NCBI GenBank assembly: GCA_008632985.1
Contig: QPGO01000025.1
Location: 124,001-188,000 of the forward strand
Direction: 5' to 3'
Source: Psammoneis japonica
Taxonomy: Eukaryota
Length of the DNA: 64,000 nucleotides
Under the pieces are notes generated by a model. That model was not told where the DNA came from and ran no database searches. It saw nothing but the letters and a program-made list of their open reading frames with translations. Position numbers and translations under genes: made by a program. Each line of letters begins with the position of its first letter. The stretch's first letter is position 1. This document shows positions 1 to 64,000 of the stretch, one piece after another.

Positions 1-19
1 CCCATCAGTTGCACCGGCA

Positions 20-445
20 TCACAAATACACCGTGTGGCAACCGCAGTCATCAGTTTCGGCCTCGTTGTCTGTTGCCCAATCTACCTGCACGTTGAGCTT
101 TCTGGCAACCTTCATTAGTCTCTGCCTGTTCTGGTCTTTTGAATCATCACACGGGCGCCCATTCTTCTCCTGACGCTGACTGTCAGAGTCCTTCGCCACC
201 GCCTCGTCTCTAGTCCCATCCACGTCACAGAGTTCTCGGTTTTGTTTGGTACAAGAGACCGAAGTGTCCTCACTTTCAGTGCTGCTGTTTTGAACTGGAG
301 AAGATTGTAATGAAGTCGGGGTAGTAGTGGTGCTGGAGGTGGTGTCGTTGCCAGCATCAACGTTGTGCATTGGAACATGTAAGCCATCGTTATCCGCAAA
401 CCCAAACGAGTCGTCGTTGTCGTTCATACCGGATTCAGGAATCAT
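20..445 (-). CDS. Acidic, Ser/Thr-rich low-complexity ORF, probably transposon-associated
   Basis: 141 aa ORF overlapping the stop of ORF 442-1002. The DDSFGFADND stretch loosely resembles DDPAGFGFSNDE in ORF 30441-31862. No recognisable domain. Confidence 0.3.
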   Translation of the reverse strand: MIPESGMNDNDDSFGFADNDGLHVPMHNVDAGNDTTSSTTTTPTSLQSSPVQNSSTESEDTSVSCTKQNRELCDVDGTRDEAVAKDSDSQRQEKNGRPCDDSKDQNRQRLMKVARKLNVQVDWATDNEAETDDCGCHTVYL

Positions 446-1002
446 TTCATTTTCAACAGTCCGCTTAGCCGCCTATCACCAAAAAAATCAAAAATAACGA
501 TTTTCCTGTGTTGGAAATGAAAGCATCTTGACACAAAAACAAAAGCAAAAGCATGAAAATCGGAGCATACCTTGTCAGACGCTAGCAAATCCCGGCAAGC
601 CCTTTCCCTCCTTCTCTTTTCACTGGAGAGACGTGAAATCCTTTCCCTCTTCATTCTTTCCAGTTCGGCAGCCTCTACTTCCAACAAGGCTCCCATTATG
701 AATGGATTAAACCTCTTGGCATAATCCGAAAGATCGCATTGATTGTTTATCATTGATTGGCCGTTTCTGTTGAACTTGAACAGCCCATCGCGGAACATCA
801 TGCGTGAAATGTATCGGATGGAGTCATCCTCCATGCCCGTTTTGCGAAGACAATGGTATAGTGGACGTTGCTTTGATATGAATCTCTGTGGATAATAGTG
901 AAGACGACATCCTGTGTCCCACTGTCTCTCTTGCTCAAAATACGACGGTGGAAAAAACCACGGCTGGCGAGAGAAGCTGAAACCAAACGGTGAAAACATC
1001 AT
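442..1002 (-). CDS. Hypothetical protein, unmutated paralog of the decayed ORF at 31732-32436 (likely TE accessory protein)
   Basis: Aligns by eye with ORF 31732-32436: LRKTGMEDDSIRYISRMMFRDGLFKFNRNGQS vs LKKRGLTDHLIRGIVLMMFDAKIFAFKSSGKS. Tyr codons and TpA are retained here. Confidence 0.5.
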   Translation of the reverse strand: MMFSPFGFSFSRQPWFFPPSYFEQERQWDTGCRLHYYPQRFISKQRPLYHCLRKTGMEDDSIRYISRMMFRDGLFKFNRNGQSMINNQCDLSDYAKRFNPFIMGALLEVEAAELERMKRERISRLSSEKRRRERACRDLLASDKVCSDFHAFAFVFVSRCFHFQHRKIVIFDFFGDRRLSGLLKMK

Positions 1003-1867
1003 TGAACAAAATTGGGGTGATCACGGATTAGACTGAAGAAAAGCAAACAAAGTACTGGTGGCAGTTGTTGCATGATTAGATTTCGTCCACATGAGACGCG
1101 GTGCTTCTTTTGGTCCTGCTGTGAGCACGTGAGCGAGCCCACTCTCCATCGTGAGTCTATGCGTCGACCGTTGTCGTGTGCGCTGCGCACACCCGGAAGT
1201 CTCCTCATGAGACTCTCGCGGAAGTAAGACGGACGATGTACCAGGGTCGTATGTAGGCGATTTGTTGCCATGTCCTCCTGGTGTGTTTCGTGTAGAATTC
1301 TCCGTAGAAAAGTTTTTTGCGCATGTAGAAACGTGTGGGGATTCCGGAGGCATCGCAACAAACCATCCGTCTGAGACTTCCGCGAGAGAGTCCATGGGAA
1401 AACTGTGGGTGCGTGCGAGCGTGGAGCGTGCATGAAGAACGGTTGACGCATGGACTCACGACAGAGAGAGTGACATGAGCCTGTGAGCTGCAGCAGCTGT
1501 GAGTGACTCAAGATTTGTGACGTGCAGGTTGCTGACAAATGGACAGATGGCAATGCTGTGATGTTCGGCATCAACCAGCCAGCGGCGATTCAAGTTTGCC
1601 ACCCAGTGGAGGCAACTGCATCATTGTTTTTCCTCGACAACGATTGAATGAATCGTTGATGCTGTTCAAGGCCATTGAGAAACATTTGACATCTCACGTT
1701 GCAAGATGAGAGTCATGTCAGTTGGGGTGATCGCTGATTGGACTGAAAAAAGGCATGAAAACAAGGAAAATGCTGGTGCGGAGGATGATTGGATTTTGCC
1801 CACTTGGCTGAGACGCAGCACTGCACTGTTGTGAGTCACAGCAAGTCATGATGAGACATGCCCTGTC

Positions 1868-2505
1868 ACCTGGCAGGTGCAAAGAGGGTGTGCAGTGAGC
1901 AGTGCGTGGCACCCTTTGTGGAAACACACGTCCGAAAGTGAGTGCACTCTGACCAGACAAACAACCCAAAACAAGTGCTGGTGCTGAGATCACCACTTTC
2001 TCTTTCCTTCAACATGAGGGCTTTGTCCAAGATTGCCCACTTGGTCCAGCCTTTTCCTGCCTTGTGCTTGCAACCTCTTGCCACTGAGCCAATGACTCCA
2101 TCAGCTGTGCCTCCCTCTTCTCACCCCAAGTCAGCACCCCAAGTCAGCAACCTCCCCCTCTTGCCATTTCCAATGATGCCAGCACTTTCCCCCCACAACC
2201 ACGCAGCCCTTGGTTCCTCAACTGCTTGTCTTCTCTTGGCCCTCCATTTGGCATCATTCTCAGTTGCTCCAAAACCAGCAATGAGATGCCAACCGCTGCC
2301 CCAACCCCCCAACCCCAATGATCTCATTCTGTCTGCACAAAAGTCACTGCTGGCACACAATTCCTTGTGCCAGACAACCAAAACACCGGCGCTGCTCCTC
2401 TGATCTCACCTCTGATTTCCTCTGAGCAAAAGCCACTTTGTTTGACCAAGCCCTCTTGTGCCTCGCTGCTCACCCCAAAGACACAAGCAAACAAAAAGAA
2501 CTGTC
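1868..2505 (+). repeat. Dispersed repeat, diverged direct copy of 19619-20215 (TE fragment)
   Basis: Shared blocks such as gaccagacaaacaacc, caacatgagggctttgtccaa, ccactgagccaatgactc and aagccctcttgtgcctc occur in the same order in both copies. Confidence 0.85.
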
Positions 2506-2519
2506 ATCCACCACGCACC

Positions 2520-3076
2520 TGCAGATGCCAGATGCGGGTGGTGGGTGGCAGATGGCGGATGGTGGGTGCTGGATGCTGGATGGTGGGTGCTGGATGGTGG
2601 GTGCTGCTGGATGCTTGGTGGCAGATGGTGGATGCTGGGTGCTGGATGGCAAATGGCGGGTGGTGGATGGTGGATGGCAGGTTGTGGATGGTGGATGTTG
2701 GATGGCGGATGGTGGATGGCGAGTGCTGGATGATGGATGCTGGATGGCAAATGGTGGATGAGGGGTGGTGGGTGGAGGATGGCAGATGGTGGACACTGGA
2801 TGCTGGACAGCAGATGGCAGATGGTGGATGGCAGATGGTGGATGCTGGATGGCAGATGGCGGGTGGTGGATGGCAGATGGCAGATGGTGGATGGTGGACA
2901 GCGGATGGTGGATGCTGGATGATGGACGGCAGATGGCGGATGGTGGATGGTGGATGGCGGGTGCTGGATGCTGGATTCTGGATGGTGGATGGCAGATGCT
3001 GGATGGCAGATGATGGATGAGGGATGGTGGATGTCAGATTGTGGATGGTGGATGGCGGGTGGTGGTTGGTGGATGA
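2520..3076 (+). repeat. Degenerate 7-bp tandem array (GATGGTG/GATGGCA/GATGGCG/GATGCTG)
   Basis: Heptamer periodicity is directly visible and produces spurious HPPSTIH-type ORFs. Confidence 0.95.
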
Positions 3077-3109
3077 CAAAACCCAAAATCCATTTTTAGG
3101 GTGCTGCTG

Positions 3110-5020
3110 CTCTTCCGCCCCTGCAACAAGGTAACCCACACCCCCAGCACACCTGACGTGTGGCAGGGGCACACAGCAATCAGCTTAAAATGGCACCACA
3201 TTCAGGTGATGCCATGCCAAAGCAACTGGCAACAGCGCGTGTTCCTTGCAATGCCAAACGTTTTGCCTCATGGATGCTGGATTTGAACATGGGTCTGACA
3301 GCAGCTGACCAGTTTTGGAGCCTGTGAGTGGAGTGCAGGAGGTGCTCCTCAACTGAATCAAAAAGTTCTGCTTGGTCCTTGGCCAAGCAGGCACTGGACC
3401 AAGAACATGTGGCCTTGACCTCTGCTTTGGCATCCCAACACTGCACTGATTTGCTGGTCTTGGAATCATGACCATGGATGGCATCATTGTGCTGGTCCCA
3501 TGATTCCCACCACTGATTCCACATGCAACTGTCAACAGTTGCAGCCCAGTCAACTCCAGATGTGTCACAATCTACAGTTGCAACTGTCTTCAAGTGATCA
3601 AGGCACACCTCATTCCAAAAGGAGGAAAAGTGACCATTGAAAAGGTGTCTCCAGCCAATCTGCTCTTGCGTGTGAAACATCTCCAGTGCACTGTGATGAA
3701 GTTCATCTGCACCAATGATGCCTTTGCTGAACCATGATTCCAAGGCTGTTGTCAAGAAATCATGCATGGGAGGAGATGTGTTGATGTCATTGCATTTCTT
3801 GTGCAATCCTTGAAGGAAGGTTTGTCACCATGCTTCATTGCATGGGCACCATGAAATGTGATCCCTGTCCTCCATTGGGTGTTGACAATGAATGCAGCAA
3901 TCAGGTTGGGTGGGATTGTGCCTGTGAACAATCTTGTTGGCAGGCAATGAGTCTTGAACCAGCTTGACTGTGCTTGCTCTTCTGCAAATGTTGTGAGACA
4001 TGAGTTTGGAATGGACAGGCCAATCTGTGAGTTGGAAAGCCTCGTTGTTCCAGCCATGCTTCTCCTTCATGCATTGCACCAGGGCAGGACTTGAAGCTTT
4101 GCAGTCCACATTTTAATCTCTCCTTCTAAGTCTGCTGATGCTGCAAGAAAGGAAGAGACCGACACTGGAGATCAATGTTTGAGATGAAGCACAAACCAGG
4201 AAGTGGCTTCATCGAGTCAATCCATGTCACAGTCACCATCAAAAACAAGGTCTGCAGAGATTGCATCGCCGACATGACCCAAATCCACCAACAAGGGGGG
4301 AACAGTGAGGGGGTGCTGTGGGCCTGTCCAAAGTGTTTTTTGTTGAAAAGTCGAAGAGCAGTGGCAACATCCACGGGAGCATTGACAGCAACCCATTTGT
4401 CACACTCTTTGGGGTTCACAGAGGGGTCACAGGGCACCTGAACGATGTTTGTCCCCATGCCGTGGTCTGCCTTGCAAAACTTAATCTCACAGAATAACTC
4501 CTTGATTTCTTTGGCTTTTTGTGCATTGCGCAGGACAGCGGCTTTCCTCCTGGATGCCTTTGCACCTTCCAGTTCCAGGGCTGCAATCTTCTCCGCCATC
4601 TCCCATTCTCTGTGCACAACAATGGCTGCCGCCACCTTCTGGCATTCAGACTGGGCCATGCGAAGGGCTGTCTGACATTCCGCAAAAGTCTCAGGAATGA
4701 TGGGCAAGCCCTCAATTTGATTCTGAATGTTTCTGATGTGGCCAACATGGTCAATGTGTGAGTGCACATCATGGATCTGACTCAGCTCAAGACACAAACT
4801 CTGTGTCAAAGCTGAGCCGGTTTGATGGACCATTCTGGTTCACGGTGTGCACAACATTTCTTTGCTGTGGCCAGAGAAAATTGCAAAAGGTCTCCATCCA
4901 ATCTCTCAGCCAACTCAAGATCAGGTGTGTTGAGTTCAAAAAGTGCTCTTGATCTGGACAGAATGTCCCAGCTTGCAAGCATGGGACCAACAGCATCAAG
5001 GCACATCATCACTTGAGGTT
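3110..5020 (-). mobile_element. Decayed non-LTR retrotransposon remnant (diatom LINE, possibly Ambal-like), internally deleted
   Basis: Motifs typical of diatom LINE ORFs: NKKHFGQAHSTP (pre-RT region), C-terminal CCIHCQHPMEDRDHISWC zinc finger, QEQIGWRHLFNGH and W..WDQHNDAIHG. No RT core is visible between ~4110 and 4130. Confidence 0.65.
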
Positions 5021-5025
5021 TTGAG

Positions 5026-5472
5026 GAAGACCGTTCTGGCATCGAACGGCCTTTGTCACGAAATCAACGTGGTTCTCATTCCACCAAATTTTGCACTGCA
5101 CAGAATCTAAATTTATGTTGGCAGAGGCAGTGAAATTTTCATTTGTTAAAAAAAAGTCCACAATCACATGTCAATGATAAAATGACACGGTGTCGCATGC
5201 AATGCAAGTCGTGTGGCACCAGCATTGCTCGCAGCATGCGTCGTTTTGCATGTCACGCAGGCAAATGAGTGAGGGAGCCAGGCACCGATGCACTTTTCAT
5301 TTAAAATGCACTCAACTGCTGTTGCTCCTCCAAGCTGCAGCAAGAGCAAGCTCCAACCAAGCAGTGGCACACTGCACACGCGCATTTTGGCTCGCCTTGG
5401 ATTGTTGAATTTGTGCAGATCCAGCTTGAAGATTGTGCCATGATGGGCATCACCACGCAAAGTGCAAGCCAG
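5026..5472 (+). pseudogene. Inverted duplicate of the fasciclin gene 3' end plus downstream DNA (copy of 16047-16494), hypermutated
   Basis: Reverse complement of 16047-16494. Encodes VLASNGLCHEINVVLIPPNFALHRI* versus the genic VLASNGLYHEINAVLIPPNFVLPRI*. Confidence 0.95.
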
Positions 5473-5484
5473 GGTCAGGGATTG

Positions 5485-8235
5485 CAGATGATGCATGATG
5501 GATGATGGATGGTGGATGGTGAATGATGGATGGCGGATGGTGGATGGTGGATGGTGGATGGCGGATGATGGATGGTGGATGGCGGATGATGGATGGTGCA
5601 TGATGGATGGTGGTTGGTGGATGGTGGATGGTGGATGGTGGAGGTGGAGGTGGATGGTGGATGATGGATGATGGATGATGGATGGTGGATGATGGATGAC
5701 GGGTGATGGATGGTGGATGGTGGATGATGGATGAAGGATGACAGATGATGGATGGTGTTTGATGGATGGTGGATGATGGATGATGGATGAAGGGTGATGG
5801 GTGGTGGATGGTGGATGGTGGATGGTGGATGATGGATGATGGTTGGTGTTTGATGGATGGCGGATGATGGATGATGGGTGATGGATGGTGGATGGTGGGT
5901 GGTGGATGATGGATGATGGATGGTGGATGATGGATGATGGGTGATGGTTGGTGGACAATGGATGATGGATGGTGGATGGCGGATGATGGATGATGGATGA
6001 TGGATGGTGGATGGTGGATGGTGGATGGCAGATGATGGATGATGGACGATGGATGGCGAATGATGGATGGTGGATGGTGGGTGGTGGGTGGTGGATGGCG
6101 GATGATGGATGATGAGTGATGGATGGTGGATGGTGCATGATGAATGATGGATGATGGATGGTGGATGGCAGAGGGTGGGTGGAGGGTGATGGATGATGGA
6201 TGATGGCAAGTGGACAGTGGATGATGGATGATGGATGGTGGATGGTGGATGGCAGAAGATGGATGGTTGGTGGCGGATGATGGATGATGGATGATGGTTG
6301 GTGGATGGTGGATGATGGATGGTTGACGACAGATTGTGATGACAGATGATGGATGGCAGATGATGGATGGCAGATGATGGATGATGGATGAAGGGTGTTG
6401 GATGATGGATGGTGGATGGCGGACGACAGATGATGGATGATGGATGATGGGCGATGGTTGGTGGGTGGTGGATGATGGATGATGGTTGGTGTTTGATGGA
6501 TGGCGGATGATGGATGGTGGATGATGGGTGGCGGATGATGGATGGTGGATGGTGGATGGCGGGTGATGGACATCGGATGATGGATGGTGGATGGTGGACG
6601 GTGGACGGTGGACGGTGGACGGTGGATGATGGATGATGGATGATTGATGATGGGTGGAGGGTGGTGGATGATGGATGATGGATGGTGGATGATGGATGGT
6701 GGATGATGGATGGTGGATGGTGGATTGCGGATGATGGATGATGGGCGATGGATGGTGGATGATGGATGGCAGATGGTGGATGGTGGATGGTGGGTGATGG
6801 ATGATGGGTGGCGGATGATGGATGATGGGTGGTGGATGGTGGGTGATGGGTGGCGGATGATGGATGGCGGATGGTGGATGATGGATGCTGGATGATGGAT
6901 GGTGGATGGTGGATGGTGGATGGTGAATGATGGGTGATGGTTGGTGGATGCTGGATGGTGTTTGATGGATGGCAGATGATGGATGATGGAAGATGGTTGG
7001 TGGTTGGTGGATGGTGGATGGCGGATGGTGGATGATGGGTGATGGATGATGGGTGGTGGTTGGTGGATGGTGGATGGTGGATGATGGATGATGGATGATG
7101 GGTGATGGATGGTGGATGGTGGATGATGGATGATTGATGGTTGATGATGGATGGTGGGTGGTGGATGATGGATGATGGATGGTGGATGGCAGATGGTGGA
7201 TGCTGGATGGTGGCTGGCGGATGGTGGATGGTGGGGTGGGTGGATGGTGGATGGTGGATGGCGGATGGCAGATGGTGGATGGTGGATGTTCAATGCTGAG
7301 TGCTGAGTGCTTGATGGTGGATGGCGGATGGCAGATGGCGCGTGGTGGATGGTGGATGGTGGATGGTGGATGGCGGATGTTGGATGCTGGATGCTGGGTG
7401 GTGGCTGGCAGATGGTGGATGGCAGATGGTGGATGTGGGTTGGGGATGCCAGATGCTGGATGCTGGGTGCTGGGTGCTGGATTGTGGATGGCGGATGCTG
7501 GATGGCGGATGGCAGATGCTGGATGGTTGGTGGCAGATGGCAGATGTTGGTTGGTGGATGGTGGACGCTGGATTGTGGATGGTGGATGCCAGATGCCAGA
7601 TGCCAGATGCTGGATGCTGGATTGCAAATGGCGGCTGGTGGCTGGTGGATCACAGATGGCGGATGGCAGATGGTGGATGCTGCATGCAGGGCAGCGGATG
7701 AGGGATGGTGTTGATGGTGGATGGTGGATGAAGGATGCTCCTGGTGGATGATGGGTGGTGGATGGTTGATGGTTGATGGTTGATGGCAGATGGTGGATGG
7801 CAGATGGTGGGTGCTGGATGCTGGATGCTGGACACTGGATGGCGGATGGCAGATGGTGGATGCTGGATGCTGGATGGCGGGTGCTTCTTGGCAGATGGAT
7901 GATGGTGGATGGCGGATGGTGGATGGCGGATGGTGGATGCTTGATGGTGGATGCTGGATGCTGGATGGCGAGTGACAATTGCTGGATGGTGGATGGAGGA
8001 TGGCCAGTGCTGGATGGCAGATTCCTGATGGCAGACAGCAGATGCTGGATGGCGAATGGTGGAAGGCAGATGTTGGATGGATGACAGTGAATGGCAAATG
8101 GCGCATGGCAGATTGTGGATGCTGGGTGGCAGATGTCAGATGTCAGAATGTTGATGGTGGATGGCTGATGGTGCATCATGGAGGATGGCAGATGCTGGAT
8201 GGCAGATGGTTGATGGTGGATGCTGGATGGTGGAC
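5485..8235 (+). repeat. 2.75 kb degenerate 7-bp tandem array (GATGGTG/GATGATG, later GATGGCA/GATGCTG/GATGGCG)
   Basis: Heptamer periodicity is directly visible. The first ~1.7 kb is rich in GATGATG and the last ~1 kb resembles array 2520-3076. Confidence 0.97.
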
Positions 8236-10959
8236 TTTGACAAAAGACCCCTTCCAATGAAAAATTGGACCAATCAGAGCACTTCATTTCAAGGACACAC
8301 ATCATTGCCATGCTTGAAGCTTTCTGAAAGAATGCACATCATCATCATTCAATGATTGCTTCAACACAGACATGGCCATCTTTGTTGATCCATCTCAGAC
8401 AGATGTGCTGCAATGTGACTGGTGCTGGGATAAAGACACCTCACAAAAAATTCATTTTCCTTCTGTCTTTTTGTGTCTCACTCATCATCAGTGCTGACCT
8501 GTGCAAGAGAATTTTGAGAGAAGGAATTTCAGCAGAACGGAGAAGCACCCCCCCCCCCCCCCCAAGCTTCCCAACACCATGGGCATTCAGTCTCAGGCTT
8601 GAAAGCCTGCCTTGAGAACAACAGCAACGGAGCAAGTTTTTTCCAAAAATGCACCTTGGTTTGCACAACGTCACCAACAGCGATGGCAGAATTGCAAATT
8701 CTGACTCCACCAAACAGTCGTGCCCCTCAAGAAAAGCTTGTTGAGTGCAAAAGGTGCAAACAAGTGCCCTCCTGCAAAAAGGGTCATGCTGCAAGCTGCC
8801 CAAAATCCATCCACAGTGGAAAAAACATGAGCACCAAGCAAATCTTGGCTGTCCACCACTTCATCACAAGTGGTGCAAGAAAGGATGCAAGAATTCTGGG
8901 TTGTCAGGCCCCAACTGAGGAAGGCATGGAGACACTGTTCTGCAATGGCGCCAGGGCTTCAAAAACAACAAGCCATCTGCAATGACCATCTTGTTGCCTG
9001 CTCCTGCTGCTCTGCTGCTCTGCTGCTGCCAACACTGCTGCTGCTGCCATCAGCGCCATTGCGTCAAACAGCATGGAGCATTCTGCCAACAATGTTGAAG
9101 AAGATCCTCTCTCTGAGAGGTGCCAGAGAGATTTGGAAACAAATTGAAATGTGCAAAAAAGAAGATTTCTTGTCCTGCACCCACTCAGGCTTTGATTTGA
9201 AGCCTTCTGGACTTGTGCCCACATTGGTTTCATGTGAACTTGAACAAGACAATGGGCAGAGAGGTGAATGCCAAAAAACTCAAATGGCGTCAGCAGAACT
9301 TTCCTTCTGGTGCCATGTCATTTGCAGTGCCATGTGATGACATGACCAAGAAAGACTCTTTGCAACCTCTGCAGTGAGATTGAAGACATTGCAGTCCATG
9401 TCCTCTTCTGGGAAGAATTGCACTTTGCTGACATGTTTTTTGGTGAGGACATTGCATGCAGGCTTGGTCTTTGGCACTGGACAAACCACATCATTTGGAC
9501 TTTGTGAGGTGCTCACAGTGATTGTTGCTGTGCAGTTCATGAATCAAAGGATTGTGCTGGTGCAATGATGAATCCAATGAGGTGAAGGTGGTGGATGCTC
9601 TCATCTTTGGGAAACTTCTTCTTGGTGGGAAGAAGAACATGAGGGAAGAAATTGAGAACATCAAAAACATCAAGAAGTGGAGTGACTGCAAGAAGTGCAT
9701 TCAAAGGTGGACTCATCAACTCAAAACATGGAACAAGCATCTGGAATCTTGGTTCAATCAGCACAAGTGCTCTGCATCTCCTGGCATGGCAGAGGCTGGC
9801 AGATGGCATGACCCAGACTCTTGGAAACCACATTTAATGGAAAACACAAAGCCAGTGGTCAAAAACGCAAAATCACCAGCTCATGGACTTGATGAGCCAC
9901 TGCCATGTGAAGACTCATGCAGAGTTGTCACAAGCCTTCAAAATGGTCCAAGTGCAAGCTTGACATGTTTGCAAGAACAACCACTGGCATGGAATCAAAG
10001 CTTGAAAACCATTGCCACATCATTGAGCATTTTGGAAACTCTGGTTCAAGATCCTCTCTGATGGTGCACTGTGCCTTGCAGGCATGTGTGAGTGCAAAAT
10101 CTCAACATGAGAGCATGTCCAAATGGATGAACTGATTGCTGATGAGTGCACCAAGATTCCGTGCACCTTTCAAGGTGTTCCTGCTTTTGTCAACCACAGC
10201 AAGCTCAGCTGCATCAACAAGCTGGCAGAGAAAGCAGAAGCCCCCCATCCTGTGCACAGGAATGTCAAAGCACTGAAAGAAGATGATGGTGAGTGGCATT
10301 TTTCAGTGCACCTGGAGCAATTGGAACATGTGAGAGAGCAGCTCAAGACAACAAGAGCTGCAACCAGCACAGTGGCAGCAGCAACCAAAAAAGATTCTGA
10401 CAGATTCATGTGCAACAAAAAGTGTGGCACAAGAAACCCACATTCAACCCACTCTAACCCAGTGCCAATTGTGAAGAATCCATGCAAAAGAAAATCCAAG
10501 TTGCAGCACCCACCGCCGTCTGAGGAGCCACGAGCAAAAAAAGTGAAACCTTCCAATTTGCAAGAGGAGGTCATTCCACCAAGACAGCCACAGCCAACAC
10601 CAATTGCCTTTTGCTCTAACCTGCATTGCATCTCAAGTTGAGGACAAGATGGAAGATGTGGAAAATGGGAAATGGGGAGCAATGCCGCCCAAATCAAATC
10701 AACCTTTGCATCTTTTCATGCACAATGGGCTGATGTCCTCTGTCTTCAACACCATGAAAATGCAACAATGCATTGCACCTTGCACTCACCTCCACCATTG
10801 CTGTGTTCTTCTCATCTTTTCCTTCCTCTCCTCTCTTGTTGTTGCAGCAGCAATGGGGTTGCCTTGCTCCCCCTCTCCCCCCTCTTCTTCCATTGGCGCA
10901 CCTCCTGTGTTTTTGTGGAAGGAGTGTGTTGTGACTGAAGAGGCTTGGTTGTAGAGAAT

Positions 10960-11490
10960 TTGGCAAAGAAGTGTCAAGAAAAAGTCATGGCAGCCAAAAA
11001 GGCACTGGATGCACAGTGAGTGGCTCTTGCTGGTTTGTTGAGCCACTGGAAGCTGAGCAGGAGTCTGTTTGTGCTGACAAGCATCATCCTGGTGACTTTT
11101 CTTTCAAAGTGGCTTGGACTTGGGCTGATTGCATCATCAAACACACAAAAGTGAATGACATGATTGATGGGGCTGTGGTGAATGACAGTGAATTTGCTGC
11201 TGTGCCCGCGCAAAGATGCTTTTGATTGAAGATTTCAAACTCAAAACGGCAACAAAGAGAAATCCTCCAGCTGTTTCAGATTGCTTGTTGGAGTCTTTGT
11301 CCCATTCTGTTCTGGACTGGCAAGCGCAATTGTGATGGCATTGAAGCTTGGAGATGGGAAGATCAAAAGGGCCAAGACCCAATGATGAGAGCTGTGATTG
11401 CAGCTGGCATTGGCTGCAATGCTTTTCCTGCTGGTGTTTTTAGCATGGGCCCAGCAACAATTTTGAAATGGAAGCAGAAGCAACCAGATG
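10960..11490 (+). pseudogene. Decayed XPG/FEN1-like nuclease fragment (XPG-I and H3TH motifs)
   Basis: KVAWTWADCII...IDGAVVNDSEF resembles the APxEADAQ...DAVxSxDSD motif. VIAAGIGCNAFPAGVFSMGPATILKW resembles the H3TH motif LxGCDYxxGIxGIGPxTA. Stops and frameshifts are present. Confidence 0.5.
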
Positions 11491-11825
11491 CCCCACCCAT
11501 TTTTTTTTTGCTGAACTTCCATTTTTTTTTTTGCTGGTGGCCGGCCTGATGTCCACATTGGAGCACGTGCATTGTCAAACAATCTCAAGAATCGCCACAC
11601 ACAACATTTGATGTAAACACACATGTGATTCAATTTTGCAACAAGTTGGTGTTCTGTTTGGGCGACAGTGGTGAGGGGTCTTGCGGTTTTGAAAATTTGA
11701 AAAACACGTCATTCTGAAAGAATCAATCTGTGGTGTGATGTTGTTCAATGGCCACGATGAACGCTGGCACCAAATGCAAGGGGAGAGGGGAGCACATGCA
11801 ATGATCATAATTCCATCAAGCATCC

Positions 11826-12207
11826 AGCAGTTGACATCATGAGCAGTGGCAATGATGAAGAGGCATTCCTGTCCTTCAAAGGCTCCATGGATGGCAAATC
11901 AGTGCCAGCTCAAAAGCAAGAAGCAGCGGAACTCATGAGTGGCAGCAATGAAGAGACACCATCACCTGTCAAAGGCCACAAGGACAAGTGCACCGGCAAT
12001 GAGGCATCTCATGGAGCAGTTGATGTCATGAGCAGCAGCAGTGATGAAGAGGCATTCCCATCCTTCAAAGGCTCCATGGATGGCAAATCAGTGCCAGCTC
12101 GAAAGCGAGAAGCAGTGGAACTCATGAGCAGCAGCGATGAAGAGATGCCATCACCTGTCAAAGGCCACAAGGACAAGTGCATTGGCAATGAGGCCGCATC
12201 TCATGGC
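11826..12207 (+). repeat. Two-unit ~190 bp in-frame tandem duplication inside decayed ORF 11839-12624
   Basis: The peptide MSS..DEEAF.SFKGSMDGKSVPA.K.EA.ELMS...EE.PSPVKGHKDKC.GNEA occurs twice. Confidence 0.9.
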
Positions 12208-13799
12208 AAAGCTTTCTCGCGCAAATTGGGTGTGCCGAACGAAGCCACAAACAAAACAAGTTGGAGCAAGAAGCACAGTCAGTGGTGCATGGACGTGAAA
12301 GAACATGGTCAGCATTGTGTGCCTTCAAGTGCTGAAAGTCGGAGTTGGTGTGATCACAAAAAGAAGCACTTCAACAGCCACAAAGCATTCATGGATGATG
12401 GAGGGTCCGATTTGGCATGGGACAAGAAGAGCCGCTGGAAAGGTTGTAGTTTGAACAACATGGAGCTCTTTGAAAAAATGATGCTCCAGCACCCTCGCCT
12501 CCCAACCAGCAACAAAGGCAAGAAAAAGTCAAGGACTGTCTCCCCCAAGGCAGGTGCCAGAACTGACACCCCCAGCAAAAACCAAGCCTTCTGTTTCATG
12601 GCTTCGTTCCTTTCCTTTGATTGAAATTTCATTGGATCAAAACAATGACAACAAAGCCCTTGTCCAAGCATTGTTTTGGCACACAGAGGAGCACCGAATC
12701 ATTGCCATGGAACAAAAAAATGACAATCATGGACGCTGTGCTGTGGATCTACACCACATGTCATTGGAAACAGCTGTGGTGAGAATGTGCTGCTTCATCA
12801 TCTTCCTTGTGCTGACTTTCGAGACTCATCCGTTTCACACATCTGCTTTGTTGAATTCATTGTAGCATGACAAACATGTGAAAACAGCGGGAGACATTCA
12901 GAAACACATTGCTGGAATTGGGCAGAAGACATGCTCTGCCCCTTGCATTGTTGAGAAGCAAATGAAAGGGATGACCCCAAATCAGTTGTGAAGCAAGAAT
13001 GTCATGAAACAGTGCACTGCTGCACAATCACCTTACCTTTCCGACCCACATGCCATCAATCCACACTGCCAATTCCAGAGCAGAATGCTGTGCAACCACA
13101 GTCACAGCAGCAGTGCTGACAAGAGCTGCAACAGTGAAACCTTGTGCATTGAGAAGCAGAGGTTCAGGCGTGATGAGAAGGCAAATGCCGATTTGGAATG
13201 AAACAAACCCAAACAACAGAACAACTCATTGGCATCTTGCACAACATGAAGTGGGCCATCCATGTTCATGAGAGACAAACATCACAACTTCATGAGTGCC
13301 AAACGGCATCTCATGGGAGCAGCAAAGGGCAGTTGCATTCAGGGACTTCTTGGGGGGGTGACAGTCGATGGCATTAGACTGCACTGAAGGATGCCCTTGA
13401 ACTCAGCACTCAGCCGCCGCACATCCCAGCAACGCAACTTTTGCAGTTGCTTCACTTCGTTCATCACTGTTCTGACAATGGGGCATCTCAGCAGACACCT
13501 TCTTGCATTGTTCTGCACAAGCATTAGCATGCCGCCCAACAGGGGACGATGTCTGGCCCGTCAGCTCCGAGTCTCCAGTCTCATTGTTGATGATTGCGGC
13601 AGTGAGTAAAGTGGCGATCGCTCTTTGTTTGCTTCGATGCAATCGTGATGTCACAGGATGATTCCAAAGAAATGACATGTCCATTCATGAATCAATTAAT
13701 GACATTTTTAGAAAGCCAACAGCCCACTTTCACATGGATGGGGTTGGCTCGCTGCCGACCATGTGCCAACCACACTTGTGACAGCAGGCATGGCAGGCA

Positions 13800-15200
13800 G
13801 CAAAAAAATGGATGATTGGCAAAAAAAAAACTCAGACCAGATGCTGCTGCTGCTGACGATTTGTTCAGTTGCCAATTTGAACAAGTCTGGTGTCAACATC
13901 AAGCTGCTCCATGCCTGTGCCATGGCCTTCCTTTGTCAGCCTGCAAACACAATGGATGATGGCAATGAGCCACTTTGCATCCATGAACCCCCCAAACAAC
14001 CACCAGAACACCAAAGAGAATTTGGTGCCAGGTCAACAATGCCAGTTGTGTTGACACTCCCAGGTGGTGTGACTGCTGTGGAACCTGCAAGACCAGCCAT
14101 GCATTTGCTGATGGAGAGTCAGTTGCAATGTGCTCTAAATGAAATTCTCTTCTTTGCTCCTTGTGTGTTGCAAATTGAATGAAGCCAACTGTGGGATGAT
14201 GGGCAACTGCTGCATTCCTTGCATTGCTGGTTTGGAAGTTGTGGGTGCTGATGCCCTGGCAAGTGCTTCAACTGTTGAGCAGATGAGAAAGGCACTTCCA
14301 GCTGAAAACATTCACAGTGCCACTGATCTTGATGCAATTGAGGTCAAAGAGCTGCACGATGCCCTGGTTGACAGTTGCCAGAATGACATTGAAGGCTTGG
14401 ACAGCACTCCATTTCCATTGCTGCCATCATCAGCACTCAATGACAGCACACCAAAGGAGAAAGCACCACTTGACTTTGTGGATGGCACACAGTTTCTGTG
14501 GATGGAAGTGCTGGAGAACTGTGACACATGCCAGGTCATTGACATTTTTGTGAAGCTGATTAAATTTGCATCTTTGGATGACAAGAAGATTGTTGCCAAC
14601 TTTGCATGTGCCTCCTGGCTTGGTGGTGGTGAGCAACTTGTGAAGCAATGTCACCATCATGCCATGTGATCCACAAAATCCTTTACTTCCATCTGGCGGT
14701 GGATGCATCTGTGCGCAGATGCTGATGCCTTGGGGAACAAGCCCGTGCTGCTCTAGCTTGATTGGGTGGTGGTCCAAGCTTCCATGAAAGATGAGTTTTG
14801 CAACACTCGCATCTGCATCGCTCAAGACAGGCTGATGGGTTGCAGTTGTTCTTGCAAATCTGGCTTGGCTGAGAAAGCAAGAGTGTGTTGTCTGCATTCA
14901 TGCACTCATTGAAATGGAACAGCTTTCCCATCTCTTGCCAGAAGGGTGTGTTGACAATGTGATTCATGAGCTTGCCATGTGGTGGGCAAACAGCAGACCA
15001 CTCAACTTGGACATGGGTGTGGAGGCACAAGTTGTCAGTGATCTGTGCCATCTGCTTGCTGTCATGGATGGATCAAAATTTTGCAGGGTTGATTGATCCA
15101 AACCTGAAACTTTCTGAGCTGCTGACAAAGTTTGATGCTTTTGCAGTTGGAACTGAAAAGAGCAAACCACCTGAAAAAAAGAAGAGTGGCAAGTCCAGCT
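13800..15200 (+). pseudogene. Decayed TE-like ORF with a SWIM-type zinc finger
   Basis: About 14772-14900 reads VQASMKDEFCNTRICIAQDRLMGCSCSCKSGLAEKARV..C.H (CxC...CxH pattern). Multiple frameshifts are present. Confidence 0.45.
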
Positions 15201-16407
15201 CCAGTGTGCATTGTGCATTTCCAGGAAGAAGCAAAGGTTTGCATCTCCTGTCCTTTTTAAGCATGATGCAACACTCAACAAAGAGGGTGCCGGGTGCAAC
15301 AAGCAAATGTGTGGCAATTTTGCCACGGTGGGCAAAACATGCAGGTTGCACACAAAGTTACATCAGGCAGCTTTTCTGTTCTTTTTGGCATGCCAAAAAT
15401 GATCACATGTGCAAACCAGCACCACCAGTCCTCAAATCTGCCAAAATGCAAGCTTTTGCAAAATCTCAAACATTGCTGATTTGCACAGATTTGTGTGCAG
15501 ACATGTGCCACCAGCATTCCACCAAATTGGCGCTTGTTGCAACACATCTCCTCCTGCCTCAGCATCAGAAATCACAAAACCAGGCTGACTGCAATGTGCA
15601 AAGCATGTTGTTCTTCATGTGTTGAAACCTCAGCATGTTCGAAATTGTCAAAATTGAAAGACTGGTTGAGTCACAGAGCAACTTGGCCCCAATGTCAAAA
15701 AAGGCCTGTTTCAACACAGCACCTGGGGCTGGAACAGGCCTGCTGCTCTGATCTGTCCTTCCTGCAAAATTCTTTCTAGTTTGTTTGCCTGATTTTTGTT
15801 TTTCTGCAGAGAGTGAAATGCTGTTTCTCATCATTGCACAAGCTCACAGTTGAAAAAATGTGGCAATTGGAAGCGGCAGCAATCACCAAACTCAAGCTCG
15901 CCCGGCCCCCACTTGCACTGCCCTCATTCGAAATCAACTTGGAGGGGCAACTTCAGCTTTCAGCTTTCACACGTCAATGAGAGATTCACTCTCAACTCTG
16001 GCACAAGCGTGCACAGACGATCTTCAACCATCCACTCTGACCTTGTCTGGCTTGCACTTTGCATGGTGATGCCCATCATGGCACAATCTTCAAGCTGGAT
16101 CTGCACAAATTCAACAATCCAAGGCGAGCCAAAATGTGCGTGTGTAGTGTGCCACTGCTTGGTTGGAGCTTGCTCTTGCTGCAGCTTGGAGGAGCAACAG
16201 CAGTTGAGTGCATTTTAAATGAAAAGTGCATCGGTGCCTGGTTCCCTCACTCATTTGCCTGCGTGATGCGCGAAACGACGCATGCTACGAGTAATGCCGG
16301 TGCCATACGACTTGCATTGTATGCGATACCGTGTTATTTTATCGTTAACATGTGATTGCGGACTTTTTTTAACAAATGAAAGTTTCACTACCTCCGCCAA
16401 CATAAAT

Positions 16408-17464
16408 TTAGATTCGCGGCAGTACAAAATTCGGTGGAATGAGAACCGCGTTGATTTCGTGATAAAGGCCGTTCGATGCCAGAACGGTATCTTCGACCAT
16501 GCTACTGTCGTTTAGGGTGATTTTTCCATCACTGTCAACCGTCACCGCAATGTCTTCTCCTTGGAGTGTACCTAGTGGGGATAAAATTGGTAGGAATGAC
16601 GTGGTAGGTCAATACCTCGGTCAAAGCATCTGGGTTGCTGCCGAGAAAATCGAGGATATCTTGAGGAACAGCATCAAAAGCGTCGTCGTTGGGTGCCATG
16701 ACCGTTTGACCTTCGGCTGTAGGGGGTCCAGTGAGCGCGTCGGTCAAACCAGCGGCCTCAACCAAACTGAGTAGAGTTGTAAAACTTCCATCCTCCGTGA
16801 GTCTCTCTGGGATATTCGAGGTAACACACGGAGGAAGAAGGACGCCCGTTGCAAGGCTATGGATGAATCCGTTAGACGCTTCAATGTCAGGAATAGATAC
16901 CGGAATACCGTTCACTGTTACAGTGTCTCCGCTGCGGTCAAGGTTCAGTTGGAAATCTGGTTGGGCCGAAGTTACCGTGAGAGGCCCAGTGATGGCATTG
17001 GAAGGAACAGCGGTGGTAAGAACGTGACCTAAAAGCACACATGCGAGGTGATTTGTCCACGGCTCGGAGACGAGAAGTTCGACCGCGCCATTGGGGAGAG
17101 TGGCAAAAGCGGTGTCCTCCGGAGCGAACAAAGTAAGATCCGCGTCTTCGTTCCCCAAAGTTTCGGCAATGGCAGATGGGGCAGCGAGAACTGCTGCTTC
17201 AAGTGTGTTATGAATATCGGAATCAACAACGATCTCAAGAATGGTGGGACCCGGACTCGGCGGAGTAGGAGCTGACATACTGGCGCCTTCTTCAAGGAGC
17301 CTTTCCCAGAGGTTGCTTTCTTCTTGCCACAAGCCGGATTCTTCAAACCCCAACGACTCCTTCGCATTACTGTAATCTCGCTTGCTTCCGACATGGCCGA
17401 TTCTGGCTGAAGATGCCAGAACGCAGCTTGAAGCCAACAGAGTCGTTAGAATCTTCATTTTCAT
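16408..17464 (-). CDS. Secreted fasciclin (FAS1) domain protein with two FAS1 domains, frameshifted near 16573
   Basis: Signal peptide, LTLFAPEDTAF, DIEASNGFIH, TVMAPNDDAF and LTYHVIP. The second domain finishes in another frame (GTLQGEDIAV...VLASNGLYHEINAVLIP, TAA at 16408-16410). Confidence 0.9.
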
Positions 17465-17824
17465 CCTTAACTCTACTCACAAACAATCAAATGAGGAGTG
17501 CGGGAAAAAACGTCGAGTGCGCTTTACGAGAAATTCAAAACGCAACAGCAATTTCGAAATTTTTGGCACATGACATGAAAGAAGAAAAAAAGCTGATACT
17601 ACTACTTGGGTAAATTATAAACTTAGCTGAATGTATGTCTATGTTCGTTGTCGACCATGCGCACGGCAGCCTATCCTGTCCGTTATGCATAATCGATCTG
17701 GCTGTACAGCTGACATTACTGTGTAATCAAAGCTGTACATATATTATGTTTTTTAGATGCAGTACTGTAGCATTCCGATCCTCTATTGCTTTCCGTTGGT
17801 ACGATTTTGAATCTTTTTACCGGC

Positions 17825-20800
17825 GCATTGCATGTGCAAGCAGAAGGCAAGCAGGATGACCGTTGCTGACAGTGCAGTGTGCAACATTGTTGAATGGTGC
17901 CGATTTTGTGTTGTTGTGAAGTTGAAAGAAGTTGCAAGAAACAGCTGCAGACCACCATGGTGACTTGCACAAACGACCATGTCATTTCATGTGGACTCTT
18001 TTTTCATGTGGCTCAGTGCACAACAACATCAAATCCACTCAGCTGACATTGCCATGGTTCTGTGAGCGGTGCTGTGTGATTTTCAACTTCACAAAATTTG
18101 CATGAGTCTAAAATGCATTTCTTGATTGACCTCACACATGCAACCTTTCCAACATTTGGCCACATGATGCCAGTTGATCCATGATTTTCCCAACATGTGC
18201 TGGTGTCAGAAAGCAGCTTGGCTTGCAGTCAGCATGATCATCATGTGGTGTGAAAAAGCCTTGTTGGCATCAAAGCATCTGCCCACCAGTGCCACGCATC
18301 ACTGGTGCTCTCTGCCACAAACAACAAATGAAACAAAAATCAAATTCATGTGCCTTTCATTGTCACATTTTTTGGCTGGGAAGGAAGCACGGGCAGATGA
18401 TGTGTTTTCAACTCTCAGGCAAAGCCTGTGTGTGTGAGAACATGACAATGTGTCCTTCTTCCCTCCATCACAGTGCAATTTTTGCCAGGAAAATTTTGCT
18501 CCACCCACACCCACAGCTCATGTGTTTCCCCAATTTTTCACATCTCATTTCATCAGATCTGTCCATTTTTGGCAACTGGCCCATCTTCTTCATTGCTTGG
18601 AGGGTGGAGCATTGGAAAGAGAGATCTTCTAGAGGACTTTTGTCAGAAAATGACACAAAACTGCGATTGTTTTCTGTGCAACTTTGAGCCACTGTTTTGC
18701 AGTTTCTTTTGTTGCTGGGTTTGACTCTTTTGAAGGAAGTGCCACATTCTTCATTGCACGAAAAGCTCACATGAAAAAATGACACTCTCTTCTGGCCTCA
18801 CGCATTTGATCAGAAAAATTGGGAGAACTGACTTGCATGTGTGTTCCTCCTGTGTGTTTCTGTGCAATCAGCTGTCTCAAAAGTTAACCTGTGTGGGAGT
18901 CTTGAGCAAATTGTGCATCAATTGTTGTCACAGCACTGGCCATTTTGATGTGTGTTGAGCAATTGAGTGATTTGCTTGCAGAAACAGATGTGTTGCAGCA
19001 AGACATTCACAGAGTTTTGAATGGCCAGGTCACTTGTCACCATTTCTGCCACAAAGTCTTCATTTTGATGCTCTGTCCCATCACTCTTCTGAAGTGAAGA
19101 TGGCTGTGGTGGAGTGGTGGGAGTTGATGCATCTGTTGTCAGAATGACATTGGGGGGGGGGGGGGGGGGCTTTGAGAGGATGCTCATGTTGAAGCTGGTG
19201 CTGCAGGAGATCTTTCTTCCTTTTCCATGGGTGCCATGAACAGTTGAGTTCCTCATCCTCTCAATGTGCTGCAAATGATGTGGCTTGTGCTGTCACATTC
19301 ATGGAGAGCTTGCTCTGTTGTCACTCAAACTGAGTTGCAGTGATAAATTTTGATGCTTGGGTCTGTTGCTCTTCTGTTCTGGAGATGACTGAAGTGCAGT
19401 TTGAGGTGACAGATCCATGCTCATCTGAGAGAAATGCCTTTTCCTCTCTTTGTCCTTCTGTTGCTTCACAAGCTTTTGACTCTGGTTGCTCTCTTGTTCC
19501 TGTTTCTCTTCTTGGTGTCAGCCACTGAAAAATGATGCTTGTCATGCAAAAATGACATGGTTGTGCCATTGGCAGAATGGCTTTGAAATGGACTTGTGAC
19601 AAGACCCCAGAAACACACCCTGGCAGATGCAGAGAGGGTGCACAGTGCACAGCATGCAAAAGCACAAGTTGGAAAGCAAGTGCACCCTGACCAGACAAAC
19701 AACCTAAAACAAGTGCTGGTGCCAAGATCACTCCTGCTTTCAATGGTCCTCTTTCCTCCAACATGAGGGCTTTGTCCAATGTTGGCTGCTTGTCCCAGCC
19801 TTCTCCAGCCTTGTGCTTGCTTGTGTCCTCTCCCCACTGAGCCAATGACTCTGTCAGCTGTGCCTCCCTCTTCTCATTCCAAGTCAGCAACACCTCCTCT
19901 TGCCCCTCAACAATGCCCACACTTTCCTCCACACCCACACATCCCTTGGTTTCTTGACCGCTTGTCTTCTCTTGGCCCTCCCTTTGGCATCATCCTCAAT
20001 TTTTCCAAGACCAACAGGATGCCAACCTCTGCCCCAACCCCCTGACCCCAGCAATGATCTCGTTTTGTCTGCCCCAAAGTTGCTGCCAGCACCCTGTTCC
20101 TTGCCAGACAACCCACATCAGCTCCAATTTCTTCTGAGCCAAAGACACTTCATTTGCCCAAGCCCTCTTGTGCCTCACTGCCTGCCTCAAATGCACAAGC
20201 AAACCCAAAGCACTTCTTCTGCCATGCACCACCTCCTTCTTGCTGCCAACACATGCGGCACTGCAACTGTCAGCCTTCCAAATTTCCAGACCTCTTTCAT
20301 GATTGGACCTCTCTTTTTGCAGACACCATCACAGGTCACTCCTTCCACTTCTTTTCTTGCCTCACTGCCCCACCCCTTCAATTCTTTTGACTGTGGCCCT
20401 GCTTGTCACCTCCCTCCCAGCCTTCTTCCTGGGAGGCAAAGGTGTTGCCATGACACTGTCACACCTCAGCTGTCACTTCTGTCCTGATTTCTGACCCACT
20501 CTCTCTGCTTTGCCAAACAGGGCACATCTCTCACCCTGGCAACCACTGCTTTTGTCTTCCAGCCAGCCACTCCTTTGCCCTCTCCTCTTGGACCAACCCA
20601 TGCTCCACCCTTTGCCTCCAGCATGCCATCATCTTCTGCTTCCTCACCCCTGCCCTTTTCTGACTGGACTTCTCTGTCTGCAGCTCCCTCTCATCTGCTG
20701 TGCCCAACCACAATGTTCAAGGCTCAGCCCAATGTGCCCATCTGCATCACCAACAAGACACTCTTTTCATGCTCCCAAATCACCCGGGACCTTTGGTTGG

Positions 20801-23800
20801 TTCTTCCTTTCCTGCCATCCCTGCTGACCAGCTTTTGTCTGCTCTCACCATCCCAACAAGCTTGCCCAGCAGCCAAGCAGCTCTCTTTCTCCCAATTTGC
20901 CCTCCTCCTCTGAAAGCTTTGCCTCCCCGCCACTCCCCTTGACTTTCAGCATTTGACCTGCCATTCTGGCCACTGCACCTGGGATCCTGTTGGAGACCAT
21001 GCTTTTGCCTGCTCAAAGATGCACAAAAGCCCCCCTCTCCAACCACATTTGAGACAACATTCATGCTGTTGTCAAGTCCCTTGGCCCTCTCTCCAGCCTT
21101 TGCCACTCTTGTTGCCACCACATCTTCCTTGAGCCAACCAGTTTCCTCCCCAGCTGCCCACCCAAAAGATCTGCTGGTGCAGGTGTCCATCTTCTTGTCC
21201 CTGGCTCTGACCCTCCCAGTGCCCCCTCTGCACCAAAACTTCCATGCTGTTGATGTTGCCATGCCCGTGGCTCCTCCCTGCTGTGCACCTGGTTTGCCTG
21301 CACCCCAGCCTTCTTGCCAAGGCTTGCCTCAGCAGTGCCCAGGATAAGCTCTTCAGTTGCAACACACTCCCAATGCACTCCAGTTCCAGATGGGACCTTG
21401 CACCACTGCACTGCCACATCAATGGTTTGTTGGATTGCACTGTGTGTTGCATGCCTGTGCTTCTGCATGTCTTTGGTAAAATTTTGCTTTGTTTTGCAGT
21501 GCAATTGTTGGGCAATCCATTGGCAACTTTTGATGTTTCTCAAGGAGGGGGGTTGGCCCATGTTCGTCAGAGCATGCATTGCAGTGATTGAGGCTGCCTG
21601 TCTCACAGCAATTTTTGACCTTTTCATGGGTGACATTTTTGCACCCTCCAGTGACAAAAGCATGTTTCACTGTGAAACAGCCACCCATTTTCCATGTGAG
21701 AGTGCCCACCCTGTGTCCTTGCAAAACCTTTGAAAATTGAAATCATTTGCATTGCAGCATTTTATTTTGTCATTTGCACTTAAGCTGCCATTCAGTGCTG
21801 ATGGCAACAAAGGACCCCAAAGGGGAAAGATGTTGCCTCACCTGGAACAATGGGGCAGCCCCACAGACAACATCACAAGAGAACACAAATTCACCACAGT
21901 CAAGCAACAGCTGCCAGATGTGCTCCCAGTCTTTCACCACAAGCCCAGAGCAATGAAGAGAGTGCAGAGACTCAACAAGGCAATGTGAGTGCCAGTGCAC
22001 AATGTCAAGTGCCCAGCTCTGCCCCTGCAACTCAAAGAAAACATGCGTGAGCTTGTCAACATGATGGGATTCCAAGGCATCACAGCAGAAAGGCTCAAAC
22101 TGTTGTGGCATGACACTGTGTTGGACCATCTGGCAGCAACACCAAAAAAGCAAGTGGTCAGTGCAGTGCTGCAAGGACTGATCTTTTGGCAGAGCAAAGG
22201 GCACAAGAACTGCAGATGCAAGAGGTCTCACTGGCCAAGCAGAGATGCTGCCAACAGCACTCCTTGCAAGAGTGGATGCTTGGAGCTGCATTTGCAAGAG
22301 GAGGAATGTTGCACCAGCAGAAAGCATGAACATTGTGAGAAGCAGAGCCACAATGGAGTGTGACTTCCCTTTTTCTGTTGACACTTGCCAAGAAGCAACA
22401 GCTTCACTTGAGAACACCAACAATCAAAGAGAGCAAGTCTTGGAGCATGTGTGAGTGCTGCTTTCCCTGTCCTGGTGAAGCAGCAATTTGCATTGAAGTT
22501 GCTCACAGAAGACCACAGAAGCTGCCACAGAACCCCAGCAAACAAGATCCGTTCTGGCAACAAGTTCTGTCCAGGTGTCCTGGCAATCACAAGGAAACAA
22601 GTGCAAACATCAGACAAGGGTCAGGGGAAACTTGTGATCAAAGCATGAGGGCTCCTGTGTAGAGCACTGAAGAAAGCACATGAAGGTGTGTGCAACATCC
22701 AACAAATCCCTTGCATGGAAGGCACTGGACATGTTGAGAAACCACACAAAGACAGTTCAGCACATGTGGAAGCCACACCTTTGACTTTGGGACTCCACAA
22801 GACCACCAATGGCCACTGACTTGCCAAAACTGGGAGATTCATTGCACACCTCAGTGACAAAAATCTTGGGTTGCAATCCTTGAGCAAAAAGTGTGCATGT
22901 CAAGAGCCTCGATGGACCACCTGCTGAATGAGCAGCAGCACTGCCAATGACCAACTCTGGAGTCAGAAGCAAGACCAACTCCCAGTGGATGCAACAGAAA
23001 CACTTGAGAAAGCATGTGAGGAAACAAGCAACCTGCAATGATTCTGGATGCAAAACTCTGGCATGTGTGGTTGTGCCAATGCTGCAGAAAAGTTTATAAA
23101 GAGGCTTGTCACCAGAGGTCACCACAACCAAAATGCCATCTGTGACCATTTTGTGGAGCTGCAGAGTGGATGGATTAATGCCCTCAGCAACCAGACTCCA
23201 CATGCTCAGCATTGTTCTTCTGCAAGTGGGGGGTGTTGCCCAAGAGGTGCGCTGATCTGACATGCATGCAATGACATGCTGGCTCAGCATTCTGGATGAC
23301 TCAACAGATTTATGATGGCATGCTTGCAACCATGAAACTCAAGAGATGCCCCAATCAAAGCCTGTCTTGACAAGCCAGAAGGGCAGCAGGTCTCACAATG
23401 CATTGAACTGCTGTCATCAGCTGATTGGGCAATGGTTGTCAATTGGCAACAACACGCAGAATGCACATGAATCACAACAGCACGCACTCTTGCTTTTCAT
23501 TGTGTGGGCAGAGGGTGTGCTGTTGTGAAGTGTGCAGAAAATTGCACAAAAAAAGCTGAAAATGCCACAGACCATCAGGCTGTGCAAATCTGGGAGGCAT
23601 GAAGAACAATTTGTGATGGGGGTGTGTGTGCATGTGCATGGCTGAGGTGGGCTGCACACATGCAAGGACACACATGCAAGTGGGAAGGACAAAGTTAAAA
23701 CCAAGCTCAGCTGACGACCATCAAAAGAAAAACTGCGTGTCACAAAAAAGTGTCAACCCCAATTGAGTTGAACATTGCATGCATTTGATCACAGCTTGCA

Positions 23801-24745
23801 TCAGAAAAGCCACTTGTTGAGACACATCAGATGAAATGCACACAGAGCCAGTGCATTTTGTTGAACACCATTGCCGACATTGTTCAAATTCAACTGGTTG
23901 ACAATTTCAACAATGAATGTGTGGGCATTTGCAAAGGAAAGCACTGGAGACCCCCAGATGTTGTGCCCTCTGATGATCTTCCTGGAATTGCTGTGGCACA
24001 TTTGAGTGAGGTTTTTCACAGTGTTCATTTCTGAATGCAAAAATCACCCACACTCACACCCCTAATTGCGTGCAAAAACAAGATCATCAGGCACCATGAT
24101 GAAAGCACAATGGTGATGGCAACCCCCAAAATGCAGTGGTCTGTCCACAAACATTTGGTGTGTGTGTGACCTTTGATGCACAACGAACATGTGACAGATC
24201 ATGAGAGTTGGCAGACAGACCACCTCCGTCACAGACTTGACTCATGGCTTGACATTTTCAGTGTGGTGAAGCAACACTGTGAAATTCAGGAAAAGTCATG
24301 CAAATCATGAGCCACCCAGGCAATTTTGAGCTGAAAACGTGGCAAATGACCCCCCTTGAATGTCTCAAGCATGGTGCGGGGCAGGTGGATGATCAAAAAC
24401 TTTGAGCATGGGCCTGGACAGGTGCAAATGTGCTGAAAACTTGGTTGTTTGCTTGATGTTGAAGACAAACACATCCATCACTTAAATTCTTGTGCTGCAG
24501 AGCTCACACGCAGGATTCTGCAGGCCCAGCAATGTCACACGGAGTCCCACCTGTCATGCCATTTGATGTGAAAGGTGATTTTCAACCTTGCTTTTGGAGT
24601 CAAGGCCGTGTCGTCAACAATGAGGGCAGCTGAAAGACTTCGTCGGCACCATTGCAATGTCTAAATAATTTGTGGCAAGATAATGAAAAGAAGGCCTCTG
24701 TGTCGGAGCTGACACAAGGGATTGCACTTCTTAGTGAGGATGAAA
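17825..24745. other. TpA/CpG-depleted repeat domain 2 (decayed unclassified TE; includes a copy of repeat 1868-2505 at 19619-20215 and a poly-G tract at ~19152-19169)
   Basis: TA is nearly absent, ORFs are fragmented and Tyr-poor, and the composition returns abruptly to normal at ~24750. Confidence 0.88.
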
Positions 24746-24901
24746 AGACTACCTAGAGCACAACACATTCACACTGTTTTTTTCCCCTCAAGAATATGCT
24801 AAACATAAGCTGTTTGTCTATATGTACAAATCTATAGCTCGCATTTGCAGGCAACCAGTATGCTTCGCCGTGGGCAAACAAGTTTTACCCAACAAGCTCC
24901 A

Positions 24902-25971
24902 CTACGTAATGGTGTGACGACGGTGTCGGCGATACGGTTGATCCTTGGTCGGAGCAAATCCAGCCTCGGGATCATTCACATCAGGCATGTCATCATCGTC
25001 TAGCTTGGTGCGTTTGACAAAGCGTCCCTTGACACGCAAGCGTCGGTCTGCCAAGTTCTTGCGGCAGGAATACCGAATCTTTTTGTTCCACACTCGACGC
25101 GATCTCTTGCCGTTGAACCGTGCAATAATAGCAGCGCGCTCTGCCGGAGTGTAAATTCCAATGCGGCCGTTCTTATTGTAAACCTGAGGGATAAGAAAAG
25201 AATCTATGAGTTTGACTGCTTCACCAAGTCATATCAATCTAGAACCCAGAGACAACATTCGCCTACCTCCTTGTACTTTGATAGCGAATGGGGCAACGTC
25301 AGGACCCCCTTTTCTCCACTGAGACTCCCTTCGCTGAGGTCCTCCAACAAACGAGACCGTGCTCGTTTCAGCAATTCCTCAGGCTCAAGATCAGATTCAT
25401 CAGACGATGGTGGGTCAGCTTCTCCCTTACAAGCCATGTCGTTGATGGGGCTCACTACAGAGTTGGGACTCGTGCCAAATGGTTCGCTAGATGGAAAGTA
25501 CTCATCTTCCTCTTCTTCCAATTTCGCAGCCTCTGCAGCAGCACTCGCTTCTGCCAGCTCTTCCTCTAGAATGCACGACGGCAAAACAAAATGGCTTCGT
25601 TCACTGTACCGACGTGTGGAATCCCACTTCTCCATACCTTCCGGGTTCGAAGCACTTCGCATACGCCGCGGTCTAGGCGGAGGCGGGGGCATGGCTTCCG
25701 AGTCATCGTCAGACGATACAGGCCGAACAGAAGTTGTTCCAGTGACCTCCTTGGTGGCAAGAGCCACGAGAGCATCAAGGCCTCCTCCTCTTTTGGTAGA
25801 AGAAGTGGAAGTGCTACCAACGACAGACGCTCCGAGGCTCAACGTTGGCATTATTGATGCCCCTTCGGGAACACCTGATGACGAAAGAACAGGCGAAACT
25901 TCCAATAGGGTGCGAGCTGCATCCATACGATCCATGCATGGTTCCACCGACATTAACGAGTCTGTTGCCAT
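24902..25971 (-). CDS. CCT-domain protein (2 exons: 25971-25267, 25183-24902)
   Basis: GT-AG intron 25184-25266 joins KYKE to VYNKNGRIGIYTPAERAAIIARFNGKRSRRVWNKKIRYSCRKNLADRRLRVKGRFVK (CCT motif). Confidence 0.93.
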
Positions 25972-28900
25972 GGTCTGGCTTTAATAAATAAAGAAGAATC
26001 ACAGCGAAGAACAGTCAGAACACAATCGTGCGGTTGTGATTTGTTATGACGAGCAAAATAAAGCTTCCGTCCAATCAACAAGAGCAATGCGTCAAGCGAA
26101 TCAAAACCGTTTCTCGTTTTTGACTTTCATGACATCATCCTCTGACATGCCTCAGTATTTATGGTGTAGGATCAATACTGACGTCTACTGGAGCAAAATT
26201 GGCGCGATCTCCCGCCAAAACAATGTGAATCTTGAAAACACGCGCACCCGAATTGAGAACATCATGACAGCATAACGCGACAGATAGAAAACTAGTAATT
26301 CCTACGTGGAGCTCTCGTACAAAGATCCTTCAAGGTTGTCAGAATTCTCCAATGGGCAATGAGCACAAGAAAACACGTACGAAAACCAAAACGTGTTGAC
26401 GTACGAGTGAGAATTCCGATCAAAACGGAATCTCGCGTGCATAGGAGATGAGAAACTGACCAATCACAAGTCGTTATTCTCTTTCTGCGCCAAATTCAAA
26501 ACAGGATTCCGTCGAGGTGCCGAGTTCGAAAGGCGAAGTCGATTGGCGACCATGGGCGAAATGGCAAACGCTCATTGAAGAGCAACAATTCCAAAAGCTA
26601 GTTGCATCCTCACATTATGATATGAAGCAGTTTGAACGAATAAAGTCAAAGGAACAATCTGCTGGGTTGGAATAGCTATGGAACGAACAACATACAACAC
26701 GCCGACCATTGTGATGTTTTTCCCTAATTGAACGTAAAGACAACGATGCGAGATAACTCTTGAAACGATTCGTACCTCACCTGACAATAAGAGAAGGCTT
26801 GAACGAATAAAGCGAAAGGGATCAATTTTTTGGCTTGGATTGAATCATCGACAACAACACGCCGATATGATCGTCGTGATGTTTTTTTTTGCGGGGTGAG
26901 AAACTTTGTGCGGTTCTGTGCGTGCCGTTCGCATCTCGCATTCGCGTGTGAAGGATTATATAATCCATTATCCGTCACGAATATCCGGCATATTGAACTC
27001 ACGGTGACGTGGTACAAATTGTACAGCATGTACTGTATTGTATTGTACGTTCAAGCACAACGTGCTAAACCCTGCTGCACCCAGAAAAAGGGCGCGGTTC
27101 AACGTTCAAGTCCGAGGAATCGACGCGTGTTCGGTTTGTTGCACAGCTTCTCTTTGTGATCGGTGTTTCTTCATGATCAAACAGTCCCAGTGTCAGCCCC
27201 CCCTTGAACTTGTTGAACTCAAGCACTGCTGACACAAGAACAGAGGATGATGACAGATTGCACAAAATTGTGGCCGTCAGCCCAGGCATCGTGCCTCTGT
27301 GTGGCACAGGCAAGAATGACAGGAGCTCTGCAGCATGCCAGCAGGAAGCTCCATCAAAACCCAGCAAGAGAGATTGCTTTCCAAACAAGTGTCCTCAGCA
27401 CACATGGCTGTGACTGTGACCCACTCTGCAGCTGTCTCCTCCAACAAGTGGGACAAAATTGTGGCATCGCAGTTGCTCTGAAATGGTGTGCCGTGTTTTG
27501 CAGACGTTGGCTTTGCCCGCAGCATGTTTCAACACAACACAACACAACACAAGCATTTTGTTGTACAGCTCTTTCATGCACACTGGGCACCCATGCAGCA
27601 AAATGGCACCTGATTGTGTGCAACAAGAACTGGAGCAGGGCTCACAGTCACTTCCCAGACATCAAGGAGCGAGGCTCTCATCTCTCAAAAACTCAAAAAA
27701 ACACAGTGACATCTCATCTGGCACACCCACAGGAGAGCCACAAGAAAGAGGACAAGTGGTGTGGTTGATGTGACACTCACTTTCAACAAGCCAACACGTT
27801 GATGAAAGCCACAAACTTCTGCTCTCTGCCATGTCTTTGGGCTTTTGCCTCTTGGCAATGACGGCAATGACCAGCAGCTTCGGGGGGGCTGTGCTGCGCT
27901 GCTCTCAGTTGAGCACAGAAGCTCTTCTTGCATGAAACAATGGGGGAAGAGATGTGTCTTTTTGGCAACATTGACAGCACTTGGCATGACATCATCAGGA
28001 GCTCCAACCAATTCACCAGCCATCATTGTGAGTTGTGAATGCTGAAAATGTTGAACAAAAAGAGCCACTCTTTGCTGCAAGTCAAAATGCATCACACCAC
28101 TGGAACAGCCCTGCTCATCACCAGCCACTTGTTTTGCAGGGATCTGCAGTTGAGACAGCACATGCCAGCATCATGTGGCAGTGTTGCATGGGAAAAATGG
28201 ATGGGTGTGTGCACTTTCATGGAAAGGGCAAAACAGCCAGTTGGTCAAGAGAAGAAACAACAGATTGACTGCAACAGCATGTGTGTGCCACTCACTGGCG
28301 GCAATGACAACAGATCAGTGCAGCTGGTGGTCACCCTGGCTGACTCTCCAGCAGCCTGAAAAATGCCAGAATCTGGGCTTGTTCCTTGGCACAGAGCAAA
28401 GATCACATGGGTGACTTTCTGCCCACTTCAATCTTTGTTCTGGGGCGGACTGTGCTGCATCCTTGAGAAGAAGGCTCTTGGCAAGCAACGAACAGCTTGT
28501 GAGACTGGGGTGTGACAGCCCATCATGGGGCTGCTTTTTTAAAACAACCAGCTTGACAGCACACACAAGAATTTTCAAACTGCAGTGGGTGGGTTGAAGA
28601 AGAAATTGTGCAATTTGTCACTTGATCTCAGATCTCTTGTGACAAATGAGCTGGGTGTGGCAAAAATCAGCAGAAGATTTCTCATCAATCTGCTGCATTT
28701 CTTCACATGACCCTTCTCTGCATGCTCTGCATGATTCCTCACAACCAACTTTGCAAGAGCAGGTCAATGGGAGAGCTTGCTTGTGGGGGCAAGAGTTGTT
28801 GAACTTTTTGCAAAAGTCATGCTGTTTGCCACACATGGTGCACATGAGACACTCAGCATGGCAAAAAGTGTGGCTCACATGAGGCGTGGTCAGCAGCTCC

Positions 28901-29379
28901 ATGTTCAAGCAAGAAACAAGGGCTGGTGCACATGATGGATTTTTGTCTCTCCAACAAAGTTGGCACCTGGAATGAGTGCGCAGGTCATGCAGCAAGGCAA
29001 CCTCCACAAGAAAAGAGTGCACGTGTTTTTGTGTGTGCTGGGGGGCACAACTCTGTGGAGGAGAAGAGAGAGTGGCACTGGGGGCACCTCTCCTCTCCTC
29101 TCCACCAGCCTCTCTCCAGCTCAGAGCTTTGTCAAGAGAAGTGCGCACACCCACAAGTGAGGGGTGATGGCATTGTGTTGTGCTGGCAATGGTGTGTTCT
29201 TGCCATGCCCTTTCTTGTTGCTCAGAGTGGGGTGTGAGAAGCCATGCCAGATTTTGGTTGGGTTGCAAGGGGGAGGGCTCTGCTGTGTGTCACAAATGAC
29301 AAAAGTCACTTTGTGCTTTTGCAAGCTGACAATTTCTAAAAAAGCAAGCATGTGCTCAATTTGTCATGCCTTTTTGGAA

Positions 29380-29545
29380 CATTGGGGTGCACGGCAGTTT
29401 TTGCAAGATGGGCAGACAATGTCGCAGTGAAGGACACACTGACAATTGTTTGCAATGTGGCAAATTTGCACTCACAACAACTCTTCTTGAGCTGCATGTC
29501 TTGTGCTTGCTTTTGCAGCTTCTGCACCTGGCTGACACAGTGACA
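29380..29545 (+). repeat. Diverged direct repeat with 37903-38070 (paralogous decayed ORF segments)
   Basis: The blocks ttggggtgc, gcagtgaagga, tggcaaattt, acaactctt, ttgagctgc, tcttgtgct, tgcacctgg and tgacacag are shared in order. Confidence 0.8.
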
Positions 29546-30440
29546 GCAGCAACAGCAATGGAAAAGTGTTTGCAAACCATGCAGTGAGCTCAGGATCAGT
29601 GAGACATGTGTGCCGATGTCAGGTGGATGAAAGCAAAGAAGCAGTCTCTAGAGTCTGGAGGAACTTGCTGCGCAAGGAAGCTGCAAAGGGCATGCTGAAA
29701 AAGAGCATGGCAAGGTTGTGTTGGGCTGGGATGACATGGGCAAGGACGCAACTGAGAGTGGTGTGGAAGCACAAAAGATTTGAGGAGGAGTGGTGCCATG
29801 CATGATGCCATTTTGGAGTCAAGCAGACAGGCAGACTGTTGCATGGAGATTGCAAGAAAAACAAGTGAGCACGTTGGCAGAATGTTTGGGCCAGGAGAGA
29901 TGCAGGGCATTGGTGTCATCTCTGAGGCAGGAGAACAAACCAATGGAGCTGGAGTGTCCATCAGACAATGCCGCATCAGAGAAAGATGGGGCAGCAATCT
30001 GAGGGGAGGCAATCCAATCACCATCTGAAACAGAACAAGATCTGCAAGATGCAGAAGGCAAAGGCATTTAATGCAATTGTGGGACAATGCACAAACAATG
30101 CAATCCATCACAAGGTTGAAGAAGTCGCAAAGTTTGAGAGGGTCGCAAAGGAGCCGGGCATGCATCTGGGACACCAACAATCCAGGTGTCACACCAGCCG
30201 TCAAGATTTCTTGAAACAAAACCCGACATTCTCTCCCTTTAATCCAAGATCGTGCTGATTTGTCAAGTCAGCTTTTCTGAAATGTTCAACAACAAACATC
30301 TGTGTTCCTCAATTTGGCTGTTTGCCCCCCCATCCGACAAGCCTTGTGTGCACATTCAACTCCATTTTAATTTCTGGATTGTGTGTCATTCAACTTTCTG
30401 GATCAAAATCGCCGCCCATGTCAGTCAATGTAGACTCTAA

Positions 30441-31862
30441 TTGTCTTCTCAATTTTCTCTCCCTGCCCATTCCATCCTTCCTTCCCGTCCATCCACGATG
30501 CCTTCCACATCGATCGCACGTTGCTTCTCTGTGTTTCTGCCCTCACTGTGTCCCCAAGTGATTGTTGCTGCACCCGCTGTTTCCTTTCGATTCTCTTCTC
30601 AACTCCTTCATCCATGTACATCGGCCATGTCGTCTGATGGTCTTGTTTGTCCATGGTGCAAACGAACTGGTTTCTTTTCTGAGCGTGGTCTCAGCAGGCA
30701 CATCGCAACTAACTGCCTCCGTTCCGCCGTTTCCACCAAGTCTTTTGGTTGTCCTGGTTGTGGACAACATGGATTTGACTCCGAAAACAACGTGCAGCAT
30801 CACCCATCTCAGCACTGCACCGCAGCATCTGGTCTCCATCCCCCATTGACACAGTTGCGCCATGCAGCCCAACTGTCTTCTTCATCCAGCAGAACATCTC
30901 TTTCCTCTCATCCTCTGGATTCCGCCTCCATTGGCTCCCTTGGATCCAACACCAACAAACCCAAATGCTCCCATTGCCGTGTCCCCTTTTCCAACATCGC
31001 CCTTCATCTGCAGAAGTGCTCGCCCTGCCATGAAAAGGAGGAAATGTCCCTTTGCCCACATGCTGCATCTTCCACTGCCGCCAATGCACTTCCCCCTCCA
31101 GACGATGAATCACTGGACGACCATGATGAATCACCGGACAACCATGATGATCCTGCTGGGTTTGGTTTCTCCAACGATGAACCCCCTCCTCCCCTCCCCG
31201 AAGTCCTTTGGAATCCAGCTCCATCTCCTCCCACACCAATGGACAATTCTTCTCCAGCTTGTCCTCCCTCTGCCGGAAATGGACTGTGCCCACCCTCCGT
31301 CAGACGCTCTGGTCGATTGCGTTCAGCCGCCGACGTTGCTGCTGCCAGCGCAGCCTCCCAAAACACCTGCCGATTTGTTTTGTTTGCAGATGATGGTGTG
31401 TCCACCCTTGGAGAGGACAGTCCTGTGGATGTTTCTGAGTTCATTGGAGCCGACCATCATGATGGCAGTTGTGGGCCCCCCTCAATTTCCCATCCGACAG
31501 AAGAGCCTGTTTCCTCCCTTGATCAACACAACCCTCTTGGCCCGCCACGTGACATCGCACCCGATGAGGATTTCGATGTGCCTCCAGTCCACTCACCCAG
31601 CATTGCACCCATGGCATGTTTGCCACATTTGTGTCGTCGGTCAGGTGTTGCAATTGACTTTGTTGACAAAGCAATGAGAATTTTGCATGAAGAGCATGCA
31701 GAAAAAAGACTGGATTTGTCAAAGCCACCCGTCACGACCACGACCGTGGCAATGAAGCAACTCCTGGGGCCATTTCCCAATGTTCCTCTCCCCCGCACTG
31801 CTGCTGTGATGCTGGAATGCAACAATCCAACACAGCAACAGAAGGATGGACCCGAGCATTGA
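30441..31862 (+). mobile_element. Truncated transposase-like ORF with three N-terminal C2H2/C2HC-like zinc fingers (possibly Plavaka/CMC-type)
   Basis: CPWC..RHIATNC, CPGC..HHPSQHC and CSHC..HLQKCSPC, then a low-complexity linker and a helical region. No Tyr in 473 aa. No catalytic DDE region is visible, so the family assignment is tentative. Confidence 0.45.
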
Positions 31863-32436
31863 TGATTTTTGTGCGTGCCTCTTGTTTCTTTTGTTGAGCC
31901 AGCTCTGGGAGGGCTGCCTCCTTCAAAGCCAATCGAACGTAGCTTGGGTGCACCGGCCATTTTGCAAATTCACCGAGGTGGTTTGGGTTGTGCACATTGC
32001 TCTTCCCACTGCTCTTGAACGCAAAGATTTTTGCATCAAACATCATCAGCACAATGCCACGGATCAAGTGATCTGTCAAACCCCTTTTTTTGAGTGACGA
32101 ATGAACATGACCGCATTTGTTTGCCCAACGTGTGAGAGAACAATGTGGCCTCAATTTGGTGTCAAGGCTGTTTTCTGTGCCAAACGGGGCCAGATGCACC
32201 GGTGGGGGACAACGGCCAGATGGATTGTTGGTCTGAGCTGCAGGTTGAGTCGGGTGGAATGTCATTGGGAAAGAAGTGCGATGAATCGGACGAAAAAGAG
32301 ATTCGTCGGTTCCATTTCGGCAACATGGCACAACAGGTGAGGGATTGGGCAGCAATCTTCGGGGTGGGATCATTTTGAGGTTGTTGTTTTGCAAAGAGGG
32401 AATGACAAGGCTGCAGAGGAAAAGAGGCAGAGTCAC
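31732..32436 (-). pseudogene. Decayed paralog of ORF 442-1002
   Basis: Protein-level similarity over ~95 aa with ORF 442-1002. Confidence 0.55.
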
Positions 32437-32559
32437 CCAAACGTCATCTGTTCACTGCTCAACATGAGTTGATCAGCGACTTGGACAAGATTCGGGAGAA
32501 TGTGGTTTGTTGCGGGAGATGCACTTTATGCCACAACAATGCACAGGCCAGTGTTGAGT

Positions 32560-32770
32560 GCACAAATAAAAAAGTGACACCAAAGGCATGTGTCAACAGA
32601 CACATGCATTGACAAAAAACTGACATCAAATTCTTCTGTCAACAAACGTGCACAACAACAGAAAAGTGATGCCAAATCACTTTGTTGACACACAGTTGCA
32701 ATGACAAAAAAGTGACACCAAATTGCTCTGTCAACAGATGTGGGCATTGCCAAAAAAGTGATGCCCATCA
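32560..32770 (+). repeat. ~46 bp degenerate tandem repeat (4-5 units, aaaaaagtgacaccaaa...tgtcaacaga)
   Basis: Recurring aaaaagtgaYRcc and tgtcaaca cores. Confidence 0.7.
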
Positions 32771-32994
32771 TTTGCAATTGTTCATTGTGTGCATTCTTCC
32801 AAAAGAGTTTGTTTGTGGTGCGGAGTGAACGGTGGATGGCAGCTGTTCCTTTGTGTCTGCCGCGGCGGCGATGTGAAAACATCTGACAACAGCACCAACA
32901 GGACAGTGTGTGACAAAATTGTTTTCTGCACTTTTGAGACAGCTGGGATGACCCATTTGATGAGATCATGCAGCAAACAGGATCGACGAAGATC

Positions 32995-33135
32995 ACATCA
33001 CACGGGACTGTTTACGAAAAAAACATCTGTGGTGCACCCGACAGACAGACCACCGTTGGCAACACATCACACGGGGCTGTTTGCGAAAAAAACGTCTGTG
33101 GTGCACACAACAGACAGACTGCCGTTGGCAACACA
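32995..33135 (+). repeat. Two-unit ~68 bp tandem repeat
   Basis: acatcacacggg.ctgttt.cgaaaaaaac.tctgtggtgcac...acagacagac..ccgttggcaac occurs twice. Confidence 0.9.
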
Positions 33136-33171
33136 TGTTTAGCGAGAAAGCCGTTTTCTCATTGCACAGCA

Positions 33172-34035
33172 ATGGATGCGGACTTTTGCTGGATTGGGTC
33201 TGTTCCACTTAAAAAAAAAGACTGGGCGCCATTTGATTTGGTGGAACAGGCATTTTCAGAGAATGGCGCAGAAGTGTTCTGTGAACAGATGCCAGAAATT
33301 TGCCCGTTGGCTGACAACGTTGTGTCAGAAACATGGCAAGTTGCTGACACAACCTGGCAAAATGAAATCTCATGTCGTCAAGAGCAAGACAGCCAGGTCC
33401 AAAAAGAAAGAGTGCACCAGGAAGGAAAAAAAGGCCACTTGCAAAAATTCAAAACACCACTGCCCCTGCTCAACCAGATGACAATGCTGGCAAACAAGGC
33501 ACCAAGTGGCAAGTGAGAGAAGGAAGGACACCGTTTTGTCAGTGAGTTTGCCATTGACAAAAAGGACAAGGTGGAAGGCATTGGGTTGGCAGAAAAAATG
33601 TTGGAGTTAATTCCTGGCTTTCCCCTGGCAGGTGATTCACGCAGAAAGACACCCCGGCACACAGCAGCAAATGCTCCTGCTTCAAGTTCAAGATCAAACT
33701 TCTGGTCAAAGGGGGAAATTCATCGCAACCACATGGAAACAAAATTGTCACCTGGTGACAAAATTTTCACCATGTTTCTGTTCCTCGACAACACAACGGA
33801 GCACAATGGCACAGTTGAGATGTGGCCGGACAGTTGTGAGGTGACATTGAATGAGAAGGAATGCGAAAGACACTTGGTCAGGTTGGGTTTGGAAAAACAA
33901 TTGCTGGTTGGAGAAGCAGGCACTGCATTTGTTTTTGATGCAAGAATGTTGCACTGAGCTTTGCCTGACAAAACGAATTCGGATCGAAGGAACATGGCAT
34001 GTCCAGTCCACAATTTCGACACAGCAAGCATGTGA
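33172..34035 (+). pseudogene. PhyH-like 2-oxoglutarate/Fe(II) dioxygenase pseudogene
   Basis: One frame with in-frame TGA at 33514 and 33955 (plausibly from CGA). Motifs GEIHRNH, FTMFLFLDNTTEHNGTVEMWPDS and GEAGTAFVFDARMLH*ALPDKTNSDRR match the PhyH double-stranded beta-helix pattern. Confidence 0.7.
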
Positions 34036-34217
34036 ACATGGCAAGCGTGTGAACAAGCAGTTGTTGGAATGCGAAACTGGCGAAGCAGCAAGTTGGCAGA
34101 GGCAAAAAGCAGGTTTGTGTAAAGGGCCAGTTAACAATGCATTGCTTGCATGGAAGAAAGTTACATTGTGAACAAAGGGGAATTGCAAAGTCACCCACTT
34201 TTGGCAGGCTTGAATTT

Positions 34218-34949
34218 TCATTTGATGTCAGACCCCAGGTCGTTCCCAGTGGGGTGCCTTGGCTCCACGGCATTGTCTCTTTTCTTGGTGTGCTTGTGAA
34301 GCAGGTGCCTGTCGACACCACCTCCCCATGACAGATCGTCTGGACAGGCAGGAACAAAGAATGCTTCGTGCCTCCATTTGTGGGTGTGCACACAAAACAT
34401 CATGTCCAGTGAAATGATGACAGTGCCTTCAGGACACTCGTTGGACAGTGTCTCCTCGAGTTGGTTCTGTGTCGCATTGTTGTCAAAAAGCATTCGCCCA
34501 TTGCAGTCATTGAAGAAAATCTTTAAGTTGTTCAGACGGCACAACCGACGCACAGCATCATCTTCAGAGAGGAAGTCCTGATTGATCAGGGCAGGACAGC
34601 GACTGGCATGGTTGTGCCAGATGGCACCACACCACTGAGAGCCCAAATCATGACGGGGGTGGTGGAACTCGATGCTGCAGGCATTGCAGGCAGGAACAAG
34701 CAAATGACAGGCAATCGAAAAACCGCCAACACCACCACCAACATCAAGGAAATTAAAGGGGCTTTGAATTTGGGCCGCAAGGAGAGTGGGGCTACAAACA
34801 ACCTCGGCGAAGAAGGCAAAGCTTGCCGCACCACCGTGTGATTCCACACCACCACCAGCAAAACGACCAACTTGATCATCAACTGGCGGCATGTGATTGC
34901 AATGGAGGGAACACACGTTCCCATGATGGGAACGACTCACAACAACCAC
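34218..34949 (-). pseudogene. DOT1-like class I SAM-dependent methyltransferase, decayed
   Basis: FLDVGGGVG (motif I), SIEF..PR, QDFLSED, KIFFND and PEGTVIISL parallel the DOT1 motifs DLGSGVG, GVE, GDFLSEE, VIFVNN and KEGGRIVSS. Tyr-free and Cys/His-rich. Confidence 0.6.
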
Positions 34950-35631
34950 ACCTCAGTGAAAATAAAACCCTTCAGTGGCCATTGAAAGTGGATTGGATAA
35001 TTTGGGCAACAGAGAGAGCAATTGGAGAGATGTGGCATCGGGGAAGTAGAGAGAATGACCCATCAAGACAGGGACAAATTAACATGAGACAGTGAGCGAC
35101 ATGGATTTGTGCAAACAAGTGGGAGGTTTGACACGACTTGACAAACCAAATGAAACAGATGTTGCGTCAGGAAGCAGGCGCAATGCACACATTGACACAA
35201 GGAGATGCAATGTGTTGTTTGACATTGATTTGAATGACATTGCAATCTTCATTGGTGCATTGGATTGGCTGACAAAGGTGCACAATTCAAAACAGTGGAA
35301 CGTTGATAGAAACTCAAACATGGGGTTGGGAGTGAGCACTCAAAAATGACACAAAGACCTGTTTGAATCGAGAGAGGACACGCGAGCAACGACAAAACTG
35401 AGAAAATCACATGCAAAGTGCATTCATTTTGCAACTTGCCTTTCACAAAGCAACAGGAAAGGACGGAAGTTCCAAACAAGAGGAAGCCATTGGGAAGGTG
35501 AAAAAGATGGAGGATGCAGTTCTCACAGGAGTGACGGAGGGAGGAAGTGCAGCTTCCAGTGGCAAGCGAGGTTGAGAAAGGACATGACAAAGAGTTGCTG
35601 ATGAACTGACAGAATTCTTGGATTTGTCTGT

Positions 35632-36561
35632 GTGGTGTCACATGAAGTCACCATGAGTCCTGTGGTGGCGGCCTTGTTGCATGCACAAAGAAATGAGCAT
35701 GGGGAATTGAACAGATTCCAGTGTGCAGGTGGGGATTCAAGTTTGGTGGTGACTCCCACAGAGGGATGTCTTGTGTTGGATCGTGCGCCGGCGGTGGGCG
35801 AGAAATTGACAGCATTGACATTGACAAAGGTCATCAATGAGAGTGTTTGGCCATGTTGCAAGTTCACAATCTTCGATCATGAACTCGCCGCAGGAGGAGA
35901 TTACATGAAATTGGTTCTGCAGGAGTTGAGAAGCATGGCGTCTTCACCGGAGGCATTCTGGGAAGAATGCAAAGAGGTGTTCAGGACCAAACTCAACCGA
36001 AAGAGGAACAATGTGCAGGACAACATCAGGAGGAGAATGACAGGCAAGCAGATGTGTGCGTGCCATTGATTGTGTTGGAGGCGATTGTCCAACAGGGTGA
36101 GTGTCGCTTCCTTTGCTTTCATCTGTGCAGTTGCTGCTTTAGAGGGATCGCTGGTGGATTGCAAAGATTTGACAAAGGGAAGAAATGACAAGGACACATG
36201 CACGTGGTTCTTGGAAACTGTGGTGCCGACGGTGGTGGGACAAGCGCAGTTTGGCAGAAGCACAACCGACATGCTTCAGGAGTGGCTTTCCGTTTCATCG
36301 GAGGCGCTTGCTCTGCTGGTGCACTTGAGCTGCTGCAACAAGGTGAAGGACATGGCAGAGAAATTGGAAAAGGAAGAAAATGTTGCAAGGAGAAGAAAGC
36401 CAACTGTGAAAGACGCTGCTCCTGCAAAGTGCACAGCACAGGCAGCGGGGGAATCGGCAAAGAGGAACCAAGGATGGAGCAAAGAGGGGGTCAAGAAGCA
36501 CAATGATCTGCATCAGTGGGTGGTGAAAGACAGAGAGAACAACCAGGGATTCTGTGCATGA
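35632..36561 (+). pseudogene. Decayed TE accessory protein (EALALL...GWS.EG...N.L...V..DR type)
   Basis: VWPCCKF...FWEECKEVFRTKLNRKRNNV and SVSSEALALLVHLSCC...AKCT...QGWSKEGVKKHNDLHQWVVKDR. Resembles uncharacterised proteins I recall from diatom repeats, with Cys/His at likely Tyr positions. Confidence 0.5.
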
Positions 36562-38942
36562 TTCAAGGAGAGAAGGCGAGAGAAGATGAACTTGTCTCAG
36601 GGGGAAAACAAGAAATGCAAGAGAGAGGAAAAAAGAAAGGAGAGAGAGGAAGGATGGGCAGTGCTGATGGGAGAGGACCTGCCATTGCAGGCGGTGGCTG
36701 CAGGCAATGGAGTGGCAGCAAATGCCGAAATGGCCACCAACCAAACTGGTGTGCAAACACAATTTGAAACAAACAATAAAATCTGGACAAGCGAAAATAA
36801 AAAAAAACATTCTGCAATGCGGTTTAGATGCAAGAACGTGTGGCAATTGGGAATTTGGATTTGAAAACGACACAGCAAAGAGATGAAATGTAGGACAAGT
36901 TGGCAGAAAAGGAGGGTGGATCACAAGCAGCAACATTTGTGTTGAAACAACGAGAAACCGCAAATGTCAATTGGGGTGCAGGTCAGCATTGTGTGAAAAG
37001 AATGACCATGCTTAAAAGTGAGAAGCGATTTGGGTTTTAGAAGCTCACAAACTCACACAGTTCTCACATTGTGTTCAAGGAGAGAATTGGCTCACAAGTT
37101 AACAACAATCTGGCACCAAAGTCAAGAAATGCCCAGATTGTGGCAGACGGTCAGACCCAGATTGTTGGCGTCCCAGATGTGGCAGCGCCGCTGGAAATTC
37201 TCAAATCAACCCTGTTTGATGCAAATGAGAGAATCTGCTTGCATGTCCAGGTGATCAACAAGGCTTGAAAGCAGTTGGTGCTCATTCATCAGGACAAAGG
37301 AGAGGTGCTTCAAGATCATTGCAGCCAGTTTGTGGCTCACAAGCATTGTTGAGATGGCGGATGGGTCCTCCTGTGGCAGACTCACCCCAGAAGGAATTGC
37401 CAAGAAAGAAGATTGGTTCAGCAAGGATGCTGACAACACCTGGAAGAAAGAAAGAAGCAAGCAGTTGGCAGCACTGCTGATGGAAGGCACCAAGGAGAGG
37501 GTCAGCTGGTGGTCTTGAAAAAACTGCATCGACAGCTTGTGCTCGGGATTGACAAAGTCATCCAAAATTTGGTTGAGAAGGCATTGCATGTGTTGGACAC
37601 ATGCGGGTCCAACAAGAAGCCTCTGAGGGTGCAAGCTTTGTGCAAAATAAGAAGAGCCAGATCAAATGCTGGAAGTGCAACAAGGTTGTTGGGGGCACGC
37701 GCAAAAAAGGGCTGTCCTTTGCTCGTCAATGATGACGATGATCATTCGCGGGGGTGGAGGCAGATGATGCAGGCTGTGGGAATCAACAGAGCATTCAAAG
37801 CACCATTGGCTGACATGGTTTCCAAGTGTCATCCTCCTGTGGTCAGCACGCACGAGGCCAGTCAATTGACGGCCCATGCGAGGAAGTGTGTTGGAGCAAC
37901 ATGTTGGGGTGCGAGGTGCAGCTTTCTCGCAGGACAGACACCCAGACAACAATGCTGCAGTGAAGGATGCACTGATGATTGTTGATGATTTGGCAAATTT
38001 TTGTTCACAACTCTTGTTGAGCTGCGGGTCTTGTGCTCACTTTTCAGCTTTTGCACCTGGTTGACACAGCGCTGCGGCAACGGAGATGTGCTGTTTGAAA
38101 ACCGTGCAGCAGCGAGTTTGGGGGGATGGGTGAGACCAAGCATGTCGGCAAGCTGTGAATTTCCATCATGCCTCCCCAGCTTGTTTTACATTACACAGAG
38201 TTTGCATGATGACATTGTAAACATCATCTGTTTTCAACTTTCCTCTTGGTTGTGCACAACATGGTCTTCCAGCACATCGGAATGTTCTTGCCAACATGTT
38301 ATGTAATAATTATTATGCACGTCGAATCTATTTTATAACATGCATGAATAACACATTTCGTTATCCTGGTAGCTGTATGCAAATATTCTTTAGAAAATTC
38401 TTAGGTATTTAAATCTTCCGTTGGAAGCTCTTTGTATCAATTTTTCTACACATTCGTTTATTACTATGTGCGAAATTTTTGGGGCGCATTCCTACGAGGG
38501 CCGATAAGTAGAAATCGCGCAAGCGTTGGCGTCAGTACAAAATCACGTCAGCCACGCACGTCGCTTTCCGTTGAGCCCTCGATCCATCCAATCCGCGCCC
38601 TCAGCTCGCCCCGGGATTCCAATTCGTTGAAGAAGTTTCGAAACCATTGTGCCAATTGCAGAGAGAAGTACCCGGGATTGTTGACAGGGGATCAATGCGT
38701 GTAACGAAGAAACGCCAAGACTAGGTTGGGGAAGTGATAGTGTTGTTAAAAGTCGTTGCTGTTAAGCTTTGAGTCAATCAAGGCGCTGTCTAAGAAGGGA
38801 GCATTGGCGCACGTTCTCGAGGATCAAACATAGCCTACCGTTGTGCCTCCCACGTTGGTTCGGGTTGCGTTAAGAGACTCCGTTCAACGCATTATTTGTG
38901 GGATCTCGATTTATTGATCTTGGATAGTCAATCGTATCAACC

Positions 38943-40613
38943 ATGGCTACTACCGCACGGTCGGCTCCTAATACTCCTCAGCGCGGACGACGCCGTAGGC
39001 CGAGAAGCCGGGAACGATGCCACTCAGCATCACCTACAAATTATCGTCTCTATTATTCTCCTCGCTGTGAACAACCCGACGAGCAATTGATGACTTCGCC
39101 CAAGTCGCTCCAAACCCTCGACGGTCGTTGGCGAGAAATGTCGGTACAGGCGGGACATCACCAACAGGATGAGTCGGTGTTGCGGCTGACGAGACGCTTC
39201 TCACCGCAATCTCTCAGAGCGGGTGTTACGCCTCTGGTGGCGTCTCGTGTACGGGAATTACAATTGGAGATTGATGATGGTCTTCCAGAGTGGATGGATG
39301 CTATTTGTGAAACCTTTTTTCACCTAGAGCATTTGTACTTATCGAGTACTCCTTGTGACGGTTCCAATACGTCTCGTATGCGAAGGTTGTATGTTCTCTA
39401 TCGCTTGCCCGATTTGCTCTCAATTGATGGCAAGCTTGTCACGGAGATTGAACGAGAATTGGCACGCCCGTCTACGCCTAATGGGCAGCGGGTGCCTCGG
39501 GGAGACTGGGTGACGTTCAACTCTTTTTCGGATGACAGTGAGGTGACGCACGAATCTGCTGAGGACCATGGCGATGCGATTGAAGTGTCCCTTACAGGGG
39601 CTGTTACTCGAACACCAGCTGATGTTCCGATTGAAGAAATGGATGGGGCGTTGCGTTCTCAAACAGCATCGCCAGAGCCTCGTGCCATTGATACTCCAGA
39701 TGTGGAAAGTTGCGTGTGTGCTGGGGATGCCGCATCGTTCCTTGGGCTTGCCTTGCCTACATTTGAGAATCCATTGCAGTTGCAGGACTCACCAGAAGAG
39801 AGCCCCAGTGTAGAAAGGCCAACTACGAAACAGAGTAGACAAGGGAAGAAGCTGTCAAGCGGCGAAACAACACCAGAAAGGATTATGTCCGATGCTGTGT
39901 GCACGACTGGTTCGTTGTCACTTGCGTCACCGTTTGCCATTATGTTTCGTGGTGATGGTACCCTCGAGGAGATATTGGAGAGAAACAAGCGGGCCAGTGC
40001 CAGCTCGCAGGATCAAACTGTGACTGCTTTGCAAACAACCGTCAGTAGCGGTGCACCAAAGAGAGGGACACATGCTAGGTCTTTGTCTTCGCCGTTTCCT
40101 ATGCAGTTCCGAAAGAAGCTTGACGACGAAATCCTCGAGAAACCCGCATCTTTGACCGTTCTCAAGCCCGAAGACACCACATTATCCGAACAAGAGGAGA
40201 ATGCTACGGCTAACGTAGAAGCTGACGATCCAGAAGACCAATCTTCGGTGGAAATGTCCTTGGAGGAAAACTGTCGTGACCCCGTGCTTGATACAGTTGG
40301 ACGCGATTCTTCATCGTTGTCACGCGACGCTAGAGTCCCAACGATTCTTCAAAGAGACCCGGTTCCCACATTGGTTCGGACCGAAACAAAGTTTCCAACC
40401 ACGGCACTAGGATCGAGGCCACCGAAATGCCCATCATCGGTACGTAGGAGAATTCCAAACCAACGCAGGGTGGGAAACAGGGTGGGAAACCGCCTCGCTT
40501 GCTGGAGGAAACCCGTCCGGTCCAAGTCTATCGTGGACGACGATGAAGACGAAGAAGACACGAGCACGGACGAAGAAGACGAGACAGATGTAGCGGAACC
40601 AGAGAGTCCTTAA
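38943..40613 (+). CDS. Hypothetical protein with an LRR/LRR-cap motif and a long disordered C-terminus
   Basis: 556 aa ORF with normal composition. RRLYVLYRLPDLLSIDGKLVTEIER is an LRRcap-type motif. Acidic tail. Confidence 0.75.
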   Translation: MATTARSAPNTPQRGRRRRPRSRERCHSASPTNYRLYYSPRCEQPDEQLMTSPKSLQTLDGRWREMSVQAGHHQQDESVLRLTRRFSPQSLRAGVTPLVASRVRELQLEIDDGLPEWMDAICETFFHLEHLYLSSTPCDGSNTSRMRRLYVLYRLPDLLSIDGKLVTEIERELARPSTPNGQRVPRGDWVTFNSFSDDSEVTHESAEDHGDAIEVSLTGAVTRTPADVPIEEMDGALRSQTASPEPRAIDTPDVESCVCAGDAASFLGLALPTFENPLQLQDSPEESPSVERPTTKQSRQGKKLSSGETTPERIMSDAVCTTGSLSLASPFAIMFRGDGTLEEILERNKRASASSQDQTVTALQTTVSSGAPKRGTHARSLSSPFPMQFRKKLDDEILEKPASLTVLKPEDTTLSEQEENATANVEADDPEDQSSVEMSLEENCRDPVLDTVGRDSSSLSRDARVPTILQRDPVPTLVRTETKFPTTALGSRPPKCPSSVRRRIPNQRRVGNRVGNRLACWRKPVRSKSIVDDDEDEEDTSTDEEDETDVAEPESP

Positions 40614-40843
40614 AGTCATGCATAGCTTGTTTCGCCGTAGGCTACGGGTCGCCTATGCGTACAACTGAGCTCGTGTATGGATGCCATTTCTCACTTACTC
40701 GAGTAGATTAATTAGAATTCCCATATAAAGATAGCATCTTAGTTTATTCCGTCATTTCTACACTCTATTGCAGATACCACAACGTATACTTTAACAACTG
40801 ACTCTAATATGCTCTACTCATCAAAAATGTGTGACATTCCAAG

Positions 40844-42636
40844 CTAGGCCAGCTCAGCAAACGCCACTGGCAAGCCTTTCTTCCAAGACCCGCTTGTTCG
40901 TCTTCTCCACCACCACATGTTTCGAAGATCTACTTCAATTTCTTCCACCGTCTTGTCGCCCGTATCGGGTATGGCTAAAAAGGCAAACAAGATGCCTGCG
41001 ACAGTAATCAATCCATAGGTTGCAAAAACAACCCCTGCTCCCAGCCAAGATTGGGACGACAAGAATGTGTACGTGACAAACGATGCGCAGAGATACGTCA
41101 CAATGGTGCTGACACCCAAAGCTCGCCCTCGAATGTCGGTGGGAAAGAGCTCCGAAGTCAAAAGCCATGTGAGGGGCCCAAACGATGCGGAATACCCAAG
41201 AACAACCAACAGCACTCCAGGCAGTGCAAAGTAAACACCGCTCCCGACTTCTTCGTTGTCTGTTTCGTGCATGCCGGTGCCAAATGCAATTGTCAAAAGC
41301 AAGAGACCAAGTGAAATGACAGCCATTCCGCTCAACAGCAAGAATCGACGTCCCAGTATTCAATCTTCCAAATGACAAGAACCGTCACGACAAACTTGAC
41401 AAGCCCAATGAGGAGAGTAGATCCCAGTGTTGAATGCTTTGAGGCCAGTCCGACAGATGCAAAAATGAGAGGTGCATAGTTGAGCACCGGGGTTTGACCA
41501 CACAATTGCTGAGTGACGGAGAGCATCAAGGCAATCGCAACCTGGCGATGATATCTTTGGAAAATGTGTCGAGCCTGTTGGCAGCATTGCCCGACGTCGC
41601 GAAGAAACGAGCCAATAGGATTCGACTCCGCCTCTTTATCAATACGGCCACCTTCTCGCCCAGTCCGTGTTATTGAATCATAAGATCTGCTTCGACGGAA
41701 GACGGCCTCTTCACCAACAATTGGTATTGTCGGTGACGAGACGGACTTTTCAGGAGCTGGCGGTGCCTGCTGTTTTCGTTCCGTTTCGATGTCGAAACTC
41801 CCTTGAGGAACAATACCACCGTAAATGACACTCAGTGACTTTCGACATTCTTCAGAGCGTCCTTTGTCCTGCAGCCATACAGGACTCTCGGGCATGTAGA
41901 GCATTCCCAAGAACTGAATGATCGCAACGAAACCACTGAGACCAAACATGGCTCGCCATCCATTTTGATCGTCCATGACCGAAATGCCGTACCCTGCAAT
42001 GTACGCAAATAGAAATCCAAGCGATATGCAAGCTTCATTCACACTGACAATGGATCCTCTCCATTCTTTCGGAGCAATTTCGTGCAGATAAGAAACGTCT
42101 GCAATGCCAGACACAGACACTGCAACCCCGACAACGATTCTGCCTAGAATCAAATGATTGACTCGTGTCGACCAAAACAAAATGGCCGCCCCCAGAACAA
42201 ACAATACATCTACAATCAAAATGGTTCGCTTCCTCCCAATCAAGTCACAAACAGATCCCCCAACAGCTGCTCCAAAACCTCCACCCAAGTACAAGACGGA
42301 AACAACCGTTTCCTGTTGCCCTCGCGTCAGCTCAAAGGCATTGGCGAGCTGTGGTAGCGCGCCCGAGACTACGCCCATGTCATACCCAAACAAAATTCCT
42401 CCCAACGAGGCAATGGCTGTCGCTCGAATGACAAAGCGTGGTATAGAATGATTGGACGAATCCATGTTGACATATGCTGCAGTGTCGTCGTCGTCGGTGG
42501 TAGGTGGTGGTGGCGGCTGTGCAAGCACGTCCTCACTGCGTTCTGCCTTGGATGATTCTTCGTCTCTTGGATCCCTCGACGTTGCTGCTTGTGGCAGCAA
42601 CTCTTCGCTTTTTGACACATCTAATTGTGCTTCCAT
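40844..42636 (-). CDS. MFS sugar porter (GLUT/polyol/inositol transporter family), 1-nt frameshift at ~41353
   Basis: GGILFGYDMGVVSG, DLIGRKR, EIAPKEWRG, MPESP, QQLCG and SELFPTDIRGRA. One added base restores IEYxGRRFLLLSG and joins ORFs 41332-42636 and 40844-41341. Confidence 0.93.
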
Positions 42637-43045
42637 CTGAATTCCAAGTCACTACGGTAGCACATGACGTGGGTTCGGTGGTATTTTGCAAAACGGGGTT
42701 GTTGTGTGGCGACCTGCATCAGAAAAAGTGGTTCTTTGTCGAAAATAATGTATACAATCCGAATATATTTATACTCGGTCTTTTCGCGGGACTCGGTATG
42801 TTTGGGTCGCGCCAGTGCATTTCAAAATCTCACTCTTCTCAACGCATTCAACGTGTGCAACACATGTTGTGGTCCGTAGATGTCATCCATCATCATGTGA
42901 CTCGGTCCGATCATGTCATTTATTTGAAACTTTGCATCCGAGCAAAGATGGATCCAACGATGCGAAGAGCGCAGCGTGCTTCAAAACGAGAGCCGATTCG
43001 CTCACAAATCATAGACCGACCACACGCAAAACACAAAACGTCAAG

Positions 43046-44218
43046 ATGATAGGTCGTTGTCTAGCACTGTCGATCGCAGTCTTCCATACAGTTGGAATAT
43101 CTGCTGCAGAAGAGACGTATCACTTACCATTCGATTACAACAACGACTCTCCTACCGGTCCACTGAGATGGCAGTGGGTCAACACTACCGGCAATTCGTG
43201 GGAACAGTACATTGACCACGAATTTCACAATCTGGATCGTGCCTCCAAGAATCGGTGTCACTGGACCCGTCGTCAATCTCCCCTTAATCTCGTTGCCAAT
43301 GCCGTGTGCGAGGACACACACGAGATTTTGACGCGTAAAATCAAGGAAGACGAAGATTGTCAATTTGATTCACTGACCTTCTCCATTACGCCCCATACGC
43401 TCCGTGCCGATTTTCCCAACAGCGACGACACGTGTCTCCGTCCCGAAATTGACTTGCCCATTGGATATCCCTTTACGTGGTATGTTCATCACATTGAAAT
43501 TCATTTGCGTGCCGAACACGTCTTGGATGGACGGCGTTATGACGGTGAAATGCAAATGTATCACCTGGGACGAGAAGATCAAAAGCGTGAATTGGCGTCT
43601 GTCAATGTCTTGTTAGATGCAAGCGGATACGAGGATAACGCCAAGCTTCAACAGTATATCGATGAGTGGGAAAAGCTAGAGAGTGCCAATCAAGATCGAT
43701 GCAGCAACAATTCAACGAGGCGAACGAGTGCGTTGAAGAATGTGACGGCTACCACCATGAAGTCACCCCAGCCCATAAGAAAGCGTCGCCAATTGAGAAG
43801 CTCATCATCTTCTTCTTTGCCTCAACGTGCTCTCGACAAGGATGAGCATAAATTGTCTCGCGCCACATTGGAAAATGTCACAGAACCCATGGCGCCTCGC
43901 CGCAAAATGTTTCCCTATGACATTTGGCCGTCGATTCACTTTTATCGCTACAAGGGTTCCCTGACGGCTCCACCGTGCACCGAGTTTGTCTCGCACCGTG
44001 TCCTAGACGAACCACTGGTGATTTCCAAACGCCAATTCAAGACGCTGGCACGGCTCTTGAATAGCTATACCAATAGCGATTGCGAGAACGATTCGGCCTC
44101 GTCACCCACGGGGGAGACCTTTCGTCCCTTGCAAACTTTGAATCATGCGGAACAAAACTTGACGCATTGCACTCTAAAGGACTTTACGTATCGGCTTTAT
44201 CCATTAAATCAAGTGTAA
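43046..44218 (+). CDS. Secreted alpha-carbonic-anhydrase-like protein (zinc ligands substituted)
   Basis: Signal peptide MIGRCLALSIAV, GPLRW, RQSPLNL, AEHVLDGRRYDGEMQMYH, YRYKGSLTAPPCTE and FRPLQ. Confidence 0.9.
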   Translation: MIGRCLALSIAVFHTVGISAAEETYHLPFDYNNDSPTGPLRWQWVNTTGNSWEQYIDHEFHNLDRASKNRCHWTRRQSPLNLVANAVCEDTHEILTRKIKEDEDCQFDSLTFSITPHTLRADFPNSDDTCLRPEIDLPIGYPFTWYVHHIEIHLRAEHVLDGRRYDGEMQMYHLGREDQKRELASVNVLLDASGYEDNAKLQQYIDEWEKLESANQDRCSNNSTRRTSALKNVTATTMKSPQPIRKRRQLRSSSSSSLPQRALDKDEHKLSRATLENVTEPMAPRRKMFPYDIWPSIHFYRYKGSLTAPPCTEFVSHRVLDEPLVISKRQFKTLARLLNSYTNSDCENDSASSPTGETFRPLQTLNHAEQNLTHCTLKDFTYRLYPLNQV

Positions 44219-44693
44219 AGTGGGGAGTTGCATATTTTGTGGTGAATAATATAAGGAATATGTTACTACAAGCTAGATTGTCGTGTGCTTCCTTGTAAGT
44301 CTCATACGAACGAACCATGATTAAAGCGATCGACCGCCAATAGAACTAACCAAGAAAATAGTAGCTACATAAAGGTGGCTACAGTTCCCAAACTCTGCCT
44401 AGCTAGGCACGAAAGCTTTGAAGAAGTCAGCAGGAGAATACGTCAATATAGTATTGCGAATGGGTTGAGATCGGCTTACGGACTGCGACTTCTTCATCGC
44501 ACCATATCGTTGTTTCAAGTTGTTGCTGTGAACAATGCCGTAGCAGTAAGGACTACTACTATACTAGATTCACAACAATTTCGCTCCTCTCCAGTATTAA
44601 TTACAAGTGCAAGTCGGTGTGCGGTGAATAACAGTAAGGACTACAATACTAAACTCGATTTTACTGCGCGCGAAAATGCATCTCTGTCTTTTC

Positions 44694-46137
44694 TTACAAG
44701 TATAATCCCTCGGGAACATTTCCCTTCTTTCGATACAAGGCCTTTTCCTTTGCCTTGACAAAGTCTTCTTGACACACCTTCATGCGCCTTTCACGTAGAG
44801 CGAGCATGCCGGCTTCGGTCGCGATAGCCTGGAGGAAAAAGGAAAAGAATCATCGAGAAACAAGGCACAGTGAGCACAAACATAAGGATACACACCAGAG
44901 AACGTGTCAAACCATTCAAAAATACCTTGACATCAGCGCCACTCAAATCATCCTTTGCCATTACAAACTTCTCGAGGTCTACATCATCCGCTAGAGTCAT
45001 TTTGGCCGTGTGAATGTTGAAAATGTGACGCTTCGTCTTGGTATCGGGAAGCGGGAACTCAATCTTGCGATCAATCCGTCCGGGACGAATCAGAGCGGGA
45101 TCGAGCGATTCAATCTTGTTGGTAGCCATGATAACCTTGACATCACCGCGTTCGTCAAAGCCATCCAACTGATTGAGCAGTTCCAACATGGTTCGTTGAA
45201 TCTCGCGTGTACCGCCCGAGGATGAATCATATCGCTTGCTACCGACCGCGTCAATCTCGTCAATAAAGACAATCGTCGGACTGAGATCGTCTGCTACACG
45301 AAACAACTCTCTCACCAACTTGGGACCATCTCCAAGATACTTTTGAATCAACTCGGAACCCACCACACGCAAAAAGGTGGCGCTTGTCTGATTCGCCACC
45401 GCCTTGGCCAGCAGCGTCTTGCCGGTACCCGGTTCGCCATACAAGATCACACCCTTGGGTGGCTTGATGCCAATGTCTTGATAGAGTTCTGGATGCGCCA
45501 GAGGCAACTCGACGGCTTCCTTGATTTCTTGAATCTGATCTTCAAGGCCACCAATGTCGGCATAGGATTCGAGCGGGGCCTTTTCCACCTTCATGACGCT
45601 CACCATGGGATCCGCGTCGTCCTGTAAGATACCAACCACACTCATGGTTTTGTTATGCAACAAAACGGCACAACCGGGATCAAGCAAGTCCTGATTGACA
45701 CTGCTAAGAATATTGACATAGTATTCCGGCCCCACCGAAGAGGAGACAATGGCATGATTGTCATCAATCAATTCCTCCAAATTACCGACAGCCAGCGGCG
45801 ATCCACGCAGTTCCTCCAACTTTTCACGCTCCTCCGAATCACGCTCTTCATGAGGCTTGAAGACTTCGTGATTGCGAATGAATTCTTGTTCCATCAATAA
45901 GAAATCCTTGACGCGATCTAATTTGAGCAGACGGAGTTTGCACTTGGACGAGGGCACAATCGTCGGCGTCTTGCTGAGACCGGATGGGCCCTTGCGACGG
46001 CGGCGACGGCCCGCACGCGTCGAAGCGGGGCGGGGTTCAAAGCGCTTCTTCTTCTTTTTATCGGCGTCATCTTTTTTGTTTTTATCTCCGCCTTCGTTAT
46101 TAGGGTCTGCACCCAATCCTCCCGGAACGTTTCCCAT
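44694..46137 (-). CDS. RPT2: 26S proteasome regulatory ATPase subunit 4 (2 exons; intron 44829-44925)
   Basis: N-terminal [38 protein letters not shown] and spliced C-terminus [18 protein letters not shown]...PEGLYL. Confidence 0.97.
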
Positions 46138-46399
46138 ATTGTTGTGTTTGAATAAGTTGCAGAGTACTTGTAGAGTATGCAGTTGTCAGTTGTAGCAACA
46201 AAACAATAGAAGGGTGTAGTTGTAGTAGTTGTAAGGATTGCAGCAGCTACGAAAGTGACAAAAGACAAACAACAACAACAGCAACAACAACGTGCTGTCA
46301 ATGCGGCGACAAGCTTTTCTGGAAGGCGACGGAATGCCACCGAAAATTGAAATAATCGTATTCATTCACTACGGTTTTGGTATGTTTAGATCTTTGTTT

Positions 46400-48305
46400 G
46401 TGTGGCTGTTGTGTGAGGCCCCGTGCCCAACCAACGCGTCAACAATCCTGTGCCGGGTGTCAGCATTTGAATGGCGGCTGTTTGTTTGTTTGTTTGTTGT
46501 GGCGAACAAAAAATCAGAACCATTGCTTCAGCCATCATCAGATGAAATGGCAGTAAGTAAACAGCACTGGTTTGCAGATTGTGGCATTGGTGAATGAGAA
46601 AAATGAAGAGAGATGAGCGCCAGTCTCAACAGCCAACACAGCAGGCATTGGCAATGCCTGCCTTGAAGCCACCACCAAGGAGAAGCTGCACATTGCAGCT
46701 GGACCTGAATTTGGCAAACTCGAAGGCCACATTCTTGTCATCTACAAGGCCCTGTATGGACTGCACAGCTCCGGTCTCCGCTGGCACGAGCGCTTCGCCG
46801 ACTGCCTGCGAGCTGAAGGTTTCTTCCCCTGCCGTGCGAACCCGACATTTGGGTGCGCAGGAACGGCGACCACTGCGAACATGTTGCTGTTTATGTGGAT
46901 GACCTCGCCACTGCCATGAAGGATCCTCAATCTTTCATCGATGCCCTCACGGAAAAGTGCAAGTTCAAGCTCAAGGGCGCGGGACCGACTGAGTTCCATC
47001 TGGGCTGCGACTTCTCCCGGGATCCTGACGGCACCTTGTGTCTGTCTCCGCGCAAGCACATCGAACGCATGGTCAACAGCTGCACACAGGAGCAAAGCGA
47101 AAAGAGAGATGAGCACCAGCCAACAGCCAACAGCAGAAGCCACATGATTTTCAGCTGGGGAGTTGCTTGACTCTTTCTTCAAGTCAAGCCAGGGCATGGA
47201 GAGGATCTGCCACTCCTCAAACTCTGCCAGGGATCCTTGGTTTCATTTCACTCCCTTGCAACTGAGTGAGGAAGGGCCGAGCCGTTGACTTTCTGTGCAG
47301 TTTTGATGAGCTGGTGCTGCTTGTTGGTGTGCGAGGCTTGGCAAAAACATGTTCAGGATTTGGCCCTTGGCAAAAAATGTGCTCCCACATGGAGAGAGGA
47401 TGGCAGGGTGGTGGCGTTGCTGGGCAATTGTGCACAAGCACAAAAATGAAGCACAGGCAGAGAGACAGATGAGCTGGGTTGAAAACCTCCAGATCAGGTC
47501 AATTTTGGATCCTTGCCAGATTTGATGCTGTTTTTGGTCATGTTGAAAATCAAAGTGGTGCTGGGCATTTTGACATTCTTGCAAAGAATGTCAGGGGGAA
47601 AAAGTTGGCAAAGCTCCAAGAGATTGTCTGTCACACACTTGCTTGCTGCACCAGTCAGCATGGGCCCAGCACAATTGGTGCAGCATCCAATGCATGTGAG
47701 TGACATGCATCATGCATGGAGCACAAAATGGCTTCATTTAAAAGATGATGCAATGTGCGCATCAAATGTCAGAGCACATGAGATGCACACACTGAGTGTG
47801 CAGCCCATTTGCCAAAGAACAAAAAGAAGTTGCCACCTGCAGTGTGTGTGGCTGTCCATCATGGAAAAATGCTTGGTGTTGAAATGGCCAATCAAAAACA
47901 AGAGGGCAGGTGTCATCCTGCCAGAAAGAGTGACACAATGGAGCAGTGTTCTGTGGCCATGATGATGATGAACAGGTGCCATGGTTTGGTTGGGATGGCA
48001 GGAAAACAAACAGAATTTCATTGCATGACATCCAATGGATCAACTCTTTTCAAATCTTTCGGGGTGCAACACCAACGTTCAGTGTGGAGGTTGGCACCGG
48101 CTGATCCAATGTCACTGGAACGCAGGCAGCAGACAGGATGCACATGAAAATCACATGCAGCTTCCAACTGCAGGCACACGCGGTTCCAGCGTTTGCCCAG
48201 ACATCCCACATTGCACATGGCCTTCATTCCATGATGCTGGCATTGTGATGTGCTGTTCCATTTCTGCTGTTCCGTTTCCATGTCTTTGAAGCCACTGTCA
48301 CATGT
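46400..48305. other. TpA-depleted repeat domain 4
   Basis: TA-poor intergenic block between RPT2 and PCCA containing a Copia fragment. Confidence 0.85.
46641..47085 (+). mobile_element. Ty1/Copia (CoDi-like) reverse transcriptase fragment
   Basis: IGNACLEATTKEK..AGPEFG...YKALYGLHSSG..W...(frameshift)..PDIWVR...VAVYVDDL...FHLGCDF...KHIERM. Confidence 0.92.
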
Positions 48306-48376
48306 CGGTTAAATCAATCCTAAAAAACTTATTTACATTACACATCTAATCTAAAACACGCCACAATGTTTCTTCA

Positions 48377-50646
48377 TTAGTCTCCTTTTTTATCTTCAGG
48401 AGCGAAATCGAGAAGAATCTGATCCGCCATGAGGGAGGATCCAACCGTCAAGCGACACTTGGCTACAACCCCGGACCGCGGCGCACGAATCACGTTTTGC
48501 ATCTTCATGGCTTCCACAATGCACACTTCTTGTCCCTCCTCCACGACATCACCCTCTTGGACGGCATAGGAAATGAGCGTACCAGGCATTGGACTTGTAA
48601 TGTAATTGCTCATGTCGACATGACGGGGAGGATGCATGTGCTTGGATAATTCGTATTCACGCATGCTTTGAATAATAATGACCAAGTTGGCACCCATGTA
48701 CTGCAAATGCATGGTTCCCATCTTGTCGAAACCCAGAATCTGAAGCGTCGATGGAGTCGTACTGTCAAAGGCAATCTTGGCCAAGACGCCGTCAATCTTC
48801 ATGGGCTCGTGTACATGTACGGTCCAATCCGTGTCGTCCTTTTCTTCTCCGTCCAATCTCGTGACGGCAAAGGACGTTTCGCTATTGGCAACAACACGAT
48901 AGGCAGGATCAAACATGCCACCCAATCGAACCACCATTTCTTCTTGGCCATCAAGGACAGGTGGAAGACCCAACTTGATTTCCTTGTCCTTGTAGATTTG
49001 ACTCGCCGCCACAACAAACTGCGCCTTGGCTGTATCATTCAGCTCGACACCCTTCCATCCATCCGGAAAGTGCATGGGCAAAAAGCTCGTGGGTGTGTTG
49101 CCCTTTTGAAATTCAACGTGTCGCAACACATCGCTGCAAAGACGTGCATTGTGCTGGACGCCTCCAATGACATAATTGTCCAGAGCCTCCACCAATCCAT
49201 CGACAGCTTCTTGACGATTGTTGGGGGAATAGCTAATCACCTTGGAAAGCATAGGGTCGTATAGAGGCGTCACGACAAAGCCACTCGTCACGCCCGAATC
49301 GACACGAATGCCAGGAATATCCGTGGGTTCTTGGTACGGAACGAGTGGACCCGTGCTGGGTAGGAATCCTCGGAGTGGGTCTGTGTTGTGTGAGAATGAG
49401 AAATGGTAAGAGTCATATGATGAATAAAACCATGTCAATAACACCAATCAAAATGAAATTCGTACTCACCTTCTGCATAAATTCTCGCTTCCAGCGCGTG
49501 TCCCTTGTGTGGCATAAAGACATGAGTTTGTCCAGACGGCGGCTTGCATTCCTCTGGCAATCCCCAACCGGCACCGACATACAGCATACCCTTTACCAAA
49601 TCCACATTGTTAGACACGGCTTCTGTAATGGGATGTTCGACCTGCAGACGAGTGTTCATTTCCAAAAAGAAAAAATTCTGGTCCTTGTCCACCAAAAACT
49701 CGACGGTACCCGCACTGGTGTAATCGACTTCCTTGACCAACTCCACCACTTGCTTCATCATTCGCTCTCGCGTCGACTCCAAGAGCAGGCACGAGGGTGA
49801 TTCTTCAATAATTTTTTGATTGCGTCTCTGAATCGAACATTCCCGTTCACAAAAGACGGCCGCCTCCAATTCACCACTATCCGGCGCATGTCCCGCCAAT
49901 ACTTGAAACTCGATATGATGAGGATTCTCCATATACTTTTCAATCAACAAGTCGTCATTGGCAAAAAACTTGATGGCTTCCTGCGTCGCCACGCCGTGAG
50001 CTTCCATGACTTGAGCATCATTGTAACAAACACGCATTCCCTTACCACCGCCACCGGCCGCCGCTTTGAGTAAAATGGGATAGCCCACCTCTTGGGCCAC
50101 TTGAACGGCGTGATGAGCGTCTCGAATAATCCCGTCATGTCCCGCCAACACGTTGACGCCCGCCTTTTTGGCAATTTCCTTGGACGCCAACTTGTCTCCC
50201 ATGTTGGAAATGGCCTGAGCGGATGGTCCCAACCACGTGGCGTCGGTTTCGTTTTCAATGAGTTGAGCAAAATTCGCATTTTCCGAAAGAAACCCATATC
50301 CCGGATGGACGGCTTGCGATCCCGTCGAGACGATGGCTTCTTGAATGGCGTCTGTGTTCAAATAATTGGTTCCAATACAAACACTATGCGTCGCTTGCTG
50401 CACAAAGGGAGACTTGGCATCGGCCGTCGTGTAAATGGCCACGGTTTCGATTCCCAATTCTTGGCATGTTTTCTGCACACGCAACGCGATTTCGCCACGA
50501 TTGCAAACCATAACACGATCAAATGGGCGTTGTATTTCGCTGTTGGCGTGTAGAGACGATAAGGATCTTGCCGCATATTGCTGTACGAGTCGACGTGTGG
50601 CTTGTCGCCGAGACGAGCTTAACAAGGCCGACAACATCATTGTCAT
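48377..50646 (-). CDS. PCCA: Propionyl-CoA carboxylase alpha chain, mitochondrial (2 exons; intron 49381-49469)
   Basis: NRGEIA, HPGYGFLSEN, GGGGKGMR, RECSIQRRNQK, EMNTRLQVEH, spliced YAEDPLRGFLPS, biotin motif EAMKMQN and an Arg/Ser-rich transit peptide. Confidence 0.92.
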
Positions 50647-50982
50647 GAGAATTTCTTTGTTTCCTCAAAAGAGAAAGATTCGTTCGTGTGCCGATGGCAG
50701 AAGGCAGAAAAAGATTGCCGATCGATCGATGAGAACCCTCCTACGTGAAATGTACGTACAAATTCCACCTGTGTAGGATATACGTTGCTTCTGGTACTCA
50801 AGATATGCGAACTCTGGGGGGGCAGAAATAGTTCCATTTCTACATATCACATATTCATTTTTTTATGTAAAATTTTGTGTCGGAGATTCGGATTAACCCA
50901 AAAAATCCCCCCGTCTTCATTGGCCTCTCCCGCCTTCCAGTTCCTCCGCTCGCCGCCACCCACAACAAAAACAGCAGGCAAC

Positions 50983-52001
50983 ATGACAACAACAACAGTC
51001 GAAGACGAATTGGAATGGGAAGAATGGGATGGGATTGTACCCTTTGGCATCATTGCATTGCTGGATCTACCGCCGGTGTGATGGAACACACGCTCTTGTA
51101 TCCCATGGATACCGTGAAAACACACCTTCAATGTTCCGCCTGTCCCCATCGGGGTTCGGTAGCAGCACGTACGAGTAACAGTACCGGGCTCTACAGCAAA
51201 TCATCTTTTCCTGCAACACCCGCCAAATCACTTTCTTCCACCATGAGACAAATCATGTCATCTACCGCGACATACAACAACGACAGTACTACATCTACAC
51301 GTCGATTGTTTAGGGCAACACGTCTCTGGCGTGGTGTGCAATCCATGGTGGTGGGTTGTATCCCTGCCCACGCATTGTATTTTTCATCCTACGAAATCAT
51401 CAAGCAAAAATACGGCTCGACTCATCATTGGGGAATGGCGGCGGCCGGTGCGGCAGCCACCATGAGTCACGACGTCATTATGACACCACTGGATACCGTC
51501 AAGCAACGCTTGCAATTGGGACATTATCAAAACATGACGCATGCACTCCGCGAGATTTACAAGACGGAAGGACTCGCGACGGGTCTCTACAAGAGTTTTC
51601 CAGTTACGCTTCTCACCAACATTCCCTATGGAGCCATCATGGTGTCTACCAATGAAGCTTGCAAACAAATGTTGACCAAGGAACACGAAACTCTGTCCTT
51701 GTCGACTTGCATGATTTCTTCGAGTATTGCAGGCATGGTGGCTGCCGCCACCACGACGCCGCTCGACCGCATCAAGACGGTTCTTCAGACGCAGCAATTG
51801 CAACCCGCCTGTGATTTGGGTGCCTGTCCCAAACTATCGTCTTCCTTGTCCTTTCGAAAGGCTGTCGTTATGATTTTCAAGCAAGAAGGACTGGCGGGCT
51901 TTTGGCGTGGTTGGGTACCGCGTGTTGTAACGCACACGCCGGCTGTGGCAATTTCGTGGACAACCTATGAAACCGCCAAGCAGTGGTTGGCGAGAATGTA
52001 A
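50983..52001 (+). CDS. Mitochondrial carrier, mitoferrin (MRS3/4)-like; 1-nt frameshift at ~51044
   Basis: AGVMEHTLLYPMDTVKT, GCIPAHALYFSSYE, TPLDTVKQRLQ and TTPLDRIKT. The N-terminus MTTTTVEDELEWEEWDG joins FWHHCIAG if one T is added to the TTT run. Confidence 0.9.
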
Positions 52002-52249
52002 AAAATGCTTAACAAGTTTTTTTAGTAAACAAGAATACTGCTCTTATAGACTCTAGTAGTTGTGCAAGTACTTCTATTACGACATCACTGCCCAACTGCT
52101 GAATAGTGTGTGCTACAACACCGCTCCCGGACCACTCATCACTGCCATCCCATCATCGTCATTTATTACCGTCATTTATCACCCCACGAAACCGCCAAGA
52201 GCAAGAACGCCACTGTCAGCGAATAAACACCGATGCAGCAGTTAGGACA

Positions 52250-55200
52250 TGCCCATGCCTTGAAGATGAGAGCAAGCACTTCCAGCAACACAGCCAACAT
52301 GAACCTGGTCATCACACCACGATTGTGATCTTGAACGCATGCAAGGTCACAAGCAATGACTGTCCCAATGAGGGGCAGAACACACCATCAGAATGCCCTT
52401 GACCCCAGCATGAAACTGCAGTCACCGTGCAGATTTGTCCACATGCAACATTCTCTCCATGAGAGACAAACCACACCAAGCACTCGTGTTGATGTGTGAG
52501 TCTAACGTGTGTGTGGCATTGGCATTGGGACACCACTGGAAACCAAACAAACACAGTTTCCTGTGCCACTCTCCAGCTCTCAGCTTTGTCAACAGATCCA
52601 CCGACAAGCTCACACCATCTTCCTTTTCCACTTGAATGATTCCAGCCACACTGCCACAGCCTCACAACAGCTGCACATTGTGCTTCTTGTGTGGCAGGCA
52701 TGCCACTCATGCATGCAAAACATGCTGAGTTGCTCATTTTTTCCATTTGGCAACAACTGCGCCCCAACCATGCTTGTGTGAATTGTCCTTGGTGGGCTCA
52801 TTTCACGTGACTGATGACACATGGGCAAGCAGCTCTGGTGCAAACTCTCCAAGGTTGCCAGATGTGGCCAAGTGTCAAATTGGAAACACCCAGCAAACTG
52901 ATCAAAAGGAGCTGACATTGTGTGTGCATGTGCATGGGAAGTTGGAGCAGCAGCCACATCTTCAGGAAGAGTGTGAGACAACAACTCCATCTCTGTTCAC
53001 CCCTGGACTGCATGTCCTGCCCAGGCTTCTTGCAAGCAACCTCTCATTTCCTCTTTCTGAATTTCCTGCCCCAGGCTTTTGTGGGTGTTGGCTTCATTCT
53101 GTAAGGAGGCTCTTGTTTTTGAGAATGTTGCGTGCCCAAAAAAGGTTGCCCAGCTTCAAAGCTTGGTCATGTCTGTGCTCTGGCATCTCACAAACAAGCC
53201 ATTTGTGAGATGTTGCTGCCTCATTCAGCCTTTTCCACTCCAACAAGGTGCCCCCCCCCATGCACCAAGAAGAGAGCAGCTCCTGCACAATGTCACATCT
53301 CTGAACAAAAGTTGACAAAAGGCTGGCCACCTTCTGCTGTGCACAGCAGTGTTTTCTCTTCCTGCTTGGCTTGCTTCTTGATGCTCTCTCCAGCAGACAA
53401 GCAAAAACACAAACAAAGAGCTGCCCTTTCGGCAAAAACAACAAATGCCTCACACATGGTGCAGTGCACACCACGCACCACAGATCATTTTGCTCACCCA
53501 AAATGCAAACCAGCTGGGCTTCTGCATCCCTACCACCAGCTTCAGGAATCTGTTTTCACACTTTGCTGCATCATCTAAATCAGCAATTTTCCCACCAGCA
53601 AGTTTGCAAAGAGAGTGCATCAAACCCCACATCTTTTGGCACTTTGTGCTGCATTGGCAACAACAGCAGATTTGTGAGCAAGAGAAAATGGCCCAGCTGG
53701 TTGCAGGGTCACATGACAATGATGCAGTGCTGCAATTTTTTTCTCTCCTTGTTTTTGGCAGAGGAGATTTTCCTCTTTCACGACCCACAGCTTTCACATT
53801 TCAGGCTGTCAGCTCTTGCCTCCTCCTCCTCACTGCAACAAAAAAAGCTCTTTCACCTCCCCAAACAACTTTCATTTCCAAGCCTGACCATGCACTTCCA
53901 TGTTGCAGTCTCCAACAGTCATCTGTTCTTTGCACACTTTTTGGGCAGGTTCAAGAGCCAAGCCTCAAATGCCCTGGGAGATGGGGCACCACCTTGGCTT
54001 GCACACTTCCACCTGCCCTCATTGCTGCTGGCAACCATGTGACAGCAACAACAACAACAACCACAGGATTTGGAGCTTGCCCCTCTTTCTCTTAACTCAC
54101 CTGGTTGTCAATCTGTGGCTGTGTCTTCTCACCCTCCATCTCCTCCTTCTTGCTGTGGGAAACACCTGCAAGAGAGACTCAGCCTTCTTGGACAAAGGAT
54201 CTTGACCTTCTGCAGCCTGACTTTCATTTCTTTTGTCTCCTCAGTGTGAGCAAGAACAACAGCTGAAAATGGCCAGCCACCTCCAACCCCGCGGAAGATG
54301 GAGAAAAAGATGAGCAGATGTGAGCCAGTCTTTTGCGCTGCCAAACCTTTTGCTGCTGCCCACTTTTCTGGCCAAAGACAGCAAGCCATTGCTCTGCCCT
54401 CCTCTCTCACAATGCAGTGGAGGGAGAAAAAAAGACAAACAAACACAAGCCAGCCTTGTGTGCTGCTGAATTTTTCACCACCACTTTTCCATTGGCATTT
54501 CACTTTTGGGCTCTTGCCTGTGCCTGGGAGTCTGATGAGCTGACTCCATCTTTTTTCACCAAGATGTTGTCAGCATGTCATGGCATTTTGCGCTCACAAC
54601 CCAATGATGACACCACGCTGCTCCCAGCGTGCATGGATGGCTTCAGCCAAGCTGTTGCAACAGCTTGAAATGGTCTGATCCCCCTGCTGCACTGCTGGTG
54701 TGCTGCTGGGAGTGTGGGCTGGCTTGTGTTTTGCCAGAGTTGCAGGGTGGAAGTGCAGCAGCACCTCAAATGTGGAATTTGGGTTTTGTTCTTGAAATGG
54801 TCTGATTGACTGCAGACAAAAGCATTGTCCACAATTGCTTGGTCCAGACCTGTGGTGGCGGAAGGCAGTCTCTTTGGGGTGCAAAGACATTGAGCATGGC
54901 GTGATGGAAAAAATGTGAGTGAGTTTGAGCCAGCCTTGTGTGCTGGGACTTCTTCTGCCACCGCCCACTTTTCTGGCCAAAGGCAGGGTGCTGCTGCTCC
55001 CCACTCCCACACGTCAGAGGGAGAAAAAGACAAGCAAATGCAGGCCAGAGACTTGTGTGCTGCCAAGTCTCTTTTGGCGCCACTTTTCCATTGCCCATTT
55101 TTGCTTTTGGATCTCAGCTGTGCCGAGAAGTTTGTTCAGCCAATTTTCCATTTTTCTTTCATCCTCGATCCAGACAAGAGCAGCCAAAAAACAGCGCTCT

Positions 55201-55440
55201 CTCTCTTGGTCTCTTGGATGATCCCAAGGCACAGCACATCACACACAACTGGCACGCCACAATCTCACATCACCACCCAACAAACTGGTGCAAAACAGAT
55301 GAAACTCACCCACCTTGTGCTTGATGCTCAATGCAGGCACTGGTGCGAGCATGCCCAGTGCACCACAGCACGTGTCACAAACTATGTGGCAATCCTACAC
55401 TGTGAGGAACTGAGCGAGATGCCGGCACGAGCATCCTCGC
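52250..55440. other. TpA/CpG-depleted repeat domain 5 (decayed unclassified element; internal direct repeat ~54315-54500 vs ~54920-55100)
   Basis: TA-poor. gcccacttttctggccaaag and ccacttttccattg are shared by the two internal copies. Confidence 0.85.
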
Positions 55441-55614
55441 GGGGGGGGGGCTCATTATTTTGAACAAGAAGTTTCTCTCAAAAATCTAAAAAATCGCCAA
55501 TGCATTTAAAACATGTAAAAAAATCGCCAATCCATCTCAAATATCACAAATTCGCCTCAAAAAAGTCACTCGGAATGTATACCTTACATTCGCAATAGCA
55601 ACAACGCAACAACC

Positions 55615-56361
55615 ATGGACGACGACGACGACTCGACAATACGGTACGATTCACCTCGAGAGGATGAAGACGAAGAGGAAGAAGACGAAGATGAGGAAGA
55701 AGAAGATGACGACGATTTACCAGATGAAGAAGAATCAGATGTCAACAACACCATCGCGAACGGGTTGACGCTGATTCGAGCCTGCCCCAATTTAGACCAG
55801 CTCTCGGGATTGCGTCAAGTGGGCAAGGACGCTGTGTGTTGGTCGCTTTCGAGTGCCAAACCCGGTAATGGCGTGCAGCAGATTCGTGATGACAGCTTTG
55901 AAACCTATTGGCAATCCGACGGAGCACAGCCCCACTCGATTTTGATTCAATTTTCACGCCGTACCAGCATTTCGCATGTATGTCTGTATTTGGATTATAG
56001 TCTGGACGAGAGTTATACACCCAAACAAGTTTTGATTGAAACAGGCATGACGACACAGGATTTGCAACCGTCAACTACGACAGTAGTGGAATTGCAAGAA
56101 CCAGTCGGATGGTGCATCATTCCACTGACGCCACCACAAGATCCATTACAGGATGACGATACTGATTCTGCAATTGTTCACAAAACACACGTGGTACAGA
56201 TTGGTATTCCCAGCATGCATCAAAACGGTCGTGATACGCACATTCGACAAGTCAAGCTCTTTGGACCAAAGCGACAACGAAAACAGCATGATCCATATCG
56301 TTTGGAGGCGTCGCCGGAATTTTCCACGGTGGAAGCGTCGCAGTTTGCAGAAATTCGATAG
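55615..56361 (+). CDS. APC10: Anaphase-promoting complex subunit 10 (DOC domain)
   Basis: WSLSSAKPGNGV, TYWQSDGAQPH, DESYTP and HQNGRDTHIRQ, with the C-terminal IR tail. Confidence 0.96.
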   Translation: MDDDDDSTIRYDSPREDEDEEEEDEDEEEEDDDDLPDEEESDVNNTIANGLTLIRACPNLDQLSGLRQVGKDAVCWSLSSAKPGNGVQQIRDDSFETYWQSDGAQPHSILIQFSRRTSISHVCLYLDYSLDESYTPKQVLIETGMTTQDLQPSTTTVVELQEPVGWCIIPLTPPQDPLQDDDTDSAIVHKTHVVQIGIPSMHQNGRDTHIRQVKLFGPKRQRKQHDPYRLEASPEFSTVEASQFAEIR

Positions 56362-56878
56362 TTTTCTCTGAGATGCAGAAGAGAAGCTTACGTACGAGGG
56401 TCATTGGGGAGGGAAACATTAGATAAGTAGTAAACTGAAACTTTTCAGAAGCGTGACTGTCTTCTATAGAGGTTTTACGCCGCCGAACTTCTCGGCAAGC
56501 TGCTCCAGTTCTCTACACTCTTCAGAGCACCGCTGACGGGTCGTCTCTGCAAGAAGGACACCTCCTTGTATACACGAGGCTGAAATGTGTATTGCCTATG
56601 TGTGAATGGAGAGATGAAAACCAATAAGCCTATTGACTTACACTTCCGCTAGGGCCCTAGTTTTTAGTACGACCGGGACTGGCCAAGTGCTTTAGCACAT
56701 CACACTAGAAATTGGTCCTCTCGGACTCTCGGAGCACAATGCGATACCAGGAAAGCAATTTCGTCGAGTATCTACTTCCTTTTTATGATACATTGCTAGC
56801 TAAGACTACTTTCTCTATCGAAAGCAAATCAGGCAAGCAGCAATCGAAACCTGCCACTTTCACGAACTGAGCAGTAAC

Positions 56879-59800
56879 TCAATTATACATGGCCATCGTG
56901 GCAGCCTTTAGATCACCCGTCTTGGATGTTTCCGCTTCACATGCGGTCGTCAAGTCGTCCATTGTCACTTTACGATCCTTTTCATCGACACGGAGTGCTG
57001 CATGAGTAGCGGCACGAAGCAATGAATTCTTAATGTCCCCGCCGCACATTGGAAATCGAACGGCTAGCTCCTTGATAGACACGTCCGACGCCAAGGGACA
57101 GTCGGATGGAATGAGTGACTTCCATAGCTCTTCTCGCTCGGAAACGGTTGGCATGTCAAAGTCCAGCACAAAGCGGAATCTGCGGAAAAAGGCTTCATCA
57201 ATGGCCTTCTTCATGTTTGTAATGACAATGCAGACTCCGGGGTGGTTTTCAATGTACTGCAACAAGAGACCAACATTCATAGTGTCGTGACGCCCAGCGG
57301 AGGACGATGTGCCTTCAGAACGAGAGCCAAAGAGTCCCTCAGCTTCGTCAAAGACTAGAACCGCGTCCTTCTTTTTGGCATCGGCAAAGACAGCCTGAAT
57401 GTTCTTGCCTGTGTCTCCAACCCATTTCGACACTAGCTCCGCCATATTGACAACCAAAAGGGGACGTGCGAGATCAAAGCCAATCGCCTCGGCCGCCATG
57501 GTTTTGCCCGTGCCGGGCAGTCCTGTAAACAAGGCACTGATGCCGGTTGTCGACCGATGAATCTTTTCAAAGCCCCACTGGCCGAATAAGACCGACTGAG
57601 CCTTGGTATACTGAACGATGCTACTGAGAGAGTTCTTGATCGTGGGCGTTAGCACCATGGACTCTAATCCACAAGTGGGGATAACGCGGCGGTCAAAGTC
57701 TTCCAGCGTCAGCTGTCCAATCACTTGTTCTCCAGCAGCCTGCATGAGATCTTCTTGACTAATCTTGTCTCCACCGCGCTGGACCATGAGACCAAGACTC
57801 TGTAGCCACGCATTTTTGATAAGACCTCCCGTCAGCTCGTACTTTTTGGCAAGCATACCAAAGTGAATGTCGTCCTCGAGGGGCACCTTGGGAGGACGGA
57901 GGGTCTTCCAAATCTTTTCTCTCATGATATGATCGGGCTTGCGAAACTCCATGGCTAGCGAGATGCGTCGATGCATAGCCTCATCCAAGTCATGAGCTCT
58001 ATTGGTGGCGAGAATGCACAAGCCATCAAATCGCTCCAGTTCCGTCAATATCATGTTCACAGACGAATGACCGCCCTTGTTTCTATCCATGAATAAAGAC
58101 TCGCATTCGTCAAAGAATAGAACCGCACGATTGATGCGGGCTTCACGAAATAGAAACTTGAGGATTGCACCCGACTGATTTGTGCCAAGGTCAGGAAAGT
58201 TGACAAGGAGAACCTTCTTTTTGAGCTTGGTGGCAACGGCATTTGCAAGCATTGTCTTGCCTCTGTGACGTGGAATTACATTTCGTGGGTAAGATCGGAA
58301 GAACGAAAGTTTAGACATAAAACAAGAAATGATTCACTTACGTTCCGCTGCTTCCATAGAAGAGCAACACTTGCCCCAGTCCGTAGGTAATCTTTTTGTC
58401 AACCTCGTATTCAAAATACTTGGATTTGACCTTTTCGAAATTCAACACGGCATCGCAAATTCGCTTCTTGGTTTCGGCAGGAATGATAACATCATCTAGC
58501 TCCACATCAGGCAGGTAGAGGTGGGAACCGTCGACAATCTCACTCATTTCCGTATCAAGGCCAACGAGATAATCAAATAGACGCCGGTCGAGCTGCACAG
58601 TGCCAAAAGAAGCAAGGAGAACGCGTTAGTGAAGTATCAGAAATTCTGTAAGTCGTATCGTCTAATACGCACCTCCACATTGCAGTTTGACAAGTCCGTC
58701 ATAAAATCCTGTTGGGAGAGTGTAAGAATTCCCTCTCGAATCAAAGTGCCTGACTTGTAAAAGAAGCGACGACTCATCATTCGGTCTTCCAATGTAAAGC
58801 AGAAAGACTCAATCAGTTCACCAACTTGGGCAGAACGAGTAAACTTCCTTTTTGACGCATACGGGTTGTTAAGGTCAATCGGCGGGGCGATAGTTGACTT
58901 GAGCATCTCTAAAAGACAACACTTTTCGAATTTCTCAAGACACAGAGCGGCACACAGCTGTTCTAGCCGAAAATAACGACCAGTTTCAAGCCGACTAGCG
59001 TTAATCTTCATTCGAATCTTGTCTCGGAGCTGCTTCACAATACTTTCAAGCCTTTCAGCCTTTTTCTCCTCCTTGAGTCTTTCAGTTGGAGTCCTTCCCG
59101 TAATTTTCTTCCGCATATTCATTGGCAACATCTCATATTCTAACTCCGGGATATCATCATTCTCGAGGCCGTGTGACTCTGCAAAGTTAGCATCGTCAAG
59201 CTTGCGATCGGCGAGAGACTGCTTGAGCCTCCCTAGGCTCGCTTCTTTTCGAATTAGCGTAATCTGGTCTTCCAGGTATGCAAGTTCAGACTTGTATGGA
59301 CCATAATCATCCTTGACCTTTGTCTCTTTGTCGCCATCAACCTTGGTCTCTTCTTTTCCTTTTTCCTCTGCTGTTGACGCTTCGGCTGTCTCTGGCTCGT
59401 CTTTGGTATGCGGCAACTTTCGTTCCTGCTCTGCAGCCTGTGATAAAATGTCAAAGATGCGATCTTTCATGGGAGCCCTATTGTCTCCAGTCTTTCCGGC
59501 ATCCTCCATCATTGCTTGCGCGATGAAAGACGGCGCTTGATCCATAGAGCCTTCGTTTGCCTTTTCACCCGCTTCTTCCATTTTCTTCTGATGAATAATT
59601 GTTTTTCCGGCCGTTGTCTCTTGAAACGCTTCATCCTCCAACAGAATCTTCTGAAGCATCGAGCTCCCTAGTGACCGGTACTGGGAGGCAGTAATTTCTA
59701 GCCCCATAAGTACACGCATGGTGGTTTCGTCGGCTCCGAAGAAATTCTGTCCATACCCAGCGAGAAGGTACAATTGTTCCGTTAACCATTTGGAAGATTC

Positions 59801-60526
59801 GTCATTCACCATGGGTATGAGGTTTGTTAGGGTTGCGCCCTCTTCTGCAAAGAGCTCACGAACTTGAGTCATGGAGTAAGCAAGAGCTCCGGAGGACCGC
59901 CCTCGCGCACTGAAGTTGAAGGTTGGCGTTTCGTATTCGCCCACAGTATTTGTGTTTCCCATGCCAGAATACCTCACGACCGTGTATCGAAACACCATCT
60001 TCTCCAGCTTGGTGGCCTCCAATGCATCCAGGAGTTTTTCCAAAACAGGTCGCTTCTTCATACTTTCAAGTTGAGAAGCACGTTTGGCTTCTAGTTCTTC
60101 GAAAAGGCCTCTCAACAGTGCTTCTAGCTTGCGACCTCTGGTGATAAGCTTCGAATTCGGAGAACCGACTGCATGACTCCGAAAAGAAACTACGCTTCCA
60201 GTGACACTTGCTGATACTCTGTGAATCATGGCGCGGAGGGTTTCAACGGCTACCAATGCTTCAAAATAATCATGATCTGTCACGAGTGCCTCGGATTCAC
60301 GAAAGCGGGTGACACACGCCGGAAGACAATAGGGCGGAATCTCTTTTGGCTTCTTCTCCTTTTCGCCGTTCTTCTCCTGCTTCTCATCGTCTTGCCCATC
60401 AGTCGTGCTGTCACCGTCAATCTCTGACATCAGTGCTTCAATCTGAACTTCATCCTTTTCCTTTCCTATTTCCCCTTTCTCGTTGGCTTGCCCGTTTTGG
60501 ACACCGTCACCGTTAGTCTCTGGCAT
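56879..60526 (-). CDS. Tandem AAA+ ATPase (3 exons: 60526-58673, 58592-58342, 58262-56879)
   Basis: Splicing two GT-AG introns yields Walker A GSSGTGKT with Walker B LFFDECE. The second domain has GLPGTGKT, LVFDEAE and IDEAFFRRF. The start codon was chosen at MPETNG and is uncertain. Confidence 0.9.
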
Positions 60527-60829
60527 TGTTTCTTGAGTAGTGTTTTTATGTTTTGCTTCTAGAGTTTGTTGTTTCGTGTTGTTCGTTGCAGCAACCATTG
60601 CCATCCACATCCAAAATCTGGAATCACAAGTCACAAGCGCAATGACCGTGAGTCGATTGAGTCGTGCATATCGATTCGAGATCCAATCTCCTGTATGTAG
60701 AAACCTACGTATTGGCAGTACAAAAGGAGCTTGCGCGACCTGGCCGTGGCACTGAACGGAGGCATACCGTACCGTACTTACAGTACCGTACAACATGCGC
60801 AATGCGGCACATTTTTTATTGCTTTTTTT

Positions 60830-61990
60830 TTTTGTTCTGCGCCTTCGCACGAATCCCGCCAGTCGTCGCGCTCCTGACAGCGGCGACACTCTCCGATTGC
60901 AATGCGATTGTTGGTGTCTCACTGTGTTGCTTCTGTTGTGTGGCCATTGCTGCACAGCTGCAGCAGCTCTCTCAGGCTGTGCACTTTTGGCTGTGTGCCT
61001 CCTGCCCAGGTCTCAGGTCCCCAGCTCACGTGCAGCAGAACCTCGCGCCGCTCTGTCACCTGCCACCAGCTTAGAAGAATGAAAGCTCTCTCCACTCTGT
61101 CTCTTGCACCCATCCCCTTTGGTTGAAACCTGTGCCTTTGGCTAGAGCAGATGTGCACACAGTGCCACGACCTTTCGTGTGCTCTTTGGAGGGTGCTGTG
61201 AGCACAGTGTGTCGCAGCACACAGTGACTGGGTCACAGCAAGCTGCCCTGGAAATTGTGCACCAAGGCAAAGGGCAACAACCCAAGCTTTTCCAACAAAC
61301 AGCCGCTGTTGTGGGCACTTCTGCAAAAGCTCTCTCCCAGCGCTCCTCTTTGCAGAGCCCAGTGTGCTGCTCCATTGCCTGGCAGGTGCTGCATTTTCTT
61401 CAGGCCCAGATGTGCAAGGTTTGTTTTTGCTTTTTCTGTCTCAATTCCCCCCCAGTGTGTGTTGTTTGCAAAACATGCCAGCTGCCACATCCAGAGCAGC
61501 AAAACCCAAGCTCTTCCAAGTTCCCCAGCCTTGTCTTTCCGGGCATGTGATGGGAAGCCAGTTGCAGCAAACTCAAAGCACCTGGCAAATCTTGTCTTGA
61601 GGAGTCCTTCATTTCAAGGTGGCTTTTTTCTTGTTGCAGTCACCTCCACAGGATGCAAATTTCTCGGCATTGCTTTGAATGCTGACAGCTCTCTCCAGAA
61701 CTTCCTCCAGTGGCCAGGGCTGTCTGCTCAAGACTGAGTTCCACGTGTGAAAAGAAAGCACATTTTTTTGGCTGGGACTGGTGGAATTTCTTGTTGCTTG
61801 TTCCCTGGGCATTGCAAGGATGGCTTTTTGTAGAGAAAGGGGAAGCCGCAATCAAGGTGACAGCACAAACAGCAAGTTCGACAACATGATGTGTACCGGA
61901 AGCATGTAGAACAACAAACATGTGTGGGCTGCTGTGTTCGTGTAGTTTTTGTCTGTCTGGCTGTCTTGTTGACATTGAACTCAAACTGAG
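60830..61990. other. TpA-depleted repeat domain 6 (~1.1 kb decayed insert)
   Basis: Short TG/CA-rich block between two normal genes, with TA reappearing gradually at both edges. Confidence 0.8.
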
Positions 61991-62092
61991 CATGGTAGCG
62001 ATGACAATAAATTGCCTACTTCATCATCGCAGCAGCTATTCTCTAGAGTACGTTGCAAGTGTCATGCTCAAGTAGTGCCCTCCAAACAACCT

Positions 62093-63042
62093 CTAGTAAT
62101 CCAACAGCAAATTCAACTCCTCACACGTAACTTCAACGTCGCCCATTCCAACCAAAGATCGATTGCCTTCTGTTGAATACTCGATTTCTGGTTCAGGTAA
62201 TCCCACGTTTGCTTTCACTTCAAGTTTGACTTTCCATTGTTAGTGAGAGGCAGCTGCTTCGTAACAAATATCCCTTCCGCTACATTGATTGGGCTCAGTC
62301 TCTCCGTTCGAAAGCCTACCTTTGCATAAGCCTTCATTGTACCAAGATCCACAGCTGCCCGAAAACGGAGCCTTGTCACCAAATCTTCCATGGGGCCACC
62401 AACGCTGAGCTGCCATGATTTCTTCAGTTGAAGTTCTCGTCCTTTAAGAGTAAGCTTGCCACCAATAATATCATCTTGCCAGCTGCTTTTGAACTGCCAT
62501 ACTCCCAACTGGGTATTGAATTCGGCTCCCAATCGCACAATTGTCTTGAGCGGGTAAAATGACTTTCGCAGTTTAATAGTAGTTGTAGGTTCACACTTGA
62601 TTCGTATTGTCGGCCTTTTCTCGGAATGCCACCAGTCCTGAACAGATTGAAACACACCTGGTTTGCGTGTGCTCGGAACTGTTGAACGGTACGAACGCCG
62701 TGTCGAACTTGAACTGTTTATTGTGTCCCGCCCTATTTTGTGACTTCGTCGCTTCTTGCGTCTCGACGGTAAAATATCACTTTCGTCCCAGCGAGAAGAG
62801 TAGGGGAGGTCGGGTGGTGAAGAGCTGCTTTCCTGTCCTCCTCGCGTGTTGAACACATCCCTCGTGTCAAAAACGTCAAATTCGCGCCCAATTCCCAACC
62901 ATCTGTCTTCATATTCATCATCCTTGTCGTGTTCGTATGGACGCCCGGGCAAGTTTCGTCTCGATGATGGCGTTTTGGCAATCACCAACGTTGTCAAGCA
63001 AAAGCTCACCGCCGGCGAGATCCATCTTTTTCGAGACAACAT
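62093..63042 (-). CDS. Hypothetical protein with an N-terminal targeting peptide and a beta-strand-rich C-terminal domain; 1-nt frameshift at ~62232
   Basis: ORF 62215-63042 continues in another frame as VKLEVKANVGLPEPEIEYSTEGNRSLVGMGDVEVTCEELNLLLDY* if one A is added to an A run. Confidence 0.75.
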
Positions 63043-63486
63043 ACCGTTGTGTTTTACAAGATTGAAGATGATACAGTGTTCGTTTCAGGTTCAGTTTCCT
63101 CACACTTCCAATAACTGCGAACAGATGCAGTTCTGTTATGCTCGTGGAAAGCAACAAGTTGTGATGCCTTCAAACACTGTCAACGTCTTTGACAACACGA
63201 AGGCAAAGCGGCAGAATGATAAGGAGGGGCGCCCAACTCCACAATCAACAACCCAAACGCCAAACGCACGCGTAAACGCGCTTGCTGTTGCCGCCAGCGG
63301 CCAGCGCACGCGCCGCAAGCGAAAAGAGATCTCAGAAGACGAAATGGTAATCGGAAATGGAGAGATGAACACCAGCAAGCGTCAAACTAGGTTATACATT
63401 AAAAAACCCTATTTCCTCGCATTTCATTGTGTATTGGTTTACTACTCTTGTTGCAGCAACAGCATTCAGCTGCTCTACATTCATCT

Positions 63487-63996
63487 TCAATCGTCGCTGC
63501 AATAGTCGTCACCCTTGATTGTCTTTTCTACAAGTTTCAACAATTTGGTGGGTACCTCGTCACCACATTCCCATTCAAAGCACCCATCGCAACTTGAAAC
63601 GACCGTCTCGAAGGCATCGTCATTTTTCGATGACGATCGGAGCAGATACCCTGATTGGTTGCCACCAAAGACTGCATACCAGTAGTAAAATGTAACAGCT
63701 CCCACCTTTTCGCTGTTTGTCACCTCCAACTCCTTGTAACCCATAATACCATTATCAAGGTAACGATCCTTGAAACAATCTTGAATCGTCTTTGCATCAC
63801 CCCAGTAGCAGTCCTTCATGACGTGACCCAACTGCGCAATCTGCGCTTGATCAAGTTGAGATTCCTTTCGAATCGTCTGCTCCTTCCGAACCCCAAGCAC
63901 GATTCCGACACCTCGGGAAAGCTCTCCCTCCAAGACTTTGTAGTCATCGTTTGCACTCATATCAATTGTCCCAGCGACTTCTCTTGGCTGTCGCAA
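63487..63996 (-). CDS. Hypothetical protein (first ATG at 63960; frame open to the window edge)
   Basis: Normal-composition ORF of ~160 aa with Tyr codons and no recognised domain. Confidence 0.6.
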   Translation of the reverse strand: MRQPREVAGTIDMSANDDYKVLEGELSRGVGIVLGVRKEQTIRKESQLDQAQIAQLGHVMKDCYWGDAKTIQDCFKDRYLDNGIMGYKELEVTNSEKVGAVTFYYWYAVFGGNQSGYLLRSSSKNDDAFETVVSSCDGCFEWECGDEVPTKLLKLVEKTIKGDDYCSDD

Positions 63997-64000
63997 GCGA

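Follow-up and report, generated by a model that had tools for sequence, protein, structure and literature searches.

Hypermutation that erases TpA has so far been reported once, in an alga unrelated to diatoms, Bigelowiella natans, whose mutation-accumulation lines carry integrated viral DNA hypermutated from TpA to TpG or CpA (Mettrop et al., bioRxiv 10.64898/2026.01.13.699255). According to that preprint, two viral inserts acquired 231 mutations, of which 230 were A>G or T>C, all GC-biased mutations in the viral-insert regions fell on TpA, and the de novo rate was about 1e-7 to 1e-6 per site per generation, with only some lines active (bioRxiv 10.64898/2026.01.13.699255). Its authors describe TpA-poor sequences as enriched for reverse transcriptase (RT) and DDE domains, propose an ADAT2-like deaminase, and raise a resemblance to ADAR editing in their Discussion (bioRxiv 10.64898/2026.01.13.699255). 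We found no report of TpA hypermutation in a diatom in the literature.

Older systems offer partial parallels to the diatom sequence described here. RIP in ascomycete fungi is likewise a regional, dinucleotide-specific transition hypermutation that leaves ruined transposons and sharp blocks beside normal genes, but it changes C to T at CpA and so creates TpA, whereas the diatom blocks lose TpA and gain CpA and TpG. APOBEC3, acting on cDNA, and ADAR, acting on double-stranded RNA, resemble it as deamination hypermutation serving mobile-element defence; APOBEC, however, changes C to T at TC or CC, and ADAR edits RNA and is known from animals only, whereas the substrate here is chromosomal DNA in place.

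The window analysed is a 64,000-nucleotide stretch of Psammoneis japonica (assembly GCA_008632985.1, contig QPGO01000025.1, positions 124,001 to 188,000). A sequence-only reading had described six sharply bounded TpA-poor domains, and all six were recovered by sliding 1-kb windows and by two-state segmentation run on TpA counts at 100-bp resolution (1401-16200, 17801-24600, 27101-38100, 46401-48300, 52301-55300 and 60801-61800). Together these TpA-depleted blocks make up about 60% of the window (38.5 of 64 kb). They are listed below, none with a strand, with the last TpA before and the first TpA after each.

1327-16215: block 1, TpA-free, CpG-poor and TG/CA-saturated, 38 TpA in 14.8 kb; edge TpA at 1326 and 16145-16216, dense TpA again from 16286
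17819-24661: block 2, 18 TpA and 35 CpG in 6.8 kb; edge TpA at 17818 and 24662
27067-38186: block 3, 39 TpA in 11 kb; edge TpA at 27066 and 38187
46388-48309: block 4, 6 TpA in 1.9 kb, containing a Copia RT relic; edge TpA at 46387 and 48310
52244-55382: block 5, 5 TpA and 27 CpG in 3 kb; edge TpA at 52243 and 55383
60818-61830: block 6, 3 TpA in 1 kb, starting just upstream of a WHD/AAA gene; edge TpA at 60817 and 61831

Inside the blocks there are 109 TpA in 38,500 nt, against 934 in the 25,500 nt outside and about 1,282 expected at the outside frequency. With the two heptamer arrays left out of the comparison (35,028 nt inside), TpA frequency is 0.0031 inside and 0.0366 outside (observed/expected, o/e, 0.05 vs 0.54), a 12-fold depletion of about 95%; CpG is down to a quarter (0.0156 vs 0.0594; o/e 0.26 vs 1.03) and TpG+CpA is raised (0.2207 vs 0.1479; o/e 1.77 vs 1.18), which bears out the extensive CpG loss and TG/CA saturation claimed earlier, and base composition is equal on both sides. 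The gain of TpG+CpA (0.073 of dinucleotides) matches the summed loss of TpA and CpG (0.077), so the four YpR steps together stay constant (0.239 inside, 0.244 outside). CpG depletion with a matching TpG/CpA gain, as CpG decay produces, is thus present, yet no more than about 57% of the TG/CA gain can be put down to it (0.044 of the 0.077 lost). ApA and ApT are not depleted (AA/TT o/e 1.24 inside vs 1.16 outside), and TG and CA are roughly equal within blocks, both strands being mutated alike. A runs test revealed little clustering of TG and CA, with z between -0.7 and -1.7 in five blocks and -2.67 in block 52301-55300, normal segments spanning +0.1 to -2.6. The residual TpA of the window is enriched in TTAA.

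Block edges are sharp to 20-50 bp, adjoin normal host genes and track position rather than element ends. The genes between blocks have normal TpA, and the earlier statement that introns of flanking genes use TA normally holds for the one definable intron (25182-25264, delimited from a spliced contig), since it has 5 TpA in 83 nt. Within the blocks, the heptamer arrays and single-copy DNA are TpA-free to the same degree. In block 2, the stretch from 17.8 to 21.3 kb is single-copy (summed read depth about 65) and that from 21.3 to 24.7 kb is multi-copy (200-3,700); in block 3, a high-copy repeat at 29.3-34 kb (summed depth up to 4,761) has half its CpG left and has lost its TpA.

Block 1 contains two heptamer arrays, a tandem duplication and repeat arm A. 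The repeats and the adjoining gene are as follows.

5030-5472, minus strand: repeat arm A, 443 nt, inside block 1, an inverted copy of arm B
16047-16488, plus strand: repeat arm B, lying across the right edge of block 1, beside the fasciclin gene
16538-17476, minus strand: fasciclin ORF, outside block 1, beside repeat arm B
11826-12206, plus strand: in-situ tandem duplication, 2 x ~190 nt, within block 1
1869-2469, plus strand: old dispersed repeat, partner at 19619-20181 (74% identity), both copies inside blocks
5487-7967, no strand: heptamer array GATGATG/GATGGTG, about 355 units, within block 1
2539-3075: related heptamer array, within block 1

Arms A and B are 93.5% identical, and 25 of their 28 substitutions are transitions. 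The outer 272 nt of arm B lie outside block 1 and retain TpA and CpG, and 26 of the 29 differences between the arms fall at or beyond 16217, in the part of B outside the block. In this two-copy comparison, made without an outgroup, arm B has 15 TpA and 25 CpG, of which 11 and 8 respectively read TG or CA in arm A, proportions that put TpA decay at about three times the speed of CpG decay. In the reverse direction only 2 of 17 arm A CpG are changed in arm B, and the four arm A TpA that align ungapped are all kept there (0/4 changed). RIP is triggered by duplication and mutates both copies, whereas here the copy outside is spared and single-copy DNA is affected; we rejected fungal RIP for this locus, where TpA is depleted 12-fold and arm B keeps 15 TpA of which arm A has lost 11.

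Copies lying wholly within blocks have diverged in the same manner. The tandem copies differ by 17 substitutions, all of them transitions (0 transversions) and 15 at YpR steps; ten make up five CA:TG double mismatches and five are CG:TG or CG:CA. Among adjacent double mismatches CA:TG leads in each of the four intra-block pairs examined (13, 5, 5 and 5 cases), supplying 13 of 25 in the old dispersed repeat, and CG:TG and CG:CA differences are present between copies as well.

A further indication of direction is given by the protein relic in block 4.

46817-47167, plus strand: frameshifted Copia-type reverse transcriptase relic (RVT_2; Pfam E 1e-5, below gathering)

This relic has 1,337 relatives by phmmer (best E 1.5e-34), and five of its six conserved Tyr read Cys or His (codons TGC, CAT, TGC, CAC and TGC); the peptides GNACLEA, KCKF and KHIER, in which this replacement had been noticed from the letters, are found at 46.4-47.2 kb. 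Of 149 RT relatives drawn from public protein collections, 20 carry the same footprint. The relic was the one RVT_2 match in a Pfam scan of 449 block ORFs, and the only transposable element (TE) protein relic that Pfam recognised across the whole window, so the assertion that nearly all TE remnants lie in the domains does not stand as written. Calling the blocks transposon domains was right in part: their signs of foreign origin are one Copia RT relic and two multi-copy stretches, but much of the rest is single-copy, and the Pfam scan of the 449 ORFs gave no recognisable origin for the single-copy DNA, satellites and copied host flank. Because 38.5 kb hold a single TE protein relic, 'invading DNA' is evident for part of the blocks only.

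The polarised spectrum comes from an unrelated eight-copy Copia family from metagenomes, in which the same process is seen half finished. A>G per site per copy is 0.113 at TpA vs 0.026 in other contexts, a 4.3-fold excess of the kind foreseen for TpA over other NpA contexts. Only 8 of 158 TpA column pairs are invariant and 66 are three-state, as against 88 and 14 of 259 ApT control pairs; columns with TG and CA only number 33, those with GT and AC only 2. Among derived states at TpA, 415 of 489 are TG or CA (85% transitions). The copies have each shed 33-82% of the common ancestral TpA, every one a different subset; TpA being ancestral, these elements are not natively TpA-free. T at -2 is favoured at mutated TpA, and the flank preferences of this family and of the window (residual TTAA) agree only partially. 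The direction, from TpA to TG or CA, is backed by the Tyr>Cys/His codons, the arms, the CA:TG mismatches and this graded family, and on the same evidence the proposal of a second, TpA-specific T:A>C:G mutator acting regionally beside CpG decay is upheld.

The CpG>TpG/CpA part of the footprint is explained by deamination of 5-methylcytosine (5mC). Of the 12 edges, 7 have their TpA and CpG change-points no more than 85 bp apart, and at the remaining five the distance is 175-605 bp. Deamination cannot remove TpA, however, and the two losses are separable. CpG is kept without TpA at 46.77-47.10 kb and at 30-36 kb of the window (in the latter, CpG o/e 0.5 with TpA o/e 0.02-0.13), and one metagenomic Copia locus (L052) has a TpA o/e of 0.33 with a CpG o/e of 1.02; TpA loss therefore need not be coupled to 5mC. 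CpG o/e is 0.10-0.20 and TpA o/e 0.51-0.71 in four other such loci (L001, L021, L024 and L041), and the values are 0.25 and 0.49 in a fifth (L057).

The diatom process is of the same kind as that measured in the B. natans lines. As the preprint describes it, both consist of TpA>TpG on one strand and TpA>CpA on the other, occur in particular regions only, and leave low TpA with high CpA+TpG as their long-term signature. In the window we found near-exclusive A>G/T>C change, T before the mutated A and discrete regions with normal surroundings, and 38 of 64 1-kb windows pass the thresholds of the B. natans paper; its low-TpA coding sequences have a TpA frequency of 0.0018, close to the 0.0031 of the diatom blocks. 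Measurements of this kind of mutation in mutation-accumulation lines appeared in 2026, so it can no longer be called undescribed, as the sequence-only reading had it (bioRxiv 10.64898/2026.01.13.699255). The two cases differ in lineage, a diatom (stramenopile) as opposed to a chlorarachniophyte (rhizarian), and in extent, the diatom blocks being saturated, razor-edged, inclusive of single-copy and satellite DNA, and spread over 60% of a gene-bearing window. CpG decay accompanies the diatom blocks, whereas the Results and Discussion of the preprint mention none, and mutation was measured as it happened in B. natans, whereas the diatom process is known here from its sequence footprint.

It might be argued that the TG and CA bases are an artefact of assembly or base calling at modified bases. 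Consensus errors of long reads at modified motifs are known, and the run used for the read check (X1; Logan k-mer contigs, about 65x, covering 14-34 kb) may derive from the assembly's own sample, its library type not being on record. Its contigs of 1.9-6 kb nevertheless match the window with 0-3 differences each, which gives the bases the read support that had been called for, and the footprint recurs in metagenome contigs of other projects and in the 20 RT relatives; since the k-mer assembly reproduces the sequence and the metagenomic family is half finished, an artefact is exceedingly improbable. No more credible is the view that the blocks are natively TpA-poor foreign or repeat DNA, or lost TpA to selection, with no mutator at work. 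Some viruses and elements do avoid particular dinucleotides, and the high-copy element at 29-34 kb is TpA-free yet CpG-rich, but this view must contend with the converted Tyr codons, the YpR mass balance, the twin of arm A that retains TpA, the CA:TG double mismatches between duplicates and the separate subsets of TpA lost by the metagenomic copies. A-to-I hyperediting of retrotransposon transcripts, fixed through reverse transcription and reintegration, would suit the Copia retrotransposon, one of the block elements, and A>G changes that favour a 5' U are reminiscent of ADAR. To our knowledge ADARs occur only in animals, and the tandem duplicates and copied host flank diverged once in place, TpA is just as scarce in heptamer arrays and single-copy DNA, edges follow position, both strands are alike and depletion reaches some 95%, all of which make RNA editing very improbable. 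The process is tied to position, not to repeats or RNA, because the blocks include stretches of single-copy depth and arm B was spared.

Error-prone repair or replication in heterochromatin, for example by a polymerase-eta-like enzyme at WA motifs, would make the footprint a by-product, the work of neither a dedicated editor nor a defence. TA is a known polymerase eta hotspot, and regional confinement, together with the 7 of 12 edges that coincide with those of CpG decay, would fit any chromatin-linked process. Polymerase eta, though, yields many A>T and A>C changes, whereas transitions prevail at TpA (415/489), between the arms (25/28) and between the tandem copies (17/17); ApA shows no comparable loss, and TpA removal is near total. 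This candidate of the sequence-only reading fits poorly because 85% of derived TpA states are transitions, and we regard it as improbable. The main rival, though still an unlikely one, places the lesion on thymine. Here the T of TpA would be oxidised by a dioxygenase of the TET/JBP type, and the product, 5-hydroxymethyl- or 5-formyluracil, would mispair with G and so lead to T>C. Because the footprint is strand-symmetric, every count is accounted for equally well by T>C at TpA and by A>G, and the flank preference, recast as thymine events, becomes R-T*-A. Thymine hydroxylation in a TpA context is familiar from base J in kinetoplastid telomere repeats and from 5-hydroxymethyluracil (5hmU) in dinoflagellates, and 5-formyluracil causes T>C mutations; 5hmU, on the other hand, pairs well with A, and we know of no thymine modification in diatoms. 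Adenine deamination at 5'-TA is our favoured guess. TadA/ADAT2 meets U33-A34 on tRNA, and a 5'-U/T preference is common to ADAR and TadA/ADAT.

Taken together, the best explanation, with a probability of roughly 0.6, is a regional TpA>TpG/CpA process beside CpG decay, an adenine deaminase being its favoured agent and silenced chromatin its setting. Its core, namely depletion, direction, TpA specificity, transition dominance, regional confinement, independent change of each copy after insertion or duplication, and occurrence in other organisms, we hold with high confidence; the adenine-deaminase step is tentative, a little short of even odds. The blocks would be repeat-rich diatom chromatin, probably silenced and cytosine-methylated, in which two DNA-level transition processes have run side by side, CpG>TpG/CpA decay and a faster, now essentially complete TpA>TpG/CpA process. 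The latter depends on where DNA lies, not on what it encodes, and ends within tens of bases of genes; a copy of host flank that landed inside a block was mutated and its twin outside spared. The actor would be an enzyme, most likely a deaminase turning adenine into inosine in a 5'-T-A context, which the chromatin state that bears 5mC may also recruit. We also infer silencing, methylation and a defence role for the blocks, in which transposons and other invading DNA would be destroyed as by RIP in fungi.

Where TpA has been erased, transposons are masked from homology searches (one Pfam hit is left in 38.5 kb), long spurious ORFs appear on both strands because TAA and TAG stops are removed, and divergence-based TE dating is biased. 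Block edges could potentially serve as a sequence-only read-out of long-term heterochromatin boundaries that dispenses with epigenomic data. A second distant lineage permits a comparative enzyme search for genes common to TpA-erasing lineages and missing elsewhere, and a natural TpA-directed DNA editor of A>G (or T>C) would be of interest for base editing. It is possible, though we would not yet back it over its negation, that diatoms, chlorarachniophytes and further metagenomic protists have in common an editor of double-stranded DNA, guided by chromatin, which removes TpA from silenced or invading DNA at about three times the pace of methylated CpG decay. Such an editor would amount to a RIP-like SAR defence run by a TpA-specific DNA adenine deaminase or a mutagenic thymine oxidase, an enzyme class new to chromosomal DNA in vivo, with its footprint as a permanent map of heterochromatin. 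If one process covers both cases, it would be a widespread mechanism of genome defence or genome decay in major marine primary producers.

We recovered six hypermutated blocks, lying where the sequence-only reading had placed them, by a 1-kb sliding scan and two-state segmentation on TpA counts. Together they hold 109 TpA in 38.5 kb (60% of the window), compared with 934 in the other 25.5 kb, and 1,282 would be expected within the blocks at the outside frequency. At the block borders TpA ends or resumes within 20-50 bp.

Hypermutated blocks (scan and segmentation) with their TpA edges, and the heptamer arrays of block 1
1401-16200, block 1; TpA edges 1326 and 16145-16216
17801-24600, block 2; TpA edges 17818 and 24662
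27101-38100, block 3; TpA edges 27066 and 38187
46401-48300, block 4; TpA edges 46387 and 48310
52301-55300, block 5; TpA edges 52243 and 55383
60801-61800, block 6; TpA edges 60817 and 61831
2539-3075, GATGATG/GATGGTG heptamer array in block 1, ~76 units
5487-7967, GATGATG/GATGGTG heptamer array in block 1, ~355 units

Dinucleotide frequencies and observed/expected ratios (o/e) inside (35,028 nt) and outside (25,500 nt) the blocks, with the two heptamer arrays taken out
TpA: frequency 0.0031 inside, 0.0366 outside; o/e 0.05 inside, 0.54 outside
CpG: frequency 0.0156 inside, 0.0594 outside; o/e 0.26 inside, 1.03 outside
TpG+CpA: frequency 0.2207 inside, 0.1479 outside; o/e 1.77 inside, 1.18 outside

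Base composition and the remaining dinucleotides shifted little between inside and outside, and the sum of the four YpR steps (TpA, CpG, TpG and CpA) was 0.239 inside and 0.244 outside. The loss of TpA and CpG (0.077 in dinucleotide frequency) is approximately matched by the gain of TpG and CpA (0.073), as conversion predicts; such a balance is not predicted if the makeup of the blocks stems from foreign composition or from selection. Between the blocks lie ordinary host genes, identified by Pfam on ORFs (fasciclin, sugar transporter, alpha-carbonic anhydrase, proteasome Rpt2, biotin carboxylase, mitochondrial carrier, APC10 and a WHD plus AAA gene), together with their short flanks. Because the non-coding flanks of these genes are TpA-rich, as is the single intron definable in the window (25182-25264, 83 nt, five TpA), the contrast between inside and outside does not reflect coding selection. 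This intron belongs to an unannotated gene at 24.8-26.1 kb, for which we found no Pfam match, and is delimited by a contig of a second sequencing run (X2) that joins 25181 to 25265. X2 is RNA-like, since one of its contigs splices out 25182-25264; over 14-34 kb it covers chiefly this gene region (24.8-26.7 kb), and a few contigs of <50 nt match 23.2-24.3 kb in block 2. Among stop triplets, TAA (61) and TAG (24) are depleted relative to TGA (868), so that numerous long ORFs arise on both strands.

The losses of TpA and CpG largely share their boundaries, without systematic overshoot. The two change-points are <=85 bp apart at seven of the 12 edges and 175-605 bp apart, in both directions, at the remaining five. 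We rejected a constant offset of about one nucleosome, as the offsets span -295 to +605 bp with a median of 5 bp.

Two of the neighbouring genes were compared with their relatives. For the Rpt2 ORF, the near-full-length named relatives (seven among the matches listed) are 87-94% identical and all from diatoms, namely Rhizosolenia, Leptocylindrus danicus, Proboscia inermis, Bacillariaceae sp. and names beginning Stauro-, Odonte- and Amphip-; the top bit scores belong to two longer proteins, one from a nematode (68% identity) and one from a fungus (79%). The search gave no match to the organism's own protein, so its genome is probably unannotated, and we regard the window as diatom DNA. At 56882-61012 (reverse strand) a WHD-domain ORF is followed by a double-AAA ORF, and block 6 begins directly upstream. 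The closest relatives of these ORFs among the matches listed are unnamed marine eukaryote sequences (87%, 73% and 68%), together with many bacterial 'SpoVK/Ycf46/Vps4 family' proteins at ~40% and no named diatom homologue.

The TG/CA bases are supported by reads. X1, a read set of ~65x with Logan k-mer contigs built from the reads independently of the assembly, contains 98% of the sampled words of 15501-25500, and over 14-34 kb its contigs (depth ~65) match the window with 0-3 differences per 1.9-6 kb piece. An assembler artefact is thus ruled out, though not every sequencing artefact, because X1, whose library type is off record, is possibly the very sample that was assembled. When the window was compared with related copies elsewhere in X1, transitions accounted for 321 of 373 differing places. 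The 40 best-supported of these comprise 20 exchanges between CG and TG/CA, six places with TpA in the other copies and TG/CA in the window, and 14 other changes.

The direction of change is recorded in coding and in repeated DNA. We aligned the reverse transcriptase (RT) ORF at 46817-47167, part of a Copia relic in block 4, to 149 relatives. At six consensus Tyr columns the relic reads C, H, Y, C, H, C (codons TGC, CAT, TAx, TGC, CAC, TGC), so that five of the six are accounted for by TA>TG or TA>CA. An inverted repeat provides a comparison of position: arm A (5030-5472) lies within block 1, and arm B (16047-16488) straddles the right edge of that block beside the fasciclin gene. Eleven of the 15 aligned TpA of arm B are TG (seven) or CA (four) in arm A, as are eight of its 25 CpG; in the reverse comparison, all four gap-free aligned TpA of arm A are kept in arm B, and two of 17 arm A CpG are TG/CA there. 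Transitions make up 25 of the 28 substitutions, and 26 of 29 differences fall in the part of arm B that lies beyond the block edge, from 16217 onwards. This comparison was made without an outgroup and polarized by parsimony; the converse, that arm B gained 11 TpA and eight CpG through transitions starting from TG as well as CA, is far less parsimonious. The converted fractions (11/15 and 8/25) imply a decay constant for TpA ~3 times that for CpG. A hypermutated fasciclin pseudogene beside arm A was not found by tblastn.

Duplicates within the blocks indicate when the changes took place. All 17 substitutions between the tandem copies 11826-12014 and 12015-12206 are transitions; five CA:TG double mismatches account for 10 of them, and another five are CG:TG or CG:CA. 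Among the adjacent double mismatches of three older pairs within blocks, CA:TG leads in each pair (13/25, 5/14 and 5/21). A CA:TG pair requires a TpA or CpG ancestor resolved separately in each copy, and therefore the changes occurred in place after duplication. Tyr codons, repeat arms and in-block duplicates thus bear out the core of the sequence-only reading, namely regional TpA-directed transitions beside CpG decay.

The process acts on DNA after insertion, through transitions specific to TpA, and is confined to blocks whose edges mostly coincide with CpG decay. It is strand-symmetric, with TG and CA about equally frequent and little clustered, and does not depend on copy number. Strand-coordinated runs of TG or CA, as from processive single-strand editing, were rejected: the runs test gave a z of -2.67 for one block and of -0.7 to -1.7 for the other five, all within the range of normal segments. 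The TpA process also outpaces CpG decay: no more than traces of TpA are left at 30-36 kb, where CpG o/e is still 0.5, and at 46.77-47.10 kb where 27 CpG persist in 330 nt.

TadA and ADAT2 act on tRNA in a 5'-T-A context. It may be that an enzyme recruited to a heterochromatin-like state deaminates adenine to inosine in 5'-T-A, which would be the most plausible chemistry, with inactivated mobile DNA as the likely outcome. The silenced state and the defence role named in the sequence-only reading are likewise putative. An ADAT2-like adenine deamination has also been proposed in the preprint on B. natans (bioRxiv 10.64898/2026.01.13.699255). Oxidation of thymine at TpA would fit the sequence data equally well. 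Repair by a polymerase of the eta type fits poorly, because transitions predominate and AA is undepleted, and so does RNA editing followed by retrotransposition, because the changes arise in place and DNA other than retroelements is altered too.

The blocks are repeat-rich DNA, mostly unrecognisable. Pfam was run on 124 ORFs at least 110 aa long, on 329 shorter ones (55-109 aa) from the blocks and on six read-through frames of block 4, and its single transposable element (TE) match was the frameshifted Copia RT at 46.8-47.1 kb (RVT_2, E 1e-5, below the gathering score), which exhaustive phmmer confirmed (1,337 relatives, best E 1.5e-34). Two stretches, 21.3-24.7 kb and 29.3-34 kb, count as multi-copy because the summed depth of X1 Logan contigs there reaches hundreds to thousands, compared with ~65; at a likeness of >=85%, 14-21.3 kb and 24.7-29.3 kb each occur as a single copy. 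The description of the blocks as transposon domains therefore holds in part, for the Copia relic and the two multi-copy stretches, the rest being single-copy, arrays or unrecognisable.

Several further features of the blocks were observed. The heptamer arrays have an ApT o/e of ~3 and give rise to spurious ORFs of 950-980 aa. An unbroken 473-aa ORF with paired CxxC...H motifs and no Pfam match (30441-31862, forward strand) lies in a high-copy, TpA-free, CpG-retaining repeat with a summed depth of at least 3,000; it may encode a zinc-finger protein of a TE, or may simply have stayed open because TAA and TAG were lost. Blocks 1 and 2 share a dispersed repeat of 600 nt (1869-2469 and 19619-20181, 74% identity) in which no coding content is recognisable and which is probably what remains of an unclassified element.

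The same footprint occurs in other sequences. Among the 149 RT relatives, which are cluster representatives with mutual identity <=50%, 20 carry Cys or His at no fewer than three of the six Tyr columns, in varying combinations (WHHCHC, CHCHHC, CHHHCC). In a scan of metagenomes that gave 459 relatives, TpA o/e over the best 80 loci, a ranking that favours intact copies, ranged from 1.0 down to 0.11; about 10 of these 80 fell at 0.26-0.42, and the lowest value was that of locus L062 (TG/CA 1.59). One Copia family is represented by eight loci from a single project, 83-96% identical across ~3.5 kb.

Column pairs in the eight-copy metagenomic Copia family
TpA-containing: invariant 8 of 158; three-state 66
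ApT control: invariant 88 of 259; three-state 14
CpG: invariant 23 of 186; three-state 40
GpC control: invariant 73 of 232; three-state 8

Within this family, 33 column pairs are 'TG+CA only' compared with two 'GT+AC only', and the individual copies have converted a differing 33-82% of their shared ancestral TpA. With majority polarisation (<=2 deviants), A>G per site per copy is 0.113 at TpA and 0.026 in other contexts, an excess at TpA that the sequence-only reading had anticipated, and C>T is 0.081 at CpG and 0.027 otherwise; 415 of 489 derived states at TpA are TG or CA. Counted as adenine events, T-A-Y (0.33-0.38) is preferred over T-A-R (0.18-0.22), which agrees with how rarely RTAY survives in the window (ATAT 0, ATAC 0, GTAT 1 and GTAC 2 of 107 residual TpA). 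The -2 position is discordant: T is favoured in the family, and the commonest survivor in the window is TTAA (28/107).

Across organisms, the losses of TpA and CpG are separable. CpG decay occurs without marked TpA loss in L001 (10.3 kb of a 63.7-kb Copia-bearing contig), L021, L024 and L041 (CpG o/e 0.10-0.20, TpA o/e 0.51-0.71) and in L057 (0.25 and 0.49). The Copia-bearing L052 (2.4 kb) has o/e values of 0.33 for TpA and 1.02 for CpG, with TpA rising from 0.11 to 0.52 along the contig and CpG at 0.84-1.28, which suggests that TpA hypermutation may proceed without decay through cytosine methylation.

The process had been thought undescribed, a claim that does not stand, as TpA hypermutation has already been reported in the B. 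natans preprint (Mettrop et al., bioRxiv 10.64898/2026.01.13.699255). According to that preprint, 230 of 231 mutations in integrated giant-virus and virophage regions of mutation-accumulation lines were A>G or T>C, every GC-biased mutation in the viral regions was at TpA, and the rate was ~6e-7 per site per generation, in some lines only. The same source gives 324 coding sequences with a TpA frequency of 0.0018, among which RT and DDE domains are enriched, as well as 124 clusters of windows poor in TpA and rich in CpA+TpG; 38 of the 64 1-kb windows here satisfy its thresholds. Our full-text literature search found no diatom description of TpA hypermutation and the preprint as the sole directly relevant work, and term look-ups in the searchable text of two papers on diatom TEs (PMC2806351, 10.1101/2025.10.24.684338) returned no wording on hypermutation, TpA, RIP or dinucleotides. 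Repeat-induced point mutation (RIP) of fungi is a functional analogue of TpA erasure, but it runs in the chemically opposite direction and is triggered by duplication, and neither property was found here.

Given one prior description, in B. natans, the present case constitutes a new, distant lineage at the saturated end state. New here are the razor-edged blocks abutting genes, the position dependence from the repeat arms, the co-extension with CpG decay and the metagenome evidence of further organisms. The finding is of high interest because a second lineage allows a comparative search for the enzyme, and because the footprint distorts the annotation and dating of TEs and generates spurious ORFs in diatom genomes.

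Follow-up and report, generated by a model that had tools for sequence, protein, structure and literature searches.

Decay of an inverted fasciclin gene copy points to directional, domain-targeted loss of TpA and CpG in a diatom genome

The window, i.e., the whole stretch of 64,000 nucleotides (64 kb) from Psammoneis japonica that was analysed, carries a fasciclin gene, an inverted copy of its 3' end, a LINE remnant, a 7-nt satellite and a proteasome Rpt2 ORF, among other features (Table 1). The copy is located between the LINE remnant and the satellite, 11 kb from its source. The best relatives of the fasciclin gene are transcripts of marine eukaryotes, and its reading frame shifts near 16588-16571, owing to a genuine frameshift or to an indel in the assembly; as the gene is possibly broken, purifying selection on the source is not to be assumed, while the comparison with orthologs is unaffected. 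The named matches of the Rpt2 ORF are all diatoms (Rhizosolenia, Leptocylindrus, Proboscia, Odontella, Staurosira, and Bacillariaceae).

Table 1. Coordinates of the features discussed in the text, in positions of the window
Feature	Position	Strand	Evidence or characteristics
Islands	1-1600, ~16260-17820, 24400-27400, 38000-47000, 48000-52400, 55200-61200, 61600-64000		Segmentation
Ocean holding the copy	1401-16259		TA o/e 0.00-0.08 in long segments, CG o/e 0.18-0.32, TG/CA o/e 1.7-2.0
Non-LTR retrotransposon (LINE) ORF2-like remnant, C-terminal region	3183-3824	-	620 relatives at E ≤ 1e-3
Decayed inverted copy of the fasciclin 3' end	5026-5478	+	Alignment, dinucleotide fates, translation, bridging contig
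3-nt patch, source CGC and copy ACA	5100-5102	+	Holds all 3 transversions; does not fit the model
7-nt satellite (GGATGGT / GGATGAT type)	5475-8340	+	Abuts the copy; 0 TA in 2866 nt
Tandem duplication within the ocean	11826-12206	+	17 transitions, 0 transversions
Source segment: fasciclin coding end (stop 16410-16408) and downstream flank	16037-16494	-	
Fasciclin island	16260-17820		TA o/e ~0.56, CG o/e ~0.95, both edges sharp
Fasciclin gene (FAS1, PF02469)	16408-17476	-	502 relatives at E ≤ 1e-3, best 65% identity
Proteasome Rpt2 ORF	44791-46185	-	87-95% identical to many sequences

Segmentation by TA and CG content divided the window into two states, genic 'islands' and intervening 'oceans', that have equal GC content (0.48-0.50). 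The islands have observed/expected ratios (o/e) of 0.38-0.56 for TA, 0.89-1.04 for CG and 1.1-1.4 for TG/CA and contain long conserved ORFs, whereas the corresponding values in the oceans are 0.00-0.08, 0.07-0.51, and 1.7-2.1. In absolute numbers, 93 TA were counted in 35,200 nt of ocean vs. 893 in 25,955 nt of island, and the oceans with near-zero TA make up ~55% of the window. Within the ocean that holds the copy, three short intervals of 400 nt, one of them the copy itself, reach a TA o/e of 0.16-0.18. The edges of the fasciclin island are sharp to within ~70 nt: at the left one (16216-16286), which is spanned by the source segment, TA spacing changes from ~1 per 400 nt to ~1 per 12 nt, and TA density falls again after 17818. 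All 60 ocean ORFs of at least 140 aa have no or a single Tyr, and none of the 56 that were searched against Pfam (four satellite ORFs were excluded) was assigned to a family at the curated cut-off. The counts of TG and CA per kb in the oceans outside the satellite gave no consistent strand asymmetry, and a transcription- or replication-strand model was dropped on this ground.

Local alignment of 5026-5478 (plus strand) with the reverse complement of 16494-16037 gave 452 aligned columns with 28 substitutions (25 transitions and 3 transversions, 93.8% identity) and three indels of 2, 1, and 4 nt. The first-pass annotation had described 5026-5472 as an inverted copy of 16047-16494, a relationship that was also recovered by a repeat search (arm pairs 5149-5472/16047-16370 with 94% and 5030-5154/16364-16488 with 92% identity) and by blastn (5030-5472 vs. 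16488-16047, 93.45% over 443 positions). Leaving the satellite aside, this pair is the strongest repeat of the window. The copy comprises the last 26 fasciclin codons with the stop (5030-5110), followed by ~360 nt of downstream DNA. Its source segment has 17 TA and 25 CG, while the copy is left with 5 TA and 17 CG.

The differences between the two are concentrated on these dinucleotides. Seven of the source TA became TG and four became CA, five were kept and one lies in an edge indel, exactly as had been counted by eye in the first-pass annotation (11 converted, five remaining, one lost at the edge). The source CG were kept in 15 cases and became TG in three and CA in five, with two more falling in the patch; the earlier figure of ~8 conversions is therefore correct, while the total of ~20 CG that it implied is too low. 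An alignment followed by Fisher tests, proposed there as a check, bore out the concentration: changed positions amount to 11/33 at TA (p = 1.8e-9) and 11/50 at CG (p = 1.7e-7), in both cases against 6/369 at positions that belong to neither. Likewise, 11 of the 15 AT>GC differences fall on a source TpA, and three of the remaining four (5252, 5277, 5382, and 5456) are CpG-related. Six transitions are located outside source TA and CG, more than the ~2 substitutions first reported, a number that applies only once the four CpG-related ones are set aside and two (5136 and 5277) are left without a fit to the model. As for these four, 5251-5252 is CA in the source and TG in the copy, as would result from the decay of a single CpG in each of the two, and 5382 and 5456 fall on CG in the copy and on CA/TG in the source. 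All four may stem from decay of CpG in the source or else from A>G changes at CpA in the copy, and the latter would mean a wider specificity. The five example changes quoted at first are all present in the alignment, and the Tyr>Cys replacement among them is borne out by translation.

The loss is one-sided. At informative sites the copy lost 11/16 TA and the source 0/16 (p = 6.8e-5), and no position across the alignment has TA in the copy and CA or TG in the source. Within the copy, the loss at informative sites reaches 11/16 for TA vs. 8/23 for CG (p = 0.054), and CG depletion is shallower than TA depletion in every ocean, in line with the first proposal that TA is lost at least as fast as CpG decays. 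Relative to a background of 2/369, the excess is ~107x for TA and ~39x for CG, as estimated from one alignment. The changes are also distributed according to the composition that the source has on the two sides of the island edge: its island half (16494-16260), with 15 TA and 22 CG, differs from the copy in 24/233 columns, and its ocean half, with 2 TA and 3 CG, in 4/219. Segments that were devoid of TA and CG already before the duplication thus changed almost nowhere afterwards.

Since the islands coincide with long conserved ORFs and the source includes coding sequence, the same picture might arise if TA and CG mutation pressure acted on the whole genome and purifying selection on genes alone kept both dinucleotides in the islands. 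We regard this as quite improbable, as a CG o/e of 0.89-1.04 means that no CpG decay takes place in the islands. Moreover, the codon 3-1 boundary, the least constrained one, has a TA o/e of 0.56 and a CG o/e of 0.91 in 10 island ORFs, 10-20 times the ocean values, and the non-coding flanks within the fasciclin island (16260-16407 on the 3' side and 17477-17820 upstream) are TA-dense. With a pressure of ~100x background, synonymous and flanking TA would have been erased. The codon boundary and the TA-dense flanks together argue that selection on proteins is not the cause of island TA.

The existence of both versions was checked in Logan contigs from one public run, the one of three listed runs that contains the stretch; no RNA run is listed as containing it. 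A contig of 337 nt (depth 70.6) covers 4971-5307 with the letters of the copy, bridges the left junction and differs from the window at a single position, 5068 C>T, which is one further CG>TG. The source letters were found in a separate contig of 5480 nt (depth 62.6), at 25 differing places plus a 1-nt gap. On 5014-5307 the contigs contain no third version at ≥ 90% identity, and the depth there equals the sum of both pieces; copy and source are two distinct sequences at single-copy depth. These contigs support the source and, at 4971-5307, the copy, both of which the first-pass annotation had suggested confirming with spanning long reads or PCR; the assembly may itself derive from this run, so that the check is not independent of the sample. 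The segment 5308-5472 is covered by the source-version contig only, and neither there nor across the satellite junction was a copy-lettered contig found, a gap that proves nothing, as such contigs drop variants.

These contigs also bear on the idea that the pattern is a sequencing or assembly artefact, in which modified bases (5mC at CpG, T or A at TpA) were misread or the copy was misassembled. Miscalls on the two strands of a modified palindromic dinucleotide would indeed give TG or CA at random, much like what is observed, the run has no recorded platform, and the contigs possibly derive from the window's own data. Nevertheless, we consider an artefact highly improbable: contigs assembled from exact 31-letter words extend to 315 kb at an even depth of ~65-70, which fits accurate reads, and the two versions are in separate contigs, one of which bridges the left junction. 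Had conflicting strands been settled by majority at each position, many TA and CG would still be seen, yet the satellite has no TA at all, and the failure of all 56 ocean ORFs to reach the Pfam threshold fits real decay rather than intact elements with misread letters.

The direction of the changes was examined by comparing the coding ends of both versions with the 50 motif-bearing sequences among 120 fasciclin relatives listed. The translated copy ends in TVLASNGLCHEINVVLIPPNFALHRI and the translated source in TVLASNGLYHEINAVLIPPNFVLPRI, each followed by the stop. At the Tyr/Cys site, the Cys of the copy was found in 0/50 relatives (Ile in 39, Val in 8, and Tyr, Trp, and Ala in one each), and at the Ala/Val site, the Val of the copy was found in 0/50 and the Ala of the source in 19/50. 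The absence of the copy's Cys and Val from these 50 relatives indicates that the source is ancestral at both motif sites. At two further coding sites downstream, the close relatives (63-65% identity) have Val/Thr/Ile and Pro, in agreement with the source, and the copy Ala and His. Judged from these comparisons, TAT>TGT and GTA>GCA (both at TA), GCG>GTG (at CG), and the 3-nt patch are derived in the copy. The initial assumption that the source gives the ancestral state hence stands at the coding sites of the conserved motif, and for the nine non-coding TA changes the same direction is suggested indirectly, by the composition of the compartments. A metagenome scan with the fasciclin protein for outgroup DNA returned 16 loci, the best with 54% identity over a segment and none alignable at the 3' flank.

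Polarity also decides on a reversed scenario in which the copy is the older version and a process resembling repeat-induced point mutation (RIP), with C>T at CpA, created the source TA after the duplication. RIP targets duplicated DNA of about the length of the copy and produces transitions only, and many diatoms are described as having DNMT4, which is related to RID, a factor in fungal RIP. This scenario is hardly credible, because the relatives match the residues of the source and not those of the copy at the coding sites, because RIP enriches repeats in TA while the repeats here have a TA o/e of 0.00-0.08, because RIP does not make the T>C changes in the source that the CG vs. TG/CA differences require, and because RIP mutates both copies, whereas the TA differences are one-sided (11 vs. 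0). Barely conceivable, too, is an origin of the copy via an RNA intermediate hyper-edited from A to I by an ADAR-like enzyme before insertion, even though reverse transcriptase is encoded by relatives of the LINE remnant next to the copy and a 5'-U preference of ADAR is mentioned in bioRxiv 10.64898/2026.01.13.699255, as a single RNA strand would yield A>G on one strand only and not seven TA>TG with four TA>CA, CpG decay and TA-free satellite and unique DNA require a process at the DNA level, and the fragment is oriented opposite to the LINE remnant.

Further ocean sequences show the signature. Long relatives of the LINE remnant carry RVT_1, Exo_endo_phos or zf-RVT domains. The remnant itself has no Tyr in 214 aa (0% vs. 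2.9% in its relatives) and is rich in Cys (4.2% vs. 0.9%), with Cys at both family columns in which Tyr reaches 87% and 70%. Arg is kept in two of its 11 conserved Arg columns and replaced by His in three, by Ser and Ala in two each, and by Cys and Gln in one each. Based on these residues, the remnant is an independent polarised case of the same process. The 7-nt satellite has a second array at ~2400-3150, and its contig depth is 6500-7800 vs. ~65-70 in single-copy DNA. In the tandem duplication, five adjacent CA/TG doubles account for 10/17 transitions, and five more are CG vs. TG/CA. Such doubles make up 15/31, 5/6, 5/14, 5/22, 1/1, and 3/11 of the adjacent double differences in the six repeat pairs other than the fasciclin one and were also found against paralogous contigs at 4365/6, 4386/7, and 4991/2. 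They imply that an ancestral TA or CG was resolved separately in each sister copy, at times in opposite directions, and show independent decay but not which of the two dinucleotides decayed; by our own estimate, a CG-only origin fits the doubles of the tandem pair as well.

The TA that survived are not a random sample. Among residual TA, TTA or TAA contexts account for 74/93 in the oceans vs. 340/893 in the islands, and TTAA is 8-fold enriched among residual ocean TA. Conversely, ATAC was counted 0 times in oceans vs. 153 in islands, ATAT 0 vs. 57, and ATAG 1 vs. 95. The copy follows the same preference, with TTA/TAA contexts at 5/5 surviving vs. 4/11 lost TA (hypergeometric, p ~0.03). The preferred word is roughly V-T-A-B, which points to an enzyme, and the sparing of TTA/TAA favours enzymatic action over spontaneous chemistry.

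Taken together, we think it likely that a directional process converting TA and CG into TG/CA, targeted to domains, has acted on a real copy, whatever the identity of the enzyme. A piece of ~450 nt from the 3' end of the fasciclin gene was duplicated in inverted orientation and landed inside an ocean, where A>G or T>C changes would subsequently have removed 11 of the copy's 16 informative TA, and C>T or G>A changes 8-9 of its CG, while the part of the source within the island would have lost no TA. The oceans, made up of retrotransposon remnants, satellite and unannotatable DNA, would be driven from TpA and CpG to TpG/CpA on both strands. The first-pass annotation had proposed that a repeat domain drives TA to TG/CA on both strands, which agrees with the seven TG and four CA and with the position of the copy in a ~14-kb TA-poor stretch (o/e 0.00-0.08). 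Beyond what was noted at first, the process is window-wide and not special to the fasciclin fragment. As the source was spared (0/16 TA lost), duplication is not the trigger, and as a host gene fragment is affected inside the domain, location or chromatin state, and not foreign origin, appears to determine what is targeted; neither sequence origin nor duplication would then mark a target.

At the molecular level, TpA in silent chromatin may receive an enzyme-driven, sequence-selective lesion, with ordinary deamination of methylated CpG running alongside. By analogy with the system described below, this lesion could be an adenine deaminated to inosine by a putative enzyme and read as G, an option that we rate as a serious candidate while stopping short of calling it probable. 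A mutagenic thymine modification of the 5-hydroxymethyluracil (5hmU) type is an unlikely alternative.

A TpA-specific mutation process is so far reported only in one chlorarachniophyte, Bigelowiella natans. In mutation-accumulation lines of this species, two integrated viral regions mutated ~1000x faster than other DNA in some lines only, nearly all changes being A>G/T>C and all of them on TpA, which became TpG or CpA depending on the strand (Mettrop et al. 2026, bioRxiv 10.64898/2026.01.13.699255). According to the available text of that preprint, the genome contains clusters that are poor in TpA, rich in CpA and TpG and populated by transposon-like and unannotatable genes, and its authors propose a DNA adenine deaminase, with an ADAT2-like candidate, directed against foreign DNA; this text makes no mention of diatoms, of stramenopiles, of CpG or of any broader sequence context (10.64898/2026.01.13.699255). 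As far as that text shows, both cases share the conversion of TpA to TpG/CpA, the confinement to discrete regions and the depletion of TpA with enrichment of CpA/TpG. They differ in lineage (Rhizaria vs. a diatom, i.e., a stramenopile) and in targets, which are two integrated viruses in B. natans and here a host gene fragment, satellite, LINE remnant, and all intergenic DNA. Depletion is mild in B. natans (Rho_TpA 0.45 in the NCLDV region, clusters ≤ 0.43) and reaches 0.00-0.08 here. CpG decays in the same domains and TTA/TAA is spared in our case, two aspects on which the available B. natans text has no statement, and rates were measured in B. natans and inferred here. Targeting restricted to foreign origin does not describe the present locus, where the host fasciclin fragment, the satellite and DNA without a recognizable family are affected beside the LINE remnant.

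Fungal RIP resembles the process described here as a transition-only, DNA-level degradation of repeats and transposons that creates compositional compartments and serves genome defence. It acts by C>T at CpA, creates TpA, responds to duplication and alters both members of the pair, unlike our case, in which TpA is destroyed, non-repeated DNA is affected and change is limited to the copy located in the silent domain (11 vs. 0 TA). Decay of methylated CpG, as in vertebrates and plants, is similar in that CG>TG/CA is confined to silent, transposon-rich DNA while genes keep a CpG o/e of ~1; here, 8/23 informative CG became TG/CA, and CG o/e is 0.07-0.51 in oceans vs. 0.89-1.04 in islands. It accounts for the CpG half only and involves no loss of TpA. 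Very-short-patch repair of Escherichia coli, which is biased from T:G mismatch to C:G, turns TA words into CA/TG words and depletes CTAG, but it is bacterial, bound to one methylase word and mild in its effect, and its dependence on the supply of replication errors makes it unlikely to reach ~100x background. In dinoflagellates, formation of the modified base 5hmU by a TET/JBP-type enzyme silences transposons (PMC11572971). As an enzymatic thymine modification concentrated on the silent repeat DNA of an alga of the SAR group, 5hmU could be a source of T>C at TpA, the dinucleotide that it prefers, but it is not known to leave a mutational signature. For diatoms, CpG methylation of Phaeodactylum transposons is described as dependent on DNMT5a (PMC9998398), and a mutation-accumulation study of Phaeodactylum tricornutum names CG/CC/TG as mutagenic dinucleotides, with TpA unmentioned in its available text. 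No report of TpA-specific loss in diatoms was found in the literature covered, which extends to few of the subscription journals.

In its broadest form, our proposal would be that diatoms possess a chromatin-domain-targeted DNA editing, with V-T-A-B as preferred word, of any accessible silent TpA, host-derived DNA included, to which decay of methylated CpG is added, an 'inverse RIP' that would employ a putative DNA adenine deaminase or thymine modifier and represent an old, SAR-wide genome defence. We put this forward tentatively, as a possibility that may well turn out otherwise. If it is true, transposons would be stripped of TAA/TAG stops, Tyr codons and TA-rich signals, and its presence in a stramenopile as well as in a rhizarian would point to an old mechanism shared across SAR. 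Mutation of TpA only and in silent DNA only, at ~100x background as inferred here, would constitute a new kind of genome defence. To what is known from B. natans, the locus adds the signature in a diatom, a member of another major and ecologically dominant lineage, and indicates that near-complete erasure of TpA is possible across the larger part of a genomic region. The fasciclin fragment provides a clean measure of the spectrum with an internal control, and the sparing of TTA/TAA is a starting point for defining the specificity of the putative enzyme.

The signature also has practical consequences. Repeats are misdated by substitution models that ignore the TA process, and transposon annotation fails on TA-free DNA, in which the scarcity of stop codons results in long spurious ORFs; the one sub-threshold Pfam match among the 56 ocean ORFs was to DUF6626 (E = 0.0032).

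As TAA and TAG are nearly absent from the oceans (the TA- and CG-poor stretches of the window), long stop-free frames are numerous there, for instance at 11761–12621 (+) and 30441–31859 (+), and outside the satellite the longest reach up to 473 aa. These frames hold 0–1 Tyr together with an excess of Cys, His, and Trp, and would be miscalled as genes. In the 7-nt satellite all three frames are open on the TA-free strand; TA is absent from both arrays, their GC skew rises to 0.86, and the depth of the satellite contigs (6500–7800 vs. ~65–70 for single-copy DNA) shows that this repeat is very abundant in the genome.

Repeated features located in the window
Feature	Positions	Description
Direct repeat	1869–2519 and 19619–20230	~650 nt, 74% identity
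7-nt satellite arrays	2400–3150 and 5475–8340	GGATGGT/GGATGAT type

The depletion of TA is equally complete in the oceans at 30600–38000 and 17800–23200, whereas their CpG o/e differs (0.4–0.5 vs. 0.07), which suggests either different ages or some re-creation of CpG, for example through A>G at CpA. Some variants of the satellite, GGCGGATGG among them, show this change. The two copies of the direct repeat, which probably belongs to an older family of transposon or satellite-flank type, each sit on the margin of a stretch devoid of TA, and their differences include 15 adjacent doubles, with CA in one copy and TG in the other.

Within the decayed inverted duplicate of the fasciclin 3' end, position 5068, a CpG site, is C in the window and T in the corresponding contig assembled from a public sequencing run (possibly the window's own data); this may be a further CG>TG step, polymorphic or haplotype-specific. 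The duplicate continues at 5472–5478 directly into the GGATGG satellite, and on the source side (16037–16046) the right end of homology adjoins a flanking word that resembles GGATGG; the junction may have been guided by microhomology. In the fasciclin itself, a one-base frame shift was observed at 16571–16588 (-), between '...YHVIPTNFIPT' and 'PLGTLQGEDIAV...', which reflects either a real frameshift, possibly making this gene a pseudogene, or an assembly indel within a homopolymer.

Follow-up and report, generated by a model that had tools for sequence, protein, structure and literature searches.

The 64-kb window, by which we mean the whole stretch of DNA that was analysed, carries the 3' end of a fasciclin gene twice, once at the gene and once inside DNA that has lost nearly all of its TA dinucleotides. 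The question that this locus raises is what brings a mutator to its target: is a sequence mutated because it is repeated, or because of where it lies? So far a single 2026 preprint, on an unrelated alga, has described TpA-specific hypermutation. The two copies described here make up a clean before-and-after experiment, and from sequence alone the targeting question would be answered in favour of location and not repetition.

Erased domains and gene islands

The window consists of two-state, diatom-like DNA, and almost TA-free DNA accounts for ~60% of it (38.7 kb). In this erased DNA the observed/expected ratio (o/e) is 0.03-0.05 for TA and about 1.8 for CA/TG, and CG o/e ranges from 0.10 to 0.40 across erased segments versus 0.95-1.08 in gene islands. 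The erased domain that holds the distal copy, a 14.8-kb HMM segment at 1327..16144, abuts the fasciclin 3' end and contains 37 TA in 14818 bp (o/e 0.04), with a CG o/e of 0.25 and a CA/TG o/e of 1.86. Another erased domain, at 17819..24661, lies 5' of the fasciclin island (TA o/e 0.04, CG o/e 0.10). On that side the edge is found 354 bp upstream of the ATG, with a TA every ~10 bp up to 17818 and the next one at 18109. On the 3' side dense CG starts at 16262 and dense TA at 16286, ~120-150 bp past the stop codon.

As a composition control we used loci from a proteasome ATPase search of metagenome contigs, keeping 80 of 488 confirmed stretches. TA o/e was below 0.15 in 69 of 127 1-kb windows here versus 6 of 1701 in the 80 unrelated loci, and the six TA-poor control windows were all 66-72% GC and without CA/TG excess. 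Those 80 of the 488 stretches included no close diatom genomic locus, the best being 74% identical on a 1.4-kb contig. TA-free DNA of such extent is very unusual.

The edges of the erased domains are step-like and lie 21-756 bp from the ends of coding sequences, distances that fit gene units and do not themselves locate transcript ends. With 12 edges pooled, one 100-bp bin contains 75 TA per 1200 bp and the next contains 1. CG density did not drop until ~100 bp into the TA-free DNA (55 vs 55 per 1200 bp), the TA edge being ~100 bp nearer genes than the CG edge, and one domain is fully TA-erased with a CG o/e still at 0.40. This offset between the two edges speaks against a simple dependence on CpG methylation.

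No working genes were recognised in the erased domains by Pfam, which was run on 24 ORFs (10 of them in erased DNA) and on 150 of the 170 stop-free erased frames; those 150 frames gave only two credible matches, to adjoining RVT_2 pieces. Three further Pfam matches in erased frames (E 0.0005-0.008) fell below the curated cut-offs and were taken as chance. The frame beside the distal copy found no usable match in the protein atlas. TA-free DNA is without TAA/TAG stops and yields long false ORFs.

The duplicated fasciclin 3' end

The core of the fasciclin gene island, with two FAS1 domains (PF02469, E=5.3e-34), spans 16408..17464 on the minus strand, from the ATG at 17462-17464 to the TAA stop at 16408-16410. 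Its best homologs share 60-63% identity. The reading frame breaks near 16570-16600, and when the sequence around the break was read through no GT-AG intron was found that restores the frame. Either the frame would be really broken or the assembly would carry an indel at that site.

Comparison of the window with itself showed that a 448-bp piece, 16047-16494 (+), recurs in inverted orientation at 5472-5026 (-), 10.6 kb away. By self-blastn the two copies are 93.5% identical over 443 columns (665 bits), and a repeat search of the window recovered the same pair as inverted arms I1 and I2. The gene-side copy begins with an inner half (16047..16260) that lost its TA and CG before copying. It continues with unmutated non-coding DNA past the fasciclin stop (16261..16407, minus strand), a putative 3' UTR with the domain edge at its outer end, and finishes with a coding part (16408..16494, minus strand) that holds the last 28 fasciclin codons and the TAA stop. 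The distal copy has an inner half at 5259..5472, the inverted copy of 16047-16260, and an outer half at 5026..5258 on the plus strand, a dead copy of the fasciclin 3' end that has been partly erased in place. The sequence-only reading had taken 16280-16407 to be non-coding, and the position of the stop codon confirms this for all of 16261-16407.

The translation of 16408..16494, EDTVLASNGLYHEINAVLIPPNFVLPRI*, aligns with the C-terminal FAS1 domains of homologs and falls at the end of PF02469, which matches 16411-16608 with E=3.1e-7. The dead copy reads TVLASNGLCHEINVVLIPPNFALHRI*. At a P-to-H difference between the copies, P is found in 8 of 8 aligned homologs. Where the gene has A and the distal copy V, A occurs among the homologs and V does not, and where the gene has V and the distal copy A, V occurs among them and A barely does. 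Because the FAS1 match and the homolog residues both agree with the gene copy, the polarity is settled and the gene copy is of the ancestral type. The reverse polarity, in which the gene copy gained TA and CG, was considered and is ruled out on the same grounds, an intact domain at the gene and the residues of the homologs.

The two halves of the duplicate have diverged very differently. Global alignment of the inner halves (16047-16260 vs 5259-5472) gave 214 columns with four substitutions, 4/4 of them transitions, and no gaps. The outer half (16261-16494) gave 235 columns with 24 substitutions (21 transitions) and three gap columns; the substitution densities, 4/214 and 24/232, differ with a Fisher p=1.6e-4. 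The inner halves had been described as TA-poor and nearly identical, and the four differences then counted by eye are the four found by alignment.

The inner half tells us about the age of the edge. On the gene side it has two TA (o/e 0.15) and three CG (0.23), with CA at 1.92 and TG at 1.88, and the distal inner half has one TA (o/e 0.08) and five CG (0.35). There are 51 CA/TG steps where 26.8 are expected, and the copies show 0 CA<>TG doubles between them. Because an excess of ~24 CA/TG is accompanied by no doubles, the inner half was erased before copying, as had been claimed when the duplication was said to have taken in a pre-existing domain border. Parallel erasure after the duplication is ruled out by the same absence of doubles. 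At 16063 and 16137 a CG survives in the distal copy where the gene-side copy has CA/TG, and these CG were lost on the gene side after the duplication. Post-duplication loss thus amounts to two of the seven targets remaining in the gene-side inner half versus 0/37 beyond 16261 (p=0.022), which supports the view that the mutation process would have been active on the gene side right up to the edge.

One-sided loss in the outer half

In its outer half the gene copy is normal, with 15 TA (o/e 0.83) and 22 CG (o/e 1.91), and the distal copy is partly erased, with four TA (o/e 0.22) and 12 CG (o/e 1.06). We found 18 steps that read TA or CG at the gene and CA or TG distally and none that read the opposite way (18:0). 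Taking TA and CG together, the gene copy lost 0/37 targets and the distal copy 21/37, a one-sidedness that rests on a single duplicate pair with small counts. For TA the losses are 0/15 versus 11/15 (p=5e-5), a distal loss of ~73%, and for CG 0/22 versus 10/22 (p=5e-4), a distal loss of ~45%. The TA of the gene copy read CA/TG in the distal copy in 10 cases and are deleted in one; the CG read CA/TG in eight cases and are otherwise changed in two. The distal outer half contains no target of its own that is absent from the gene copy.

Selection may be preserving the final 87 bp of the gene copy, which are coding, and some constraint could act on the 147 non-coding bp too. In non-coding 16261-16407 the gene copy has kept all of its 11 TA (o/e 0.92) and 13 CG (o/e 1.93), and the distal counterpart has lost eight of those TA and six of those CG (0/24 vs 14/24, p=8e-6). 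An outer half pristine at the gene and heavily changed in the distant copy, and mutation afterwards of only the copy placed inside a repeat domain, had both been proposed; the counts of 18:0 and 0/37 versus 21/37 bear out the two statements.

The changes in the distal copy carry the marks of the surrounding DNA. Its outer half is set between TA-free flank DNA (0 TA in 4526-5025) and a TA-free satellite. Its TA changes comprise four A-to-G and six T-to-C on the plus strand. The five surviving TAs of the distal copy stand in sequence contexts where TA tends to escape erasure across the window (TTAA 8.9x, CTAA 3.3x, ATAA 1.1x; Mann-Whitney p=0.008), and because they share these contexts we attribute the loss to the same process that acted on other erased DNA. 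Background divergence between the copies is 0.6-1.1% (2-4 of 360 non-target sites). Per base, distal TA loss is ~119-238x and distal CG loss ~55-109x this non-target divergence, both rough values that depend on the same 2-4 changes in 360 sites. For planning, TA loss can be taken as ~2x the CG rate and of the order of 100x other sites.

Since 0/37 original targets were lost, the gene-side edge shifted by no more than a few tens of bases while the distal copy decayed. A stable border at the fasciclin 3' end had been asserted before, and it held at the gene while distal TA fell by ~73%; stable here means only that no advance of the edge into the gene took place while 0.6-1.1% background divergence built up. 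This step in composition spans a few tens of bases, and it outlasted the near-complete erasure of the sister copy. At 16267/8 the gene has TG and the distal copy CA, best read as a CG lost in both copies, and slight decay may reach a few bases past 16261.

Self-blastn found seven non-satellite repeat pairs in the 64 kb. Four pairs with both copies in erased DNA show 5, 15, 5 and 5 CA<>TG doubles, where the null means are 0.34-1.68 and 0, 0, 0 and 4 of 2000 shuffles reached the observed number. With at most six sites per pair, the two copies keep CG about equally in three of them (2:3, 3:2, 1:2), and the fourth is skewed at 1:5. Symmetrically mutated duplicates had been named as evidence against a positional mutator. 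Such duplicates are present in the window, each with its two copies inside erased DNA, as a positional model predicts, and for that reason their symmetric decay does not refute it. Because erased/erased pairs decay on both sides, location and not duplication appears decisive. These patterns indicate that mutation follows location rather than duplication, and the central proposal of the sequence-only reading, a positional and not a homology-triggered mutator, agrees with the 18:0 asymmetry, the edge inside the duplicate and the two-sided decay of erased/erased pairs. Most erased DNA is without a partner within the 64-kb window, copy number being gauged inside the window.

Mechanism, alternatives and known systems

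We consider it probable that a domain-limited TpA mutator acts here by location, on DNA repeated or not, with a step edge at gene units. It would work in place on any DNA within silent gene-free domains, repeated or single, and turn TpA into TpG/CpA, i.e. make A:T to G:C transitions on either strand, in certain domains only. A slower decay of CpG to TpG/CpA would run alongside the TpA loss, and the process would halt at a sharp step, no more than a few hundred bases beyond each gene unit. The order of events is that the DNA past the fasciclin 3' end was erased, then the 448-bp piece was copied, and then the distal copy decayed in erased DNA. Targeting may occur via a heritable chromatin state from which gene units are insulated. 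The sequence-only reading had suggested a process guided by chromatin or methylation and blocked by transcribed DNA, which may hold for the chromatin part, whereas the offset of the TA and CG edges counts against simple guidance by methylation; a block by transcription would be a candidate cause of the edges. The TpA chemistry is presumably enzymatic, the leading guess being A-to-inosine deamination in DNA as proposed for Bigelowiella natans, and the CG decay is probably 5-methylcytosine deamination.

A RIP-like homology trigger, in which the duplication called in the mutator and transcription or selection spared the gene copy, seems improbable. The mutated sequence does belong to a duplicate pair, its copies are inverted and just 10.6 kb apart, and every tandem and dispersed repeat in the window is erased. 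Inverted copies could also give hairpin RNA and small RNAs, so that such a trigger with a protected gene copy is conceivable. However, targets were lost 0 versus 21 of 37 (non-coding 0 versus 14 of 24), the edge cuts through the middle of the gene-side duplicate, whose inner half was erased before copying, and erasure extends into the DNA on either side of the distal copy. Moreover, the change runs opposite to RIP, just seven repeat pairs are set against 38.7 kb of erased DNA, and the hypermutated B. natans region is reported to be single-copy (10.64898/2026.01.13.699255). Still harder to credit is mutation in transit, with the piece edited as RNA, cDNA or a single-stranded repair intermediate during copying and its position irrelevant. 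The changes are indeed clustered in one copy, and RNA-editing enzymes perform A-to-G editing with a 5' U/T preference. Yet the strands are about equally affected (4 A-to-G vs 6 T-to-C on the plus strand), eight CG-to-CA/TG changes are left unexplained, and the survivors follow the context hierarchy seen in erased DNA throughout the window. After the duplication the inner half on the gene side went on losing CG, and the satellites and the 38.7 kb of surrounding DNA are in the same erased state.

Selection fares worst of all: that a uniform mutator acts on all DNA and purifying selection alone preserves TA and CG in and near genes is very hard to believe, even though the erased domains are without recognisable working genes. 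Non-coding spacers and flanks in gene islands contain 227 TA and 156 CG in 3403 bp (TA o/e 0.48-1.15), and because this DNA keeps both dinucleotides, coding selection is not the protector. In addition, 24/24 non-coding targets past the fasciclin stop are intact, the edges are steps with no gradient, and the fasciclin frame is itself broken, or has an assembly indel there. A positional process nucleated by transposons or satellites, extending in cis over neighbouring DNA as far as a fixed boundary element, is a stronger candidate, though we find it somewhat unlikely. An erased block at 46559-48309 (1.75 kb) between two gene islands contains a Copia RT fragment, the distal copy abuts a satellite, and two convergent genes are separated by a 572-bp spacer that has escaped erasure, so that non-coding status alone is insufficient. 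On the other hand, the 12 edges share no sequence motif beyond generic CA/TG-rich words, and 148 of the 150 scanned erased frames are without a credible mobile-element domain. Nucleated spread is a refinement of the domain-limited mutator and not a contradiction of it. Its boundary element need not coincide with a transcript end.

For the domain-limited mutator we also offer a fuller reading, about which we are nearly evenly divided but lean towards doubt. A diatom would possess a natural TpA-specific A:T-to-G:C DNA editor, recruited or permitted by heritable silent chromatin, and editing would be the default fate outside gene units for host, transposon and satellite DNA alike, repeated or single-copy, with boundaries inherited within a few tens of bases and separate edges for TA and CpG decay. 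These two edges would be offset by roughly one nucleosome, and the signal that the editor reads would not be CpG methylation. If true, such an editor is of interest to base-editing research. Erased domains matter for mutation-rate theory, transposon detection and gene prediction, and the expected place of the chromatin or methylation transition is narrowed to 300 bp.

The closest known system is that of Bigelowiella natans, in which hypermutation restricted to TpA affects integrated DNA of giant viruses and virophages; the hypermutated viral insert is reported to be transcriptionally silent and present in one copy (Mettrop et al., bioRxiv 10.64898/2026.01.13.699255). Both systems make A-to-G and T-to-C changes at TpA to give TpG/CpA (10/15 TA here), confine them to regions at rates orders of magnitude over background and leave TpA-poor, CpA+TpG-rich clusters along the genome. 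The B. natans mutator is reported to hit silent DNA without a second copy, and here the loss is 0 versus 21 of 37 with seven repeat pairs in the window. The lineages differ, a diatom-like stramenopile here versus a chlorarachniophyte, and so does the depth of erasure, TA o/e 0.03-0.05 over ~60% of the window versus the Rho of 0.45 given for the viral insert. A host fasciclin gene fragment is mutated here, unlike the viral or foreign DNA described for B. natans, and CpG decays to TpG/CpA (eight steps), whereas the preprint gives changes at TpA only. Step edges at genes, and an edge that predates and outlasts a duplication, are not described in the preprint, where 'boundar' and 'diatom' occur 0 times. 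A full-text literature search found no report of TpA-specific hypermutation in diatoms.

RIP, in Neurospora and other ascomycetes, is triggered by duplication, makes transitions only, inactivates repeats and produces a two-compartment genome with distorted dinucleotides; it is premeiotic and depends on a RID-type cytosine methyltransferase. Transition-type hypermutation and a two-compartment genome with distorted dinucleotide content are found here as well. However, RIP makes TpA from CpA, whereas here TpA is destroyed and CpA/TpG made (TA o/e 0.04), and RIP mutates both duplicates, whereas here the gene copy lost 0/37 targets and the distal copy 21/37. The RIP tract is the duplicated tract, but here the edge (16262-16286) lies inside the duplicate and the distal flanks are erased too. 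The expectation that RIP would strike both partners fits its description, in the RIPCAL paper, as changing both sequences from C:G to T:A at CpA (PMC2621366); the damage here is one-sided and opposite in direction. Leptosphaeria maculans is reported to have RIP-affected AT-rich isochores with leakage into adjacent single-copy genes (PMC3105345). Mutated blocks alternate with gene blocks and nearness to a block matters, as in the window. The chemistry and direction differ between the two cases, and in the window the steps are sharp, with no visible leakage into the gene (0/37).

CpG decay via 5-methylcytosine deamination takes place in methylated silent DNA, and here too CG-to-TG/CA change is limited to the silent compartment (8/22 distal vs 0 at the gene). 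Such decay leaves the loss of TA unexplained, which is the faster of the two here (11/15 vs 10/22) and has its edge ~100 bp nearer genes than the edge of CG loss.

The fasciclin 3' end and its inverted duplicate

We found that 16047-16494 (plus strand), at the 3' end of the fasciclin gene, pairs in inverted orientation with 5472-5026 at 93.5% identity over 443 columns (665 bits, self-blastn). A repeat search also recovers these sequences, here the gene copy and the distal copy, as arms I1 and I2. The gene copy contains the last 28 codons and TAA stop of the gene (16408-16494, minus strand), 147 bp of non-coding DNA past the stop (16261-16407) and 214 bp farther from the gene (16047-16260). We refer to this last part as the inner half (distal 5259-5472) and to the remainder as the outer half (distal 5026-5258). 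Weak similarity runs about 27 bp past the duplicate end (16020-16046 vs 5473-5492, with two small indels), and the duplicated piece may originally have been slightly longer than 16047-16494.

Alignment of the inner half gave exactly the 4 differences that an earlier sequence-only reading had counted by eye, all of them transitions, in 214 columns without gap columns. The outer half has 24 substitutions (21 transitions) and 3 gap columns in 235 columns (4/214 vs 24/232, p=1.6e-4, Fisher). Observed/expected ratios (o/e) for TA, CG, CA and TG in the inner half are 0.15, 0.23, 1.92 and 1.88 in the gene copy and 0.08, 0.35, 1.88 and 1.86 in the distal copy, which agrees with the claim that it is TA-poor in both. 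In the outer half they are 0.83, 1.91, 0.83 and 1.14 at the gene and 0.22, 1.06, 1.84 and 1.55 distally.

The 15 outer-half TA steps of the gene copy are represented distally by 4 shared steps, 10 changed to CA/TG and 1 deleted, and the 22 CG steps by 12 shared, 8 changed to CA/TG and 2 otherwise changed. In this alignment no outer-half TA or CG is private to the distal copy, thus the changes to CA/TG are split 18:0. Losses at the gene and in the distal copy are 0/15 vs 11/15 for TA (p=5e-5), 0/22 vs 10/22 for CG (p=5e-4), and 0/24 vs 14/24 for both targets in the non-coding part (p=8e-6). This bears out the description of the outer half as pristine at the gene, non-coding DNA included, and changed distally. 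Likewise, outer-half targets were lost only in the copy placed away from the gene: the distal copy sits within a 14.8-kb TA-depleted (erased) domain, 1327-16144, with 0 TA in the 500-bp flank on one side and a TA-free satellite on the other. Outer-half G+C is unchanged by the mutation (0.444 in pristine 16261-16494, 0.442 in mutated 5026-5258). Change of TA to CA/TG raises G+C and change of CG to CA/TG lowers it; because these effects are opposite, scans of GC content would overlook erased domains.

The distal copy is the changed partner. The gene copy is part of a full domain match, and the distal copy amounts to a scrap of 29 codons with an abrupt end at 5026. The copies differ at four amino acids. 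Where the gene has P and the distal copy H, P is present in 8/8 aligned homologs; the gene's A and V occur among homologs, where the distal V is absent and the distal A barely present; the fourth difference, Y vs C, is uninformative since homologs carry I or V.

The fasciclin gene encodes two FAS1 domains (PF02469, E=5.3e-34 at 16538-17476 and E=3.1e-7 at 16411-16608), and the protein is 60-63% identical to its best relatives. On the minus strand the frame breaks within 16560-16610, between '...YHVIPTNFIPT' (frame 16538-17464) and 'LGTLQGEDIAV...' (frame 16411-16608). Homologs continue uninterrupted across this point and no GT-AG intron mends the frame; we attribute the break to an indel in the assembly or to a recent frameshift, and in the latter case the pristine 3' part is not maintained by protein-level selection. 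The protein terminates in 'LPRI*' (16408-16420), immediately past the second FAS1 domain, beyond which 7/8 aligned homologs carry another 25-75 residues or so: a linker rich in Pro, Ser and Thr and, in most of them, a hydrophobic tail. Whatever made the adjoining erased domain may have removed the fasciclin gene's original tail.

Age and persistence of the edge

The inner half contains 51 CA+TG steps against 26.8 expected, a surplus of about 24, and 0 steps at which one copy has CA where its partner has TG (doubles). Had the surplus arisen separately after copying, about half of it would be doubles. The edge therefore predates the duplication, in accord with the proposal that the duplication captured an existing border.

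The inner half at the gene went on to lose 2/7 targets that were left when the copy was made, namely CG steps 16063 and 16137 (both retained in the distal copy); at the gene beyond 16261 the loss was 0/37 (p=0.022). Step 16267/8 (gene TG, distal CA) is most simply explained by loss of a CG from each copy; with it included, the count beyond 16261 is 1/38 (p=0.059). The gene-side end of the active zone therefore lies between about 16137 and 16270, both at copying and today. The border that the sequence-only reading called stable is so only insofar as it stayed within this interval, over a divergence of 0.6-1.1% (2-4 non-target changes in 360 sites). Relative to this clock, per-base loss is about 119-238x faster for TA and 55-109x faster for CG, values which, given the small counts, represent orders of magnitude.

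Erased domains, gene islands and their edges

A two-state model on TA density applied across the whole window assigned 38,684 bp to erased DNA and 25,316 bp to TA-retaining gene islands, with 12 edges. The o/e ranges for TA, CG and CA/TG are 0.03-0.05, 0.10-0.40 and 1.7-1.9 in the erased state and 0.42-0.66, 0.95-1.08 and 1.1-1.3 in gene islands. TA o/e was <0.15 in 69/127 one-kb windows here and in 6/1701 from 80 unrelated metagenome loci; those six have a GC of 66-72% and no CA/TG excess.

Domain 1327-16144 terminates at the fasciclin 3' end, where CG is dense from 16262 (146 bp past the stop) and TA from 16286 (122 bp). When the 12 edges were pooled, the 100-bp bins adjoining the edge on the gene side and the erased side held 75 and 1 TA per 1200 bp, respectively, and there was no gradient; the edges were set by TA, so the position of this step is partly built in, but the absence of a gradient is not. 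Edges lie 67, 122, 242 and 384 bp from the nearest coding-sequence 3' end, 232, 354, 421 and 756 bp from the nearest 5' end, and 21-207 bp from one uncertain 5' end. These distances are compatible with gene units plus flanks and are no proof that transcript ends set the edges. The window's 12 edges share no common motif.

CG behaves differently, keeping full density in the first 100 TA-free bp (55 vs 55 per 1200 bp) and dropping to 13-34 only beyond them. Inside many edges a TA-free, CG-rich collar of about 100 bp is visible (e.g. 1327-1460, 27067-27161, 60818-60905), thus the edges of TA and CG erasure are offset. Domains 27067-38186 (TA o/e 0.05, CG 0.40) and 17819-24661 (0.04, 0.10) are four-fold apart in CG retention at equal TA erasure, and may differ in age or methylation history. 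TA and CG erasures occupy common domains and differ in exact edges and rates, a hint that CpG methylation does not directly guide TA erasure.

A Copia-type reverse-transcriptase fragment (RVT_2, 46617-47167) lies in a small erased block between two gene islands, 46559-48309 (1.75 kb). The block retains just 4 TA, yet is CG-dense around 46772-46950, which fits a younger insertion with TA loss outpacing CG loss. Erased non-satellite DNA holds 170 stop-free frames of at least 90 codons; among the 150 scanned, only two adjoining Copia-type RT pieces gave credible family matches. False ORFs reach 992 codons in erased DNA (e.g. 5167-8142, minus strand) because TAA and TAG stops are lost, and such frames could mislead gene prediction. 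Long satellite arrays built of GATGG/GGTGG-type units lie at 2498-3160 and 5473-8200; their periods are 14 and 21 bp, and one family comprises 137 register copies. They lack TA and are strongly G-rich on the plus strand, where GC skew reaches 0.86.

Probable positional action and known systems

We determined the contexts of the 99 TAs surviving in the window's erased DNA, excluding the duplicate pair. TTAA (8.9x) and CTAA/TTAG (3.3x) are enriched, and ATAC/GTAT (0.06x), ATAG/CTAT (0.09x), ATAT (0) and GTAC (0.25x) are depleted; YTAR survives better than contexts with a TAY reading (odds ratio 6.7, p=6e-17). The pair's five surviving TAs are TTAA twice, TTAG, TTAT and ATAA, and ATAC/GTAT, CTAC and GTAC make up most of its eleven lost TAs (survivors vs lost, Mann-Whitney p=0.008). 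The distal copy was probably mutated by the same process as the surrounding erased DNA. The TA changes comprise 4 A-to-G and 6 T-to-C when read on the plus strand, so that each strand was hit, which argues against editing of a single-stranded intermediate. Selection is not what protects TA and CG in gene islands: twelve non-coding spacers and flanks there (3403 bp, TA o/e 0.48-1.15), one of them a stretch of 572 bp that separates two convergent genes, retain 227 TA and 156 CG.

Within the 64-kb window we count only 7 repeat pairs that are not satellites; more repeats may exist elsewhere in the genome. In four repeat pairs other than the fasciclin pair, both partners lie in erased DNA. Doubles number 5 in the tandem pair 11826/12015 (null mean 0.34), 15 in 1869/19619 (1.68) and 5 in 29416/37949 (0.88), each reached by 0/2000 shuffles, and 5 in 54297/54903 (0.88, 4/2000); CG kept (copy 1:copy 2) is 2:3, 3:2, 1:5 and 1:2, respectively. 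The process changes both copies when both are inside and one when the partner is in a gene island, as a positional process predicts. Symmetric duplicates, which the sequence-only reading had set against its own idea, therefore do not speak against it.

The nearest classical system is RIP, but the features given in the RIPCAL abstract (PMC2621366) differ: neither the direction of change nor the coincidence of mutation with the repeat unit is matched here, and mutation of both copies is not matched by the fasciclin pair. Our data at the fasciclin locus support well the capture of a pre-existing edge, one-sided mutation in place, an edge that held, and action that is positional rather than homology-triggered, the last resting on the 18:0 split and the two-sided inside/inside pairs among repeats surveyed within the window. 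The targeting may reflect the proposed chromatin or methylation guidance, blocked by transcription.

Full-text literature searching recovered no account of TpA erasure in a diatom, and the only published parallel we found is a preprint on Bigelowiella natans (10.64898/2026.01.13.699255). The preprint, which mentions neither diatoms nor boundaries, describes A-to-G/T-to-C mutation confined to TpA, with a rate near 6e-7 per site per generation, in two integrated viral regions, the larger single-copy and silent, with an ADAT2-like adenosine deaminase as candidate enzyme. We call the present DNA diatom-like because the named relatives of its conserved proteasome ATPase (44794-46137) at 87-94% identity are diatoms only (Leptocylindrus, Proboscia, Bacillariaceae and the truncated names Rhizosol-, Odonte-, Stauro- and Amphip-). 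Higher bits at lower identity to this ATPase came from two long fused proteins of unrelated eukaryotes.
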